This document shows, piece after piece, positions 1-64,000 of a stretch of 64,000 nucleotides of DNA. This DNA comes from a virus. The notes under the pieces are model-generated. The model was given only the letters and a program-made list of their open reading frames with translations. It was not told the origin of the DNA and made no database searches. The number at the start of each line of letters is the position of its first letter. Position 1 is the first letter of the stretch. A program made the translations under genes and the position numbers. The stretch is taken from the IMG/VR virus record IMGVR_UViG_3300042301_003932. The stretch is one strand, 5' to 3'.

Positions 1-759
1 TTCGGTTTCTCTTCTTTGTTCCCCTGTAAAGTTTTGAAGTGTTCCGTCAGATAGTTTTTTAAAAAAGTCTAGTTCGGTTTTAACATTCCATTCACCTTTT
101 TTAGACATTTTTCTTTCAACATTTCTAACAATAATATACTCATCACCATCAATAACAATTTCACCTTTTACTGTTACTTTATCTTTATCAGTAAATCTAT
201 TGAATATCTCTTCGGATTTTGTTGTTTTTGTTGTTTCATTAAAGAATAAAAACAATAATAGATCAACAGACAAGACAGTTTTTCCTCCGAAGTTTGGTGG
301 GTTTGATTCAATAACTGTTAGTCCTCCTGTTTTTTCAAAATCTACTTTTTGATTTTCACCGTATGACAGGAAGTTAGAAAACTCAATATTTTTAATAAAC
401 CATTTTTTAAAAACCGCAGTATCCGTTTCAGTTTCTTGCATTTTATTTTCAACCATCTTATTATGGTTTAAAATATCATCCAAATGTTTGTCGTAGTTTT
501 TACTTGTTAGAAACTGTCTAAGTAACTCAACTTGGTAGTTTGTGTCCATGATATTCACAGACACATCTACTGTTTGCTCACCCTCTTCTTTTTCTACTTT
601 CGCCTTTGTTATTACATTGACGTTTGTTGTGTTATACTTTTTTTGAAAGTAATGTTTAACACTTTTGATTTTGTCTTGGGTGAAATTTTCATTATAATCT
701 TCCCATACCACTTGAATAGTAGGGTTATCAAATTTTGAAAATTCTATATCTTTTGTCAT
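1..759 (-). CDS. sbcC: SbcC/Rad50 (T4 gp46-like) ATPase, N-terminal part (runs off the window; not in ORF track)
   Basis: Manual translation from ATG at 759 is open to base 1: MTKDIEFSKFDNPTIQVVWED...KKWFIKNIEFSNFLSYGENQKVDF..GLTVIESNPPNFGGKT...IDGDEYIIVR. IEFSNFLSY and the Walker A-like NFGGKT are typical of the SMC/Rad50 N-lobe; an SbcD gene lies nearby. Confidence 0.88.
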   Translation of the reverse strand, partial: MTKDIEFSKFDNPTIQVVWEDYNENFTQDKIKSVKHYFQKKYNTTNVNVITKAKVEKEEGEQTVDVSVNIMDTNYQVELLRQFLTSKNYDKHLDDILNHNKMVENKMQETETDTAVFKKWFIKNIEFSNFLSYGENQKVDFEKTGGLTVIESNPPNFGGKTVLSVDLLLFLFFNETTKTTKSEEIFNRFTDKDKVTVKGEIVIDGDEYIIVRNVERKMSKKGEWNVKTELDFFKKLSDGTLQNFTGEQRRETE

Positions 760-769
760 GATATTATAA

Positions 770-1021
770 TTAAACGGTCTGATCTCCTGAAATAGGTTCT
801 GTTGATTCGGATTCTTCTTGTATTGTTTCTTTCTCATCTTCTAATAATCCAGTTAATCCCGACATAGTGTCTCCTGACATTGATGCAAATTTCTCTTTCA
901 TTGCATTCATTTGTTCTTCAAAAGCCTCTTGCCAAACTTTTTGCATTCTTTTTTCTTGTACTTTCATGTTAGCGTTTCTTTTTGCTACTTTTGCTCTGTG
1001 TGCTTTTGCTGCTTTTCCCAT
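770..1021 (-). CDS. hypothetical protein (basic N-terminus, acidic C-terminus)
   Basis: 83-aa ORF co-oriented and tightly packed with its neighbours. Confidence 0.7.
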   Translation of the reverse strand: MGKAAKAHRAKVAKRNANMKVQEKRMQKVWQEAFEEQMNAMKEKFASMSGDTMSGLTGLLEDEKETIQEESESTEPISGDQTV

Positions 1022-1070
1022 TATTAGTTATTATTAGTTATTATTAGTTATTATTACTTGTTATTACTTG
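1021..1070. repeat. 10-bp tandem repeat (TTATTAGTTA)x3 + (TTATTACTTG)x2
   Basis: Read directly; spans the gap between the stop of 1054..1422 and the start of 770..1021. Confidence 0.9.
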
Positions 1071-1422
1071 GTCTATTTTCTTCAAACCATTCTATTATTG
1101 AATTAATTGCCCATACCAATCCGGCAGATAACATCCCGTCAAAGAATACGGATAAAATTTTATTAAGTCCAATCAAATCCGCGTTTGGTGAAAAATACGC
1201 TAATGATAAAAAGAAACCAACCCATGTTGATGTGCATAAAACACAGGAAATAAGACCAGATAGGAATTTACCTAAAAAGTTAAATGGAGATAATGGGTTA
1301 TTACCCCAATTGTGTATGGATTGTCTTAATCCACCGAATATTGATCCATAGACCAATATGTTTGTCATTCCGTAGGCAACCATTGCCCAAATTACTAAAT
1401 TCATATTATTTGTATAAGTCAT
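1054..1422 (-). CDS. small membrane protein with CxxC, DUF1360-like
   Basis: About three hydrophobic segments and LISCVLCTSTWVG, which resembles the DUF1360 CxxCxSxW motif. Confidence 0.55.
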   Translation of the reverse strand: MTYTNNMNLVIWAMVAYGMTNILVYGSIFGGLRQSIHNWGNNPLSPFNFLGKFLSGLISCVLCTSTWVGFFLSLAYFSPNADLIGLNKILSVFFDGMLSAGLVWAINSIIEWFEENRPSNNK

Positions 1423-2020
1423 CGTTTAGGTTAGATCCACCATGAAACTTGGCAGGAACATCTACAAGTTGTTTTGGTTTTTCTAACAATTTTTTTTCTA
1501 ATTCTTCAATTTTCTTTTTTAATTCCCTTATTTCTGTGTTAAGGTTTTGTATTGTCTGTTGTAACATTTTTGTTTTATTATCATCTACAGGAATGTCTAA
1601 ATTACGTCTAAGTTCATCTAAAGTTTGACTAAGTTTATCTATTTCTTCGTCCTTTTTAGTTATTGTTTCATTTAAATCATTTTCAATCTTTTTGTCACTA
1701 ATGTATTCTATTTTTGTGACAATCTTTTCAACAGGGACCTCTTTAATAACTTCAACAATCTTTTCAACTTCCTTAATTACCTCAACAGGTACTTCTACCC
1801 GTATTTCACGGATTACCTCAATTTCTACCTGTTTTTCACCAACAATACCCGTTTTTAAGTATTTTTCATCTTCATTAAGTGTTTTTCCCAAAAGTCCGTA
1901 CTTCTCAATATTAAATCCTGACTGAAAACATTTTTTAATAAACCCATCTACATCTTCAATATTATTAAGTTTACAATATTCAGAAACTGCCTGTGTTATC
2001 TTTTTATCCTTCAATTCCAT
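1406..2020 (-). CDS. coiled-coil protein with VEVP/EKIV repeats
   Basis: VEVPVEVIKEVEKIVEVIKEVPVEKIV followed by a heptad-rich C-terminal half. Confidence 0.7.
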   Translation of the reverse strand: MELKDKKITQAVSEYCKLNNIEDVDGFIKKCFQSGFNIEKYGLLGKTLNEDEKYLKTGIVGEKQVEIEVIREIRVEVPVEVIKEVEKIVEVIKEVPVEKIVTKIEYISDKKIENDLNETITKKDEEIDKLSQTLDELRRNLDIPVDDNKTKMLQQTIQNLNTEIRELKKKIEELEKKLLEKPKQLVDVPAKFHGGSNLNDDLYK

Positions 2021-2831
2021 TATAGTTATAAATCATAATTTCTTGACTATTTTTTGAGTTTTTCTTTCTAGCAACTTTTTCGTAGTCAAATTCTAAAATT
2101 TTATGGTTAAAACCATCTTCTAATAATTTATATATAATATCAGATTTTTCTCCATTTTTATGTTCACCAAGTACACCACTTAACGCAAATGAATGTCCCA
2201 ACCTATCAATTTCAAGTATGTAATCATACAACTGACTTTCTTTTGTTTTGGACCAATAAGAATTATAACCCGCTTCTGTGTTTGTGTATGGTGGATCAAT
2301 ATAAATCATGCTTGGATTTTGTGGTTTAATTTCTGTAAAATCTTTTGACGTGAAAAATAACTTTTCTTTGTACTCTGAAATGTGTTTTACAAAATCATTA
2401 ACTTTTTTTTCTGTTGAGTCGTTCCATGATCTTTTTCCAAAGGTTTGATTAAACTCAAATTTTTTGTTAAATCTCATCATGTTATTAGTACAAGACAACA
2501 TCAGTGCCCATAATTTTTCAGGACTCTTTTCGTTATTAAAACTTTTTCTTAATTCTAAAAACCCATCAACATCATTTTTATCTACAACTATTGATTTGGT
2601 TTTTTGTATTATTGTTTCAGAGTCATTTACTAAACCTTTTTGGATTTCCACTAATTCACCAATAATATCATTAACTAATATCTTTTCATAGTCTTTTACA
2701 ATGTTAGTATAAACAGACCCTCCACCACAAAACAAATCAACAAAATATTTTTTACTATAATCAAAATTTGGTATTAGTTGTTCTAATAACATAAATTTTG
2801 ATCCAGTATAGTTAAATGGTGTATTAATCAT
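2004..2831 (-). CDS. dam: DNA adenine methyltransferase, Dam/D12 class
   Basis: PFNYTGSK, DLFCGGGSV (SAM-binding) and YIDPPY (catalytic) motifs; target sequence not determinable. Confidence 0.9.
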   Translation of the reverse strand: MINTPFNYTGSKFMLLEQLIPNFDYSKKYFVDLFCGGGSVYTNIVKDYEKILVNDIIGELVEIQKGLVNDSETIIQKTKSIVVDKNDVDGFLELRKSFNNEKSPEKLWALMLSCTNNMMRFNKKFEFNQTFGKRSWNDSTEKKVNDFVKHISEYKEKLFFTSKDFTEIKPQNPSMIYIDPPYTNTEAGYNSYWSKTKESQLYDYILEIDRLGHSFALSGVLGEHKNGEKSDIIYKLLEDGFNHKILEFDYEKVARKKNSKNSQEIMIYNYNGIEG

Positions 2832-2832
2832 T

Positions 2833-3612
2833 TTACAAATTTACGAGTTTTTCTACACCATTTTCAATATCTTCAAAAGATTTTATTGAGAACTTTAAAA
2901 ACGGTTTTGGGTTTTCAAGGTCCGTATAGATATATTCTTTAGTTCCGAAATCGTAAGTTCCGAAACCGTGATTTCGGATACTCTCTCCGATGTTCTGTTG
3001 AATTGGTGATCCAATCATATAACCTTTACCTGTTTTAAAACTAAATTCCTGTCTTTTGTGAATATCTCCACATAATACAATATCTAATCCATCAAACTTT
3101 TCAGTGTCGTATGCATGGTCTCCAAAGTCATAACCTAAGTCAGTTGTCATTCCTTGTATTGGTCCGTGAAATAAACCAACTTTAATACCTTTTGCTTCTG
3201 AAATGTCAGGTGGAATATTTCCTTGATACTGTGAGTAAACACACCAACTAATATTATCATCTTCATAAACGCCTCTGTCTTTGTAATAAACAATGTTTTT
3301 GTTATTTAATGAGTCGATAATCGGAGATAATGCGTCTAACCTATCAATATTATTCACTAAAAAGTCGTGATTACCAGGAATGATTATTGTCTTTGCAATA
3401 TATGAACATTCTTTTAAAATCCAACTAACCATTTCAATAAGCTCAGGTGTCATTTGGTTTTTAGAATGTACAAGGTCTCCTGTAAAAACAATTCTATCAG
3501 GTTTAATTTCTTTCCATTGATTGATTGCGTCTTCAAGTATTGACCGGTAAAGGTCGTGGTCTTTAAATAATCTGATGTGTAAGTCAGAAAAGTGTACAAG
3601 TTTTTTTATCAT
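2833..3612 (-). CDS. sbcD: SbcD/Mre11 (T4 gp47-like) metallophosphoesterase nuclease
   Basis: HFSDLH, TGDLVH, PGNHD, FHG, GDIH and GSPIQQ motifs; SbcC downstream. Confidence 0.9.
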   Translation of the reverse strand: MIKKLVHFSDLHIRLFKDHDLYRSILEDAINQWKEIKPDRIVFTGDLVHSKNQMTPELIEMVSWILKECSYIAKTIIIPGNHDFLVNNIDRLDALSPIIDSLNNKNIVYYKDRGVYEDDNISWCVYSQYQGNIPPDISEAKGIKVGLFHGPIQGMTTDLGYDFGDHAYDTEKFDGLDIVLCGDIHKRQEFSFKTGKGYMIGSPIQQNIGESIRNHGFGTYDFGTKEYIYTDLENPKPFLKFSIKSFEDIENGVEKLVNL

Positions 3613-3854
3613 TACATTACAATTTTTGGTGGTCTCCCTAAATCATCATATCCATCGTCTTTGAATGGGTTTGGGGGTATTGGTACTGGTTCAAATCTAG
3701 GTACGTTAATTTTAGGGTTCGGGAAAAAAGGGTCAACATCTTTAACTTCGTGCATTTTTTCTTGAATGGTTTCAATATCAATCTGTTGAATAGCTGTCCA
3801 ACGTCTATTGGTCATAAATCCATCTAACCATATATAAAATTCTTTGTGTGTCAT
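3612..3854 (-). CDS. hypothetical protein
   Basis: 80 aa; stop/start coupled to sbcD; N-terminus EFYIWLDGF, Pro-rich C-terminus. Confidence 0.7.
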   Translation of the reverse strand: MTHKEFYIWLDGFMTNRRWTAIQQIDIETIQEKMHEVKDVDPFFPNPKINVPRFEPVPIPPNPFKDDGYDDLGRPPKIVM

Positions 3855-3856
3855 AT

Positions 3857-4057
3857 TTAATCCTCCTCAATACTAAAATCATATTCATCTTCGTCTTGGA
3901 TTTTATCCCACTCTAATTCTTGGTCACCCCTAAAGTCCACTTCTTCGTAAAACTTCTCTTCATCTTCTTCAAAAAGTTTTGCTTCTTCATCTGTTAACTC
4001 TGTAGAATACTTACAGATTGTTGTGTAAGATTCATACCATACTAATTTTTTTCCCAT
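3857..4057 (-). CDS. hypothetical acidic protein
   Basis: 66-aa ORF, very D/E rich, tightly packed. Confidence 0.7.
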   Translation of the reverse strand: MGKKLVWYESYTTICKYSTELTDEEAKLFEEDEEKFYEEVDFRGDQELEWDKIQDEDEYDFSIEED

Positions 4058-4061
4058 AATT

Positions 4062-4208
4062 TTATATTAATTCACGATTATAAAGATTTGCTAAAATAAT
4101 TCTAGCAAACTTAAATTCTTTAGATCTGTTCAATTTTAATCCATAAGCATTAGCAATCACTTTAAGGTGAGGATACGCTTCACTTATGGTCATCTTACCT
4201 ATTTCCAT
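4062..4208 (-). CDS. small hypothetical protein, 48 aa (not in ORF track)
   Basis: MEIGKMTISEAYPHLKVIANAYGLKLNRSKEFKFARIILANLYNRELI*; TAATG overlap with the upstream stop; fills the gap exactly. Confidence 0.65.
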   Translation of the reverse strand: MEIGKMTISEAYPHLKVIANAYGLKLNRSKEFKFARIILANLYNRELI

Positions 4209-4423
4209 TACTTATCAAATAATTTAAAGTCTTCATTTACGTTTCCACAATCATTACACATATAAGTTGGGAATGGTACAATAGTATCTTCTGGACTTCC
4301 GGTTAATAGTTTTGGTACTCTTTTTAACATGGTGACTTCTTTAAAGAATGTTGATTTACATTTTTCACAATCAATGGTTGGTTGATCTCTTAGATTGATT
4401 TTTGGTTTGATGATTTCTTCCAT
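4208..4423 (-). CDS. small zinc-ribbon protein
   Basis: CEKC...CNDC pair in 71 aa. Confidence 0.7.
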   Translation of the reverse strand: MEEIIKPKINLRDQPTIDCEKCKSTFFKEVTMLKRVPKLLTGSPEDTIVPFPTYMCNDCGNVNEDFKLFDK

Positions 4424-4522
4424 TTTGTTTTATATTTTACTTTTATTTTTCCTACTTCTTTATCCCAAGTGGTATTATACCACCAAGCAATTGTTATCTC
4501 TGGTTTCATATTACATTATAGT

Positions 4523-5389
4523 TTAATTTTTTAAGTTTGTCAAACGTTCTTTAATATCCATGTTTATTATCTCATCAATTACCTTTCTTTCTACTCTATA
4601 CTCGGTAAAATCTTGTTCTTCCGTTAAGTGAACAATTACACAACCATAAAATGGAATATCACCATATTTTGTTCCTTCCAACATTTTTAATAACACCTTC
4701 CCATATAAAGGTAGTTGTGTGTTGTAGTGACCAAGAGCGTTGTTTGGTAGGTATTTAAATGGTTCTCTCATTGGTTTTGTGTAGTCGTTAGATTCCATGT
4801 TTTTCTTTTTATTGGTTTTCCAATCGGTAATAACAATACCAAACCCTGTTTTTAGTTTATTAAACATTAACCAAACTTTATCGGGTTGACCGGTATACCC
4901 TAACTCCGGATGACCTAAAACTATCTCAGTATCTAATAGGACGGCACCTCTATCTTCCATGAGTTTCAAAAACTTATAACCCGCCTTAATCATACGATCA
5001 CCTTTCATAATCATAGCCATATCACACTCATAAAGTGGTTGTCTAACCTCTTTTTTGATTCCATGTCTTTTGATTGTTTCAATCTCCAATTCATAATGGA
5101 CTCTACTTCCCATATTGGTTGATATTCTACCGGCCTCTTCCCATTCTGCAAGTAGTGTTTGCATAACGTATGGATCTCCTTTTGCCTTATTTCTTGCTGC
5201 TTCCTCAGTGGGAAAATCATCATAAAATAACTTCATTACTTTTGATACGGACGGAAAATCATCTCTGATTGTTCCATCAATATCTTTCATGGTGTATCTA
5301 TGTTTATCTTCTTCAAAAGTTAATTCTAACTCTTTTTGTCTTTCTGATAAGATATCTCGTATTTCTTTTGCTATTTCTTTTAAGTTCAT
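4523..5389 (-). CDS. PD-(D/E)XK (Cas4/RecB-like) exonuclease
   Basis: PSVS, GSRVH, TE, GQPD, DWKT and QLPLY motifs; likely start is the ATG at 5389 (ATGA overlap with the primase stop). Confidence 0.82.
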   Translation of the reverse strand: MNLKEIAKEIRDILSERQKELELTFEEDKHRYTMKDIDGTIRDDFPSVSKVMKLFYDDFPTEEAARNKAKGDPYVMQTLLAEWEEAGRISTNMGSRVHYELEIETIKRHGIKKEVRQPLYECDMAMIMKGDRMIKAGYKFLKLMEDRGAVLLDTEIVLGHPELGYTGQPDKVWLMFNKLKTGFGIVITDWKTNKKKNMESNDYTKPMREPFKYLPNNALGHYNTQLPLYGKVLLKMLEGTKYGDIPFYGCVIVHLTEEQDFTEYRVERKVIDEIINMDIKERLTNLKN

Positions 5390-6306
5390 TCTTTTTCTTC
5401 TACTATGTATTCGTTTATTTGACCTCTTAGGTCGCAAACGTCTTTATCTTTTGGTAGTTTCATCAACTTAACCCTACCATAAAGTTTTCCTCCGTTTAAT
5501 TTGTCGTATATATTTTTAGCATCTTCAAATGCGTCTCCATCAAGACAAACAATTATATCTTTTTTTGCCTTTTCGTATAATTTTTCCCATAGATTATCAT
5601 TAACGTATTTACCTAACAATGCAATTGAATTGTCTAAAAAGAAAGAATCAAACACACCCTCAACAAGGTATATGTCTTTTTTCCAATCAATTAAACTTTC
5701 GTTAAATATAAGGAAGTCTTTGGCTGCTTCAGGATTTTTGTATTTTAATTTTGATTTTGGGTTCCACGACCTTGATACAAAAAAGTTTAACTCTCCCTTT
5801 TTATTAAATGACGGAACAATAATACGACCGGCATAATCACCCTCAACACAAAGACCAATATTATACTTATCTATTGTTTCTTGAGTTATACCTCTTTTTT
5901 TAAGGTAATTAAACGCCTCTTTTCTTGGTACGTGTAGTGGGTGTATTTCCTCAAACTTTTTATACTCTTTTGGTAATTCTAACTCTTTATATACTTTTTG
6001 TTTTTTTTCTACCTTATCAGGTCTGATGAGATTATATGTTTTTTTATCTTTTTTTGATCCAAACTGTTCAATTAACCTACCCAAATGCCCGTGAGTGTCG
6101 TGTGTTTCAGAACAACTCCAGCATTTATAAATGTGATTAAAATAATTTATTTCTAAATTTCCCTTACCATCGGTTTTTGATAAACCTTTTATCTCATAGG
6201 AACAAACTGGGCAGTCAACAGATATTTGACCACTATATTCATTTACGTTTTTCGGTTCACCAAAAATATTCTCAATAAGGTCAACTAATAGTGACTCTTC
6301 TTTCAT
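5386..6306 (-). CDS. dnaG: DNA primase (DnaG-like: Zn finger + TOPRIM)
   Basis: CPVC...CWSC Zn finger, YLKKRGI, RIIVP, KYKNP, VEGVFD and LDGD motifs. Confidence 0.9.
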   Translation of the reverse strand: MKEESLLVDLIENIFGEPKNVNEYSGQISVDCPVCSYEIKGLSKTDGKGNLEINYFNHIYKCWSCSETHDTHGHLGRLIEQFGSKKDKKTYNLIRPDKVEKKQKVYKELELPKEYKKFEEIHPLHVPRKEAFNYLKKRGITQETIDKYNIGLCVEGDYAGRIIVPSFNKKGELNFFVSRSWNPKSKLKYKNPEAAKDFLIFNESLIDWKKDIYLVEGVFDSFFLDNSIALLGKYVNDNLWEKLYEKAKKDIIVCLDGDAFEDAKNIYDKLNGGKLYGRVKLMKLPKDKDVCDLRGQINEYIVEEKE

Positions 6307-6310
6307 ACAT

Positions 6311-6341
6311 AAAAGATAAGAAATAAGGGTGAATAGTCAAA
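6311..6341 (-). promoter_or_regulatory. Bacteroidota-type sigmaA-like promoter upstream of primase
   Basis: Minus strand TTTG-actattcacccttatttct (19 nt)-TATCTTTT; close to the TTTG-N19-21-TAnnTTTG consensus. Confidence 0.5.
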
Positions 6342-6345
6342 CAAC

Positions 6346-6372
6346 AAAAAACCCACCTTTATGGGGTGGGTT
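6346..6372 (-). terminator. intrinsic terminator
   Basis: Minus strand AACCCACC-ccataaa-GGTGGGTT followed by T-tract, just downstream of ORF 6395..6796. Confidence 0.8.
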
Positions 6373-6394
6373 AATAATTTTAAATTTCTTTTAT

Positions 6395-6796
6395 TTAATA
6401 GTTTCTTCTTCTATAAGATTCCGTAGTTACAAATGCAATACTACCTAATGGATTTCTAGGTTCAGATAATTCTCCTTCTCCAAGATCCTTCCAATTATTT
6501 GTTGTTGTATCCCACTCAAACATACTCATAACTGAATTACCACTACCTAAATAAATATATCCTTTTTCCATACCAACTACACCGTTATTTTTTCTACAAC
6601 CACTAGCCATGTCTGGTAAAATCAAAACACCTCCATCGTTTGGTAATTGTAACGCCTTTTCAACTTTACACATTTTACCATTCAATTTAAATGTTTTTCC
6701 AATCATATCTGATTTAGGGGTTAATGTTTGTTCACTAATAACTCGTCTTACGATTCTTGTAAGATCTGATTCTGTTAATCTAATAATTCTTTTCAT
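6395..6796 (-). CDS. hypothetical protein with N-terminal 'IIRLTESDL' leader (probable internal virion protein)
   Basis: MKRIIRLTESDLTRIVRRVISEQ; has its own TATTTAT motif upstream and a terminator downstream. Confidence 0.7.
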   Translation of the reverse strand: MKRIIRLTESDLTRIVRRVISEQTLTPKSDMIGKTFKLNGKMCKVEKALQLPNDGGVLILPDMASGCRKNNGVVGMEKGYIYLGSGNSVMSMFEWDTTTNNWKDLGEGELSEPRNPLGSIAFVTTESYRRRNY

Positions 6797-6843
6797 AATT
6801 TTATTTTATTAATAAATATACAATAAAATAAAAAAAACTGTGA

Positions 6844-7449
6844 TTACCAAATCTTTTCTTGTTTCATATAACCTAAAACACAAGTATAAGAATCCGCCAT
6901 ATCAAAACATTCTTTTTTAAGTGTGTTGTTTTTTGTATAGTGCCAAGTGATTTGTGGTTCTTTGTCAGATACTTTTTTCCAAATTAATTCTTTTTTATCA
7001 ACATCTTTTGGTAAACCACCAAATAATACAAATTTTCCTTTATTGTTTACTTGAACAAAATCAGGCCATGCAAATTTTCTAGAATTATAGGTTGAAATGT
7101 ATGATGGTATTATTCCTAAAATGTCATAAATTGATTTTGTAATCATAGAATTGTATCTTAGTAACGTACCTACCGTCCAAACATTATTTGAGTTAAGTAA
7201 TGGTTCTTCAATAACAACTTTAGTAATTCCTAAATTTTTATAGTTGATTAGTTTTTCTTCAAATGCAACTACTTTTAATAGTAATTCTTCAATTTTATCT
7301 TCGGGTTTTGGTTTTATCACCGGAGAAAAATGAGTAAGTTCCAATAATTCTTGAGTTTTTATGTCAAAAAGACTCCAACCAATCGTTTTGGTGGATATGT
7401 CAAGTCCAAGAACTTTAGGTGTGTTCTTTAAATCTCTTTTTTCTTCCAT
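6844..7449 (-). CDS. ruvC: RuvC-like Holliday junction resolvase
   Basis: VLGLDISTKTIGW, VVIEEP and DMADS acidic motifs of the RNase H/RuvC fold. Confidence 0.8.
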   Translation of the reverse strand: MEEKRDLKNTPKVLGLDISTKTIGWSLFDIKTQELLELTHFSPVIKPKPEDKIEELLLKVVAFEEKLINYKNLGITKVVIEEPLLNSNNVWTVGTLLRYNSMITKSIYDILGIIPSYISTYNSRKFAWPDFVQVNNKGKFVLFGGLPKDVDKKELIWKKVSDKEPQITWHYTKNNTLKKECFDMADSYTCVLGYMKQEKIW

Positions 7450-7455
7450 ATATAA

Positions 7456-9642
7456 TTAAAAATCAAGTTTAACAGGATACTGTTGAATCCCCTGTCTTTT
7501 TTGTGGAGATTGTATCTTAGAAATAACCATAAGTTCTTTATCTGCATTGTAAAGCCCAACTTCGGTTATGTAAGGAGGTGTTATTCCATCCCATGTCGGA
7601 TTTGATGATTTTAAAAACTGTGTCTGTCCTAAATTACAAAGATAATTCATAACATAAATTGTTGCTTGAATATCTGTCTGTAATGTTCCATAAAAATAGT
7701 ATTCCCCACCAAAATTTAAAGTTACTCCTGATTGATTAAGTGTTGGTAAATCAATGTAATTTGCTAAATTATATGTTGGTGCGTTATCATACATATCTTT
7801 TGTTATTTGGAATGTTGTGCCAGTTAAACCGCTTAAAGTAATAAATCCATTTACCGAATAACCTGATAATTGAGACATAACATCAATTTCTCTCCATTGT
7901 GTTGCAACCGGTCTTGTAGTTCCTGTACTTGTTTTTTGAACTAGAACTTTCATTTCATTAGCAGTAAATCCTGATGGTACTGTTAAATTGTTTGATTGTA
8001 AAAATGGAAATTCGTTACCAAATTTTAAAAATATATTATATGTTGATTGTGTTGGGTCATATAAAATCGGAGTTATGTTTGTATAATAATTACAGTGTAA
8101 TGTGTTTGTAAATGCACTACTATTAAACCTATAAGTAACAAAAACCTGTTCGGTATTTGCACTAAGTAACCCTTCAGTGTCTCCAAGAACACCGTCACAG
8201 GCATTTGGTATTATTGTACCTACTTTAGGCGCTGGTAACGTCCAACTTCGGTTTGTCTTGTAATTTAATGATGCAACAATTTCATCATCATCAAAAACCA
8301 CCATTTTCAAATCAGGAAATACTTTTCCAACTCTATTTGGGTATCCTGTTGATGTTACATGTGTGTCCCAAAGGTTATAGTATCTAATTCCCGGATTATT
8401 AAAATCAGCACTTCGTTTAGATTTTATGTAATACGTTTGAAACAAATCCGGTGTAAATCCACTTGGGTCAGTAAAGAAATATTCACCAATGGTTTTATCT
8501 GGATTTTTATGCCACATTAACCATGGCAAACCAATTTTAAGATTTCTTGCTTGTCCTGTTGCTCCTGGATTTGCAGGATCATATTCCTGTTGTGCAAACT
8601 TTTCACCATAAAAATTATCTATTGATTGATTTGTATAATGAACTATTGCGATCGCCTTTTGGTCTGATGGTGGTACTGTAATTTTATCACCTAATGAGTT
8701 ATTAAAATATACTGAACCAGTATCTACTTGACCTGCGTTTGTTTTATAACCTAAATATTCTTTTGTTCCGACATAGGTTCTACCGCTATATAGATTAAAA
8801 TCTTGGTTAGTATTATTAAAGACCCCTGCCGGTGATTCAGTCCAAGGAATGTTCATATTCCAAACTTTTACGTCTGATTGTGAAACATCGCAGTTTGTTT
8901 CAAAATTAAATACGTTTGTTGCCCAATATGGTTCAGGTGTTACTGAATCATAAATTACAGTCATACCTGATGGATAAAAAACAATGTTACTATTTCCACT
9001 ATAACCCATCGTAGAAAAATTAGGTACTTGTCTATCCAATTCTATCGTTACTGTTGTTGCTGATGAAGTGTCTCCCGTTACACCAACTACCACATATGTA
9101 AACATAGGTGTACTTGCAGTCATAGGACTATATCCACCCGTAAACAAAGTCATAAACATACCAGGTGTTACAGTTCCTGATACCGTTACATCAACAGTAT
9201 TTGCAGAAATTACAATAGTATTACCTGATGTTAAATTGGTGTTTGATATTGTAAAGTTGGGATTGATTGTATACGCAGATGATGTGTATAATGTATTTCC
9301 TGTGAAAAATCCTCTTGGTGCTGCCGAGTTGTAAATGTTGTCAACAAAAGACGAATCATAAGGAATACCAAAAGTACTACCTGAATTTGGATCAACAAAA
9401 AGTGGGTATTTAACGTTTAATCTATTATATTCAGGGGCTGGTACTAAATTGTCCGCATTATATTGTGGTGCCAAAACATTTAATTCAACGTAGTTTTGAT
9501 TTGTAATACTATTATAACAAACTTCACTATCTCCTACTTGAAAATAGGAAATGTCAAATTTACCTTGTGAAATCTTTTTTCTTGCGGCGTCAGTTAAAAT
9601 TGTATTAATTAAACCACTTGTTGTTTTAATAATGTATGACAT
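7456..9642 (-). CDS. baseplate/tail-fibre attachment protein (DUF3751-like termini)
   Basis: N-terminus ILTDAARKKI..FDISYFQVGD; C-terminus YITEVGLYNADKELMVISK..VKLDF; T/S/G-rich middle. Confidence 0.65.
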   Translation of the reverse strand: MSYIIKTTSGLINTILTDAARKKISQGKFDISYFQVGDSEVCYNSITNQNYVELNVLAPQYNADNLVPAPEYNRLNVKYPLFVDPNSGSTFGIPYDSSFVDNIYNSAAPRGFFTGNTLYTSSAYTINPNFTISNTNLTSGNTIVISANTVDVTVSGTVTPGMFMTLFTGGYSPMTASTPMFTYVVVGVTGDTSSATTVTIELDRQVPNFSTMGYSGNSNIVFYPSGMTVIYDSVTPEPYWATNVFNFETNCDVSQSDVKVWNMNIPWTESPAGVFNNTNQDFNLYSGRTYVGTKEYLGYKTNAGQVDTGSVYFNNSLGDKITVPPSDQKAIAIVHYTNQSIDNFYGEKFAQQEYDPANPGATGQARNLKIGLPWLMWHKNPDKTIGEYFFTDPSGFTPDLFQTYYIKSKRSADFNNPGIRYYNLWDTHVTSTGYPNRVGKVFPDLKMVVFDDDEIVASLNYKTNRSWTLPAPKVGTIIPNACDGVLGDTEGLLSANTEQVFVTYRFNSSAFTNTLHCNYYTNITPILYDPTQSTYNIFLKFGNEFPFLQSNNLTVPSGFTANEMKVLVQKTSTGTTRPVATQWREIDVMSQLSGYSVNGFITLSGLTGTTFQITKDMYDNAPTYNLANYIDLPTLNQSGVTLNFGGEYYFYGTLQTDIQATIYVMNYLCNLGQTQFLKSSNPTWDGITPPYITEVGLYNADKELMVISKIQSPQKRQGIQQYPVKLDF

Positions 9643-9643
9643 A

Positions 9644-10498
9644 CTAATAAATACTTAAATCTTTGTTATTTTTTTTAATCGTAATTCCCTCTTCTAAAAG
9701 TCTATTTTTTATTTTTTTTTCTATGAGTGGGTCTCTTTTACTTGCAGCTATTAGGTGAGTATATCCTAATTTTTTTGCCAATTCTTCGGAAATAGTTCCC
9801 ATATATTTTTCATGACTTTCACCATAAAACGTTAATAAATCAACGTTATATTTATAAAATTTACAAATACAATATATACAAAATTGCTCATATATTAAAC
9901 AAGATAAATGGTGATCGTAGTTAAACTTTGACTCGTCTAAAAATTTTATGTAATTTAACGATTCCGTCCACCATTCTTGTATTACGTCTAATTTATTGAA
10001 CGCAATAACTCCGCAATTATATGCTTTGACTTTTTCGGTATCAAACCATTTTGGTTTACTTGTATAATTTTTTTCAGCATGATCTAATAACCATTTATAC
10101 CAATATTTTTGTGACTCAGTTTCTAAGTTTTGAAAAGCAGCATCTGATTTTAAAAATTTATCCGGAAGTGGTTTGAATAATATAACGTCAATATCTATAT
10201 GTATAAAAGGTTCTTTTTGTAGTTTGCACGCATAAATTTTTCCTAATGACCAATGGTTTTCATAAATACCCATCATAGCATGTTCCAAACTTGTATCAAT
10301 ATTATCAAAAGACAAACCATACTTTTCAACTAAGTCTTTACCTTCAAAATCGGTAACTAAATACACCTCATCAAACCATTTTTTTGTATAATGTAACGAT
10401 AAAGCAAAACACTCTATTAAATTTTTTTCAGTATTAAACCCTACGGTTTTACCGTTCATAGGTTTTGTCCATAAAGAATAAACTGCTCTTTTTATCAT
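9644..10498 (-). CDS. DUF6734-like putative GT-A glycosyltransferase
   Basis: LSLHYTKKWFDEVYLVTD, WSLGKIYA..Q.EPFIHIDID (DxD), YNCGV, EQ and GYTHL motifs. Confidence 0.7.
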   Translation of the reverse strand: MIKRAVYSLWTKPMNGKTVGFNTEKNLIECFALSLHYTKKWFDEVYLVTDFEGKDLVEKYGLSFDNIDTSLEHAMMGIYENHWSLGKIYACKLQKEPFIHIDIDVILFKPLPDKFLKSDAAFQNLETESQKYWYKWLLDHAEKNYTSKPKWFDTEKVKAYNCGVIAFNKLDVIQEWWTESLNYIKFLDESKFNYDHHLSCLIYEQFCIYCICKFYKYNVDLLTFYGESHEKYMGTISEELAKKLGYTHLIAASKRDPLIEKKIKNRLLEEGITIKKNNKDLSIY

Positions 10499-12117
10499 AT
10501 GTTACCAACCCCTATACCTCCACCTAAACCGTAGTAAACAGTATTTGCTTGTTTTGAGACACCAAAAGTCAAAGTATTTATTGGTGGTATTACTGTTTCG
10601 CAAGGACCATTATTCAATAATATAGTACCATTTACGGTTATTGTGTCATTTATTTTAGCATATGGTGCACAAGTCGCATTTCCGTTTGGTGTTGTAACTT
10701 TCATAAAAACTTGCCCAGTCACTTTACCTGTGCCAACTATTTTTGCACTGTATATTCTTGTAATTCCTGTTGTGTAATAAATTGGGTGACATCCTACAGT
10801 GAGAGATGTGTTACTTGTTTGAGATACGTTAGATGTTAAAAATTGTCCTCCACCCGTAGTTCCTGTTGTTCCTACATATGTTAATGTTGGAACTGCATTA
10901 GAGGAAGTTCCACCAGATAAACTTGACGTGTGAATAATTGTAAAGTTTATTTCTCTGTTTGCAGGTAATGTTGGTGTTACTGATACCTCCCAATTATAAG
11001 TACATTCTCTTGAGATTGATGTGTTTGTTACTGTTGGGTTTGGTGGTACTAAATTCAACGTTACTTGGTAATTTGTTATTGGGTTTTGATTTGATAAAGT
11101 CACTAGTTTTGTACTAATATTACCAATCAAATCTTTTACATAAACCGTATATGTTCCATCAGCCAAACCTAAAAATATGTTTGATATTTGAAAAGTTATT
11201 CCATTTATTGAATATGTGTATGGAGAAGTACCCCCAACAACTGAATTTACAACAATTTTACCGTTACTAACCCCTTCACAAGTTGGGTTGATTGTGCTAG
11301 TTGTAATGTCAAAACTACTTACACAATCACCTTGTGTCACAATCGCAGTTCCTGGTCCGTTATACGTCCATATACCAATTGGTGGGGAAAGTGTTGATTG
11401 TAAAAGTGGTATACCCGTTTGAGTCCAACCTGAAATCATCCATTGTGTTGCACTATTATTATAATACATAGTTAATGTATTACTTGTCCAAGAAGGGTAA
11501 TTATTTATAGTATTAGCAGAATAAAATTGGTATTGTGTTGTTGCAATTGTTGGTGGTAAACCGGGTGTAATTATTTGTGATGTTAGACATAACCCTGATG
11601 TGTTTTCAAGTTGTGGTGTGATCGGTAAACAATCGGTACAGTTTAAAAATGGTCCTGATGTTGTTATAACATTATAATTATAATAACTTTGACCAGAATA
11701 CAATATAAGGCCGTTAGATATCCAACAACCAAGTTGAGAATTAAGTGTAAATGTTACTCCCGTTTGTGTTTGGTTTTCTAAATTAGCAACATAGTATAGT
11801 TTATTATTAAAGTCATTACAATCATAGAACTCCTCTAAATAAAACGTACTATAAGGGACGGTACATGTGGTTGTTGCTGTAAAATCTCCATAATAATCAG
11901 TTACTGTTGCGGTATAATCACCGGCAGCGACACCAGCCAAAAATTGTGTTTGTGCTCCGTTTTCCCAAGTCACACTATATGGAGGTGTTCCTCCTGTAAT
12001 GATTAATGAAGCAACACCATCAACTGTAAATGGTGTAAAAGCACTAATAGTACTACAAGTCACCCCTAAAGGGTACAAAGTTATAATATCACATGTATTT
12101 GCACTGTATCCTGGCAT
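10495..12117 (-). CDS. fibre/virion protein with SprB-like repeats
   Basis: GGTPPYSVTW..AGDYTATVTD and PTC..NGKI..GGTSPYTYSING..GLADGTYTVYVKD repeats; Cys/Thr rich. Confidence 0.7.
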   Translation of the reverse strand: MPGYSANTCDIITLYPLGVTCSTISAFTPFTVDGVASLIITGGTPPYSVTWENGAQTQFLAGVAAGDYTATVTDYYGDFTATTTCTVPYSTFYLEEFYDCNDFNNKLYYVANLENQTQTGVTFTLNSQLGCWISNGLILYSGQSYYNYNVITTSGPFLNCTDCLPITPQLENTSGLCLTSQIITPGLPPTIATTQYQFYSANTINNYPSWTSNTLTMYYNNSATQWMISGWTQTGIPLLQSTLSPPIGIWTYNGPGTAIVTQGDCVSSFDITTSTINPTCEGVSNGKIVVNSVVGGTSPYTYSINGITFQISNIFLGLADGTYTVYVKDLIGNISTKLVTLSNQNPITNYQVTLNLVPPNPTVTNTSISRECTYNWEVSVTPTLPANREINFTIIHTSSLSGGTSSNAVPTLTYVGTTGTTGGGQFLTSNVSQTSNTSLTVGCHPIYYTTGITRIYSAKIVGTGKVTGQVFMKVTTPNGNATCAPYAKINDTITVNGTILLNNGPCETVIPPINTLTFGVSKQANTVYYGLGGGIGVGNI

Positions 12118-12132
12118 AATTTATAGTTTAAT

Positions 12133-12351
12133 TTATGGTGATAATTCATAATAAATGCATAAATTAGCATCTATAATTTTTAATGCATATGAAGGGTAAG
12201 TTTCATATACTGGAGGTAAAACAAACGGATATGGTAAAGATGTGACAGTATCGTAATAAATACAAGTGGCTGTCGCACCAGTACTATCACATATCCACAA
12301 ATTTAGTGGTAAGGTTCCTGTTGTTGCTGTTAATGTTACTAATGTTGGCAT
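12133..12351 (-). CDS. small virion protein, paralog of 17764..18051 and 18070..18357
   Basis: Shared pattern G..P..(W/Y)xCD....C......LP........LKIIDxxxC. Confidence 0.7.
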   Translation of the reverse strand: MPTLVTLTATTGTLPLNLWICDSTGATATCIYYDTVTSLPYPFVLPPVYETYPSYALKIIDANLCIYYELSP

Positions 12352-12355
12352 ACTT

Positions 12356-13987
12356 TTAACAATTTCCGTTTACGTTACATATTTCAGTTAATTTCCCATC
12401 AACGTCTACACTATATATTTTAGTTCCATATTTTATGTAGTCAACAATAACAGGTGTAGTTAATGTTTGATCTTCATAAATATATACCCCCGTTTGTATT
12501 ACAGAATCAGAAGATGAGGTATAGAATGTTATTACTGATCCACCATTTGTTAATTCACATACAGGACAAGAAAGTGAGAACTCACCCCTTGCTCTCCAAA
12601 TACTATAAGATAGTGTTGGTTGAGGTGTTGGTATTAAACAATTTACACAATTTGTATATGTTGTTGCGGTTGTTGCGGTAAATGTTTCAACATAAGACCA
12701 AATATATCCAACAGGTGGTGTATATGAATAATAGTTACCAATATAGGAGTAACATGCTCCTGATGTTGTTTTTAATATATCCCCAATATTAACATTATAT
12801 GGAGGGTAAGTGTATTGAATAATCATTGAGTTGTCTGTACATGATGTAAAAACAAATACTGTGTTTGGTGCGTATGTTGGTGTTATCACTGGCGTTGCGG
12901 TTGGTGTTGGAGTAGGTGTTGGTGTTGGAGTAGGTGTCGGTGTCGGTGCAGGAACTGTACAATATGAGCATCCACTTGTTGATGCGCTTATTACTCCTTG
13001 TAAATAATCGGCAGGACTACCAAATACGTTTTCGGTATATGTTAAACACTTATATTGGTCATTAATTAAACCTAAAATAGTTGTTCCTGTTACGATTGGT
13101 GATCCTGAATATATTATTGGTCCACTGACAAAGAATATATCACTACTATTACAATCCACTAATTTATTTACATTAACACAAACAAAATTACCACTATCAA
13201 TTACAAAAGTCACACCTGAAACTACATTATATGGATAAACAGGTGGTGTGGGTGTTGGTGTAGGGGTTGGTGTAGGAGTTGGTGTTATTGCCGAAAATGA
13301 AACACCTACAGTATACCCTGAACAAATATCTATTGTGGGGGTTGGTGTAGGGGTTGGTGTTACTGTCGGTGTGGGGGTTGGTGTTACTGTCGGTGTAGGT
13401 GTCGGAAACGCACATTCTAAAACAATATCAAAATCTAATATTGAGCACGGATCGTATGGTGTTGGTGTTGGGAAACAAACCCCCGAATAATATAAAGTTT
13501 CATCAATATCGGGACAACTTGACGTTGTTGGGTTAGGTCCATAAAATAGACATGTTGCGGTTAAACCTGAAGTTAAACACCACTTAGTATTATTAAAATA
13601 AAGGTATCCTGGCACAGTTCCACCCGTCCAATATGGGTAACTATTATAGTTCCCAGCAACCTCATATGTTCCATTGTACCCTGAATATGTGTTAATTGAT
13701 ATATTAATACATATGTCATTGCTACAACAATCACCAGTCAAACAAAGTGTATCAGAACAATCTGTTTGAATGGTATAAACACCGTCAAATATTGAAAATG
13801 TTGTTGCGGTAAAACCACTCGTAAATGCCGAGACAATAGTATAACAACCATCAGGAACAACGGGGTCACCTGAAAAATGATATGTTAAACCTGTTGTTGC
13901 GGTACCACCGGTAGCAACCCAAGCGGCGTCGTTAGTTACATATTGGTAACCATCATAACAACAACCTTGAAATCTTAAATCCGCCAT
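12356..13987 (-). CDS. Cys-rich modular fibre protein with mucin-like (PT)n linkers
   Basis: Three long PT/PTVT tracts separating Cys-rich modules; located in the fibre cluster. Confidence 0.75.
   Translation of the reverse strand: MADLRFQGCCYDGYQYVTNDAAWVATGGTATTGLTYHFSGDPVVPDGCYTIVSAFTSGFTATTFSIFDGVYTIQTDCSDTLCLTGDCCSNDICINISINTYSGYNGTYEVAGNYNSYPYWTGGTVPGYLYFNNTKWCLTSGLTATCLFYGPNPTTSSCPDIDETLYYSGVCFPTPTPYDPCSILDFDIVLECAFPTPTPTVTPTPTPTVTPTPTPTPTIDICSGYTVGVSFSAITPTPTPTPTPTPTPPVYPYNVVSGVTFVIDSGNFVCVNVNKLVDCNSSDIFFVSGPIIYSGSPIVTGTTILGLINDQYKCLTYTENVFGSPADYLQGVISASTSGCSYCTVPAPTPTPTPTPTPTPTPTATPVITPTYAPNTVFVFTSCTDNSMIIQYTYPPYNVNIGDILKTTSGACYSYIGNYYSYTPPVGYIWSYVETFTATTATTYTNCVNCLIPTPQPTLSYSIWRARGEFSLSCPVCELTNGGSVITFYTSSSDSVIQTGVYIYEDQTLTTPVIVDYIKYGTKIYSVDVDGKLTEICNVNGNC
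12893..12950. repeat. 6-bp-period tandem repeat encoding (PT)n
   Basis: Degenerate 6-bp units such as ggtgtt/ggtgtc/ggagta. Confidence 0.85.
13243..13406. repeat. tandem repeats encoding PTPTPTVT / (PT)n
   Basis: Includes a near-exact 24-bp duplication ggggttggtgttactgtcggtgt(g/a). Confidence 0.85.
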
Positions 13988-14043
13988 TAAACTTTAGACT
14001 TTATTATATAAATAATCATAAGTTTGTTTTATTGTATAGTAAC

Positions 14044-14835
14044 TCATTTGAAAATGTCAAAATATTGCCTCCAATCGGACTTTATGATATTATAATTTTC
14101 TTTATTGTCTAAATAACAGAAATCCAAATATTTTTCTTCGCTACCAACAAACTCCAAGTCTAAGTGGTTTTGTATTAAAGTTATAAAATGTTTAATAAAT
14201 GGATATATAACCCCATTATTAGGAACAAAAAAACAACCTCCATGAATATATCTAAATTGTGATAGTAAATGAAATGGTCTATCGGGAACTAAAAACTCTT
14301 CGTGATGACTAAAAAATGTTATTTTATCATTATATTTTTGATTAATTTTTTCAACATTCGGGAACCCTCGTTTAATTTCAGGGTTATCGTTTCTAAGAAC
14401 CCCAGCATCACACCAAATGAACATATCAGAATCAAAATGTTTCTTTTCTATTGAGCTTTTAATGAAGTATGGTTTATTGAAAATTACGATGTTGTATAAC
14501 GATTCTGTCATTTCGGGGACTTTGAAATGTATTTTAGATTTAAAATTTTCAGATATCATTAGATTAAAAACCTTTTCATGAAACATCTTATATGAATCTA
14601 AATTTTCAATTTTGTCTATGATTATGATCGTTTTATCTAAATTGGGGTCAACAACACTTCTTTGTTCTTTTATAAAACCTTCAAACTTTTCTTCCGTATA
14701 TATTACCATTTTAGAGTCAAACAAAAGTAAGTTTCTCATCCACATCATATATGTGTGGTAAGATAACCCATAGTTAGACCACTTGTCCCTTCCAATATCA
14801 AATAATGCGGTAACTATAGTTGGATTTTCAATCAT
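14044..14835 (-). CDS. HtrL/YibB (WlaTC-like) glycosyltransferase-family protein
   Basis: TIVTALFDIGR..W, MVIYT, PE....YN....NKPYF, FIWCDAG, GGCF and SEE motifs; likely start ATG 14835 (ATGA overlap with GT60 stop). Confidence 0.75.
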   Translation of the reverse strand: MIENPTIVTALFDIGRDKWSNYGLSYHTYMMWMRNLLLFDSKMVIYTEEKFEGFIKEQRSVVDPNLDKTIIIIDKIENLDSYKMFHEKVFNLMISENFKSKIHFKVPEMTESLYNIVIFNKPYFIKSSIEKKHFDSDMFIWCDAGVLRNDNPEIKRGFPNVEKINQKYNDKITFFSHHEEFLVPDRPFHLLSQFRYIHGGCFFVPNNGVIYPFIKHFITLIQNHLDLEFVGSEEKYLDFCYLDNKENYNIIKSDWRQYFDIFK

Positions 14836-16067
14836 ACGGCCCCTTCTAATTTTTCTAACCAATCTTTTGTTTTAGAATGAGCCCAAACAGTCCATGACTT
14901 GGGTTTTCTATATGTTAAAAATTGCCTTCTTATTGTTATTTCATTTTTTATGTAATTATTAATTTCCGATTCTGTTGCATCTTTTCTATAAATTTCTTGT
15001 CCGTTTTCGTCGTGATATATTACCGCCCAAAAATCATAATCATCTTGTGTGAAATTGTTTTTATCTAAACTTATTTCATGTTCAAACATAGATGAAAAAC
15101 TTTTTTCCCATTCTTTTTCGTTTTCTATTTCAGGATTTGGTGGGTAATTTTTTTGTAGTGTGTATTCTTGTACTGATCTTTTTTCAAACAACAATCCAGC
15201 GTATTTTTCATAATCCCTTAATGCCCTAACATTTCCTAAACCATATTTTCCAACATGTCCTTCTTGATTTTCACCATCCATACCAAAAAGTTTCCTATTT
15301 AATAAATGTGCACTTTCATTCTTTTTATACCATTCTTTATCGTCGTCCCACTGTTTTACTCTACCATTTCTTGTATATTCATGCCAAATAACCACTTTAT
15401 GGGGGTGAAATAAATCATATCCGTGAGTGAAGGCCCTAACTGCGATTGATATCTCTTCTCCATGAAAATAAAAATCAGGGTTGTGTTGAACTTCTTTACT
15501 AAATTGACCTAATGTAAAACAAAAATGGGCGGAATAAAATCTTGATGGTATCGGCGTATCAATATTTTGCCAATCAGGAATTGCTTCAGGTAAGAAGAAA
15601 ACGGCACCTTCAGGTATAAATTTGTCAAATACCATTCGCCAAGGCACTCTTACTCTTCCGTTTGGGTCGTTATTTGGGTCGTAAGAAGATACGTAACCTG
15701 TTAATAGTGGTTTTGGTATTCCTAAGTCTTGCAGTTGTTTAATCATACCTATTAGAGTCTCATCCCAATCTTTTTCAAATCTCATATGTGAATCTATCTG
15801 TAAGGTATATTCCTCGTCTTTATATAGTTGTTGTACTTGATTACGAGCCCAACAAACACCTTTTGATTCTTGGTGTGGTATGTTTAAAACTCTAAACCTA
15901 TCGTCAATTTCATATTCAGTAAGATCGTCAAACTTATCGTCAGGATGAAATTGTCTTGCAATTCCAAAAACTAAATTCTCAGGATGTTTAGAATTTTCTA
16001 AGCATGATTTGATTGTTGGTATTAATTCCGGATCTCTATAAGATGCGATTTGAATAAATATTTTCAT
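14832..16067 (-). CDS. GT60-family (Skp1-hydroxyproline/polypeptide) alpha-N-acetylglucosaminyltransferase
   Basis: IFIQIASYRDPEL..T, GVCWAR, LQIDSHMRF..WD (DxH) and FHGEEISIAVRAFTHGYDLFHP..VIWHEY are hallmark motifs of the Pfam 'GlcNAc' family. Confidence 0.88.
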   Translation of the reverse strand: MKIFIQIASYRDPELIPTIKSCLENSKHPENLVFGIARQFHPDDKFDDLTEYEIDDRFRVLNIPHQESKGVCWARNQVQQLYKDEEYTLQIDSHMRFEKDWDETLIGMIKQLQDLGIPKPLLTGYVSSYDPNNDPNGRVRVPWRMVFDKFIPEGAVFFLPEAIPDWQNIDTPIPSRFYSAHFCFTLGQFSKEVQHNPDFYFHGEEISIAVRAFTHGYDLFHPHKVVIWHEYTRNGRVKQWDDDKEWYKKNESAHLLNRKLFGMDGENQEGHVGKYGLGNVRALRDYEKYAGLLFEKRSVQEYTLQKNYPPNPEIENEKEWEKSFSSMFEHEISLDKNNFTQDDYDFWAVIYHDENGQEIYRKDATESEINNYIKNEITIRRQFLTYRKPKSWTVWAHSKTKDWLEKLEGAV

Positions 16068-16108
16068 AATCTAAAAATAGATTTTTGAAAATAGTTTGTA
16101 AATAAAAA

Positions 16109-17731
16109 TTAAGATTCTAAATTACTAATTCTTACCTTTAGTTCCTCAATAATTTTTTGTTGTTCCTTGATTGCTTCAACCAAAACCGCGGTTATGTTGT
16201 CCATATGTATTCCTTTAATTTTATCTTCAGTATTATTATTAATGAAGACTAACTCAGGTATAACTTTTTCAACTTCTTGAGCAATAAAACCAATTTTTTT
16301 TCCTTCTTGACCAATCCAACTATAAGTAACACCTGAAAGTTGTAAGAGTTTTTCTAACGAATTAGTTAATGGTTCAATATTTTCTTTTAATCTAATATCA
16401 GAAGTTGCGGTTGTTAATGTACCGTCTGAGGTAATATTAAGATTGGCAAAAAATGCCGTCGCTCCAACAGTCCTAAATCTACCATTACCATCCACATCTA
16501 TATTTGTTGATGGTTGTTCCGATGATGTGTAAAAGGCAGATCCTATACCCAATCTAGCTCCAGTGGTTACTACTGCGGATGTTGGTGTTGGTGTTGAGGT
16601 TCCACTAAATCTAAATCCAGATCCTACACCTCCAGCACCAATCACTAGACTTCTACCTCCAGTAGCAACAATAACCGTATCACCTGAAATTGTATTATAA
16701 TTATATGAATCATCATCTGCCGTAGGAATTATTAACACACCTTTAGGTGTTGATTCATTATTTACCGCCCTAATTGCAATTTCGTCAATAACAAAATCAC
16801 CTGAATTCACGTCTAATTTATATGATGGTGAAGACGTTCCAATACCTACATTACCACTACTATCAATTCTCATTCTTTCACCAACAGTTGTCCCTCCTGT
16901 TAGTGAACCGGTTGCTCCTGTTGTTCCAAATATTAAACTCCCTTCAGATGCTGTGTTTGTGACACCTCCTATATAACTTTTAACTCCGACACCACCAGTA
17001 TCGTTACTATAAAATTCTATTTTTCCTTTAAATTGGTTATTCGCGGATATAGTATCCGTGTCGGTAAATCTTAAAGTATTATTCACCGCAGAGGAGGTAT
17101 TTGATGATGTTATATCTAATCTTGTACTTGGTGAAGACGTTCCTAATCCTGTATTACCTGTTACCGATAGTTGTCCATTCACCGTTAACCCTGTCACAGT
17201 ATTAAATAATACACTATATGTTCCACCAGTGTTATTTGTGTATGTAAATGCGTTATTAGAGTATGTTGCTCCTGTTACTCTAATGTCTGTTGGTAAATTT
17301 TGGTATGTTGTTGCAGATATTGTGTTTGATGAAGTCGTGCCGGTAACTGTTAAATTTCCATTGGTTGTTAGTCCTGTTACGGTATTGAATAATACTGAAA
17401 ATGTTCCTCCCGTATTATTTATATACGTAAAACTGTTATTTGAATATGTTGCCCCTGTTACTCTAACATCCGTACTTCCCGTAAAAAAGCCTGTAACGTT
17501 AAACGTACCTCCAGTACTATTTGTAAATGTTGCTGTGCCCGAACTATAAGTTCCTCCGGTAACAAAAGTATCTTTAAATATTGTTAACAATTGTTGTAGT
17601 TCCGCCTTATAAGAAGATCCTGCAGGATTTTGTGAAGGGTCTCCGGTGTATACAATATGTATTAGTGTTGTCGGTGTTATTGCCGATGTTTGTGCTAATG
17701 TTCTATCAGTAAGTAATTGATATGTTGGCAT
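16109..17731 (-). CDS. tail fibre with C-terminal intramolecular chaperone (peptidase S74)
   Basis: GNVGIGTSSPSYKLDV repeats; SDIRLKENI...GFIAQEVEKVIPELV...LVEAIKEQQ coiled coil. Confidence 0.88.
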   Translation of the reverse strand: MPTYQLLTDRTLAQTSAITPTTLIHIVYTGDPSQNPAGSSYKAELQQLLTIFKDTFVTGGTYSSGTATFTNSTGGTFNVTGFFTGSTDVRVTGATYSNNSFTYINNTGGTFSVLFNTVTGLTTNGNLTVTGTTSSNTISATTYQNLPTDIRVTGATYSNNAFTYTNNTGGTYSVLFNTVTGLTVNGQLSVTGNTGLGTSSPSTRLDITSSNTSSAVNNTLRFTDTDTISANNQFKGKIEFYSNDTGGVGVKSYIGGVTNTASEGSLIFGTTGATGSLTGGTTVGERMRIDSSGNVGIGTSSPSYKLDVNSGDFVIDEIAIRAVNNESTPKGVLIIPTADDDSYNYNTISGDTVIVATGGRSLVIGAGGVGSGFRFSGTSTPTPTSAVVTTGARLGIGSAFYTSSEQPSTNIDVDGNGRFRTVGATAFFANLNITSDGTLTTATSDIRLKENIEPLTNSLEKLLQLSGVTYSWIGQEGKKIGFIAQEVEKVIPELVFINNNTEDKIKGIHMDNITAVLVEAIKEQQKIIEELKVRISNLES

Positions 17732-17741
17732 ATTTTATTTT

Positions 17742-17748
17742 ATAAATA
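17742..17748 (-). promoter_or_regulatory. TATTTAT putative late promoter (one of ~14 copies)
   Basis: Same heptamer lies 4-32 nt upstream of starts at 6796, 9642, 13987, 17731, 18051, 25025, 34057, 36436, 40065, 44825, 57520, 59559, 61061 and 62183. Confidence 0.65.
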
Positions 17749-17763
17749 TATTATTAATATTTT

Positions 17764-18051
17764 TTATTGAAACGAAAATGGTATTCCGTCCATAAAATCA
17801 AAGAATATTCCATCTTGGAAAGCCTTGAAATTAACACAATCTATTGGATATAATTTTATGCATCCGATAGTGTCAATAATTTTTAAATATAAAAAAGTTT
17901 CGTAAGGAAAATATGATTGTGTGTCAATCACAATTGTTGCCGGTATTGAAGTTAGCCCTGATATATAAAAACAACCTGTATTTGTTGGGTCGCATAAATA
18001 AACGTCATATGGTTCAACTCCACCAGTATCTCCTGTTATATTAATTATCAT
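17764..18051 (-). CDS. small virion protein (paralog family), C-terminal FQDG/FMDG repeat
   Basis: GGVEPYDVYLCD...C...LKIIDTIGC. Confidence 0.7.
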   Translation of the reverse strand: MIINITGDTGGVEPYDVYLCDPTNTGCFYISGLTSIPATIVIDTQSYFPYETFLYLKIIDTIGCIKLYPIDCVNFKAFQDGIFFDFMDGIPFSFQ

Positions 18052-18069
18052 AATAATAAATATGTATAA

Positions 18070-18357
18070 CTACCAAACTAACGCGTCCCCACCTTCTGTT
18101 GTTAAAAAATCACCTAATTCTGTAAGGATAAAATAATCATCTTCAGGAGCACAAGAAATAATTTTGAAGTAAATACAACCCGTACTATCAACCGATTTAA
18201 CCATAATGGTAGTTGCGGTCTGTAATAATGTTGGTAAAACATATATTCCGGGTGCGTAACCTAAAAGTGTGCAATTATTCCCATATTCATCACAAGCATA
18301 GAACGCTATTGGTGCGGTCCCCCCTGAAACTCCTGTTATGTCTATTGAATACGGCAT
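18070..18357 (-). CDS. small virion protein (paralog family), C-terminal LTExGD repeat
   Basis: GGTAPIAFYACD...C...VKSVDSTGC; ends ILTELGDFLTTEGGDALVW. Confidence 0.7.
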   Translation of the reverse strand: MPYSIDITGVSGGTAPIAFYACDEYGNNCTLLGYAPGIYVLPTLLQTATTIMVKSVDSTGCIYFKIISCAPEDDYFILTELGDFLTTEGGDALVW

Positions 18358-18358
18358 A

Positions 18359-21115
18359 TTAACACTGATAAACGTTTAAAACATTAGCACTAGCACCTAC
18401 TTGAACAACGTATCTAAGTCCAACCACAGGACAGTCATTTGATAAGTAATTTCTACCCCAACCACCACCAGACGATCCTAAATTATATACCCATCCTGTT
18501 GCAGGTATTGTAAGATTTTGATCAACATAAATTATAGTACCCACTGTAATTGTTGGTGTTGCCGTGTAAAAAGTTTGTGAACTACATCCCGCTGCGGCGT
18601 ATGCACTACAAGGTACGGTTGATGAAGATGGGTAGTTAAATGGTCCATTAGTAAACCAAGCATAATTGACCGTTGTTGGTGCAGGTGTTGGGCTCGGAGT
18701 TGGACTCGGAGTTGGTGTTGGACTCGGAGTTGGTGTTGGACTCGGAGTTGGTGTTGGTGTTGCGGTAGGAGTTGGGCTCGGAGTTGGTGTTGGTATAACA
18801 TCTTGACAAGAAATATCGTAATCAATATTTAAAGATAGGTTAAACCCTGCGTTACCTAATGGGTCAACACCTCCTTGACAATTAGATTTTATTTGTATTG
18901 TGTTATTCAATAGATTCACACTATATTCACCAACTTCGGGTATTGATGATAATATTGTCTCAATTGCCGATTGCCATCCAGCATCGTTTTCAACAATAAT
19001 AGTTTGAGTAAACGCACTTCCATTCAAATTGATTTCACATTCTAAAATGTAACTATTTAATAAACAATTAGTATAACCTGACGTTAAATCCAAAAACCCT
19101 TCAGACACCATTTCGGTAATACCTCTTTTTGTACCTGAAGTTGTTGTAAAATTATTATCTGAACAAATACTGTACCTTGTAAAACCTGTTATTTGTGTGA
19201 AAGTACAGTCAATAACAAAAGAAAGGTAGTTTGTACATCCACTATTATCAGTAACCGTAACAGTATACGATCCACCCGATAAACCAGTTACAGTACTACC
19301 CGTTTGTAGTGGTGGTACATTATCTGACCAATCGTATGTAAATGGTGGTGTACCATCAAAAATAGACACATTTGCGGTTCCATCATTACCAAATACACAA
19401 TTATTCACAAAAACTGCACTGTCAAGTTGTGGTGTTGTTCCTATTGTAAATGTATCTGAAACAATACAATCATCTTCGTCCCTTACTTGTATTGTGTATA
19501 TACCGGGAGCCAAATTACTAAAAGTCATTGAGCTAAGAGTTGTATCAATAATTGGTGGTGTTCCTGTTAAAATATAATCTAATTGTCCTCCTGTTTGCCA
19601 ATTAGTGTATCCCGTTCCAACATTTACAGTAATTAAACCATTACTCAATTCGCAAGTCGCATTAGTAACGGAAACATCAACACTAAATTTTTCATCTGAA
19701 TTAACAACCAAAGTTTCAGCATAACCACAACCCGAACTTTCTCCTGATATTGTTAAAACATAAGTATCATTTTGTAGATTTGGAAATGTAACATTTTGAC
19801 TTTGTGTGTAAAAAGTGTAAACTTGATTTGTAGATAAACCGGTTAATGTGTATAAATAAAATCCAATTAATCCACTTATTGTTGTTGTTATTGATCCGCT
19901 ACTTTGATTACAACTTGAATTTGTTATATTGTTTCCAACAACGTTAAATCCTCCAACAGTATTTAATGAAGTATTAACAATAATTGGGCAGTAATTTGCG
20001 TCTCTTACTAAAATAGAGTAACTACCCGCAGGTAATGAACTTATAGTAAAAGTATTTGATAATGTGTAACCAACTTGTCCAGTATTTGCCGAATAAAAAT
20101 AAGGTCCGGTACCACCTGACATTGTTATTTGTAATGATCCATTTGACGTAAAACAATTTGGTTCTGTTGGGGTTATAGAAAGTACTCCAAGTGGTTGTGC
20201 AATCCCAACTGTCGCTTGTTTTGTGACTTGACATCCATAAAAATCGGTAACAGTTACTGAGTAGTTACCGGCAGTTAAACCTGTAGCCAACTGTGTGGTT
20301 TGACCATCTGACCACAAATACGTATAAGGTCCTGTTCCAGTTACCCCTGTAACCGCAACTTTACCAGTATTAATAACACAAGTTCCGGCATCAACAACCC
20401 AAAAACCATAATCAATATTTGTGCTAGCACTTATAACAACATTTTCAGTTATCGCAGTAGCCAAACCATAATCATATACAACCGCATGATATATTGATGG
20501 TGGTAAACCGTTAATTTGGTATGGGAATGTTATTGCATTAAAACTTCCAACATAATCAGATACACCACTATAAACAAGTATGGTGTATGGTGCATTTACC
20601 GATGTACCACTAACCTCAAAACTACCATTATTTTCTCCACATAAAGTTCCTGTTGTATTTAAAATATTTGCAGAAAAACAATCAGAAACTAATAAATTTA
20701 TAAAAAGTTCGTTATTTTGAAGACCTAATGAGTCATTCAATCTAAACACATATGTACCACCAGTCAGACCTGTGAATGTTATTTGACCTGAACTTGTTTG
20801 GGCACTTAAACCGCTACCTAAAGGTGTGATATTATCTATAGTATAAGGTGATACACCTCCAAATGATGAAAATGTAACCGCACCCGTGGGGTTATCACAA
20901 ACACCTGTTACTGAAAAAGTATAACTTAGTGGTCCCGTACTACAGTCTTGAACACAAACACTTATAGGATCTAAAATAAGTCCAATAGATGATCCTGAAA
21001 ATGCCGTATCAACACATACCGTATCCAATCCACCGGCAAAACCAACTTGTAATACACCACAACAATCGGTATAACTATAATAACCACCAGTAGTAAATCC
21101 AGTAATACAAGCCAT
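18359..21115 (-). CDS. large fibre protein with multiple SprB-like repeats and a (PTPTPS)n linker
   Basis: About seven repeats such as [30 protein letters not shown] and [27 protein letters not shown]; likely start ATG 21115 (TAATG overlap). Confidence 0.8.
18672..18795. repeat. 18-bp/12-bp tandem repeat encoding PTPTPS
   Basis: Unit ggactcggagttggtgtt repeated with variants. Confidence 0.9.
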
Positions 21116-24100
21116 TATCCACAATTAATTTGTAAATCTAAACCAACATATAGGTTTAGAAGTTTATTTGTAAAATTATCATAACAACTAGAATTACTAA
21201 TCGTTAATACCCCACCTGAAAAATAATAATTTAATCCGTACTGATATAAATACTGAAGTTTAGAATCAATAGCATTTATTACTTGAAAATAATCAATCGG
21301 TAATCCTGTTGTTATGTCAACCGCATTCTGACCGTAACCAACATAAAAAGGTTCAAAAACCAAAGTATCTTCAATATTTGTTATAGTATCTTTTAATGTT
21401 AATTCAATATACCAAGTTGATACCATAGAGGAAGAATCACAATTAGCACTTGTAAATCCACTACTTGTATATAACTGATTTATTTTTTCATTTAAAACAG
21501 CAATTGGGTCAAAAGTGGGTAAAGAACATTGTGTTGTTTGATCAATACAATCATAAGTATAGGGTTCTCCATTATATTCACAAGGCAAACAATCGGTATT
21601 TTTTAAATCGCCTAATATAAAAGTACAACCTCTTTGTCTTCTCCAAACAAATTTTTGTCTATGAAATACTGAATTATCTAATTTCTGCCCTGTATTCCAA
21701 ATAGTTGTTGCCGGTACAAATTGTTCAACAAGTCGTATCCAATAATCACCTAACCCCAAAGTAAAATCTATCATTTTTTGATAGGTAAACTTATTGTTTG
21801 GTATATTCAAAACTTGGTCAGTTTGTAAATATTTCCAAAATATTGACTGTAACGCAGGATAACCTCCCGTTTTTCCATCTGATATTGTTTGCCTATTTCT
21901 TACATTAATTAAATTGTTGTAAAAAGTTTGAGCAAACTCAAAAAACGTTTTTTTATTTGGTTTGGGGTCTATTATTGTCCAATCATTAAGACCTGGTGAT
22001 GGGTATGGTGCAGTTAATCCCGAATTTGGGATTGGGTATCCATATCTTGAAGACATTTCCCAAATATCATAAGTTATACCTTGTCCCATGTTAAGATATA
22101 ATTCCATGTTTTTTACGTTTATAACCTGTCCTTCATTTTCTAAGAGGTAATTTGTTGGTGCCGAACTTTGTGTATTTTTTCTAAGTCCGACCTCATCTTT
22201 TTTCCATGATTTTTTATTATCTATAGTTTTTGTTAATCCGTATCCAATATCCATTGTTGGAAATTTTTCATATCTATTTAAATAGTCCTGCCCATAGGTA
22301 AAAGGCTTCAATTTTGTAACTATTATGGATGGTGATACGGTAAAATTTGATAATGTAAAATCTATTTCTTCTGTTGATCTATGATCGGGAGTGGTTTCAA
22401 ACCAACCCGCACCTTTTTGAAAGAAAAATGAATCACTTTCAGTTGGCATTTCGGGGTATCCGGTATCTATATTAATTGGGTAATTATTTAAATCAGGTAA
22501 TGTTGATTTTATGACTCCTGATGTTGTAAATCCGGTATATTGTGTTCCTAAAATTGAAAACACATTAGTTGAATCTAGTGTTGGTGATTCTATGTAAGTA
22601 GTACCTCCTGATATTTTTGCATATTTTTCATAAAAATCGTCTAAAGAAATCTTTTGATCGGCTAAATACACATACTCATTAAATTCTATTAGGGCATCAG
22701 GTGCACCAATCATTCTCATAATATATTCAATTGAGGTTCTAGTTCCTTTTGATCTAAATAAAAAACCAGAATTAAGAATTAAATTCCTATAGTATTGATA
22801 ATTTAGTTCTGCGGGGGTATCTTCTTTACCTTGTCCAGGATATATTATATCGTTTGTCGTTGAAAAAACTGATTGTAGTAATGAGTCATTAGTTATTGGT
22901 GATATGTTTGGGTCAATCCCTAAAGTCGCAGCTAAGTTTGCTAATAGAGCGGATGGTATATCATTTTTTACAACATAATTTACAGATATTATGTTAGCCA
23001 AAGCATCTATAAATTTTTTAGTCTCGTCAAAACTTCTACCGTAAATTTGTAAAGTTTTTTCTATTTTCTGATCATTTGTATCAAATTCTTTTAATGATCC
23101 TGAAATTAAAAATCTACTTACTAAATTTGTTTTGTATTCGTCTAATCTTTCTGTTATATATTGCAAATTTGTTAAATATTCATCAAACTGACTTGTTCTT
23201 ATATCCAAATTCCATAAACCATCTAGTGACCATGTTAAAATTTTATTTATGATAATATAATTTCCATTATCATCATAATCCGGATAACTAAACTTAGTAG
23301 TATATTGCGGATATGCATATCTATTTAACAAATAATCTTCAACTTCATCAAAATCATCTTGAAATATTTTTTCCGTTATTAATTTGTTAGGTTTTAATAA
23401 AATTGTTTCTGTAGTGGTGGTTGAGGAAAACGGGTTTCCTTGTACTGTAATTGTTACGGTACCCCCGGTTACTGAACTTGTTGGTATTAAATCTACTATT
23501 TTGTATTCGTTATTTGTTTCTCCTACAAAAACAGCAAAGTCTTGGTAATTACTTGTGAGGTCTCTATATTTAGAAACTTTTATAGGTCTGTTTTTAACAT
23601 TAGAGTTTGCATTAATTGAAAAATCAATGTCAAAAGGATTTCTAAAAAAGTTTGAGTCAATATTAAATGTTGTTTCATTGTCAATAACATCATATGATAT
23701 ATTAAATGCGGTGTTACCTGTTTGTAGAATTAAATTAGTAAAGTTTACCTCAATTGCTGCAGGAAAATAATTAATAATTTTATTTATAGATGATGAAATT
23801 CTTTTACTTAAAGAACCATATAGAGAAAAACTAGTTATTTGTGATAAATCAAAATTTGGGTAAACTTTAAAGTTTTTTTCTATAATTTTTTTTGATTCTT
23901 CTAAACTTTGTATATTTAAATTTTCTAAGTTGAATGGGTCAGAAAATATTCCAGTACTAAAAGTTCTACTAACTTTTTCGTAAACCGATCTTGTGAACTG
24001 AAAATTCCCAAGAGTCAGACCTCCTCCCGATACTAATTGTACTCCGACCAAATCATCAGAAAAAGTACCCGAACCTACAGGTGGTGGTGTTGGACATATG

Positions 24101-24117
24101 AATTTAGTTTTAGCCAT
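21115..24117 (-). CDS. baseplate wedge protein (gp7/P2 gpI-like)
   Basis: IPSALLANLA..LG and LFRSKGTRTSIEYIMRMIG motifs of wedge/gpI-type proteins; position downstream of gp6. Confidence 0.6.
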   Translation of the reverse strand: MAKTKFICPTPPPVGSGTFSDDLVGVQLVSGGGLTLGNFQFTRSVYEKVSRTFSTGIFSDPFNLENLNIQSLEESKKIIEKNFKVYPNFDLSQITSFSLYGSLSKRISSSINKIINYFPAAIEVNFTNLILQTGNTAFNISYDVIDNETTFNIDSNFFRNPFDIDFSINANSNVKNRPIKVSKYRDLTSNYQDFAVFVGETNNEYKIVDLIPTSSVTGGTVTITVQGNPFSSTTTTETILLKPNKLITEKIFQDDFDEVEDYLLNRYAYPQYTTKFSYPDYDDNGNYIIINKILTWSLDGLWNLDIRTSQFDEYLTNLQYITERLDEYKTNLVSRFLISGSLKEFDTNDQKIEKTLQIYGRSFDETKKFIDALANIISVNYVVKNDIPSALLANLAATLGIDPNISPITNDSLLQSVFSTTNDIIYPGQGKEDTPAELNYQYYRNLILNSGFLFRSKGTRTSIEYIMRMIGAPDALIEFNEYVYLADQKISLDDFYEKYAKISGGTTYIESPTLDSTNVFSILGTQYTGFTTSGVIKSTLPDLNNYPINIDTGYPEMPTESDSFFFQKGAGWFETTPDHRSTEEIDFTLSNFTVSPSIIVTKLKPFTYGQDYLNRYEKFPTMDIGYGLTKTIDNKKSWKKDEVGLRKNTQSSAPTNYLLENEGQVINVKNMELYLNMGQGITYDIWEMSSRYGYPIPNSGLTAPYPSPGLNDWTIIDPKPNKKTFFEFAQTFYNNLINVRNRQTISDGKTGGYPALQSIFWKYLQTDQVLNIPNNKFTYQKMIDFTLGLGDYWIRLVEQFVPATTIWNTGQKLDNSVFHRQKFVWRRQRGCTFILGDLKNTDCLPCEYNGEPYTYDCIDQTTQCSLPTFDPIAVLNEKINQLYTSSGFTSANCDSSSMVSTWYIELTLKDTITNIEDTLVFEPFYVGYGQNAVDITTGLPIDYFQVINAIDSKLQYLYQYGLNYYFSGGVLTISNSSCYDNFTNKLLNLYVGLDLQINCG

Positions 24118-25025
24118 TAACTAATAATATTTGTAAAGTTTTTACTAAAATCAATATTCAAACCTCTATCTTGTCTTACTTCATAAAGTAATTCGTTAAA
24201 TGTGTCTCTAACCTCAAACAAGTTATATTGTTTGTAAATATTTCCAGCAGTATCATAAAGAGTGTATATTCCATCCTCAATACTCTTAGTTTGATTACCA
24301 TAAAGAGCGATTGCCAATGTATCAATATCGTGTTCAGCAATTTGTATATCAACAGTAAATGGATTAAAATACGTATTACTAATTATAATTTCTTGGTTTG
24401 GTTGACCAATAAATGGTGTTGCGTTAGGTTTATTTGTTGGTGATGCGGATGGCGATAAAGTGCAAAATAATAAATCACTTCCCGTGTCTAAATACCTATA
24501 TCTAATAGATTTTTGTGATGTGTTTGTTTGATCAGTAACCACAGGTTCACAAAAAAATGAAGATGTGATTATTCTATAAAAATTAGGTATTTTTGTACCA
24601 TCAGAATTTAAATATTCAACTCTAAACCCAACTAAACCTTGTGCTGTAAATTTATTTCTGAATTCTGCAGGGACATCATTTAAATCAACAATTATTCCTT
24701 TTACATTAGGTAACGCAGATAGAACTCCACAATCAGTAATTGTTGTTCTAATCTCTGCAGGTCTTATATATAAAGTATAGATACCTATTTGATTAAATTC
24801 GTTTGCGGGTAATCTTAAATTATACAACCCACCTAATATTTCTTTACCATTAACACCACCTGTTTGTGAATTGTGAAAATATGGTGTAAGAATATTTGTA
24901 CTATTTAATTTTTTTAACACAAAATTATTTGTTACATCCCTTGATGGTGTGTAATTCAGAATAATGTCAACATCTTGTGGTGACACATCTGCGGGTCTAA
25001 CTGTACCGTATGCTCCTAATGCCAT
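24117..25025 (-). CDS. putative baseplate structural protein
   Basis: 302 aa, beta-rich; TATTTAT motif upstream; within the baseplate cluster. Confidence 0.55.
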   Translation of the reverse strand: MALGAYGTVRPADVSPQDVDIILNYTPSRDVTNNFVLKKLNSTNILTPYFHNSQTGGVNGKEILGGLYNLRLPANEFNQIGIYTLYIRPAEIRTTITDCGVLSALPNVKGIIVDLNDVPAEFRNKFTAQGLVGFRVEYLNSDGTKIPNFYRIITSSFFCEPVVTDQTNTSQKSIRYRYLDTGSDLLFCTLSPSASPTNKPNATPFIGQPNQEIIISNTYFNPFTVDIQIAEHDIDTLAIALYGNQTKSIEDGIYTLYDTAGNIYKQYNLFEVRDTFNELLYEVRQDRGLNIDFSKNFTNIIS

Positions 25026-25056
25026 TTTTATTTATAAATAGAGTTTATATTGTTTT

Positions 25057-26139
25057 TTATGTATTATTAATTTTAAAATAACCATATCCATATCTTATTA
25101 AATCACCCAAATTATCAACCTCACCTAATCTTTGTAATCCCTCAACAGCACTGTATTTACCTCTTTCAACAAATACGTCAGATTGTATTTCAGGATCCAT
25201 TACAAAATCTAAAAGTATTTCATCTTTAGTTATTGCGGATACAACTAAATCATTAGCAGTTAAACCTGATGAATTAACCAAGAACAAAGTTTTACCATTA
25301 TTGAAATCAACATAATTAATATCATTAACCGTATATGCTGTGTACGTTGGGTTAATTTCAGTAACATATCCAATCACTCCTTTTATTGGGGTTAATATGT
25401 ATCCAACCGTATATGGGTTAGGTCCCCATCTTCTAAGGAGTGCCAATCTTGAATTAGTATACCCTGAAACCACAAAAGGTACTTGTAAATATGAACTTGA
25501 TATTTGTGAGGGAATATTATTTTCACTATCTCCTGTAAATATGTAATCGTAACTAATTGGTATTCCGGACCAATTTCCTCCTTGTTGTGTGAATGTTATA
25601 TTACCTGGTTCATTATCAACGGTAACACCTGTAAAAGGTAATGTTATTGTTTTTTGTATTTCAGTTATCCCCCAGGGGTTACTCTGAACCATTTTAATTG
25701 TATAATTTTGTGGTGTTGGTGAATACGTGTGATCTAAACTACTTTGATTAACACTCAAATATTGACTAACTAAACCATCTCCCCAATCTACTTTGTAATT
25801 TGACAATTCCAAAAAACTATTATACGTATAACCTGCACTATTATAAAGTCTGACATTATATTGTGAAGTTGGGTTACCTGATATGACAAAGTTTGTGACA
25901 ACATCTAATTGGTTGGATAGTCCGTCAAACGTACTATAATAACCTAAATCATTATATGATTGTGTAAATAAAATAGGTATAGTTAATCCAGTTAATAATG
26001 ATTCTCCATTTGTTCCTCCACTTAAAACTTGAGACAATCCCGAATAAGACCCAAAAGTTATTCCGTTATAAGTAATATTAAATATGTCACGATTTAATAC
26101 TTCAGGTGATATTATTATATTAATTCTTTCTGATTCCAT
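25057..26139 (-). CDS. putative structural protein with PKD-like domain
   Basis: YKVDWGDG...LDHTY......YTI motif. Confidence 0.6.
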   Translation of the reverse strand: MESERINIIISPEVLNRDIFNITYNGITFGSYSGLSQVLSGGTNGESLLTGLTIPILFTQSYNDLGYYSTFDGLSNQLDVVTNFVISGNPTSQYNVRLYNSAGYTYNSFLELSNYKVDWGDGLVSQYLSVNQSSLDHTYSPTPQNYTIKMVQSNPWGITEIQKTITLPFTGVTVDNEPGNITFTQQGGNWSGIPISYDYIFTGDSENNIPSQISSSYLQVPFVVSGYTNSRLALLRRWGPNPYTVGYILTPIKGVIGYVTEINPTYTAYTVNDINYVDFNNGKTLFLVNSSGLTANDLVVSAITKDEILLDFVMDPEIQSDVFVERGKYSAVEGLQRLGEVDNLGDLIRYGYGYFKINNT

Positions 26140-27056
26140 TATGGGTTAACATATTCATACCATTTTATAGGTAAAATACCTGTTCCGACTCTTTGTGCGT
26201 TTTGAAAGTTATTATTGTAAGTGTAAACTTTATATTCGTTTGTGTTATAATCAATAACATATTTGTAATAAAAATATAATGGTTTGTCTAAATTAAACAT
26301 GTTTTGACCAATGAATGTTGACTGTGGTCTATTCATCATTCTAACAAATTGACCTGTTTTTGCATTAAAGAATTTCGCACCAACGTAAAATTCTGTAATG
26401 TTTAAATAATTTTTATCTTTTAACCAATATATATAAAACCCTTCTTTATCTGCCCCTGTGTAGTCCAAAACAAATTTAGGTTTTTTTACTTGTACCGCGG
26501 TTTGGTTTAATGGTGGTCCTATTGTTCCCGGTTCTTTAAGTCCTTGTTGTGTTGGTAAAATAACACTTAATAATAAAGTTTGATTTTCATTTTGTGGTGA
26601 GTCATAAAAATCTAATTTAAAAAAACTTCCTTTGAATGAATTTGCAAAATAATAAATTTCGCTGTCGGTAAATGTTGCGTTTTCATAATCTGTCGCCCAA
26701 TTTGTTGTTGTTGATGCTGTAACCCCAGTTAAATAATCAAAAAAATAAAACTCGTAATTTGTGGAGGTTTTTTGTACATTTGTAATATTAATTGGTAAAT
26801 TAACTACACTTTGTTGTCCTGTATTTGGATTTATTATTACAACTTGTGTTGTTGTTGTTATTACTTCATCGTATTCTGAGTGTGCAAACTTTGTTATTTC
26901 AAAATCAGAGATTGGATTTAATATTTCAGAAATTACTTCATTTTCAAAACTTGCAACACCGTCTTCTCTTCCAAGCATATCAAAATTAATTTCCAAAGGA
27001 ATATCTAAATATTGATCCTGAGCTGTGATTGTTTTTCTAAAATATTTATTATTCAC
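26139..27056 (-). CDS. putative structural protein
   Basis: 305 aa, translationally coupled within the baseplate cluster. Confidence 0.55.
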   Translation of the reverse strand: MNNKYFRKTITAQDQYLDIPLEINFDMLGREDGVASFENEVISEILNPISDFEITKFAHSEYDEVITTTTQVVIINPNTGQQSVVNLPINITNVQKTSTNYEFYFFDYLTGVTASTTTNWATDYENATFTDSEIYYFANSFKGSFFKLDFYDSPQNENQTLLLSVILPTQQGLKEPGTIGPPLNQTAVQVKKPKFVLDYTGADKEGFYIYWLKDKNYLNITEFYVGAKFFNAKTGQFVRMMNRPQSTFIGQNMFNLDKPLYFYYKYVIDYNTNEYKVYTYNNNFQNAQRVGTGILPIKWYEYVNP

Positions 27057-28806
27057 AAGTATCGTTTGTTGGAAGATTTATTTCATTATAAATAAAAGAT
27101 GTATTTCTTTTGGTTGGAAAATGTATAAAATTTATTGTTTTGAACGGATAGTGAGCTCCGTTCATAAAGGGCATATCTAAACCAATACCCTCACTATCAA
27201 CAAATCCATAGTTATATATATCTCTCCAATAAAATTGTCCATTAGTGTTAGAATAATAAGAGTGAAAAGGTACGTTATCTATATCTTCAAGTGCCGCATT
27301 TTCAATATAATCACTAAAGGTTCTTATAGGTATTGAATAATGTGGTTTATAAAGATACCCAGGAGGGTATAACACTGTGTTTGTATAATTTGAAACAGCA
27401 ACGGCAATTGCCTGACCAAAATTAGCAGGTATTGGTTGTGATATATTAAAAACATCAGGATTGTATGAGTACTTATGGTATATTGGTGATAACACGTATT
27501 CTTTTTGTTCAATATCATTGTATTCGCAAAAATCCCCTTTAATAACATCATCAACGTTCAAAAAATTATTATAATAAAAAGTGAATCCGGCCATTTGATA
27601 CGAACTTACTGTTATGTTTTCTTTGTTATCTGTTGATGTATGATTCCACCAGGGGTCTGTTGTATTTTGTAAAAAGTTAAACTCCCACCCTATGTCAATT
27701 GATCTTTGTAAAGATTGTGGTGGTTTATTAAACCATCCCATGTAACCTCTATTCACTATTGTAACAAAAAGTTCGGTAATGGGTTTTCCGTTATTATCTA
27801 ATAAATTAAATGTGTCAATATCTTTATTAACTGTAAACCCATAACTTTGCGTGCCATCTTTAACTGAAATTCTTTGTTGGTTATTTGGTGTCAATGCGGA
27901 ATACTCCAATTTTCTTTTAATAGGAAATGCGTTATTTTCAAAGGCCATTTTTGTTAAAAATGTCTCATTATTTGATGTTAAAATTTTATGTAACCTAACA
28001 TAGTATCTAGAAGTCGTATCTCCAGTATTATTTAAATCTACTATTCTTTTAAAATTTCCATAAGTTCCGTCAATAATATCGTTATCAGGAAACTTTAAAT
28101 TATATATCGCAAAAACCCTAAGTTCAGACCTATATGTGTCATCGCCCAAACTATAAACTTGAAATGTGTCTTTACCGTCTATTGTTATATTTAATTTTAC
28201 GTACTGTCCTACAGTTAAATTATGGTTTGTTGCACAATAAAAATAAACTAAATTTTTTCCATTTTGAGTTTTGTTTTTTATAACAAATGGTATTCCATCC
28301 GCAACATTAAAATTAGCATTTGTTACATTAAAATCTTCATCAACAAATGACATTGTTTGTGCGGTTGTACTACTAAAAGCATATGACACGTATGTCATCC
28401 AATTATATGTTGTTGCACTTTTTGGAACAAAACTAACATGTCCAGGTATTGCGCTATCTCTTATGATTGAAAATTCATCGTATTGTGGATATCCTTTCCA
28501 TACTCCAGTATTAATAGAATTAACAGGATCTAAATAATAAAGATAGTTTTTAAATGGTGTATAATCTGTTTTTCCTGAAGTTACATTATCAAAAATATTT
28601 ACAATTTTACCATTCAATCTAAAAATACTTGAGTTTTGTCTTTCACTATCAAATATTTCTCTAAGGTTTATTAAAGTGGCTCGGTCGCCTTGTACCATTT
28701 CACGTCTTTCACCAATAAGGGGTAATTGTATTTGCACAGGTTGATTAGACGAACCAGCAAAACGCTTGTTACCTAAAACTATTCTTATTTCATCTTGCTT
28801 TCTCAT
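27049..28806 (-). CDS. putative structural protein
   Basis: 585 aa; NHNLTVGQYV resembles the 'HGL..G..V' beta-barrel repeat of phage structural proteins. Confidence 0.55.
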   Translation of the reverse strand: MRKQDEIRIVLGNKRFAGSSNQPVQIQLPLIGERREMVQGDRATLINLREIFDSERQNSSIFRLNGKIVNIFDNVTSGKTDYTPFKNYLYYLDPVNSINTGVWKGYPQYDEFSIIRDSAIPGHVSFVPKSATTYNWMTYVSYAFSSTTAQTMSFVDEDFNVTNANFNVADGIPFVIKNKTQNGKNLVYFYCATNHNLTVGQYVKLNITIDGKDTFQVYSLGDDTYRSELRVFAIYNLKFPDNDIIDGTYGNFKRIVDLNNTGDTTSRYYVRLHKILTSNNETFLTKMAFENNAFPIKRKLEYSALTPNNQQRISVKDGTQSYGFTVNKDIDTFNLLDNNGKPITELFVTIVNRGYMGWFNKPPQSLQRSIDIGWEFNFLQNTTDPWWNHTSTDNKENITVSSYQMAGFTFYYNNFLNVDDVIKGDFCEYNDIEQKEYVLSPIYHKYSYNPDVFNISQPIPANFGQAIAVAVSNYTNTVLYPPGYLYKPHYSIPIRTFSDYIENAALEDIDNVPFHSYYSNTNGQFYWRDIYNYGFVDSEGIGLDMPFMNGAHYPFKTINFIHFPTKRNTSFIYNEINLPTNDTCE

Positions 28807-28807
28807 T

Positions 28808-31800
28808 CTATTCAGTACCTATAATATACTTAGTTATAAATCTGTTTAATGCGGTTTTTCCTTTACCAAGACCAAAATAAAAATGATATGGTGCACCTAC
28901 AACAAAATTTGGTTTATTTTGATTACTTGGGTTTGACCATACATAATCTCTTTCTCCCAAATTGTTGTAATTAAAAATATACCCAGTACTAGGACCGTTA
29001 GTCGCTTTAAAATAATCGGCACCTGTAAACGACATGTTTTGATAAGGTACAGAATACATTTGATTAGTATTTAATGGAATGTCGGTTAACCAATCATTTT
29101 TTTCGGTTCCAAATATAGTACTTGGGGTTGTAGTTGCCTGACCTTGATCATTTCTTATTTCCCAATTATACATAGGGACTACTTGTGTTTTAGGGTACCC
29201 TACAAGTTGTTGGATGTTCCCAAAAGTGGCGAATCCTGGAGTTAAAGCGACTCTATTTTGTGTGATAGCTGAGAACAACACACCATAAAATATCTCATTA
29301 GGTGTTCCTAAAACTATATCATCATTTCCGTAGAATTGTTCATTAAATGGTATGATTCCATATTCTGAATTAATACTAAACATTTGAGCCACATCACCAT
29401 CAATTCTATCATCTGATCTTGAAAAAAGTTGGTTAATTGATGCGTCACCTCTACTAAGTGCCAACTCCCAAAAACCTGTATTAACTAATCTTGACACTAT
29501 AAATAATAAAAGTAGATCACTTGTATCATTAAACGATGTTGATTGTATTGTTTCTACTAGATAATTTTCTAATTGTGGGTTCAAGCAAATTTCTTTTGCA
29601 AATTGGTCTCTTGGTCCCAAATCCATAATAGTCGTAGGAAAATGTAAATTTCTTTGGTTGACTCCTTTTCCATAAATATTTTTAATGTGGTTTCCATTAT
29701 ATTTTGGTTCTTGACCAATAAAATAACCTATCACGTTTGTTCCGTTTTGTTGTAAAACGTATGGTGTGGATCTATAATAAAAAGTATTTGTTTGATCATC
29801 TAAATAAATTGGTCCTTGATTTTGTCTTCCTGGTACTAAGTCAAAATCTTTTGACCCACAAAAGACGTATTTTTTAGGATTATTTTGTGCATCAAATATA
29901 GTTTTCTTTTTAAACGCATAAGAATATAAAGTACCATTTACCCAATTATTTTGAAATACGTGACTTATCACACCTCTACATGCCCCAAATAATAATCTAA
30001 ATCTTGATTTCCACTCAAAGAAATTATTATAATCTCTTAAAATAGCACCATTATTTAAATATGGTTCTTGAATTAACTTATAACACCCTTTTGTTATTCT
30101 TGTTGGATTTTCATTTTCGGGACATGGTGATTTTACACCAAAATTATCTCCTGATCCGCTATAACAAGGTAATGGAACCATCCCTTCACAACTAAATGTT
30201 GAAAGTACTGATGTTGTTCCTGAAATAGCGTCTTCAGCATAATCATCAGAGTTTCCTGTATAATCAGTTTGTATCCCTCCCAATTGTACAACATCCCCAC
30301 TATCTAAAATTCTATATATTGTAAAATTATCGTTTTGATACAATGCGTAACCATTGTTACCATTTGTTTGTGTTGTGTCAGATGTTGGGAGTCTATCTGA
30401 CCTTATAATTATTCTAGCATTATCAACATTCGTATCAAATGTCATTGTTTTAGATAAGTTAGGTGTTTCTTTAAAATATGCCGGGGCAAAAAGTCTTGGT
30501 TTTCTGTGTCCATTTCCAAAACCATTACTTCCACCATTATTTGCACCACTTGCCGAATTTACATAATTTGTAACAGTTTGTTCATTTAAAAAATCCATAT
30601 CGGCAATATAATCTCCATTATTATTTACAAAATTAATATTAGTGTATAAAAACGACCCCCCTTCAACGTTTCCTTGAAATACCTGTTCGTCTTGATTTTG
30701 TGCGTTCCTAACTTGCATTTTGTATGTTTGTTGCGTCCCATAAAAAGACCAATCAGTTAGTCCGTTATCAATGTATAAACCACCAAAATTATTATTTGCA
30801 ACTACAAGGCAATTACTTAAATCATAATCATCAGTAGAATAAACTTTGTATGGTGTATATAATATTCTTTTTTTGTCTAATGCCGAATAGTATTTTATTG
30901 ATGTTGTAGTAAATGCCGAAAATAAATTTGGGTCGGGTCTAAAATTAAATGGTTTGTGATATAATGTAGACAATCCACTATCAAATGGAAAATCAACTTC
31001 GTGTGATTCAGGTGTTTTGGCATTTATCCACCAATCAGCACCAGGTCCTCCACTATTTGGTTGTATAGGTATGTTTAAATAAAATTTACCTTTTACTGTT
31101 TGTGAGTTATTAGCATATCCGAATAATTTAGACAAATCATATTTAATTACTTGTTTTTCACTAAAAGGGTCCACCCCTCTTACTAAAATTAAAACATTCA
31201 AATTTTCCCATGAATTTCCATTAATTGTTAGTGGATTTATTAATGACTTTACCGTTGGTTCTCCGCCACAACTTTGTCTATAATATATCCAAGTGGTTGC
31301 CCTTGTGAAAAAAGTTCCTATGAAATTAAAAGGATATTGTCCTGATGGTACAGATCCATTAACTAATTGTGCGGCTTTGAGTGCTGTCATTCCGGTAATT
31401 ACTTGAAAGTATTCTAATCCTCCTTTAAATTTATATTCTCTTTGTGTTGTTGATCCAGTTAAATATAAATTTGCAGTCCCTACTGAGGAATCTGATTTAA
31501 TGTATGTTAAAGTAACGGTTGTTGCAGTTTGTGATGTTCCTGTTATTCCTTTACCCCCAAATTGATTTTCTGTAACGCCACTTACGTTATACCCATCTTT
31601 ATTTTTATCGTCAACATTATCAGGGTTGGTAAATGTTAAAAGTGAACCTGAAGGTAAACTATCAATTGTACCAGTATCACACAATAAAACCATAACATTA
31701 TCGGTGAACGGTTGGGAAGTGTACCCATCATTTTCAATTGTTGTTGTTATTATATTTTGGATAGATGGTGTTTGTGTATCAAAATATCTTTGTCTTATAT

Positions 31801-34057
31801 TTGCCAAATTTATTCTTTGTGAGTACGTTATACCGGTTTGAAAGAATATTCTTCCTTGAGGAAAGAATAATCTGTTTATTGGTGTTCCTTGTACTGTTCC
31901 ATTTGGGTAACCAGCTAATGAGTATTTTATTCCGTATGAGTTTAATGTATATTTTTGTCTCTCCAACAACGCACCTCCATTAAATGCTTCTGTCCTCAAA
32001 TTACAAAATGCAGGACTGTCTGAACAATCATTATTATCGTCACCACCGGCAGAACAATTTTCTTCATTCGGTGTATTTGCCCAAAAATTATTAGAATTTA
32101 AATCAGATAAAAATGATGAATTTTTTCTAGTATATATTTGATTATTTCTTACTGAAATAACAGTTAAATTACCGTTTGTTCCATCTCCAACTATTTCTTC
32201 AACATTAAGTGATTGTGGATCACATGAACAAGCTTCACAGTCTGGATATGTCATGGAGGGCAATGTAATTCCTCTCAGATTTGATGTTGCGTTAATTAGT
32301 GGGCTCACTTTTAAAATATAAAAAGCGGTAGCTAACCCAAAAATTAATGCAGTACCCGCACTCAAAATCATTAAACCAATAGCCGGAAATGCAGCAATTG
32401 CAGCTAAAGTAAAGTTTACTGTTAAATAACCTAAAAATAATGGTACACCAATACTTAATGCCCATCTAGCAACTGGCCAAAATTTTGCAATTAAATGTAA
32501 TAATGGTATTAACACAACCGCTAACAAAGAAAATAATGTTATTACAATGTTTGCTAAGAAAAATATTAAATCAAAATTTCTAACACCGTCATTTACAGGC
32601 ATCCTATTTGTAGTTGTACTACATTCCCTATTTGTAATTTCTTTTATCCCTAAATGTCTTGACCTATTAAACCCCCACTTCCACCTATCAATAAAACTTG
32701 AAACAGTATAAACTCTATTATAATTAAATTCAAAAAACTTGTCTTCACAGTTAATTGCGTCAGCAATCATTTTTTGACCAATCGTTGTTCCAGTATCACC
32801 ATAATCAGTCCAATCTAAACTAAATGCATATGATTGTCTTTGTAATGTATCGTCCGCAGGTCCGTTTGCACTTATTGTTGAGTTCCAACCGTATTCTCTA
32901 ATATTAGGAACCAAATAATCGGCTCTTTGTGTTGATGCCGCAAACCCTTCATTTTGGTATTGGATTTTAAATCTGTATTTTGCCTTTGTTGGAATACCCA
33001 CTTTAGGGTCATTTGATATTACTTGTTCACCAAATTCATTTGTTGTAATATAATCCAAATTCATCGGCATCTCAATTAACCAAGTACCGTCACTATCAAT
33101 AATATTTCCACCTTCAGGTAATTTATACTGTTCTAATATTGGATATCCTCCCGCATCGGTATATATTGTTTGTCTGATTGCTAAAATGGTACCAGGAGCC
33201 GTAACCAAATCACATAGATTTCCTGTGTCAAATTTTGGTTTACAATTAGTTTGTAATGCATCTTCGTCTGTTGTTGAAAACATTGATCCCATGAATATTG
33301 CTTGAGGTTCAATTTGAATTCCCAAATCCCTCAAATCAAAATCCACTCTTGTAATTCCAATATTACATAACTCATCATCTCCCCAAAACGAAGTTACTTC
33401 AACTTCTTTCTTTTCATTTACAATTTGTGGTAAAGAATCTAAATCAGGTGATGATTTAAATGAAGACCCCTCAAACTGACCTTCACTCCCCATACCCATT
33501 CTAATTAAATCAGAAGGCCTTAAAGAGAAACAACCAATGTTTGATACATCCATATCCATTACAACGATTTGTTGTCCTAATGGAACCCCAACAATCATAA
33601 AATCACCACTATCATTTGTTCTTACGGTGTATTTATAATATTTTTCATAAACTTCTAAAACTGTACTGTCACTTACAACATCTTCTCTATCAGGAAATGT
33701 GCCTGTTGGGTTGTGTCCTCCATATTCTTGAACATATGGTAATAAATTATATCTATATCCTTCTTCATTTTTGTCTGTTAAAGTTTTATATGGATATAAT
33801 GTTGAGATGACAGGATCTTCAGAGTCTTCTATAGAAAGAGGAACAAATACTGATACAGTAACGTTTGGTACCCCATACCCACCATTTGCAATAACTCTTC
33901 CGGCAACTACACCATAATCGGCACAAAATCTCGTATAAACGTCAGATTGTTTTAATTTTAATGATAATATTTCAATAAAATCAAAATCTTGATCTACTTT
34001 AATTCTTATGTTTTTATCTATACCTGGTGTGGTTCTTAATCTATAATTTTTAGACAT
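28808..34057 (-). CDS. giant baseplate-associated protein with carboxypeptidase-regulatory-like domain and internal hydrophobic segments
   Basis: YGVVAGRV...GVPNVTVSVF...TNDSGDFMIVGVPLG; ~90-aa hydrophobic block; directly follows the gp6-like gene. Confidence 0.65.
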   Translation of the reverse strand: MSKNYRLRTTPGIDKNIRIKVDQDFDFIEILSLKLKQSDVYTRFCADYGVVAGRVIANGGYGVPNVTVSVFVPLSIEDSEDPVISTLYPYKTLTDKNEEGYRYNLLPYVQEYGGHNPTGTFPDREDVVSDSTVLEVYEKYYKYTVRTNDSGDFMIVGVPLGQQIVVMDMDVSNIGCFSLRPSDLIRMGMGSEGQFEGSSFKSSPDLDSLPQIVNEKKEVEVTSFWGDDELCNIGITRVDFDLRDLGIQIEPQAIFMGSMFSTTDEDALQTNCKPKFDTGNLCDLVTAPGTILAIRQTIYTDAGGYPILEQYKLPEGGNIIDSDGTWLIEMPMNLDYITTNEFGEQVISNDPKVGIPTKAKYRFKIQYQNEGFAASTQRADYLVPNIREYGWNSTISANGPADDTLQRQSYAFSLDWTDYGDTGTTIGQKMIADAINCEDKFFEFNYNRVYTVSSFIDRWKWGFNRSRHLGIKEITNRECSTTTNRMPVNDGVRNFDLIFFLANIVITLFSLLAVVLIPLLHLIAKFWPVARWALSIGVPLFLGYLTVNFTLAAIAAFPAIGLMILSAGTALIFGLATAFYILKVSPLINATSNLRGITLPSMTYPDCEACSCDPQSLNVEEIVGDGTNGNLTVISVRNNQIYTRKNSSFLSDLNSNNFWANTPNEENCSAGGDDNNDCSDSPAFCNLRTEAFNGGALLERQKYTLNSYGIKYSLAGYPNGTVQGTPINRLFFPQGRIFFQTGITYSQRINLANIRQRYFDTQTPSIQNIITTTIENDGYTSQPFTDNVMVLLCDTGTIDSLPSGSLLTFTNPDNVDDKNKDGYNVSGVTENQFGGKGITGTSQTATTVTLTYIKSDSSVGTANLYLTGSTTQREYKFKGGLEYFQVITGMTALKAAQLVNGSVPSGQYPFNFIGTFFTRATTWIYYRQSCGGEPTVKSLINPLTINGNSWENLNVLILVRGVDPFSEKQVIKYDLSKLFGYANNSQTVKGKFYLNIPIQPNSGGPGADWWINAKTPESHEVDFPFDSGLSTLYHKPFNFRPDPNLFSAFTTTSIKYYSALDKKRILYTPYKVYSTDDYDLSNCLVVANNNFGGLYIDNGLTDWSFYGTQQTYKMQVRNAQNQDEQVFQGNVEGGSFLYTNINFVNNNGDYIADMDFLNEQTVTNYVNSASGANNGGSNGFGNGHRKPRLFAPAYFKETPNLSKTMTFDTNVDNARIIIRSDRLPTSDTTQTNGNNGYALYQNDNFTIYRILDSGDVVQLGGIQTDYTGNSDDYAEDAISGTTSVLSTFSCEGMVPLPCYSGSGDNFGVKSPCPENENPTRITKGCYKLIQEPYLNNGAILRDYNNFFEWKSRFRLLFGACRGVISHVFQNNWVNGTLYSYAFKKKTIFDAQNNPKKYVFCGSKDFDLVPGRQNQGPIYLDDQTNTFYYRSTPYVLQQNGTNVIGYFIGQEPKYNGNHIKNIYGKGVNQRNLHFPTTIMDLGPRDQFAKEICLNPQLENYLVETIQSTSFNDTSDLLLLFIVSRLVNTGFWELALSRGDASINQLFSRSDDRIDGDVAQMFSINSEYGIIPFNEQFYGNDDIVLGTPNEIFYGVLFSAITQNRVALTPGFATFGNIQQLVGYPKTQVVPMYNWEIRNDQGQATTTPSTIFGTEKNDWLTDIPLNTNQMYSVPYQNMSFTGADYFKATNGPSTGYIFNYNNLGERDYVWSNPSNQNKPNFVVGAPYHFYFGLGKGKTALNRFITKYIIGTE

Positions 34058-34129
34058 AATGCTCTTTGTTGATAAATAGTTATGTTAGTTATTTTAAAAA
34101 TAACAAGAGTATTACCAAAATAAATAATC

Positions 34130-35968
34130 TTATATGAAGTCTACGGTTGATAAGTTTTTAACCCTGACTTTGATGTCTTTTTTAGGGAATCTAATTTGAT
34201 AAATTTGGTCGGGTTCAGCAAATATGGTATCATCAACTAATTCAATTTGTTTTGTTGTTGTATCAATATATCTTTGTGATGTTTCAGACGATGAGTATTG
34301 TCCCCCAACTTTATTATAAACCCTTATTTCCGCTAACGTGTTAACTCCTCCGATATCTTGAACTAACCTTCTTAAATCCGATACGTTTAGGTTTTGGCCA
34401 AGTTCTCTATTATTTGGATTCATATATGTGCTAACCTGATTTATTATTTGTGTTATTACTTCAGATTGTGATCCGGCGTTGTCCAATATTACTAAAAATT
34501 CTAATTCTAAATCAATAACTTTAGCAACCTCTATTGATATATAATCATTTATCATTCTATACTTTGATAGATAAGTTGCCAAATTGGTTTTCAGGTTATT
34601 GGAGACTGTCTGTGTTAAAACCCCAGTATTATCATAAGATAGTATTTTTATCAATATTTTATTATCTAATTCTGTGATGGATACTTTTGCAGGTGCTCCA
34701 AATTTTCCTGGCATTGTATCTATCAATGACTTATAATCATTAATGGTTACCGCTCTTTTTTGTGCAGCAAAATTAAAAGTCACCATGTTTCTTACTTCCT
34801 CTATTGAAGGTTGGTTTGAACCCCCAATTGCTGCAGTTATATTATTAACACTTAAAGATTGTGTAACACTCCTATTAATACTATCAGAAGGACCATTCAC
34901 ATAAAAATCAGCGGTTACTACTTGAGTAATAGCACCGACCCCAATATTAGATACTAAACCACCACCAACTCTATATTGAACAAAAATCGTTGTGTTTGGT
35001 TGAACGGTTAAACCTAACCCTATGTTGTTTTGATAATTTTGTAATTTGAGTGGAATACCTGTTTGTGTAAACTGTTGAAGTTGTTGATTTGGTGTTGTTG
35101 TTCCAGCCCCAAATTGTATTTTTAAAAACCCTTCCGGTGTGTATTCCGTAATAAATCTATTGTCGGTTTTAATATATTTACCAACTTTAACACCCGCAGA
35201 ATCAACAGGTTTTGTGTTGTCTTCAATAAATACAGTATCTTCAACCAATGCATCAACCTCATACCATCTACCATTAGAGGAGTTAAACTCGGAGTATGTT
35301 GGCGTGTTTTGATAAGAAGTTCCATCTTTTTGAATAATTGAAGTAACTCCTAACACGTTTTTTTCAGGTAGGAAAAAACTATAAAAAGGTACTACGTTAT
35401 TTGAATTTACGACTATTTTGAAAATTTTTGTAGATCCGTTAACAATTACTTCTCTTTTTGTTATAACATAATTAACTATGTTATTATTTTGATCAAATGT
35501 TGGTATTTTAGTTCTATTAACAAATCCTTCAATATTGTAATCTGAAGAAAAATCAATATCATAAAGATTTTCAAATATTGTTCCAGCCCCCGCAAATTGA
35601 GATCCTGCTCTTAATACCCCCAAATATGTGGTATTTTCTGAATCGCCCGCAGCTGGTACAGTTATAGATATGTCGGCTATTGTGACTGAAGGTCTGAAGC
35701 CAGGTATTTTGAGTCCATAAGTTCTAGCAATGTTAAAAACAGAAGATCTTTGTTGTGCATACTGTAATACAGTTTCTTGAATACTTCTATCTATATGGAA
35801 ATGTAAGTTGTCGGTCACCGCGGCATTTAAGTCCATCAAAACTGAAAAAACTGACGCGTCGTTAAAGTTCTGTATTAATTCAGGATAGTACTGTTGGGTG
35901 TAGTTTATTAACTCTCTTCTTATCCCTTCAAAATCTCTTTCGGTATATGATATTTTTCTGTTTGCCAT
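34130..35968 (-). CDS. baseplate wedge subunit (T4 gp6 / baseplate J-like)
   Basis: RDFEGIRRELI, AQQRSSVFNIARTYG, GGSNQPSIEEVR and QKRAVTINDY motifs. Confidence 0.9.
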   Translation of the reverse strand: MANRKISYTERDFEGIRRELINYTQQYYPELIQNFNDASVFSVLMDLNAAVTDNLHFHIDRSIQETVLQYAQQRSSVFNIARTYGLKIPGFRPSVTIADISITVPAAGDSENTTYLGVLRAGSQFAGAGTIFENLYDIDFSSDYNIEGFVNRTKIPTFDQNNNIVNYVITKREVIVNGSTKIFKIVVNSNNVVPFYSFFLPEKNVLGVTSIIQKDGTSYQNTPTYSEFNSSNGRWYEVDALVEDTVFIEDNTKPVDSAGVKVGKYIKTDNRFITEYTPEGFLKIQFGAGTTTPNQQLQQFTQTGIPLKLQNYQNNIGLGLTVQPNTTIFVQYRVGGGLVSNIGVGAITQVVTADFYVNGPSDSINRSVTQSLSVNNITAAIGGSNQPSIEEVRNMVTFNFAAQKRAVTINDYKSLIDTMPGKFGAPAKVSITELDNKILIKILSYDNTGVLTQTVSNNLKTNLATYLSKYRMINDYISIEVAKVIDLELEFLVILDNAGSQSEVITQIINQVSTYMNPNNRELGQNLNVSDLRRLVQDIGGVNTLAEIRVYNKVGGQYSSSETSQRYIDTTTKQIELVDDTIFAEPDQIYQIRFPKKDIKVRVKNLSTVDFI

Positions 35969-35974
35969 ATATAA

Positions 35975-36436
35975 TTAAATATTGATTATTACAAATTCTC
36001 TAGTTCCAAAGGCGTTTGAGTTGTCTATGTATTCTATTTTAACTTTCGCAGTGTATTCTTCTGTATTTGCACCTGGCACTCTATAAACAGGTATGTCAAA
36101 TTGTTCTGATGGTAATTCACCTAAAGAAGGTTCCGTATTTATATATGGTTCTATTGAAATGTTTTGTATTATTAGATTAGGTATGTATTTACTAACAGAA
36201 TCCTCAATCTCGGTTCTAATACTATCAAAAGTTAATCCATCTAATGGTTCAAAAATAAAATCATATAGTCTTGTTCCAAAATCCGGTAAAAAATAACGAC
36301 TTCCTTTTCTTGTTAATAACAAATGGATTAAGTTACTTCTTATTTCGTCGTTTGTTTCTTCAGATAATAATAAAAATTTACCATCAACACTTTGTCTAAA
36401 GGGAAATATAATACCATATGTAATACCATTAGCCAT
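35975..36436 (-). CDS. baseplate wedge subunit (T4 gp25-like)
   Basis: IRSNLIHLLLTRKGSRYFLPDFGTRLYDFIFEP. Confidence 0.92.
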   Translation of the reverse strand: MANGITYGIIFPFRQSVDGKFLLLSEETNDEIRSNLIHLLLTRKGSRYFLPDFGTRLYDFIFEPLDGLTFDSIRTEIEDSVSKYIPNLIIQNISIEPYINTEPSLGELPSEQFDIPVYRVPGANTEEYTAKVKIEYIDNSNAFGTREFVIINI

Positions 36437-36473
36437 ATCAAATAAATATAACCTGATATAATTTTATATAAAT

Positions 36474-36502
36474 AAAAAAAATCCCAACTTAATGTCGGGA
36501 TT
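36474..36502 (-). terminator. intrinsic terminator ending the replication block
   Basis: Minus strand AATCCCGAC-attaa-GTTGGGATT followed by T-tract. Confidence 0.75.
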
Positions 36503-36713
36503 CTTGTAAAACTTTATTTCCTCTTTCGTGTCTTGGTTCGTATGGACAATGTAAACATCCATTACCACAACATCTACCTCGTCTTTTGTGGTATTCTTCT
36601 GTCATGACCATTCTACCTTGACTATCATAATAAAATTCAGTTGGTTGGAGTTTTGGTCCAAACTCTCTAACGTATTGTTGTTGTATCCAATCTTTTGATG
36701 CTCCTACATTCAT
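36489..36713 (-). CDS. DUF5522-like Cys-rich small protein
   Basis: VMTEEYHKRRGRCCGNGCLHCPY. Confidence 0.8.
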   Translation of the reverse strand: MNVGASKDWIQQQYVREFGPKLQPTEFYYDSQGRMVMTEEYHKRRGRCCGNGCLHCPYEPRHERGNKVLQESRH

Positions 36714-36714
36714 T

Positions 36715-36795
36715 TTAATTATTCTTTCTAAGATTATAAAACGCCAACATAACTTGGTATGTTAGCGTCATATCATTTCCCCATTGTGCTTTCAT
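36715..36795 (-). CDS. putative 26-aa micro-protein (not in ORF track)
   Basis: MKAQWGNDMTLTYQVMLAFYNLRKNN*; fills the gap between nrdJ and the DUF5522-like gene almost exactly. Confidence 0.45.
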   Translation of the reverse strand: MKAQWGNDMTLTYQVMLAFYNLRKNN

Positions 36796-36798
36796 GAC

Positions 36799-38658
36799 TT
36801 ATACGATTTCACAAGCTCCACCCGCACACGCAGCTTCTCCTCGTAGGTCAGTGTTATCTTGTAACTCAATAACTTTTGTAAGATCAACATCTGTTAATGA
36901 TTTAACTAATCTTTCAAAGTCTTCTTTTGTACAATCTTCAAAAGGTGCTTGTGTGTATGTTCCTCCGTTGTATGGTAATACTGAAAGTCCATTATAGAAG
37001 TCTCTATTATTCCACATCCAATCACCAACTAATTCCCACTCATCTTCTTTAATTGAAACGGTTGCCGATACGTTGTGAGTATTTTGTCCGTTTCTATGTC
37101 CAGGTTTAATCCATTCTTGTGAAACTTTTTTAACTCTTTCTAACATTTGGAATACTGATTCGTGTCTAACAATTGATCCTTCAGGTGCTCTTTGTGGAAT
37201 AGTAATTACCGCGGTGTCATGTGGTCTAAAGTATTCGTCTTCAATCAATTCAGGGTGGTTAATTGCCAAGTATGAATAGATTGATTCATTTTTTCCTACA
37301 CGGATTCTTCTTAGGTAGTAGTCATTATGCCAAGCGTGAATACCTGATGATGTTCCTAATACTAAAGATGATGTTCCTGATGGTTTAACTGTTGTTGTTC
37401 TTGCAGATTTGTTAATTTTAATTAATGATGCAACTCTTTCGTTTTCTTCTTTAACAGCCTTAGCCGCCTTTTTCATATCATAACCCAATACAACACCTGA
37501 ACCGATACCCGTCATACCAACACCAATAAGTGCGTCTTTTTCGGTTGTTCTTTTCCAAATATCTCTTAGGTAATGGAAGTCTGTGTACCCTGCCTGTAAT
37601 GTTCCAATAAATGCTGCAGCTCTAACTCTTTTATCAAAGTCTTCTTGTGATTCAATATCGGAAGCGTTTACCTCACATAAGTTACAGAATTGGAATGGAC
37701 GAAGTGCGATTTCACAACATGGGTTAGTTCCCCAATCTTTATCGTTAGATAAATAGATTCCAGGTTCACCTGCTCCTGATAACTCAATACGTTTCCACAA
37801 ATCCATAAAGAATTCTTTTGTGATTTTGTGACGAAGAAGTACTGCCGAGTTATTTGCTCTACCTCTTTGTGCATTTTGTTCCCACCAACTTCCTGACTTA
37901 CAAGAAATCATTTCTTCATCATCAGCTGAAAATAATGAGATAAGTGCTGCTCTTCTAATACCTCCTGCTAATACTGCATCTGCAATATGACAAACAATAT
38001 CGTGAGTTTCAATTGGTGATAATCTTTCTCCATCTTTTTTGTTATCCAACACTTTTGTTATGTGGTGGATACAATCTTTAAGTGGTTGAGGTCCTGGCGC
38101 CTTACCTCCTGACGTTACAAGCATCGCACCTTTTTGTCTAATATCTGAAAAATCAAAGACAGGTGTTGATGATTTGTAACCTAAATATGATTCCATTAAC
38201 ACTTTAATGGCATCTGCCCATCCTTCAATAGAGTCACCGATTAGGTAACGTCTTGTTCTTTCAGGGTTTGGTTTTTTTATTTCTGGTAGTTTTTCAACAT
38301 GGTGTTTTTGAACTGAGTATCCAACTCCCGTTCCACCTAAAAGTAAAAACATCGTTTCAGAAAATGCGTCTACATGGTCAATTGGCATATATGCACAGTT
38401 GTAGACTCTGTTTGGTGAAATCTCAATTGGTTTACCACCGAATTGTAATGATCTCATTGATGGTAATACTTTCTTGTCGTATACCATTTTATATACCTCC
38501 TCTATCTCATCTTTGATGTGGGGGTACTTACGTTGATGCATTTCTTTGTTACGTGTTACCAACTCTTCCCAAGTCTCTCTCCTGTTCAATTCAGGTTGAA
38601 ACTTAGCGTATTTCATAAAGACAGTAATGTCACTTAATATTTTTTGCGAAATATCCAT
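36799..38658 (-). CDS. nrdJ: class II (adenosylcobalamin-dependent, RTPR-type) ribonucleotide reductase
   Basis: RRETWEE, YNCA, GGIRRAA, TNPCCEI, FCNL, VKPSGT and C-terminal CAGGAC motifs; no nrdB in the window. Confidence 0.92.
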   Translation of the reverse strand: MDISQKILSDITVFMKYAKFQPELNRRETWEELVTRNKEMHQRKYPHIKDEIEEVYKMVYDKKVLPSMRSLQFGGKPIEISPNRVYNCAYMPIDHVDAFSETMFLLLGGTGVGYSVQKHHVEKLPEIKKPNPERTRRYLIGDSIEGWADAIKVLMESYLGYKSSTPVFDFSDIRQKGAMLVTSGGKAPGPQPLKDCIHHITKVLDNKKDGERLSPIETHDIVCHIADAVLAGGIRRAALISLFSADDEEMISCKSGSWWEQNAQRGRANNSAVLLRHKITKEFFMDLWKRIELSGAGEPGIYLSNDKDWGTNPCCEIALRPFQFCNLCEVNASDIESQEDFDKRVRAAAFIGTLQAGYTDFHYLRDIWKRTTEKDALIGVGMTGIGSGVVLGYDMKKAAKAVKEENERVASLIKINKSARTTTVKPSGTSSLVLGTSSGIHAWHNDYYLRRIRVGKNESIYSYLAINHPELIEDEYFRPHDTAVITIPQRAPEGSIVRHESVFQMLERVKKVSQEWIKPGHRNGQNTHNVSATVSIKEDEWELVGDWMWNNRDFYNGLSVLPYNGGTYTQAPFEDCTKEDFERLVKSLTDVDLTKVIELQDNTDLRGEAACAGGACEIV

Positions 38659-38682
38659 TTTATTTTAATTTAATAATTTATT

Positions 38683-40065
38683 TTAAGATTCTTGTTGTTC
38701 TTTTTGTTTTTTTCTTTCTAACAGTTCCTTAATTCTGTTCCTATTCTTTTCTTCTTTTTGTTCCTCGTGGCCAAGGAATGTAACACTTTGTTCAGTATCT
38801 ATATCTAACATACCGTTATCAAACTTACAATTTTCAAAGATAATTCCATCTTTACCAATTCTTGATTTGGTTATTGCGATGGTTGCTAAATTCATTTCTT
38901 TTTGTTGTAATGATTTTGCTACCGTAATAATAACGTGGCCAACTTGCGCTTTTTTAATTGATCCACCCATTTGATCTGTTGTTACAACCTCTGATGATAT
39001 TGAGTTTCTATTACCTTGAGTTGCTGTCCACCCTGCGATGTCTAATTCGTGACACATCGCTTCAAACCCTCTCATTACTGAACCTTCAGATTTCCATTCA
39101 TCACCTAAGTTCTTGTCCGGTACAACACAATCAATATAATCTAAAATAATCATATCAACTTTTGTTCCTTCGGCAATCATTTTTCTAACTTGATTTTTAA
39201 TCTGATTCATGGTTACAGTATCGGATGCCAACTTTTTCATAATCAACTTATTTTTTCTTGTTGTTTGAATCTGTTTAACTTTTTCCATTACCTCTCCCTT
39301 ATTTTCAGTTAAATCGTCAGGGTGAATTCCAGTCCAAAGTGTAATGTGTTTTCTTTGGATAATTTTTGGGTTGTCCTCAAAAAATATTTGAAGAACGTTG
39401 TAACCCAAATTAAATGCGTGGTTTGCAATCTTGGTTGTGAATGTTGATTTACCAACACCGGTAGGGGCTAAAATAACGCCAATTTCTCCTTTGGCTAATC
39501 CTCCTTTTAATAAATTATCAATACCGGGGACCCCAATAGGAATTGGGTGTCTGTAATCATCATCTAATACCTCGTCAAGGTTAAAAAACACATCTGTCGT
39601 ACCCTTATCCACTTCTCCAACTTGTAGTGCTCCCCTTACCATTTCTTCTAACTTATCGTAACTTTCAAAATCACCTTTGTCGATGATTGATTGCGCTTTT
39701 GTCATTACTTTTTGGAGCTCCTGTTGTTTACAGAATTTAAGGGACTTCTCTTGAACAAATATAGATCCTTCATCTGAAACGTTCTTAACCTGTTCTAATG
39801 TGTCTAAAATGCTCTTTTGAGCCATAGGTGAACTGATTTCAGATTTACTTAATTGTTCTATGGTGTCAAATGTAGGTGTATGCTCATATTTTGAATAATA
39901 TTCTTTGATCATTTGACAAATAATCTTGAAATATTGGTTATCAAAATAATGAGGATCAATAACTTCAATTATGGAATTAGAGAAATCTTTGTATGTAATT
40001 ATGTTATTTAGTAATTGAATTTGAAAAGTATTTCCTAAGTATCCGAAGTTCTTTTTGTCTGACAT
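38683..40065 (-). CDS. dnaB: replicative helicase (DnaB / T4 gp41-like)
   Basis: APTGVGKS Walker A, FFED, ILDYID, WTATQGNR and KSRIG motifs. Confidence 0.92.
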   Translation of the reverse strand: MSDKKNFGYLGNTFQIQLLNNIITYKDFSNSIIEVIDPHYFDNQYFKIICQMIKEYYSKYEHTPTFDTIEQLSKSEISSPMAQKSILDTLEQVKNVSDEGSIFVQEKSLKFCKQQELQKVMTKAQSIIDKGDFESYDKLEEMVRGALQVGEVDKGTTDVFFNLDEVLDDDYRHPIPIGVPGIDNLLKGGLAKGEIGVILAPTGVGKSTFTTKIANHAFNLGYNVLQIFFEDNPKIIQRKHITLWTGIHPDDLTENKGEVMEKVKQIQTTRKNKLIMKKLASDTVTMNQIKNQVRKMIAEGTKVDMIILDYIDCVVPDKNLGDEWKSEGSVMRGFEAMCHELDIAGWTATQGNRNSISSEVVTTDQMGGSIKKAQVGHVIITVAKSLQQKEMNLATIAITKSRIGKDGIIFENCKFDNGMLDIDTEQSVTFLGHEEQKEEKNRNRIKELLERKKQKEQQES

Positions 40066-40103
40066 ATTTTATAAGTTTTGTTCCTTGTTTTAGATAAATA
40101 TAG

Positions 40104-40556
40104 TTAAGCGAACGAATAATTAAGGTACTGATAAGATAAATTTTTCTCTGATAAAATGTCAGTTAATTCTCTTAAAATGTTTTTTATGTCTGGGCGTATA
40201 TCCAGTGTATATCTCACCTTTGGTGGGTATAGTTTCGCATCAATAATTCTATGACAAATTGTCTTATTTCCGACCTTTAAGATTATGTTAAATATCTCAG
40301 GTCCATCTGTGTTTGATGTTTCTAAAACGCTTGGATCCTCTTCAATCTGGTATCTATTGTCTAACATATATACCATACACTTGTTTCTCAATTTTGTTTG
40401 AAGTGACTCAGATAGATACTTAATGTACTCATATAATTCAACTGAATTTTCAGCCTTTTCATGATAACCTTTTACATTAAAGAATCTTTGTACCACAAAA
40501 TTGTTGTTAAGTGTAATCAGAAACTCAACCTTTGTTACATCATTCTGCTCTTTCAT
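40104..40556 (-). CDS. hypothetical protein
   Basis: 150-aa ORF between the exonuclease and helicase. Confidence 0.75.
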   Translation of the reverse strand: MKEQNDVTKVEFLITLNNNFVVQRFFNVKGYHEKAENSVELYEYIKYLSESLQTKLRNKCMVYMLDNRYQIEEDPSVLETSNTDGPEIFNIILKVGNKTICHRIIDAKLYPPKVRYTLDIRPDIKNILRELTDILSEKNLSYQYLNYSFA

Positions 40557-40560
40557 AATT

Positions 40561-41568
40561 TTACTTTTTTGTTTTAAACTTTGTTTTTTCTTTTCTTGTT
40601 AACTTTAAAAATGGTTTTAAAAAATATACCCACTGATCGTCACCTTTCGGTAGGTATTTAAATAATCCGTCGTCCATCATCATCCGAATTAGATTCTTAT
40701 AACCTCTTCCGTCAGGATCCAATGACTCAGAGTAATAAGAGTGTACCAATTCTTTTCCTTCTTCACTAATTAGTGGTTCCGATAAATCCACAATCTTTTT
40801 ATTGATTTCAAAAAACTCGTCACCAAAAATACCTTCTTTTGTTTTACCCGTCAGTAAATTTTTAAGTGCGGTATTATCTTTTTGTTCTTTTAGAAGTTCT
40901 TCACCTCTCGTTAAAATATCGGTAAAAGAAACTTCTCTTTCAAGTAGCTCAGGAAATAATTTAACAATAGTCTTCTCACCTAAGTAATAGATTCCATCTA
41001 TATTATCCGATTTATCACCAGATATTATCTTGAATGTTTTTACGTTATAGTGTGGGATTTCTATTTCGTGTAGTTTAATCTTATCTCCGTTCTTATAATA
41101 CTTTTTGGTATTAGGTGAATAGATTGTAACATCTTCAGAGATAAGCTGTGTGAGGTCTCTATCTCCACTAAAAATGGTTTTATCTTCGTCTTTTGAAATT
41201 TTGCAATAATATGCGATGAGGTCATCGGCTTCAGAGTTTTCAAATTCAACTTGTCTAACAAACATTTCTTCCAAGTATTCTTTTACTCTTTGTTTTTGTT
41301 TGTTAAATGATTGTTCTTTAAAATCTTCTGTAACCCCTTTTCGGTTAAGTTTGTATTTTGGGTAGATTAACCTTCTTTGTGAAGTACTTGTTTCTCCATC
41401 CCAAAATACAACAACCTTGTTGAAGTTTTCGTCTTCTATGAACCTACGTAATGTGTTAAGGAAATGCCAAATACCTCCTACGTGTTCCGTACCGTTAAAG
41501 TAATCTTTAACTCCGTGAAATCCAATTTTTAATAAATTATTCCCGTCTACTAATAGGGTTTTTGTCAT
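40561..41568 (-). CDS. 5'-3' exonuclease / flap endonuclease (T4 RNase H-like)
   Basis: LLVDGNN, WDG, YKLNR, EADDLIA, SGDRDLTQL and GDKSDNIDG motifs. Confidence 0.92.
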   Translation of the reverse strand: MTKTLLVDGNNLLKIGFHGVKDYFNGTEHVGGIWHFLNTLRRFIEDENFNKVVVFWDGETSTSQRRLIYPKYKLNRKGVTEDFKEQSFNKQKQRVKEYLEEMFVRQVEFENSEADDLIAYYCKISKDEDKTIFSGDRDLTQLISEDVTIYSPNTKKYYKNGDKIKLHEIEIPHYNVKTFKIISGDKSDNIDGIYYLGEKTIVKLFPELLEREVSFTDILTRGEELLKEQKDNTALKNLLTGKTKEGIFGDEFFEINKKIVDLSEPLISEEGKELVHSYYSESLDPDGRGYKNLIRMMMDDGLFKYLPKGDDQWVYFLKPFLKLTRKEKTKFKTKK

Positions 41569-41588
41569 TTCTGTAAATTACAGGGTTC

Positions 41589-42596
41589 TTACTCAACTTC
41601 TTCTTTTTCTGCCTTTAAATCAAAGTCACCATCAACACCGATGATTTCTTTCCAATACTCAGCATAATCTTTTTTGTATTGTTCAATGGATGCCTTTTCT
41701 TCAGACGCTTCTTTACCTGGTAAAAATCCATGTGGTGTTACAATAATTTTACCGTCTTCAAATCCAAGTCCATTGATGTGGTTTTTCATTACAGACACCT
41801 TTGTTCTTGAAGCAAACTTTACTGTACGTTTGTCTTTAGTTGCGGTAATCTTTGTTGTTCCTGCCCCTTTTTGGTTTCCAAATAAGAAAACTAAAGATGA
41901 ATTTAACCAAATCGCTTCTCCGCCTTTTGCTTTAATCTTTGGTTGTCCAAATGGATTATCAGGTAATTCTACCCAAGGCTGATTAACAATAATCAAAGTG
42001 TTTTCATATTTAGAATCTGCTTTACGAGACCCTGAAATGCGTTGGTTGATTCCCATTCCAATCTTGTCGGCTAAAACACTTGCATTGTGTTGTTTACCTC
42101 CTTTACCTTCATAAGTCATCTTACAAGGAACAGAACCAACTGAATCCCACATGATACATAATGAATAATCTAAATCACCTTTTTCTTGTGCATCTAACAA
42201 ATCATTAATGTAATCTGTAATTTGTTCAATGTAATCAAAGTTATTATTAAAGATATAAAAACCATCCCATTCTAACTCACCTGTTTCTGTATCAACAACT
42301 TCATCACATTCAAACCCCATTAGTTTTGCGTGTTCAAAGGACCATTTTTGTTCAGTAATAATGAATACAGGAAGGACTCCTTTCTTTTGAGCATCAACCG
42401 CAGTCTTTACTAATGCAGTTGTCTTACCTGTATCACTATGTCCTAAAAACATATTGATGTGTCCCATTGCTGGTCCCGGTAATCCAACAGCATCTAAGAA
42501 TGGTTCACCCAAATCAAAAAACCTTTGTGGTTTATATTTTGCTGATGTGGAAAACTTCTTCTTTAATGAACTAAAATCATTCTTTTTAATTGCCAT
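41589..42596 (-). CDS. recA: RecA/UvsX-like recombinase
   Basis: GHSDTGKT Walker A, TEQK, WDSVG, IVNQ, GGEAIW and KNH motifs; likely start ATG 42596. Confidence 0.9.
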   Translation of the reverse strand: MAIKKNDFSSLKKKFSTSAKYKPQRFFDLGEPFLDAVGLPGPAMGHINMFLGHSDTGKTTALVKTAVDAQKKGVLPVFIITEQKWSFEHAKLMGFECDEVVDTETGELEWDGFYIFNNNFDYIEQITDYINDLLDAQEKGDLDYSLCIMWDSVGSVPCKMTYEGKGGKQHNASVLADKIGMGINQRISGSRKADSKYENTLIIVNQPWVELPDNPFGQPKIKAKGGEAIWLNSSLVFLFGNQKGAGTTKITATKDKRTVKFASRTKVSVMKNHINGLGFEDGKIIVTPHGFLPGKEASEEKASIEQYKKDYAEYWKEIIGVDGDFDLKAEKEEVE

Positions 42597-42882
42597 TTTC
42601 TTCTCCTTTTTGTTCATTTAAAACTTTTAACATGTCTTCAGTGATTTCAAATTTCTCATCTCTTTTAACATTATACTTGTAAATTGTTTCCAACATTTCA
42701 AGTTTATCTTTTGCGTTTGTCATCTTTTCAACAAACTTATCCATTTCTTCTAAATGTTGTGGGTGTTCACCAATACCAACAGGGTTATTGAAATAAATTA
42801 AAAGTGTTGCTTCGGCTTCAGCCATTTCTGACCTATATTTCAAGGTCAGGGCTTCATACATTTTTTGTGATATCTTATTCAT
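42586..42882 (-). CDS. hypothetical protein
   Basis: 98 aa, helical; contains VGIGEHPQHLEEMDK. Confidence 0.75.
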   Translation of the reverse strand: MNKISQKMYEALTLKYRSEMAEAEATLLIYFNNPVGIGEHPQHLEEMDKFVEKMTNAKDKLEMLETIYKYNVKRDEKFEITEDMLKVLNEQKGEENGN

Positions 42883-42892
42883 TACTTAAATA

Positions 42893-43744
42893 TTAAAATG
42901 GTAATTCTTCTGATGGTTCATCATCTGCTTGTGGGTCAACGATTGGTGTATCTTCTTTTTTTGCTCCACCTAAAGAAATCTCAGCCTCATCTCCGTAAAC
43001 ATATTTTTTAAGTTCGGAACTCCACATTGGTGTTTCTCCTACGGCTACGGCCTCTAAATACTCAACAGGTTTTTTAGAATAAACATCTTTCCAAGTTAAC
43101 TCATCTTGTAACCAACCTTCCATGATTTCTTTATCTGTGTGTACAGGTGCTGGATCATCATACATAATTGTTTGAACAACTGTATATTCTTTTCCTTGTG
43201 GTGTTTTTGCTTTTGTTAATTCAATAATAAGGTCTCTTCCTTTTTCTGAATCTGTAACATCTCCTTTTGCTTTCCAAATAGGGAGGATTTTATCTAACAC
43301 ACCTTCTTGTTTGTAATTGTGTTTAAATCTCCAAAATTTAACTCCGTCTTGTTCGTTATCTCTATCAATAACCTTTACAATGTAAAATAAACGTGAACGG
43401 TATTGAGATGCCAATTCTTTATCTTCTTTTTTACCTGTAGAAATTAATTCGTTATAAACTTCAGTAAGTGGTGATCTTTCGTTGTCATTTTTTTCAGGGT
43501 CGTACAACTTAACCCACTGCCCATTTACTTGAATTTCGTGATACCAAACTTCAACAAATGGTGATGAGCCGTCTTTTGTAGGTAAAACTCTGATTCTTTT
43601 TTGTGCAGATTTTTCATTTTTTTGAAGAATTGCTGAAAAATACTTTTTCATTCTGTCTTCTTGTGAGATGTTTTGTCTCGGTGAACCACTTGGTTGTGAG
43701 TTCTTTTCGTACTGTGCAAGTACTGCGTCAATTGAATTTGCCAT
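42893..43744 (-). CDS. ssb: single-stranded DNA-binding protein (gp32-like)
   Basis: IRVLP..DGSSPF..WYH, KFWRF, GRDLII and an acidic tail ending EELPF. Confidence 0.85.
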   Translation of the reverse strand: MANSIDAVLAQYEKNSQPSGSPRQNISQEDRMKKYFSAILQKNEKSAQKRIRVLPTKDGSSPFVEVWYHEIQVNGQWVKLYDPEKNDNERSPLTEVYNELISTGKKEDKELASQYRSRLFYIVKVIDRDNEQDGVKFWRFKHNYKQEGVLDKILPIWKAKGDVTDSEKGRDLIIELTKAKTPQGKEYTVVQTIMYDDPAPVHTDKEIMEGWLQDELTWKDVYSKKPVEYLEAVAVGETPMWSSELKKYVYGDEAEISLGGAKKEDTPIVDPQADDEPSEELPF

Positions 43745-43782
43745 AGATTTTTGTTTTTAATTTTTAACTCTTTTATCTATAA

Positions 43783-43813
43783 CAATTATAAGTGAATTTG
43801 GTAGAATGTCAAA
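43783..43813 (-). promoter_or_regulatory. host-type promoter for the replication operon
   Basis: Minus strand TTGACA-16nt-TATAAT; also reads TTTG-19nt-TATAATTG (Bacteroidota-like). Confidence 0.7.
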
Positions 43814-43814
43814 T

Positions 43815-43839
43815 AAAAAAGGGACCTTGTTGGTCCCTT
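43815..43839 (-). terminator. intrinsic terminator
   Basis: Minus strand AAGGGACC-aacaa-GGTCCCTT followed by TTTT. Confidence 0.8.
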
Positions 43840-43845
43840 ATATTT

Positions 43846-44586
43846 TTATAAAAATCTACGTCTTCTTTTGTAATTTTCTTTTATATTTTCTTCATCTTCT
43901 TCTGAATCATAAATATTAAAAGTTTTTTTAATTTCATTAGGTGAAAAACTTTCTACATCATCGGAAGTTAAAACATATTCATTTTTACCTGACTTTTCCA
44001 TGTCCATTTTTTTATCATCAAAAAAATCTGTTAATTTTTGATTGTATGGGTAAGAATCTAAAGATCTTAACTCTAACTTTTCTTCAGGTGTTTTTTCTCT
44101 ATATTTATCAAATTTATTTTCTAAACTATCTATTTTATTTAAAAGTTTATCCATGTTTTCCAACTTAGATGTTAAATCATCTAATTTTGAAAAAATACTA
44201 TCCATAAATTCTTCTTGTTTAGATTTAATTTCTTGTTGTGCAGTTACTAAATCAGTAATGTCAATTTCTTCGGTTTCGTCCTCACCTTCTCCTTTATCTT
44301 CTCCTCCAACTTCTTCAACGTCAGGATCATTTGGTACGTCAACAGGTTCCGGTATTTCTTCTCCGCCTGCTGGTGGTGCACCTGCGTCTCCTCCCGCCGG
44401 TGGTGCTCCCGCTGCGGGATCTCCAGCTGGCGGCACTCCTGCGGCTGCAGGATCTTCGGCAGGTGGCGCACCTGCGGCTGCAGGGTCTTCAGGTGGTGGT
44501 GGTACATCACCTTGTTCTTTGATTATGTAATTATTAATTTGATTAAATCTTCTGATCTCTGCTAGTATTTTTGATTCTAAATTCAT
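43846..44586 (-). CDS. acidic Pro/Ala-rich coiled-coil protein (possible head core/scaffold-type)
   Basis: N-terminus ...IIKEQ, then DPAAAGAPPA repeats (GC-rich island ~44340-44500), an acidic tract and a coiled coil. Confidence 0.6.
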   Translation of the reverse strand: MNLESKILAEIRRFNQINNYIIKEQGDVPPPPEDPAAAGAPPAEDPAAAGVPPAGDPAAGAPPAGGDAGAPPAGGEEIPEPVDVPNDPDVEEVGGEDKGEGEDETEEIDITDLVTAQQEIKSKQEEFMDSIFSKLDDLTSKLENMDKLLNKIDSLENKFDKYREKTPEEKLELRSLDSYPYNQKLTDFFDDKKMDMEKSGKNEYVLTSDDVESFSPNEIKKTFNIYDSEEDEENIKENYKRRRRFL

Positions 44587-44600
44587 TTTGTTAAAAAGTT

Positions 44601-44825
44601 TTAACCATTCAATAATGTTTTAACTCCCGTAGGTGTCTCAACTTTTAATGTTCTGTTTGTTTTTACGGTATTGTCGTATCTTTCAATAAGCCCATCTTTC
44701 ATTCTAATTGTATAACAATCACCAGTATCTAAATCACAAACTTCTTTATATCCATTTTCTGTTTGTCTTTCTGTTATACGAGTATCTTTTCTAAGATATT
44801 CGTCTAAAATTCTTTTTACGTTCAT
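44601..44825 (-). CDS. hypothetical protein
   Basis: 74 aa with CDLDTGDC; TATTTAT motif upstream. Confidence 0.7.
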   Translation of the reverse strand: MNVKRILDEYLRKDTRITERQTENGYKEVCDLDTGDCYTIRMKDGLIERYDNTVKTNRTLKVETPTGVKTLLNG

Positions 44826-44867
44826 AGTGTTTAATTTTATATATAAATATATGCTTATTTGTAAAAT

Positions 44868-47800
44868 TTAAAAATAATTTTCAGCAATCTTAACCACGTT
44901 AATATAGGAATCAAATGAGTCTTGTGTAATTGTTCCCTTACTTAAATTTAAATCTATGTAGTTTTTGATGTATTCCGCGTTTAACTGTTCAATAACATTA
45001 GGGGTTGCCGGATCATCCGCAATTAATATTCCTGCCTCCCATATTGTTATTACAAATTCTGAAATACCACTATAAAACGCGTTTTGATCATTACCATTTA
45101 ACTCAATCAATCTTGGTAGTACTAATATTGGTTGGGTCAAATATGAAGATGCAATTTTTATAGAATCGGTTTCGGCACTAAACGAAAATAATGGTGTCGG
45201 CACGTCTGAGTTATTAACACAAATTAATTCTGAAAATTCAGGTCTATTTCCATTATTTTTATTTACCGCATTTATTTCAAAATAGTTATTATTTAATGGC
45301 TCAATTGTTCCTGAACTTTCAGATTGGTTTAAAGGTCTTGTCAATGCAATCGTAAATAATGTTATTTTTAAATTTCTATCATTTTGATTATTTGTTGGTC
45401 CTAATGTATCATTTATCAAAACCTTTAAATCTTCAAAAGTTAAAGTTTTTTTATCTACTTGAACAAATGGGAATGTTTTATAATCAGCATTTACTATTTG
45501 TTCACAAGCACTTTGATCTGACAATAAACCTTCTTTTTCTAGTTTTTGTTGTTCTGGATCTAATATTGATTCATAATTTTCAGGTTGTCCCTCTGTGTTT
45601 TTTCTTTCTAATATTTTTGCTTTATATTTTTGTAAGTAATTTGCCTTAACATATGTTCCTAAACTTTCAGGTTGTGGTAATGCGTATTTAGGCATTCTTG
45701 AACCTGTAAAATCAGTCGTAAATTCACCACCACTACTTAACTGATGACTTACCTTAAATATTAGATATGGTCCATAAAATAAAGGTACATGTCTTAAATT
45801 AAAATACATCATAGGTTGTATCATTGCATTAGACATACTATTCACAGTACATGTATATGATAATGATTTGTAAAACGAATATAATGAAGCGGTTTGTTGA
45901 TTTATTCTATCACCACTAGCACTATTAGCCAAATTATCTCTAACCATAAATGTTGCCGCTGTGTTTTTTTTGTCTTGCATCCCAACACTTATATTTTTAA
46001 ATATATTTTGATTTCTTATACCAAAGTCAACATTAAACCCTACCACTTTATTTGATAAAGATTTATTTTGTTTACCGTCTTGTTTTCTGTTTGGGTTTGT
46101 TGTTGGATTTCTAAAATCGTAACTATCATCTCCGTATAATACAAAACTGTTATCATTTTGTCTTGGTTTTTCCGATTCTTTACCTGTGTAAACACATAAA
46201 AACTTTGCTGTTGAATTTATATAATCTACGTTTGTCCAAGTACCAAATAAACTATTAGCCGGATCAATGTCTACCGCTTGAGGATTTTTTGATGGGTTTT
46301 GTATACCATAAAAATTAATGTAAGCCGGTAAAGAAAAAAAGATCATGTTACTACATAACTCCAACAAGTAACCAATTATTGAATATATATCGGTTCCTCC
46401 GTCACTTTTAAAAAGATCTCTTACGTCTTCTAAATTTATTTGTATCTTATCTCCAATATCATTATTTGCGGTATCATGAAATAAAAAATCTTCAAATAGT
46501 GTTTTGGTTTGAAAGTCAGTACCTGAAATCCACTTATCATTTAATGTTTGAAATACATTATACAAAGACAATTTGGTTGTTTCACCTTCTACTGTTGCAT
46601 TTGAATTGGTTTTTGTTTTTTTGTTAGGTAAGTTTTTATTTAAATACAATGATACTTCTGAAATTATATTATCGTCAACCAAACTTAGGTCATCTAAAAA
46701 TGCTTTAAGTTGTTTTGTAAAAGTTTGACCATTGTATGGTAAATTTTGTTTTAATTTTTGTTGTTTTTGTGTTGCGTATATTCTGATGAGTGGATATAAT
46801 GTTTTTATATTATCTTCTGAGAATTTAATATTCATATCTATAAAAAAATCAGTAAACGTGGAACCCGTATTAGTGTAGTTGCAACCACTGATAGTTGAAA
46901 AACCAACATATTTTAACATAGTTTTCCATTCATTATTATAGCTTACCCTACTTTGGGTTAATGATATTGTTTGTCCGGCACCAGGTAATGTGTTTATCTC
47001 ATATGGTTCAAAAACAAATGGGTCAACAGGATTTCCTGGTTCATTCAATATACTGTTAAATAACCTTCTATCAAAATTTCCAGCATTTCCCATTTTAAAA
47101 ACACAATCAAACTCCATAAATTTTTTAATACCTAACGACATGTTGGCTAATTGTCTTTTTGCCAATTCATAGGCATCTTGGTTTTCTTGGTTAACTAATT
47201 CAACGTCATTATCTCTAACTAAAAAAATGTTTTTAATTTGATCAAATAATCTTCTTTCTTTTATATTTTTTATTTTATTTGTACTTGTATATGTTGGGCT
47301 TGTTTGTTCTTTTTCTAAAAAAAGAATATCGTTTGCGGTTGGGTTTGGTTCACAAAAACCTAAAAACACCTTTTCAAAAAAGTCTAAGATTTCAGGTTTA
47401 AATATTGAAAACATATCTTCCACTGTTTTGGACATCAGTTCTTTCCCAAAATTTAAATATTCATAATACTCAGGTTTTTTAATTAAATCGTTATCATAAT
47501 ACCCAAATTGTGGTGCTCCCCAAAAAGACCTTACAGAACCATTATACATTGCCGGATTATTAATCACTTCAATTTTTAGTTTGTCGTTAACATCAAAACA
47601 CTCAAATACTGTTTGGTTGATTTTTATACCTCCATTTGAAGGTATAAGTAAATGTGTTTTGTAACTTTTATCAATCAGTGGGTCTTTATCAAATGTGACG
47701 TATTGAAAATATGGTTTAATAATAATAGCTCTTGCGTTATCGTTTGGGTCTCCACTAAAATTCATAAAATAAGAGGCATTAGTGTTTGATCCAATTTTTA

Positions 47801-50800
47801 ATTTGCCTTCATTATATAAATTATCAAATTCAGTTTGGTTATATGTTGTGAATAAATCTTTTTTAGTAAAGAACCAATAAAAATCGTTTATAAGTTTTGG
47901 GTAAAATCCTGTGTTTAATATATCCATGTATCCAGTAAATGGTTCTACCTTTAAATCTAATGCTTTAAAGTCTATAGATCCTCCTGTATAATTTTTAATT
48001 TTAAACTGTGTTTGTAAATTGTTTAAAAATGGGTCATAATATTTTTGATAATTAAAATTTTCCCATACATCATCTAGTATATCTTTTTGGGTTTCTACAT
48101 AATTTTTATACCTATGCCAAACAGAACCAAATTTTAATACTGTAGCATATGGTATTTGATGTATTGATGAAAAATTCTTGAGTGTTCCACCAAAAGAATC
48201 TAAATATCTATCAGTATCGTAGTCAATAAGTGGGTCAGATAATTCTGAAAGAGGTAATGAGTTCAAATAAATATATCCAAGCGCAACATATGGGTTTTCG
48301 TTTGAATTTTTTTCTAATTCAACACCTTTTAATAATGCATTTATAAAGTATGGTGTATTTAATAATGAACAACTTTGTATGTTTGTTTCAACATTTCCTG
48401 AATAAAATGTTGGGTCTAATTCAAGTTTATCTACTGTAACATATCTATCAACAAAATCATTATCAATAAAAAATTCTTTAAGTGTTAGTCTATTATTAAC
48501 AGTTTTTGAACTACTTTTACTAACCAATATTGGTGTTGTAAAATTTTCAAATTGTTTTTTAGCGTAGTATTTATAACATTTTATTTTTTTAATGCTTTCA
48601 GTCTCGTTCAATCTTGCAATTGTTTTTTTATCATCTAAAAAAATATACGTTTCAACAGTTAGATTATAATTATTAGGCGTAGTATATACCGTAGAACCTG
48701 TCACAAAATATTCGTCAGTATATGGTAAAGTATCCAAAAATGAAATTTCTTCTACTTCTGTACTTCTTAAATAATCTTCAAAATTTTTAATAAATGGTGT
48801 GGTGTTATCTAAACTTATAGATCTTGTACTCAAAGTGCTTAAATCATATAAACCATAATCTTTTTGAATAACGTTTCTTATTTCTTCTGTTACGTATTTA
48901 TCTCTTATGAAATCATTCCATGATGTACCAGCACCGTTATAATTTGATATCGCCTGTAGCTCATCTCTTAATGTTCGTAAATTATATTTTTTTGTTTTTA
49001 ATTTCTCTACTAACTGTGGGTTTTGTAGTGCAGAACTTATTATATTTTTAGCCTCTAATTCTGCTAAAAATTTATTTATCTGTTTAGTGTTAAATGTGCT
49101 TTTTTTGAGTTTTGTATAATGACTCAACGCATAAATTCTTTCATACATTTCATACATAAATTGTACTTCTGATGTGTTAAAATATGGTGCAACCTCAAAT
49201 GGAAAATACAAAGTATTACAAGAACCGTATTTTGCCAATTCTTTTGGGTTGTTATAGACATTTCTTTTAGCTTGAACTGACTTTTCAATTGAAGCGTTTA
49301 AGTAACTTTCTAAAAATTTTACTTCAGGCCAAACATTTTCATCAAAACCTTCTGTTTGATCGGCATATTTTGGTTCGCCAACATAATGAATATTATACTT
49401 ATTATTACCTTCTTCGTCTTTTTCTTCAACAAAATATGTCGGCCAAGGATAAACAATATTAATGTTTTTAATTTCTTCAGATACTCCTTGTGTGGAATTT
49501 TTTCCATCAATACTATTATTTTTATCAGGAGGTAAAATTGTAGATACTCTTCTTGGATTATCTCTTAAATTATTAGCGTCTGTATGTGTCTTATCCATTA
49601 GACGATAGAAAGTATCTAAACCAGCAATTAGTATTGCCATTACATTTCTTAAAGTAGGTTCATACCCTAAACCACCATCTTTAGAAAAGAATCTTACCGC
49701 TAGGCTGTTTGATATTTCTGTTTCTATCTCTACTTCCCTTTCATCTATTCTAGTTTTAAGAACGTTTATTTTATCCAAAAAACTATTTGTGACGTATTTA
49801 TTACCACCAAAATTTATTTCTCCATATTTTATAAGTGTAGGGAATGTTTCAATATCATTACCATTAATATCTTTTATAATTTCTTTAGCTAAAAAATCTT
49901 GATTTATTTGAGTAATAAAAAGATTTACTTGTTCGTCAGTAGGTATTGACCCAATTCTTGCGGCCATTGTTTTTTTATAATCTTCAAAAGTTAACTTATT
50001 ATAATCAAAATCCTCAAAAATTTCTTCATCAGTTATAGTGACAGGTATTTGATTTTCCCCTTGAGCATCCTCACCAAAAGAGGCGTTTCTTCTCATGTTA
50101 TCTAAGGAATTATTTATTTCAGCCTTAATTGCCGATATTATGTCTTGTCTTTTCTGAAAATCTAAAGTGTTTTTAAATGAATAAAAAATTTGCCCATCAT
50201 AAATTATATAATTTGATGTGTCTAAATAGTTATTCAAAACTACTTTATATGCCCTATCTTTAATCTCTAAAAGGTCATTTCTAAATTGGTCAATGTCACT
50301 TAAAACCACAAAATCTCCTTGTTCTATACTTTGGTTCATGAAGGTTGTAAAGCTATCTGCGTCTTCAATAAACTCATCTATTGTTAGATGTGGGAAACTT
50401 TCATCAATTAATCCTTTTGATTTATATATTTTATAAACTTCATCTAATTTTTGTCTACCTAATGATGATTGTTCTGATTTTACTGTAGTATTTACACTAT
50501 TTGTTGGTGATGGGTCTTTTGTTTCAACTATTTGTGGAAACATTTTTGGTGCAGTCCTTGAATAGTCTAATAAGCTGTCGCTTAGTAATCCTGAATTTTT
50601 ACCAATCAATTTAAGGTCTATTTTAAAATTTCCCAAGCTGTTATCAAAACTCGCATTAAAACTAACTAAATTTAAACTATATCTTATCGCTTTACCGTAA
50701 TAACCTTTTAATGTTAAATAAAATATGGGATATGGTAGATTAAAAAATACAGAATAAAGTGAGTTTTCCCCTTGTTCAAACAAAGTTCTTCCTTGTATAT

Positions 50801-51338
50801 CAATAAGTTGTATGTCTACTGTTGGGGTAAACATACCTCCCGCCTTTCCACCAGTTATATCTACCCTAATACTTTCAATACCTAACATTTGTGTATCTTG
50901 ATAGTTAGAAACCGATCTAGCGTATCTTATGGTACCGTCTTTATTGTTTATTTGCCTCTCGTTTGTTTGATTTAATCCTTGACCTTCTCTTGACCCCATA
51001 CCGGTTACTTGATCTGACCAACTTGTATCATATGAATCTTTACCTTTAGGTCTTAAAAAGTTAATATCATCTCCTTTTTTATTCGGGTCTCCGGTTTTTC
51101 TTCCTTCCAAACTTGCAATTTGTGTGTTGATAACATCACTATCCAAATCTAACCCAACCGCTAATTTTGTTCTTGGTACAACTTTAGTTTCTAAATTTGC
51201 ATAAAAGACTAAATCTTCGTGGTCAACTAAACGATCTTTAACTTCTCCATCAACTACAATTTTATTAGGGTCTATTAAAATTATATTATCGTAGTCAGTT
51301 TCTACATAAATTGTTTTTTGATTTAAATTATCTGCCAT
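44868..51338 (-). CDS. giant baseplate hub protein (gp27/gpD-like with large insertions)
   Basis: LTLKGYYGK and SYTCTVNSM...IQPMMYF.L...FYGPYLIFKVSHQL...TTDFTGSR resemble hub C-terminal motifs; follows the LysM/gp53-like gene. Confidence 0.6.
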   Translation of the reverse strand: MADNLNQKTIYVETDYDNIILIDPNKIVVDGEVKDRLVDHEDLVFYANLETKVVPRTKLAVGLDLDSDVINTQIASLEGRKTGDPNKKGDDINFLRPKGKDSYDTSWSDQVTGMGSREGQGLNQTNERQINNKDGTIRYARSVSNYQDTQMLGIESIRVDITGGKAGGMFTPTVDIQLIDIQGRTLFEQGENSLYSVFFNLPYPIFYLTLKGYYGKAIRYSLNLVSFNASFDNSLGNFKIDLKLIGKNSGLLSDSLLDYSRTAPKMFPQIVETKDPSPTNSVNTTVKSEQSSLGRQKLDEVYKIYKSKGLIDESFPHLTIDEFIEDADSFTTFMNQSIEQGDFVVLSDIDQFRNDLLEIKDRAYKVVLNNYLDTSNYIIYDGQIFYSFKNTLDFQKRQDIISAIKAEINNSLDNMRRNASFGEDAQGENQIPVTITDEEIFEDFDYNKLTFEDYKKTMAARIGSIPTDEQVNLFITQINQDFLAKEIIKDINGNDIETFPTLIKYGEINFGGNKYVTNSFLDKINVLKTRIDEREVEIETEISNSLAVRFFSKDGGLGYEPTLRNVMAILIAGLDTFYRLMDKTHTDANNLRDNPRRVSTILPPDKNNSIDGKNSTQGVSEEIKNINIVYPWPTYFVEEKDEEGNNKYNIHYVGEPKYADQTEGFDENVWPEVKFLESYLNASIEKSVQAKRNVYNNPKELAKYGSCNTLYFPFEVAPYFNTSEVQFMYEMYERIYALSHYTKLKKSTFNTKQINKFLAELEAKNIISSALQNPQLVEKLKTKKYNLRTLRDELQAISNYNGAGTSWNDFIRDKYVTEEIRNVIQKDYGLYDLSTLSTRSISLDNTTPFIKNFEDYLRSTEVEEISFLDTLPYTDEYFVTGSTVYTTPNNYNLTVETYIFLDDKKTIARLNETESIKKIKCYKYYAKKQFENFTTPILVSKSSSKTVNNRLTLKEFFIDNDFVDRYVTVDKLELDPTFYSGNVETNIQSCSLLNTPYFINALLKGVELEKNSNENPYVALGYIYLNSLPLSELSDPLIDYDTDRYLDSFGGTLKNFSSIHQIPYATVLKFGSVWHRYKNYVETQKDILDDVWENFNYQKYYDPFLNNLQTQFKIKNYTGGSIDFKALDLKVEPFTGYMDILNTGFYPKLINDFYWFFTKKDLFTTYNQTEFDNLYNEGKLKIGSNTNASYFMNFSGDPNDNARAIIIKPYFQYVTFDKDPLIDKSYKTHLLIPSNGGIKINQTVFECFDVNDKLKIEVINNPAMYNGSVRSFWGAPQFGYYDNDLIKKPEYYEYLNFGKELMSKTVEDMFSIFKPEILDFFEKVFLGFCEPNPTANDILFLEKEQTSPTYTSTNKIKNIKERRLFDQIKNIFLVRDNDVELVNQENQDAYELAKRQLANMSLGIKKFMEFDCVFKMGNAGNFDRRLFNSILNEPGNPVDPFVFEPYEINTLPGAGQTISLTQSRVSYNNEWKTMLKYVGFSTISGCNYTNTGSTFTDFFIDMNIKFSEDNIKTLYPLIRIYATQKQQKLKQNLPYNGQTFTKQLKAFLDDLSLVDDNIISEVSLYLNKNLPNKKTKTNSNATVEGETTKLSLYNVFQTLNDKWISGTDFQTKTLFEDFLFHDTANNDIGDKIQINLEDVRDLFKSDGGTDIYSIIGYLLELCSNMIFFSLPAYINFYGIQNPSKNPQAVDIDPANSLFGTWTNVDYINSTAKFLCVYTGKESEKPRQNDNSFVLYGDDSYDFRNPTTNPNRKQDGKQNKSLSNKVVGFNVDFGIRNQNIFKNISVGMQDKKNTAATFMVRDNLANSASGDRINQQTASLYSFYKSLSYTCTVNSMSNAMIQPMMYFNLRHVPLFYGPYLIFKVSHQLSSGGEFTTDFTGSRMPKYALPQPESLGTYVKANYLQKYKAKILERKNTEGQPENYESILDPEQQKLEKEGLLSDQSACEQIVNADYKTFPFVQVDKKTLTFEDLKVLINDTLGPTNNQNDRNLKITLFTIALTRPLNQSESSGTIEPLNNNYFEINAVNKNNGNRPEFSELICVNNSDVPTPLFSFSAETDSIKIASSYLTQPILVLPRLIELNGNDQNAFYSGISEFVITIWEAGILIADDPATPNVIEQLNAEYIKNYIDLNLSKGTITQDSFDSYINVVKIAENYF

Positions 51339-51645
51339 AATAAAAAATATAACTATCTATCGCACTTTTGTAGTCTTGTAATGCACTTATTAATGGAAAT
51401 GGTATGATCAATATTGTACCATCTGGTATATTACTTTCAAGACCACCATAAATCGGGTTCGCTATTTGTATTAACCAACCAAAATATGGTGATCCGTATT
51501 TTTCATAACTAATTTTATCTAACCTTGATTGTCCCGATCTGTAAATATATTTTTGATCGGAAGGTCTATTACCTATGTTTATGAATGGTACCACTAATGA
51601 GGTTCCATTAAGTGTAAATTTGCTGTATCTTCTATAAAAATCCAT
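51328..51645 (-). CDS. baseplate LysM/gp53 (tail X)-like protein
   Basis: SRLDKISYEKYGSPYFGWLIQIANP...IPDGTILIIP. Confidence 0.8.
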   Translation of the reverse strand: MDFYRRYSKFTLNGTSLVVPFINIGNRPSDQKYIYRSGQSRLDKISYEKYGSPYFGWLIQIANPIYGGLESNIPDGTILIIPFPLISALQDYKSAIDSYIFYYGR

Positions 51646-51646
51646 A

Positions 51647-54600
51647 CTAATTTAATGTTTTTTTAAGGTTAAAGTATTCGCTTGGTATGTCTATTTGTGA
51701 CCAAACATTTCTTAAATTTTGTTCGTTTTGTTGTTGTGCTGGATTTTGTTTTTCATAATCCATAATTCTTTTCTTTTGTCCATTAAATGGTTTATAAATA
51801 TTATTAGGTAATAAACTCGTTAGTACTTCATCTTTAAATTTTTGAAATAATTTTGTACTTTCCGTTTTAGATCTTTCAAAATCTTGATATAGACCTGTCT
51901 GTCTTTTCACTATTTTATTTTCATTTGCAAAATAATTAAATCCTAAGTTGGATAATAAATAAGTTTTCCAAAGGTCTTGATTAGTTGTGTCTTCTATAAC
52001 TGTTACAATATTGTCTACAAATTTTTCGTATCCATCCAAAATTTGTTTACCAAGAACAATAAAAAACACATTTACGGCTTTAGGTACATTTTCATAACCC
52101 TTACCTTCTTCTAAATCAGGTGTTAAGTACATCTCAAAAAGATATTCCGAATTAAAAGTGTAAGGAGATCCTGAAGGGACTATTTTATACTCATCAAGTT
52201 TTTGGTTGAAATAGTTTAAATCGTTACCCACTTTTAAAAAATCATTTACAAATTCATCATAAGTGTTTGATAATGGGTCGTCTTCACCTGTAGTTCCAGA
52301 CAAATTATAAATTACAGCCCCACCTCTTTTATTTAAATAACCGTCAGTCTTATCACAAATAAAATTTAACTCATCTGTAATTTGTATTAATTTTAACTCA
52401 TTATCTATTATATTACCTTGAGCGTTAGAAGTTACTCCAATTAGAAATCCGAATTGTGTATCAATTATTTCTTTTAACTTTCTTTTAATTTTTCGTTTTT
52501 CCTCTTTATTAAAATTAGTATTTTGTAAACCTCCAAGTATTGGTGAGTCTTCGTTATCTACATCCAGTTTTGCTTGGTCTATAACTTGTTTTATTGTTAA
52601 TGCGGTTGCAACGGGTTTACCAAAAATTTTAACAAGATTATTCGTACTACCACTTAACCAATTAAAATATCCATCAGTATATTTTTTATTATTATTATAT
52701 AAAATAATACCACCAATTAATGCTTCATTATTAATTTTTTCTATATTATTAAACACTGAATCAAAATAGTCTTTGGTTTTTTGAACCAATTCTGTCATTT
52801 TTGTTTCGTACTGAACACTTCCTGTAACTGCACTTGTGGTCACATCTAAGAAATTAGATAAAACAGTACCTATTGTGTTTCCAGCACCACTTCCTTGATT
52901 GTCTTTAACATCTAATACCCCGTATTCGTTTTCAATATCGTCTAAAATTTCCGCGTTTGTTTCATCAAAAACAGGTTCTGTCACTTCGGCTCTTTCATCG
53001 TAAATTTCAGTATTAGCATAATAATTAAATGTAAGTGCGTTTTGTATTTGTGCAATTGGTTTTGCTAAACCGTGACCACCAATAAATTTAAGACTTAGCG
53101 TCACATCTGCAATCATTGGTTGAAGTCCTATCCCTTCAGGGTTCAGATCAAATTTAGCATCGTCATATTTAAATTGTACAGAATCAATAACTGCCTTAGT
53201 GTGATAAAAATCTCCTACTCTGATTATAACTACAGGTGGAGTACCAAAAGCACTATTAAATACGTCATTATAATCTAACCCCGTCCCTGTTGAAGTAGCC
53301 GTAGGTATTGTATCTCCAGGTCTTGTACATTGATGTAAAAAGGTTAATCTTGAGTTTAATCCTTCAGGAGTGATTGAATGAAAAACGGGTTGGAAGTTTT
53401 TAATCTTACTTTTTATCCCGTCATAGATCATTGGTTGTTGTTGTTTGACCATTTCAAAATAATCACATTCACTTAACAACCTTCTCAATAATTTTTTGGT
53501 CAATCCCTTTAAATTTGGGTTTGCTGAATTAACAGTGATTTGCCTTTCAACCGTTTTATATTGTGGTGTTGGGTTTTCTGTAGTTTTGTTGTCAGCGGCT
53601 AATAAATTAGGACCACTACCCTCTAAATTTTCTTTTAATTTATCAGGAGTTGATGAGGAGTCTTCAGGTGTTGTTGTAATATTAGGTGGACTCACTTTTA
53701 ATTCTGTTATGGTTGTTCTTCTACATAACATAGCTTGTATTGATGAGTATCCATCTTCATTAGTGTTTTTAAATGGCTTATCACATCTAATATCTGAGTA
53801 ATTTTTATTTTTTAATAAAGAGGTTTTTCCTTCAAATACCGGTGTTATTGTTAATTTCTTTGAGTCATAATATTTTTTTAAGGTCCCATTTGATGTTGGG
53901 AAACTTAAAATTGTTTGTAGTACCGCGTCATATCTTCTTTTAGATAATAAATCATTATAAGAAACACTACCATTAGCATTTGCAGATGCAACTATGTTGA
54001 AAGAAACTGTGGATTCGGAATCTAAAGCCGATGCGATTTTTTTTAATAAATCATCAAAATTATTTTTTTGTTCTTTTATATTAGAAAATAAACTGTTTAA
54101 TTCATTTTTTCTAAAAATAATATAGTCGGTACCTAAATTAGTGTCTGTAACAGTATTGTTACTTGCAATTATTTCTTCTTTTGTTTTAAATTTTTTAAAG
54201 TCTGAAAATCTCATATAGTACCCATCAGGGTAACCATCTATATTTTCTATCTTATTTTTATATGTTTGCTCATTATTAATAAATGTACTATAAAGTGTTT
54301 CATAGTTAGCATCACTTAGAGTTTTACTTTTTTCTATATCTGGATCTAAATTTGTTTTTTCCTTTGGTATTGATTGGTCAAATAATAAAATAACCTCTTC
54401 AAATTTACCTCCTTTTTCCGATTCTTTATTTAATTCATCAACAATTTTATTTGTTTCATTTGATTTTTCTTCTGCTTTAGGTAATTCTGTATTTGTTTCT
54501 ATTGTTTTTTCTCCTGTTACTTTTTCGTTGGGTAATTCATTTTTTACTAATTCAAGTTCTCTTATCGTTCTAAGTGTGGTTGTCGTTTCGTAAATGTCAC

Positions 54601-57520
54601 TCAAACTAAATTGTCTATACTTTTTTAATAAATCAATAGGGTCATATTTTAAACAACCTGCAAAAAATGAATCAATAATCTTAGTAGTTTCACTATTATT
54701 TTCTTTTTCTAATTCTTTATTAACTATAATATTCATTATTGATGGGTGATCAACAACTATTTTAAATGATAGTGATCCTCCTCTCTCGGTACTTTTATAA
54801 ACGTATAGAGGTTCAGGTCTACCTAAAAATCTAATTCCTTCCCATTGTGCAGTTGAGGTATCATTAAAAGTTAAATCATATGGTGGAAACCACATTATTC
54901 TACCACCATTCGGTCCGACTTCACATGCCGGTAAATCATCAATTCTGTAACCAGCCCTACTAGAACTTCTCCAAGCTAAGTTTTCTATTGATAACATGTA
55001 CTTTTTAACTTTTCCGTTAATGTCTATGTTAGTTGATCCAGCATTACCAACGGATTTCATTGGTGCGATGTTCAAGTTATATGTGTTATCTAAAACTGAA
55101 TATGAATTTTTACCTCCACTTCTTAAAAGTCCGTCAGACTTTTGTAATTCGTTATATGTATAGTAAGGTCTATCTTTTGTAAACAATCTACAATATTCAT
55201 ACCCCTTTATTGTTGGTGTCTTATTTACTGAATTTGGTGTAGTATATCTTATTACTTTTGATCCTTTGGTCATTTCCAAAAGTCCGTCTTTGAAAACTTT
55301 TGACACTTGATTTATTGCGTTACCAACATGTTCAGATCTTCTTGATGAGTTATTAGCCGCTTGTACTAATTTTTGAGTAACATCCAGTAAAGAACCTTCT
55401 GTTAAATCAAAATCAGATGATTTTGTTTTGTTATATTCGGGACCAAAAGATGATTGTTCAAAAACCGTGTCAGTACCTGCACTATTGATTTGAAGGTTAC
55501 CGGGTCCTACAAATTTACCTGGTTGGTATATGTTATTATTTGCAACCCAAGTAAATCCTCCTTGTATACCGACGCTATCGTAGAAAGGTTTGGCATAAGT
55601 ACCAAAAGGAATATCAGTAACTTTTTGACCTTCATATTCTTTAGAAATTTCACTATAACTAAAAACAGGACCTATATTTGCCTTACCATTTTTCCACTTA
55701 GCCAAATCCGTTTTTGGACTTACAGCATCTCTTATAAAGTTTTTATTATTACCAATATAATAGTTACCTTGTGGTGCTAAAAGGTTGGGGTTTCTTAATG
55801 AAGTTAATAGATAGTTTGGTCTATAATAGTTGTAAAATAATTGATCAAACAACAATCCTCTAACCGCATCTGAAGTATTTGCTAAAAATAATTCAGATGA
55901 AGTATCAATCAATGGTGTCGCTATCCTGTTTACTAAATTATTAAGTAGATTGTTAGTTGCTCCTACAGGATTTTCTTGTATTTGACTAATAAAGTTCCTA
56001 TTAGGATAATCAAAATATTCTCCAGGAATAATAGAATATGGTGAGTATAAACCTGAAAGTCTACCCACAAAACCTAAAGTGCCGGGATTATCAACAAGTG
56101 GTTGTGTAATTTTAAAATCTCTTTGTATTATAGGAAGATTATTTGATAATACACCTAAAGCATCAAAAGGATTTAAATTTGGTTTTACTGAAATACCTCC
56201 ACTATCAGGCGATATAGATGAATTACTAAGTGTTGATCTACCTAATGTTTGTTGTAATAATTCAAATGCAACTCTCGCCTTAAATTCTTTTTGAAGTTGT
56301 TTTGCACCCATTTGAGCCAATGCGGAATCTTGACTTAGTTTTCCATCACTACCATTAATATTTTCAACATTGTCTGTTGTTAAGATTGTTACAGGTAAAT
56401 AATCTGAAGGTATGAACGCAAATGTACTGTCACTTAATCTATAAGGGCTATTAATTGTTTCATTAATATATGTTACTTCTTCTGGTGTTGTAAAAGTACC
56501 TTCACCACTATTGTATTTATTTTTTGCATAATAAAATGATTGTGATTCTTCAGTTGTTTTTCCAACAAAAGAACCGTATAAATATTCACCTTTATTTGGT
56601 TTTTGTTCAACATTATCATTAGGTGTCGCTTCTACGGGATTGAATGGTTGGTATGTATTATTTAATAAAATTGTCAGACTTTGTTCTCCAAATATTTCTA
56701 AAGGACTATTATCTCCCGAACTTTCGGTTGGAAGATATTCTCCAAAATTTGTTTGTGTTTGTTGGTCTTTATTAATATCAACAGTACTACCATAAGAACG
56801 ACCACCTTTAGTTGCCGGACCATACTTATTTTTAATGTATTGAAAAATTTCTTGTCTTTGTCCAACGGTCTCCAATTCACTACCTTCAGCATCTTTTTGA
56901 TTTCTATATTCACCAGTATTAATACCAAATGTTTTTAATTCAAAAACAACACTATCACCATATTGACCTCCTCCTTTTTCCGGACCGTATTTATTTAATA
57001 CTCTTAAAAACCTTTCTAATTCATTTCCTTTTTTTTCTAAATCACTATTAATAGAATCGGGATATCCATAATTACCTTCATTTGCCTTTGTTTGAAAATT
57101 TACGTTAGGTGTTACTGTAGTTTTACTTTGTTGTCCTTCAGGTCCGTACTGATTTTGTACAACTAACTCCTTTTCTTTTGTTTTACCAAAAACTTCTAAA
57201 AACGACTTTTCAGTTTTAGGATATCCGTAAAATCCTAAATTTGTTTGTGTTGTTTTATTTACATTAATATTAACAATATCACCAAAACTACCGGCTTGTG
57301 GTGTGTATTTATTTTGACCTATTAAATTAGGTTCAATTAATTTTGAAGTTATGTCTAATGGTATTGAATCAATAACCGAATAATCGTTTACTGAAAATTC
57401 TCTACTTGTTACTTTTTCTGCGGGACTATAAAAACCATCAACTTTATAAGGTTTCAAGTTTTTTAGTAATAATTTTTTTCTAAAGTTTTCCGTAGAATCA
57501 AATGATAGTGGACTTTCCAT
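51647..57520 (-). CDS. giant baseplate tube-initiator-like protein with N-terminal repeats and an inserted OmpA-like domain
   Basis: FPPYDLTFND...W....LGRPEPLYVY..TER..SLSF and PPVVIIRVGD...I.SV.F.YD (tube-like fold); YNDLLSKRR...RRTTI between them; located between TMP and the gp53-like gene. Confidence 0.62.
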   Translation of the reverse strand: MESPLSFDSTENFRKKLLLKNLKPYKVDGFYSPAEKVTSREFSVNDYSVIDSIPLDITSKLIEPNLIGQNKYTPQAGSFGDIVNINVNKTTQTNLGFYGYPKTEKSFLEVFGKTKEKELVVQNQYGPEGQQSKTTVTPNVNFQTKANEGNYGYPDSINSDLEKKGNELERFLRVLNKYGPEKGGGQYGDSVVFELKTFGINTGEYRNQKDAEGSELETVGQRQEIFQYIKNKYGPATKGGRSYGSTVDINKDQQTQTNFGEYLPTESSGDNSPLEIFGEQSLTILLNNTYQPFNPVEATPNDNVEQKPNKGEYLYGSFVGKTTEESQSFYYAKNKYNSGEGTFTTPEEVTYINETINSPYRLSDSTFAFIPSDYLPVTILTTDNVENINGSDGKLSQDSALAQMGAKQLQKEFKARVAFELLQQTLGRSTLSNSSISPDSGGISVKPNLNPFDALGVLSNNLPIIQRDFKITQPLVDNPGTLGFVGRLSGLYSPYSIIPGEYFDYPNRNFISQIQENPVGATNNLLNNLVNRIATPLIDTSSELFLANTSDAVRGLLFDQLFYNYYRPNYLLTSLRNPNLLAPQGNYYIGNNKNFIRDAVSPKTDLAKWKNGKANIGPVFSYSEISKEYEGQKVTDIPFGTYAKPFYDSVGIQGGFTWVANNNIYQPGKFVGPGNLQINSAGTDTVFEQSSFGPEYNKTKSSDFDLTEGSLLDVTQKLVQAANNSSRRSEHVGNAINQVSKVFKDGLLEMTKGSKVIRYTTPNSVNKTPTIKGYEYCRLFTKDRPYYTYNELQKSDGLLRSGGKNSYSVLDNTYNLNIAPMKSVGNAGSTNIDINGKVKKYMLSIENLAWRSSSRAGYRIDDLPACEVGPNGGRIMWFPPYDLTFNDTSTAQWEGIRFLGRPEPLYVYKSTERGGSLSFKIVVDHPSIMNIIVNKELEKENNSETTKIIDSFFAGCLKYDPIDLLKKYRQFSLSDIYETTTTLRTIRELELVKNELPNEKVTGEKTIETNTELPKAEEKSNETNKIVDELNKESEKGGKFEEVILLFDQSIPKEKTNLDPDIEKSKTLSDANYETLYSTFINNEQTYKNKIENIDGYPDGYYMRFSDFKKFKTKEEIIASNNTVTDTNLGTDYIIFRKNELNSLFSNIKEQKNNFDDLLKKIASALDSESTVSFNIVASANANGSVSYNDLLSKRRYDAVLQTILSFPTSNGTLKKYYDSKKLTITPVFEGKTSLLKNKNYSDIRCDKPFKNTNEDGYSSIQAMLCRRTTITELKVSPPNITTTPEDSSSTPDKLKENLEGSGPNLLAADNKTTENPTPQYKTVERQITVNSANPNLKGLTKKLLRRLLSECDYFEMVKQQQPMIYDGIKSKIKNFQPVFHSITPEGLNSRLTFLHQCTRPGDTIPTATSTGTGLDYNDVFNSAFGTPPVVIIRVGDFYHTKAVIDSVQFKYDDAKFDLNPEGIGLQPMIADVTLSLKFIGGHGLAKPIAQIQNALTFNYYANTEIYDERAEVTEPVFDETNAEILDDIENEYGVLDVKDNQGSGAGNTIGTVLSNFLDVTTSAVTGSVQYETKMTELVQKTKDYFDSVFNNIEKINNEALIGGIILYNNNKKYTDGYFNWLSGSTNNLVKIFGKPVATALTIKQVIDQAKLDVDNEDSPILGGLQNTNFNKEEKRKIKRKLKEIIDTQFGFLIGVTSNAQGNIIDNELKLIQITDELNFICDKTDGYLNKRGGAVIYNLSGTTGEDDPLSNTYDEFVNDFLKVGNDLNYFNQKLDEYKIVPSGSPYTFNSEYLFEMYLTPDLEEGKGYENVPKAVNVFFIVLGKQILDGYEKFVDNIVTVIEDTTNQDLWKTYLLSNLGFNYFANENKIVKRQTGLYQDFERSKTESTKLFQKFKDEVLTSLLPNNIYKPFNGQKKRIMDYEKQNPAQQQNEQNLRNVWSQIDIPSEYFNLKKTLN

Positions 57521-57558
57521 CTAATGTTTTATTTATAAATAGATGATGGGTATTTTTT

Positions 57559-59559
57559 TTATCTTACTTGACCTTTTTCTACTGAGATTTTTGACTTATC
57601 TTTGATAATTGTCATGACTCTATTTTTTAATTCTTGAGTAAATGCCCTATCTTTCATAAGAGCATCGGATAAGGTTCCACTAGTATTGACATTAATGTTT
57701 ATATTTATGTCTCCTGATGCTTCAATTTTTTGAGTTGACTCAGTTTTAATACTTGAAGGTGCGGATGACATTTGTTTAATATTATCTAAACTTCTATTAC
57801 CCTCAAAATTATTTTTAATTTTAAATGAATCCTCATATGTTTTTTTGAGGATGTCTAAGTTTTTTAATAAGTTTGGTGCAAATACTGCCTCATCTTCTTT
57901 AATAAAATTAAACATTTCACCTTTACCTAAACTTAAAACTTTATTTCCTGTTGAAAAAGCAGCATCATCTTCTTTTTGAGCACCCCCTTGTGCCGAACCT
58001 TTACCGGAGTTTGAACCTCCGCTTCCTCCGCTTCCTCCGCTTGATCCGCTATTAGAAGATGAAGACACACCTCTGTTTATTTTATCTTTTCCTATATTTC
58101 TTTCTTCTGTTTTTTTTTCTCCCTCTTCTTGAGCCGATATTTTTCCACCATCTTTAGACCCCTCTTTAAATCTTTCAGTAACATTTTTTACACCTTCACG
58201 AGCAATATCCGCAGCTTGATTTACACCTTCTTTAACGTTTCCTCCTACAATATCAATACCACTACGAAATTGATCTATAATTGTTTGTCTTTGTTTGTCT
58301 CCAAGTTGTGTTAAAAGAGTGTCTCGTATTACACGAGCGTCTGCATTAAGTTGTTCTTGAAGAGTTAAACCTTGTACCGCCAAATCTTTATCAGAAAGAG
58401 CCGCCTTTTTTTGATAATCTTCAAGAGCCGCCTGAATTTTAGCGGGACTTTTTTCCATTTCAGTTGCCAAATCATCCGTTTTCAAACCAGGAATATCTAT
58501 TGACATTTTTCCACCTTTAAATTCGGTAAGTGACGCTAATAAATCTTTTTGGTCTTTTGGTATGTCGGCAAGTCCAGTACCTGACATTTCACTCATCACT
58601 TGTTTAGCCTTAAACGCCTCTCTACCTATTTTAGTCATTTTATCTAAAGTGGTTCCCATGGCCTCTGCTTGAGCTTTTAATCTCTGTCTAGATAAAGGAT
58701 CAATTTCAATTTCGCCAGTTTTTTCATTTACTTTGTATGCACTTGCGGCCAAATCAATCATTTGATTCTGTAAAGCCTCAACATCATTCATACCCATGTT
58801 CATTAGTTTAAAAGGATCCCCTAAAGATCCAATTGATCCTCCTAACATTTGCATATTGGCTGCGGTTTCTATCGCCTTTTCAGGATCCCACAAATCAACA
58901 GATTTAGAAAGTGCACCAATTTCATCAACACTTGTTCTAAGTTGTTTAGCTTGAATTGCCATTTTAGTTAGTCCCTCAAGTCCACTTTTAAAACCATAAC
59001 TATCAATTTTAGTTATAGATCCTTTAATTTCTTCCAAAAGTTTTCCACTATCAACCCCAGACATACGAGCAGTTTTTGCTAATTTTTGCATAGTTTCAAT
59101 ACTTTTTATTTGAGATCCTTCAAGTCTCATAAATTCAGCAACCATACCACCCAAACTTTCAGATGCGAGTCCTGTCGTTTTAGACATGCCAACTAAACTT
59201 TCGGCAAATGTTTCACCAAATTGTGTAGTATCAGAAGTCATGAAGACAATTTTTTCCATTCCTTTTGAAAACCCTTGTACTGAATTAGTAATGTCTTCAA
59301 AAGTTCCTCCCATTTTTAGGACTTCATTATATGATTTGAAAAGTTGTTCTCTGAAGTTTGATGATTCAAAAACCATCCCACTGGACATAGTTCTTTGTAA
59401 AGACCTTGCCTTGTCCTCCATTTCGGTTAAGCCCCTCATTGTGGTAGCAGGATCTTGTAGTTTGTCTAAGGCACCACCTATGGTGTCAAAAATTTCTTTA
59501 ATTGTCTGTCCCTTAGCATCCCACTCAGTATTAGGTCCTGTTGATAACAACCACATCAT
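57559..59559 (-). CDS. tape measure protein
   Basis: Helical A/M/Q/K-rich 666 aa; follows the chaperone genes and precedes the baseplate genes. Confidence 0.7.
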   Translation of the reverse strand: MMWLLSTGPNTEWDAKGQTIKEIFDTIGGALDKLQDPATTMRGLTEMEDKARSLQRTMSSGMVFESSNFREQLFKSYNEVLKMGGTFEDITNSVQGFSKGMEKIVFMTSDTTQFGETFAESLVGMSKTTGLASESLGGMVAEFMRLEGSQIKSIETMQKLAKTARMSGVDSGKLLEEIKGSITKIDSYGFKSGLEGLTKMAIQAKQLRTSVDEIGALSKSVDLWDPEKAIETAANMQMLGGSIGSLGDPFKLMNMGMNDVEALQNQMIDLAASAYKVNEKTGEIEIDPLSRQRLKAQAEAMGTTLDKMTKIGREAFKAKQVMSEMSGTGLADIPKDQKDLLASLTEFKGGKMSIDIPGLKTDDLATEMEKSPAKIQAALEDYQKKAALSDKDLAVQGLTLQEQLNADARVIRDTLLTQLGDKQRQTIIDQFRSGIDIVGGNVKEGVNQAADIAREGVKNVTERFKEGSKDGGKISAQEEGEKKTEERNIGKDKINRGVSSSSNSGSSGGSGGSGGSNSGKGSAQGGAQKEDDAAFSTGNKVLSLGKGEMFNFIKEDEAVFAPNLLKNLDILKKTYEDSFKIKNNFEGNRSLDNIKQMSSAPSSIKTESTQKIEASGDINININVNTSGTLSDALMKDRAFTQELKNRVMTIIKDKSKISVEKGQVR

Positions 59560-59580
59560 AATTTTTTATTATATAAATAG

Positions 59581-59743
59581 TTAGTCGTCATTTTTTTCGT
59601 ATTCTTTATATAGTTTGTCAATAAAGAATTTTCTTTCATAAACAGGCATTGACATTAAATCGGAATAAGAAAAATTTCCGTATTTTACTAAATAATATAT
59701 TTCGTCTAATAAATAAAGTTTGAAATTAGAAGAAAGGGCGAAA
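59581..59743 (-). CDS. tail-assembly chaperone C-terminal extension (gpT/gp51-like), probably reached by frameshift
   Basis: LLDEIYYLVKYGNFSYSDLMSMPVYERKFFI; overlaps the upstream gene in the +1 frame and has no convincing start of its own. Confidence 0.6.
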
Positions 59744-60478
59744 AAATTCCACCCCAAAAGCAATATCAACTATTACTTCTTCTCCAGACGGGGCGATAAC
59801 TTTTCTTTGTAAATCCATTTTAGGTTCACATATGTTTATGAATTTTCTAAGTTCTTTAGAATCTGAAATAGGCATATTATTGATGAATGTAGCAATAACT
59901 CCTTTATCTCTACTTCCATCTAATTCAACAATTTGTGTTTCCAATCTTTTTGTTATAACAGGTACAATCATACCTTTAGGGTAATTCTCTAATAATGAAT
60001 CAATTTTTTTCTCTTCTCCAAGATTCATTAATTTGAATTTTACAATCTTTTGTGATTTGGGTAAAGTATAAGTAAATAAACCTTCACTATCCGGAGTATT
60101 TTCCATAGGTATATAAGATACCTCATCTAAAATGACTGTCACATCAAAAAATTTATCTGTTCTTGGGTCTCTTACACTTATATTATATTCAGGACCAAAT
60201 GCGGTATTTCTTAAAAATAAAAGTATTGCTTGAACATCAACGGTTATTAACTGATCAATGTTAAATCCAGGTTCATAAATTTTATTTTTTAATAGAGTAT
60301 TAACAATACCATCTTTAGAACTATTTTGTGACATTAATAAGTTTTCATCACTTGCCGTTAAATATCCTACTTTAACTGATTCTTTTTTTGGTGTATAAAA
60401 AATTCCTTTAGAAGGTAATTTTACCACGTCATGTGGTAGATTAAAATTCATTTGACCATATTCTGCAGCGTTATCCAT
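59726..60478 (-). CDS. tail/baseplate assembly chaperone (T4 gp26-like)
   Basis: VKLPSKG.FY, LTASDENLL, DVQAILLFLRNTAFGPEY, FINNMPISDS and a C-terminal EFFRP. Confidence 0.75.
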   Translation of the reverse strand: MDNAAEYGQMNFNLPHDVVKLPSKGIFYTPKKESVKVGYLTASDENLLMSQNSSKDGIVNTLLKNKIYEPGFNIDQLITVDVQAILLFLRNTAFGPEYNISVRDPRTDKFFDVTVILDEVSYIPMENTPDSEGLFTYTLPKSQKIVKFKLMNLGEEKKIDSLLENYPKGMIVPVITKRLETQIVELDGSRDKGVIATFINNMPISDSKELRKFINICEPKMDLQRKVIAPSGEEVIVDIAFGVEFFRPFF

Positions 60479-60523
60479 AATATTTTTTTCTTTAAAAATA
60501 ATTAACTATTACTTTATGTAAAT

Positions 60524-60551
60524 AAAAAAACCCACCTATTAAAGATGGGTT
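60524..60551 (-). terminator. intrinsic terminator after tail tube gene
   Basis: Minus strand AACCCATC-tttaata-GGTGGGTT followed by T-tract. Confidence 0.78.
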
Positions 60552-60572
60552 CAATATTATAAAATTAATTTT

Positions 60573-61061
60573 TTAGTAAACTAATATACATCTATCAGGT
60601 TGTAAGGTCATATCAACCATAGCTAAATCATCACCACCGTAACCTAAATCTCCAAATGACGCTTTAGTTATTAAACATCCTTGTAGAATCCATTTTTCAA
60701 CTGCAACTCCCGTTGGGTCTAACATTTCTAAATCAACATCTTTTTTGTACCCCGCAGCATAACCCATACGACCTGTTACTGATTCTGCATGTAAACGAAC
60801 CCATTCCATAACTGCTTGAGATGCAGAAGGTCCGATTGGGTCTCTTAATTTTACAGTAATCTCACCCCATTTGAATGATCCTGATACGTATGTTTCAGTG
60901 TTTAAGAATTTAATTTCTTTTTTTCCAATATCTATTGATGGTCTTGACGCACTTTCAACATACCATGAATTGATACCCAAAGAAGAAGGAAATGTCATAA
61001 TAAACCTATTTTTTCTTTTAGGTTCATACTGAAAAGGCATTTTCATTAATAAATCAGCCAT
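60573..61061 (-). CDS. tail tube protein (T4 gp19-like)
   Basis: EPKRKNRF, SRPS, W.EITV.LRDPI, VMEW, YKKD..L.MLDP.G..VEKW.L.G motifs. Confidence 0.9.
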   Translation of the reverse strand: MADLLMKMPFQYEPKRKNRFIMTFPSSLGINSWYVESASRPSIDIGKKEIKFLNTETYVSGSFKWGEITVKLRDPIGPSASQAVMEWVRLHAESVTGRMGYAAGYKKDVDLEMLDPTGVAVEKWILQGCLITKASFGDLGYGGDDLAMVDMTLQPDRCILVY

Positions 61062-61167
61062 GTTTTCTCTTTTTTAATTGTTTTATTTATTATATAAATA
61101 TTGTGTTGTTTATTTTTTTTCTATTTACTTTTTCTATTTAAAAAATATTCTTATATAGAATCCGGTT

Positions 61168-62046
61168 TTAATATTCTTTTTTAATATTTCCTTTAGTTAA
61201 ATATGTTTTTACTGGATTTTCTTCATATTCACTAGATAAAAATTCTTTCATTTTTTCTACGTTTTTTAAATCATCATCTGAAAAACCAATAGAAGGTATT
61301 ATTTCTTGATTATTCATATCATTTTTAAAAAATGCCTTTTCACCTATTTCTTTTGCCAAATCTTTACAATAACTAATAAAAGTTCTCATAGCTTTAATTT
61401 TTCCTTCTTCAGGATTTGCAGCACTACCCTCCCCAAAAGTAACAGGATGAAATCTACACATATCTAAATATTCGTCAATTAAATCTTTATCTGTGAAATT
61501 TAATTCAAACCCCTCTTCTAAATTTTCTTCAGCACTAAAATTTCTATATTTTTTTAAATTCTGTACTAATGTATTTTTATTTATACCGTTATGATTAGAA
61601 ACAATATAATTATACGTCGCTTCTTTTAATGTTTCAGGATTGTGACCTCTCGCTGTAATAATTGCAAATATTGACCCTCCATTAATACATTCCACAAAAT
61701 CGTTCCATGATGGACCCGGTGATGCAACCATTGAGTCTATAATAAATCTTTTATCTCCTTCTAATCTGAAGTTTCTAAATGGATTAGGTGCGTAACCAAC
61801 AACGGTAGTTCCTTTATAATTAAAAGGTTCAACCCCCAATTCGTGTCTGTGTTCAGCAAAATCTTCAGTGGACATTCCAATCTCTTCTTCGTTTTCAGTC
61901 ATCACCATAATTTGTGTTGGCATAAAAACAATATTGTCGTCCCAATCAAACGCATAGTATTTTGTGTCAGGATTTCCTTCTTCATCAAAACCCTCGTGTA
62001 TTCTACGTTTGTTTAAATAATTATATACGTGTTTTTTTATATTCAT
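61168..62046 (-). CDS. HAD-superfamily phosphatase-like protein
   Basis: YAFDWDDNI (motif I), IITARGH (II), K (III) and IGFSDDD (IV). Confidence 0.7.
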   Translation of the reverse strand: MNIKKHVYNYLNKRRIHEGFDEEGNPDTKYYAFDWDDNIVFMPTQIMVMTENEEEIGMSTEDFAEHRHELGVEPFNYKGTTVVGYAPNPFRNFRLEGDKRFIIDSMVASPGPSWNDFVECINGGSIFAIITARGHNPETLKEATYNYIVSNHNGINKNTLVQNLKKYRNFSAEENLEEGFELNFTDKDLIDEYLDMCRFHPVTFGEGSAANPEEGKIKAMRTFISYCKDLAKEIGEKAFFKNDMNNQEIIPSIGFSDDDLKNVEKMKEFLSSEYEENPVKTYLTKGNIKKEY

Positions 62047-62183
62047 TTTTTATTGATGAACTCTAAAATTTTTTCTAACTGGCTTTCAGTTATGATTATG
62101 TTTTGTTTTTTTTGTGAGTATGTTGTATGATTTCTACTAATATCACCCACAGTTTCTTTAATTAATTTTTTTTTAATTTTCAT
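62043..62183 (-). CDS. small protein with IIITESQL motif
   Basis: Likely start ATG 62183: MKIKKKLIKE...IIITESQLEKILEFINKK; TATTTAT 13 nt upstream. Confidence 0.6.
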   Translation of the reverse strand: MKIKKKLIKETVGDISRNHTTYSQKKQNIIITESQLEKILEFINKK

Positions 62184-62205
62184 AACTTTTTTTTTAATAA
62201 ATATA

Positions 62206-62233
62206 TAATGGGGAATATTTCTACTCCCCATTA
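62206..62233 (-). terminator. stem-loop after tail sheath gene (GAAA tetraloop)
   Basis: Minus strand TAATGGGGAGTA-GAAA-TATTCCCCATTA; weak U-tract, so it may act as a stabilising hairpin. Confidence 0.6.
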
Positions 62234-62246
62234 ATTTTATTTTTTA

Positions 62247-63998
62247 TTATACATCGTCAAAAGACGCTCCTGTTGGTGTAATTACAAATTCAATATCAAT
62301 GTATTCTAACGCCCTTGTAGGTTTCAAGAAAATTTTACCTGTTAACGTATTAGAATCTAAATCTTCAGGAGTGTTTGAAACGGTAACTCTAAAGTCAATC
62401 AAACCTCTATCTCTTCTTATTGAATCTAAAATTGGGTTGACTGAGTCTAGGAACTGTTGTCTTACTTTATCATCGTTTTGTTCAAACAATAATCTAACGG
62501 CTACAGCTGAAATCAATTTACGTGCTTGTAATAACAATCTCCTTACGTTGATTCTATCAAGTGCAGATTCTCTAACTTGTAATGTTTTATTACCCCAAAT
62601 TACTGTACCAACGTCTGAGAATGTTGCGATTGGGTTAACTCTACCTTTATAAAGAGTGTCTCTATCTTCTTGAGTTAATTTTTTACGTGCTCTAATCGCG
62701 TTAACTAAACCTCTTGTGTAACCTGCAGATGCAAACCAAGGGAATGCAATGTTATCAGTTAACGCCAAGTTTTTAGTAACCTCAGCTGTTGGTGGGATAT
62801 AAATCTGTGTATTATTTACCGTGTCTCTCGTTAATACCCATGGATAGTATGTTGCAGTGTAGTTAGAATCTATACCTGTGTTTTCTAGTCTATCAACAAT
62901 CTCTTGTGGATAAACTAATCCCTCTTCAATATCTTGATAAGATGGTAATAATAAGTTAAAGTCAGGTGTTGTACAAATATAGATTGAGTCTGCTCTATCT
63001 GTTTCAACCATATCAATCGCATCTTCAACTAAATTTGAGTTGTAGTAATAATCAATACCCGGTGTTACAAATATGTTAATATTAACAGATTCAGGATTTG
63101 CAAAAGTTGCTTGACCCCATTTGTATGCGTAGTAGTCAGTATTTGCCCAAGTCTCTTGGTTAGGTCCTGAAATTTGTTTGAATGCTCCCCATCCTGATGC
63201 GGTTGGGAAAGTTACTGAAGATGCTGCTCCGTATTTAAATCCTGATTGACCTAATGCGAATGTATCACCATTTGTTCTATATTCTCTATAAATGTCCCAT
63301 CCATCAAAACCACCATAAGCCAATACTGTAAATTTACGAGTATTCAATCTAAAATATGGATTATCTGAATCTTCAGGTTCACTATTAAATGAACCGGCAC
63401 CCACTTCAAACGCTTGTGTGTATGCTGAGGTTGCTGGATTGTATATTGTAACTACCGTCGCTCCACTATCCATATGGAAACCTTTAGTAATATAACCCCA
63501 ATCAATACCTTCAGTATCAGTCGCTAAGTTAGCAGGAATTTGTTTACCTTTGTATTCAAAGAAATCGTAATCAATTCCAGTGATATTTGAAATACCTAAG
63601 TAAGCCTTTCTTGGGTTTTCTCCATTTGAGATAACTGGGTTATCACCACCCGATGAAGATCCAAAAGGTGGGTTGTAAATAACTTCACCAGCTTGTAAAT
63701 ATTTTGTTTTATAAATAACAAATGGTGGTGTTGATTGTGCATATTCTCTAGAAATATAACCTTCAAAACCACAAGCGACTGCGTCTGTCGGTGCCTCCTC
63801 ACTCATATCTAACATTACATATTTAGACCTCACTTCATACTCACCGTTAGATGTACCAATTTTATTTGCTACGTAGTTGTTTTGACTAGGATCCATTGAA
63901 CAATTAGTAAAACTTTCAACTACTCTTACATTTTGATCATTATCATAGAAATCTCTAATGAACACATCAAAAGTTCTATTTGAGAAAGAAATGTTTCC
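62247..63998 (-). CDS. tail sheath protein (T4 gp18-like), 5' end outside the window
   Basis: YYPWV, PWFASAGYTRG, RDTLYKGRVNPI, WGNKTLQ, LDRINVRRLL and KPTRALEYI motifs; frame stays open to the window edge. Confidence 0.95.
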   Translation of the reverse strand, partial: GNISFSNRTFDVFIRDFYDNDQNVRVVESFTNCSMDPSQNNYVANKIGTSNGEYEVRSKYVMLDMSEEAPTDAVACGFEGYISREYAQSTPPFVIYKTKYLQAGEVIYNPPFGSSSGGDNPVISNGENPRKAYLGISNITGIDYDFFEYKGKQIPANLATDTEGIDWGYITKGFHMDSGATVVTIYNPATSAYTQAFEVGAGSFNSEPEDSDNPYFRLNTRKFTVLAYGGFDGWDIYREYRTNGDTFALGQSGFKYGAASSVTFPTASGWGAFKQISGPNQETWANTDYYAYKWGQATFANPESVNINIFVTPGIDYYYNSNLVEDAIDMVETDRADSIYICTTPDFNLLLPSYQDIEEGLVYPQEIVDRLENTGIDSNYTATYYPWVLTRDTVNNTQIYIPPTAEVTKNLALTDNIAFPWFASAGYTRGLVNAIRARKKLTQEDRDTLYKGRVNPIATFSDVGTVIWGNKTLQVRESALDRINVRRLLLQARKLISAVAVRLLFEQNDDKVRQQFLDSVNPILDSIRRDRGLIDFRVTVSNTPEDLDSNTLTGKIFLKPTRALEYIDIEFVITPTGASFDDV

Positions 63999-64000
63999 AA

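Follow-up and report, generated by a model that had tools for sequence, protein, structure and literature searches.

The window, i.e. the whole 64,000-nucleotide stretch of DNA analysed, carries a fibre and baseplate gene module of an uncultured jumbo phage, in which ~10 tail and baseplate proteins contain the tetrapeptide [S/T]-[G/A]-x-T (hereafter [ST][GA]xT) about 4-10 times more often than expected by chance. Among the motif-rich genes lie three glycan-related genes: a GT60-type gene (PF11397), an adjoining HtrL_YibB gene and, further along, a DUF6734 gene. No DNA near-identical to positions 7000-30000 was found among GenBank phages, nor was a homolog of the 728-aa protein. The features are as follows (motif sites observed vs expected).

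7456..9642 (-): 728-aa virion protein without a known family and with the highest motif density; 18 vs 1.84
9644..10498 (-): DUF6734 protein of unknown function (Pfam PF20508, 3.7e-41); 0 sites
10495..12117 (-): 540-aa SprB-repeat structural protein; 10 vs 3.04
12356..13987 (-): 543-aa Thr-rich protein with three PT linkers; 15 vs 2.56
14044..14862 (-): HtrL_YibB-family protein (PF09612, 4.3e-19); 0 sites
14832..16067 (-): GT60-type (PF11397 'GlcNAc') glycosyltransferase (PF11397 1.6e-67, phrog_24687 5e-159); 0 sites
16109..17731 (-): 540-aa tail fibre, its C-terminus an S74 intramolecular chaperone; 17 vs 3.93
17764..18357 (-): two proteins of 95 aa; 2 vs 0.12 and 2 vs 0.31
18359..21124 (-): 921-aa SprB-repeat protein; 16 vs 4.69
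21115..24117 (-): 1000-aa structural protein; 7 vs 1.41 (orthologs 3.6x)
24117..25025 (-): 302-aa module protein, an internal contrast; 0 vs 0.46
25057..26139 (-): 360-aa protein; 7 vs 0.66 (orthologs 11.5x)
27049..28806 (-): 585-aa protein; 5 vs 0.60
28808..34057 (-): 1749-aa baseplate-associated giant protein; 10 vs 2.92
34130..35968 (-): gp6/Baseplate_J-like wedge protein, the core baseplate contrast (phrog_219, 2.5e-21); 0 vs 0.91
62247..64000 (-): tail sheath, only partly inside the window (full length in the genome record 1073 aa); 7 vs 2.5

In the nine virion proteins of 7456-34057, [ST][GA]xT occurred 105 times against 22.0 expected from pooled within-protein shuffles (z 17.6). Block shuffles of 30 or 15 residues raised the expectation only to 23.6 and 24.4 (z 18), which, together with the weak enrichment of near-miss patterns, ruled out compositional patchiness. 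The first-pass annotation had named shuffling as a check, and the enrichment survived it both over whole proteins and locally; recounting reproduced exactly its site numbers for 7456..9642, 12356..13987 and 25057..26139.

Several features define the motif: i) position 4 must be T (S 1.3x; V/I/L 1.05x); ii) position 1 must be S or T (other residues 0.76x); iii) position 2 must be G or A (S, N, P and D ~1x); iv) register-shifted variants reached only ~1.5x; v) a hydrophobic residue at -1, present at 60 of the 105 sites, raised the enrichment to 8.6x. In an unbiased scan of three-residue patterns, SA.T, TG.T and SG.T ranked next after PT-linker patterns, the PT linkers themselves occurring in one of the nine proteins (12356..13987, which also has overlapping site clusters at residues 26-35 and 53-63). 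The 105 sites comprise 100 distinct 12-mers with diverse codons; thus the signal lies at the protein level, and a DNA-level cause was rejected. As the annotation had claimed, the motif is shared by non-homologous proteins with a free third residue, and it is distinct from the Bacteroidota host sequon D-[S/T]-[A/I/L/V/M/T], which was not enriched in the nine proteins (22 vs 26.8 expected, 0.82x); neither was N-x-S/T (1.05x). The over-representation was confirmed to be real and sharply delimited.

Enrichment was seen in virion proteins and was absent from non-structural ones. Across the 112-kb record it was limited to the fibre/baseplate module and, more weakly, the sheath, while ribonucleotide reductase (RNR), helicase, RecA and primase together held two sites, in line with the annotation's figure; the Walker A of RecA (TGKT) accounts for one. 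A 98%-complete relative showed the same restriction: 10-11 of its 329 ORFs carried 115-121 sites (vs ~30), and the remaining ORFs held 69 against 77 expected. Orthologs followed suit, with 3.7x and 7.8x for the two 95-aa proteins, 10 sites vs 2.4 for the G011 ortholog of the 1749-aa protein, and three sites in all vs 7.5 for 21 orthologs of the 302-aa contrast. Every sheath site lies outside the conserved C-terminal core; the G011 sheath ortholog (phrog_23 tail sheath) has its 14 sites between residues 127 and 662, leaving the core at 768-1062 empty. In the 98%-complete relative, sheath sites occur only in outer domains.

In three proteins, repeat consensus accounts for some of the signal. At least one site of 10495..12117 is SprB-repeat consensus (TGGT then PPY, residue 41), as are several of 18359..21124 (e.g., SGGT then GPY; TGLT then AGNY). 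Regular spacing was found only locally, in the fibre 16109..17731, where 12 of the 17 sites fall within residues 58-194 at intervals of 8-15 residues inside recurring blocks such as VTG-x-T / NNTGGT; thus these sites are not independent. The strongest enrichment was in non-repetitive proteins lacking SprB or fibre repeats, namely the 728-aa (10x), 360-aa (10.6x) and 585-aa (8.3x) proteins.

The 728-aa protein was modelled with AF2 from a diverse alignment (pLDDT 88.3; a shallow alignment gave 46) as a multi-domain, beta-rich structure that includes helices, for which neither a solved structural analogue nor a solenoid match was found. Its sites, irregularly spaced at 3 to 108 residues, all lie within residues 87-641; the N-terminal 86 residues and the region past 641 have none, and both hold many nearly invariant residues. 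In the model, the G/A falls in coil at 14 of the 18 sites (coil making up roughly 65% overall) and about half of the sites abut the end or start of a strand: T114, for example, ends a strand, G-N forms the turn and T117 begins the next strand. A beta-solenoid turn, which the annotation had raised as a possible undoing of its claim, was rejected for this protein along with a fibre-repeat turn, on the irregular spacing and the non-solenoid model, in which the sites would sit mostly in loops. Placement at strand-loop junctions after a hydrophobic residue is also compatible with a structural turn.

The sites of this protein family turn over. In 120 close homologs a median of 18 sites was kept, although S and T, and likewise G and A, replace each other and the third residue varies freely; in 29 divergent homologs 343 sites were spread over 134 alignment columns, only 1-1.6 of about 11-12 sites being common to two proteins of 15-30% identity. 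Even over deep divergence the family keeps its motif density, whereas the sites themselves shift position. Moreover, 13 of 82 family representatives had zero or one site, with at least nine on/off transitions on the tree. Both the turnover and this switching lend support to the annotation's reading. In these motif-free lineages, to which the metagenome scan contributed only L148 and L153, neighbouring proteins were likewise motif-poor, and the orthologs had ordinary hydrophilic N/D/G/K/E loops at the aligned positions; a search for an alternative sequon returned only conserved family blocks, and that idea was rejected. Counting against a sequon, some T-rich proteins of the clade, neighbours of L094/L095, were un-enriched (24 vs 26).

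The product of 14832..16067 matches PF11397 at 228.9 bits (cut-off 21), covering profile positions 2-43 and 92-351, and about 150 positions are invariant across 80 sequences, including D92-S93-H94, which is invariant in Xanthomonas phage homologs too and is a candidate GT-A metal-binding D-x-H motif. No TM-like segment was found in its sequence. Characterised GT60 relatives are Mn-dependent polypeptide alpha-GlcNAc transferases with Thr as acceptor (PMC3769586), and in eukaryotes the family acts on hydroxyproline or on mucin-like stretches rich in Thr/Pro (PMC3769586; family description). By its sequence, the phage protein is a candidate initiating polypeptide O-HexNAc transferase. A literature search found no characterised phage or bacterial member of GT60; papers on DNA-glycosylating phage glycosyltransferases mention neither GT60, PF11397 nor XacN1, a text-search result that is no functional exclusion. 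PDB sequence searches with GT60 and DUF6734 returned no relatives. A hydroxyproline route was rejected, as no 2OG-Fe(II) oxygenase (PF13640) was found in the 112-kb fragment (record ~37% complete). As to the other two genes, HtrL_YibB is an uncharacterised family tied to LOS/LPS loci (PMC4172580), present in relatives in a 543-567-aa form, one example having a weak C-terminal GT2-like stretch; DUF6734 occurred in two of the 80 related loci, and its Atlas matches were confined to DUF6734 clusters of phage and bacterial origin. Also present in the clade are gmd-family genes and several GT2 genes.

The distribution of the motif was compared with that of GT60. GT60 relatives were found on 370 IMG/VR contigs, and in 37 of the 80 related loci a motif-rich ORF lay at most two genes away from GT60, motif-rich ORFs making up ~3% genome-wide; in several relatives GT60 was 69-180 kb from the 728-family gene. 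Among the contigs tested that carry divergent motif-rich homologs, the three longest all encode GT60, while seven shorter motif-rich fragments in which none was seen are only 24-41% complete and hence uninformative. The closest cultured relative infects Flavobacterium. Two complete GT60-less genomes, immuto and Mel-JY01, showed no motif enrichment (1 of 198 and 0 of 221 ORFs significant), even in T/G-rich fibres and spikes; each does have two GT2 genes. Equal enrichment in such relatives, which by the annotation would have refuted its claim, was thus not seen, just as shuffling and the solenoid turn had not refuted it. In the motif-free lineages GT60 was not found on contigs of only 6.6-21 kb, so that the gene could lie elsewhere, and IMG/VR scans with P0128, P0131, P0254, P0191, P0246 and P0261 for long contigs of these lineages gave no close relatives. 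Two of them, L087 and L153, keep the syntenic HtrL and have a methyltransferase-like or GT7C-like gene in the GT60 slot, which favours a GT60-read sequon; against it, the module of motif-free lineages retains genes related to glycans, whose role would then have no explanation. The Xanthomonas phage Xoo-sp13 encodes a GT60 homolog (44% identical) and is un-enriched throughout (ratio 0.89), and the genes adjoining GT60 in XacN1 are un-enriched too; therefore the presence of GT60 alone does not predict the motif. The annotation's proposal that a phage glycosyltransferase, left unnamed there, targets the motif is supported in part and circumstantially: the module does contain a GT60-type gene, but the link between motif and GT60 is correlative, with Xoo-sp13 to the contrary.

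The restriction of the motif to fibre and baseplate proteins, outer sheath domains and one capsid protein led us to infer that the phage may well give its own particle a sugar coat. Hydrophobic-[S/T]-[G/A]-x-T may be the acceptor sequon core of a phage-directed O-glycosylation of exposed virion-protein loops, a reading whose chances we put just short of even. The soluble GT60 would act in the host cytoplasm during infection, adding a HexNAc (most likely GlcNAc, with UDP-GlcNAc as donor) to the motif's Thr (or S/T) hydroxyl; its substrates would be proteins of the fibres, the baseplate periphery, the outer sheath domains and the capsid. The sugar could then be extended by further enzymes of the phage (HtrL-like, possibly DUF6734, the GT2 and NDP-sugar enzymes of relatives), which would leave the particle coated in glycans. 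The fuller version, a little more tentative again, is that a clade of freshwater jumbo phages encodes its own cytoplasmic, GT60-read sequon O-glycosylation that provides the base of a glycan shield on fibres, baseplate, sheath exterior and capsid, with sequons gained, lost and repositioned.

The most serious competitor, unlikely in our estimate, is an unmodified structural motif: a favoured turn or strand cap (S/T capping, a small residue in the turn, a beta-branched Thr opening the next strand) would be used heavily in the beta-rich proteins of this clade, and the glycosyltransferases would serve the host surface or DNA, phage enzymes of this kind being able to modify DNA or host glycans. The hydrophobic -1 residue, the modelled sites abutting strand ends or starts, the sites within SprB consensus or the fibre repeats, and the distant GT60 of motif-less Xoo-sp13 all fit such a turn. 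It fits less well that density is conserved while positions are not, that one family switched on or off at least nine times, that same-fold orthologs use N/D/G/K/E in the same loops, and that immuto fibres and spikes, comparably T/G-rich, are un-enriched; nor would a turn be expected to recur in unrelated folds and yet only in particular virion proteins and outer sheath domains, or, were it a positive-phi glycine turn, to exchange G for A.

Less probable still is a modification or recognition site read by something other than GT60 (the HtrL-like protein, DUF6734, a GT2 or a host enzyme, or the site of phosphorylation, acylation or methylation), GT60 then perhaps acting on PT linkers or another substrate. 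The Thr/Pro-rich or hydroxyproline acceptors of eukaryotic GT60s (PMC3769586), the PT linkers of 12356..13987, the many motif-rich genes far from GT60 and, again, Xoo-sp13 favour it; yet HtrL-like genes persist in motif-free lineages, DUF6734 is too rare among the related loci, the motif-less comparators have GT2 genes, neither the host sequon nor N-x-S/T is enriched, and PT linkers are confined to a single motif-rich protein. That the motif is a surface feature working without modification, e.g., hydroxyl arrays binding host polysaccharide, mucus or particles, we consider very improbable: its confinement to outward-facing parts of the virion is consistent with this, and lineage-specific gain and loss could track host or habitat, but strict spacing, T over S and the small residue across unrelated folds would be left unaccounted for, and the sites are single and scattered through loops rather than arrayed.

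Glycosylation by GT60 would have partial counterparts in known systems. The strong PF11397 match links the phage enzyme to Dictyostelium Gnt1/DdGnt2 and Trypanosoma cruzi TcOGNT-2 (GT60), and a Thr-directed acceptor preference would suit the T >> S of the motif (PMC3769586). Known GT60s, however, are eukaryotic and act on Skp1 hydroxyproline or Thr-rich mucin repeats, whereas the phage motif is a spaced [ST][GA]xT in folded beta-rich proteins. Like cytoplasmic Gnt1, the phage GT60 is soluble by its sequence. General O-glycosylation in Bacteroidota, the likely host phylum, likewise uses a short O-linked sequon on many proteins, but its own sequon is un-enriched here; moreover, it takes place outside the cytoplasm on exported proteins, while phage particles assemble in the cytoplasm. 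Chloroviruses and giant viruses bring their own transferases and sugar-nucleotide enzymes, comparable to the gmd-family and GT2 genes of the phage relatives; as proposed for the phage, their targets are structural proteins, modified in the cytoplasm, and the sequon is a non-canonical one. Their hosts are eukaryotes, and in chloroviruses the capsid protein bears N-linked glycans; for the phage, an O-linkage is proposed, mainly on tail proteins. Gain, loss and repositioning of sequons as proposed would resemble the glycan shields of enveloped animal viruses.

To our knowledge, phage virion glycosylation is so far known only from actinobacteriophages, and we know of no short acceptor motif defined for any phage. 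Mycobacteriophages encode glycosyltransferases near structural genes, with virion proteins as proposed or proven substrates (Freeman et al. 2023, cited in PMC12582341); these phages differ in host phylum and glycosyltransferase families, and are not known to have a defined short sequon. In actinophages, the glycans are reported to sit on capsid and tail-tube subunits and not on many fibre or baseplate proteins. If the GT60-read sequon is real, it would be the first defined bacteriophage O-glycosylation sequon and the first function of GT60 outside eukaryotes, giving the family a role in prokaryotic viruses and a simple peptide substrate for biochemistry. Such a sequon, readable from sequence, would permit glycosylated virion proteins to be predicted in metagenomes and would mark exposed surfaces of uncharacterised structural proteins; it would also raise the question of what a sugar coat does, be it resistance to proteases or grazing, adsorption, particle stickiness or escape from the surface defences of the host. 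The clade is very common in lake metagenomes, with 2,586 homologs of one protein and 370 IMG/VR contigs that carry the glycosyltransferase, so its ecological reach could be wide.

Enrichment of the tetrapeptide motif [ST][GA]xT is real, specific and clade-wide. The site counts of the first-pass annotation proved exact on recount, and the excess it had claimed withstood shuffling within each protein: 105 sites are present in the nine large proteins versus 22 expected (z 17.6), with per-protein enrichments from 3.3-fold to more than 10-fold. Under shuffling inside 30- or 15-residue blocks, which preserves S/T/G-rich patches, 23.6-24.4 sites were expected (z 18). Moreover, in a scan of all three-residue patterns at four spacings, SA.T, TG.T and SG.T ranked directly below the PT-linker patterns, and thus the motif is not a post-hoc pick. 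At position 4 the enrichment was 4.8x for T, 1.3x for S and 1.05x for V/I/L; it was 0.76x with a non-S/T residue at position 1, ~1x with S, N, P or D at position 2 and ~1.5x in shifted registers, and rose to 8.6x when a hydrophobic residue preceded the motif. Codons at the sites were fully diverse. In three proteins the signal is partly repeat consensus, a share that should be discounted. Essentially no motif was found in the non-structural proteins, the three glycan-related proteins, the wedge protein and a 302-aa protein within the motif-rich module. The last (24117-25025, minus strand; 0 sites, and 3 versus 7.5 expected in total over 21 orthologs) may be a component that is buried or, as an assembly factor, absent from the virion.

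All orthologous families of the motif-rich proteins retained the enrichment across 80 related loci. The most motif-dense, a 728-aa protein (7456-9642, minus strand), has 2,586 database homologs; 120 close ones held a median of 18 sites (1.7 expected), with S<->T and G<->A swaps, a free third residue and an almost invariant final Thr. Most of the 81 full-length representatives of this family (identity down to 26%) were 4-12-fold enriched. Site positions largely differed: in 29 motif-rich representatives, 343 sites were spread over 134 alignment columns (71 unique), and pairs at 15-30% identity had just 1-1.6 of ~11-12 sites in common. Thirteen tips with 0-1 sites were scattered over the family tree, requiring at least nine transitions, close to the 12.2 given by shuffled labels. 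At the aligned loops these tips have N, D, G, K and E instead, and the structural neighbours of the motif-free genes are also motif-poor, with ordinary Thr content. Selection on a modification site predicts just this: density maintained while sites turn over, and repeated switching across whole lineages. GC is very low (22-25%) in several motif-free lineages, among them L148 and L129, and, judging by its name, one contig comes from a saline-lake brine sample; habitat may correlate with motif loss. Genes of the motif-free lineage L126 are 30-41% GC, and therefore GC alone does not explain the loss.

The glycosyltransferase that the first-pass annotation had postulated is encoded among the motif-rich genes:

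14832-16067, minus strand, GT60-type glycosyltransferase (PF11397, 1.6e-67; full-length match to a phage glycosyltransferase PHROG)

PF11397 corresponds to family GT60, the polypeptide GlcNAc transferases. The protein has no membrane segment and, over 80 homologs, ~150 invariant positions, the D-S-H triplet among them. Characterised GT60 relatives add alpha-GlcNAc onto threonine in a Mn-dependent manner (PMC3769586); such Thr-directed activity would fit a motif that strictly requires Thr. The end of this ORF is overlapped by a gene of HtrL_YibB, an uncharacterised family known from LOS/LPS loci (PMC4172580), and a DUF6734 gene stands between the 728-aa gene and the next fibre gene. The HtrL_YibB product (14044-14862) is 272 aa, versus 543-567 aa in relatives (L087:1180-2811 and L153:1694-3376); one of these longer forms is weakly GT2-like over a C-terminal stretch. 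The gene in the window seems to encode a short form without the C-terminal half. Three PT-repeat linkers (residues 210-217, 235-248 and 348-363), classic mucin-like O-glycosylation targets resembling known GT60 substrates, are present in just one of the nine proteins (12356-13987, minus strand). Relatives encode gmd-family and several GT2 genes. In the closest long one (G013), ~16 kb at ~41-57 kb form a large phage glycan-synthesis cluster, in which a bona fide GDP-mannose dehydratase (3e-125) is accompanied by another member of its family and by five or more GT2-type genes.

The expectation that relatives without the GT would not share the enrichment was borne out for GT60 in phage immuto and Microcystis phage Mel-JY01: PF11397 is absent from both complete genomes, and 1 of 198 and 0 of 221 ORFs, respectively, were significantly enriched. 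In their baseplate and fibre modules the motif stood at 1.5x and 1.2x with comparable S/T/G content; each phage has two GT2 genes. A 98%-complete relative (G011) had 10-11 enriched ORFs of 329 (115-121 sites versus ~30; other ORFs 69 versus 77), additionally including the tail sheath, a gp23-like capsid protein and a LamG fibre directly adjoining GT60. Each of the three long contigs that carry divergent motif-rich homologs also encodes GT60, at a distance of 69-134 kb from the 728-family gene; GT60 was not found on seven shorter motif-rich fragments, which are too incomplete to be informative. In the motif-free lineages, represented by contigs of 6.6-21 kb only, L087 and L153 keep the syntenic HtrL-type gene, and a CmcI-like methyltransferase gene or a GT7C-like gene occupies the preceding slot in place of GT60. 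On the other hand, Xanthomonas phage Xoo-sp13 encodes GT60 at 44% identity yet shows motif enrichment nowhere in its genome, which counts against the motif following the enzyme or is neutral to it. The neighbours of GT60 in Xanthomonas phage XacN1 are not motif-enriched. XacN1 ORF350 (L001:926-2890; 654 aa, 17.9% Thr, 0 sites versus 4.1 expected) lies ~12 kb from a cluster of the GT60 homolog, a carbamoyltransferase and a GT9, and is possibly a different substrate type for Xanthomonas-phage GT60.

The 728-aa protein folded confidently in an AF2 model (diverse 82-sequence alignment; pLDDT 88.3, pTM 0.87) that is irregular, multi-domain and beta-rich with several helices; no analogue was found among solved structures, and among predicted structures the sole close match is a homolog from an uncultured phage. 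In the DSSP string, 14 of the 18 sites have the G/A of the motif in coil, and about half of the sites adjoin a strand end or start. Residues 1-86 and those beyond 641 are free of sites, and both ends hold many nearly invariant residues. This modelled placement would be compatible with exposure and is equally that expected of an unmodified structural turn motif. We consider such a turn unlikely: coil and strand-end placement is what it would show, but a fold-determined turn does not predict density kept through turnover with repeated lineage-wide switching. The spatial signal is cleaner in the sheath, where every site, 14 in G011 and 7 in the present phage, lies in the accessory domains, outside the conserved C-terminal core. 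That the motif is read by another enzyme or another chemistry seems quite improbable, and a functional binding surface very improbable. We infer, as the first-pass annotation did, a glycosylation sequon; the evidence strengthens this reading, and glycosylation with GT60 as the likely initiating enzyme is tentatively the best available explanation.

The window corresponds to positions 16900-80899, minus strand, of a 112,067-bp IMG/VR virus record (CheckV completeness ~37%; GC ~31%). Contigs of relatives are as long as 291-295 kb (97-98% complete), and thus the record is a piece of a ~300 kb jumbo myovirus. By baseplate wedge protein the nearest cultured relative is Flavobacterium phage vB_FspM_immuto (29.5% identity), and SprB repeats are present in two structural proteins, both suggesting that the host is likely a member of Bacteroidota. 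Upstream of region 7456-34057, which contains about a dozen large structural genes including a tail fibre with an S74 chaperone domain, are gp25-like and gp6-like baseplate genes. Two giant ORFs on the minus strand (44868-51338, 2156 aa; 51647-57520, 1957 aa), without PHROG match and with no significant motif excess (4 versus 1.9 and 5 versus 2.5), lie between the replication and tail-tube/hub genes. Replication and structural modules are unusually interleaved here: genes for RNR, a DnaB-like helicase, an exonuclease and a RecA/UvsX-like recombinase (36799-42617, minus strand) have the baseplate wedge genes directly on one side and the giant ORFs directly on the other. A D12-class N6-adenine DNA methyltransferase gene (2004-2831, minus strand; PF02086, 2.1e-31) adjoins that of a calcineurin-like phosphoesterase.
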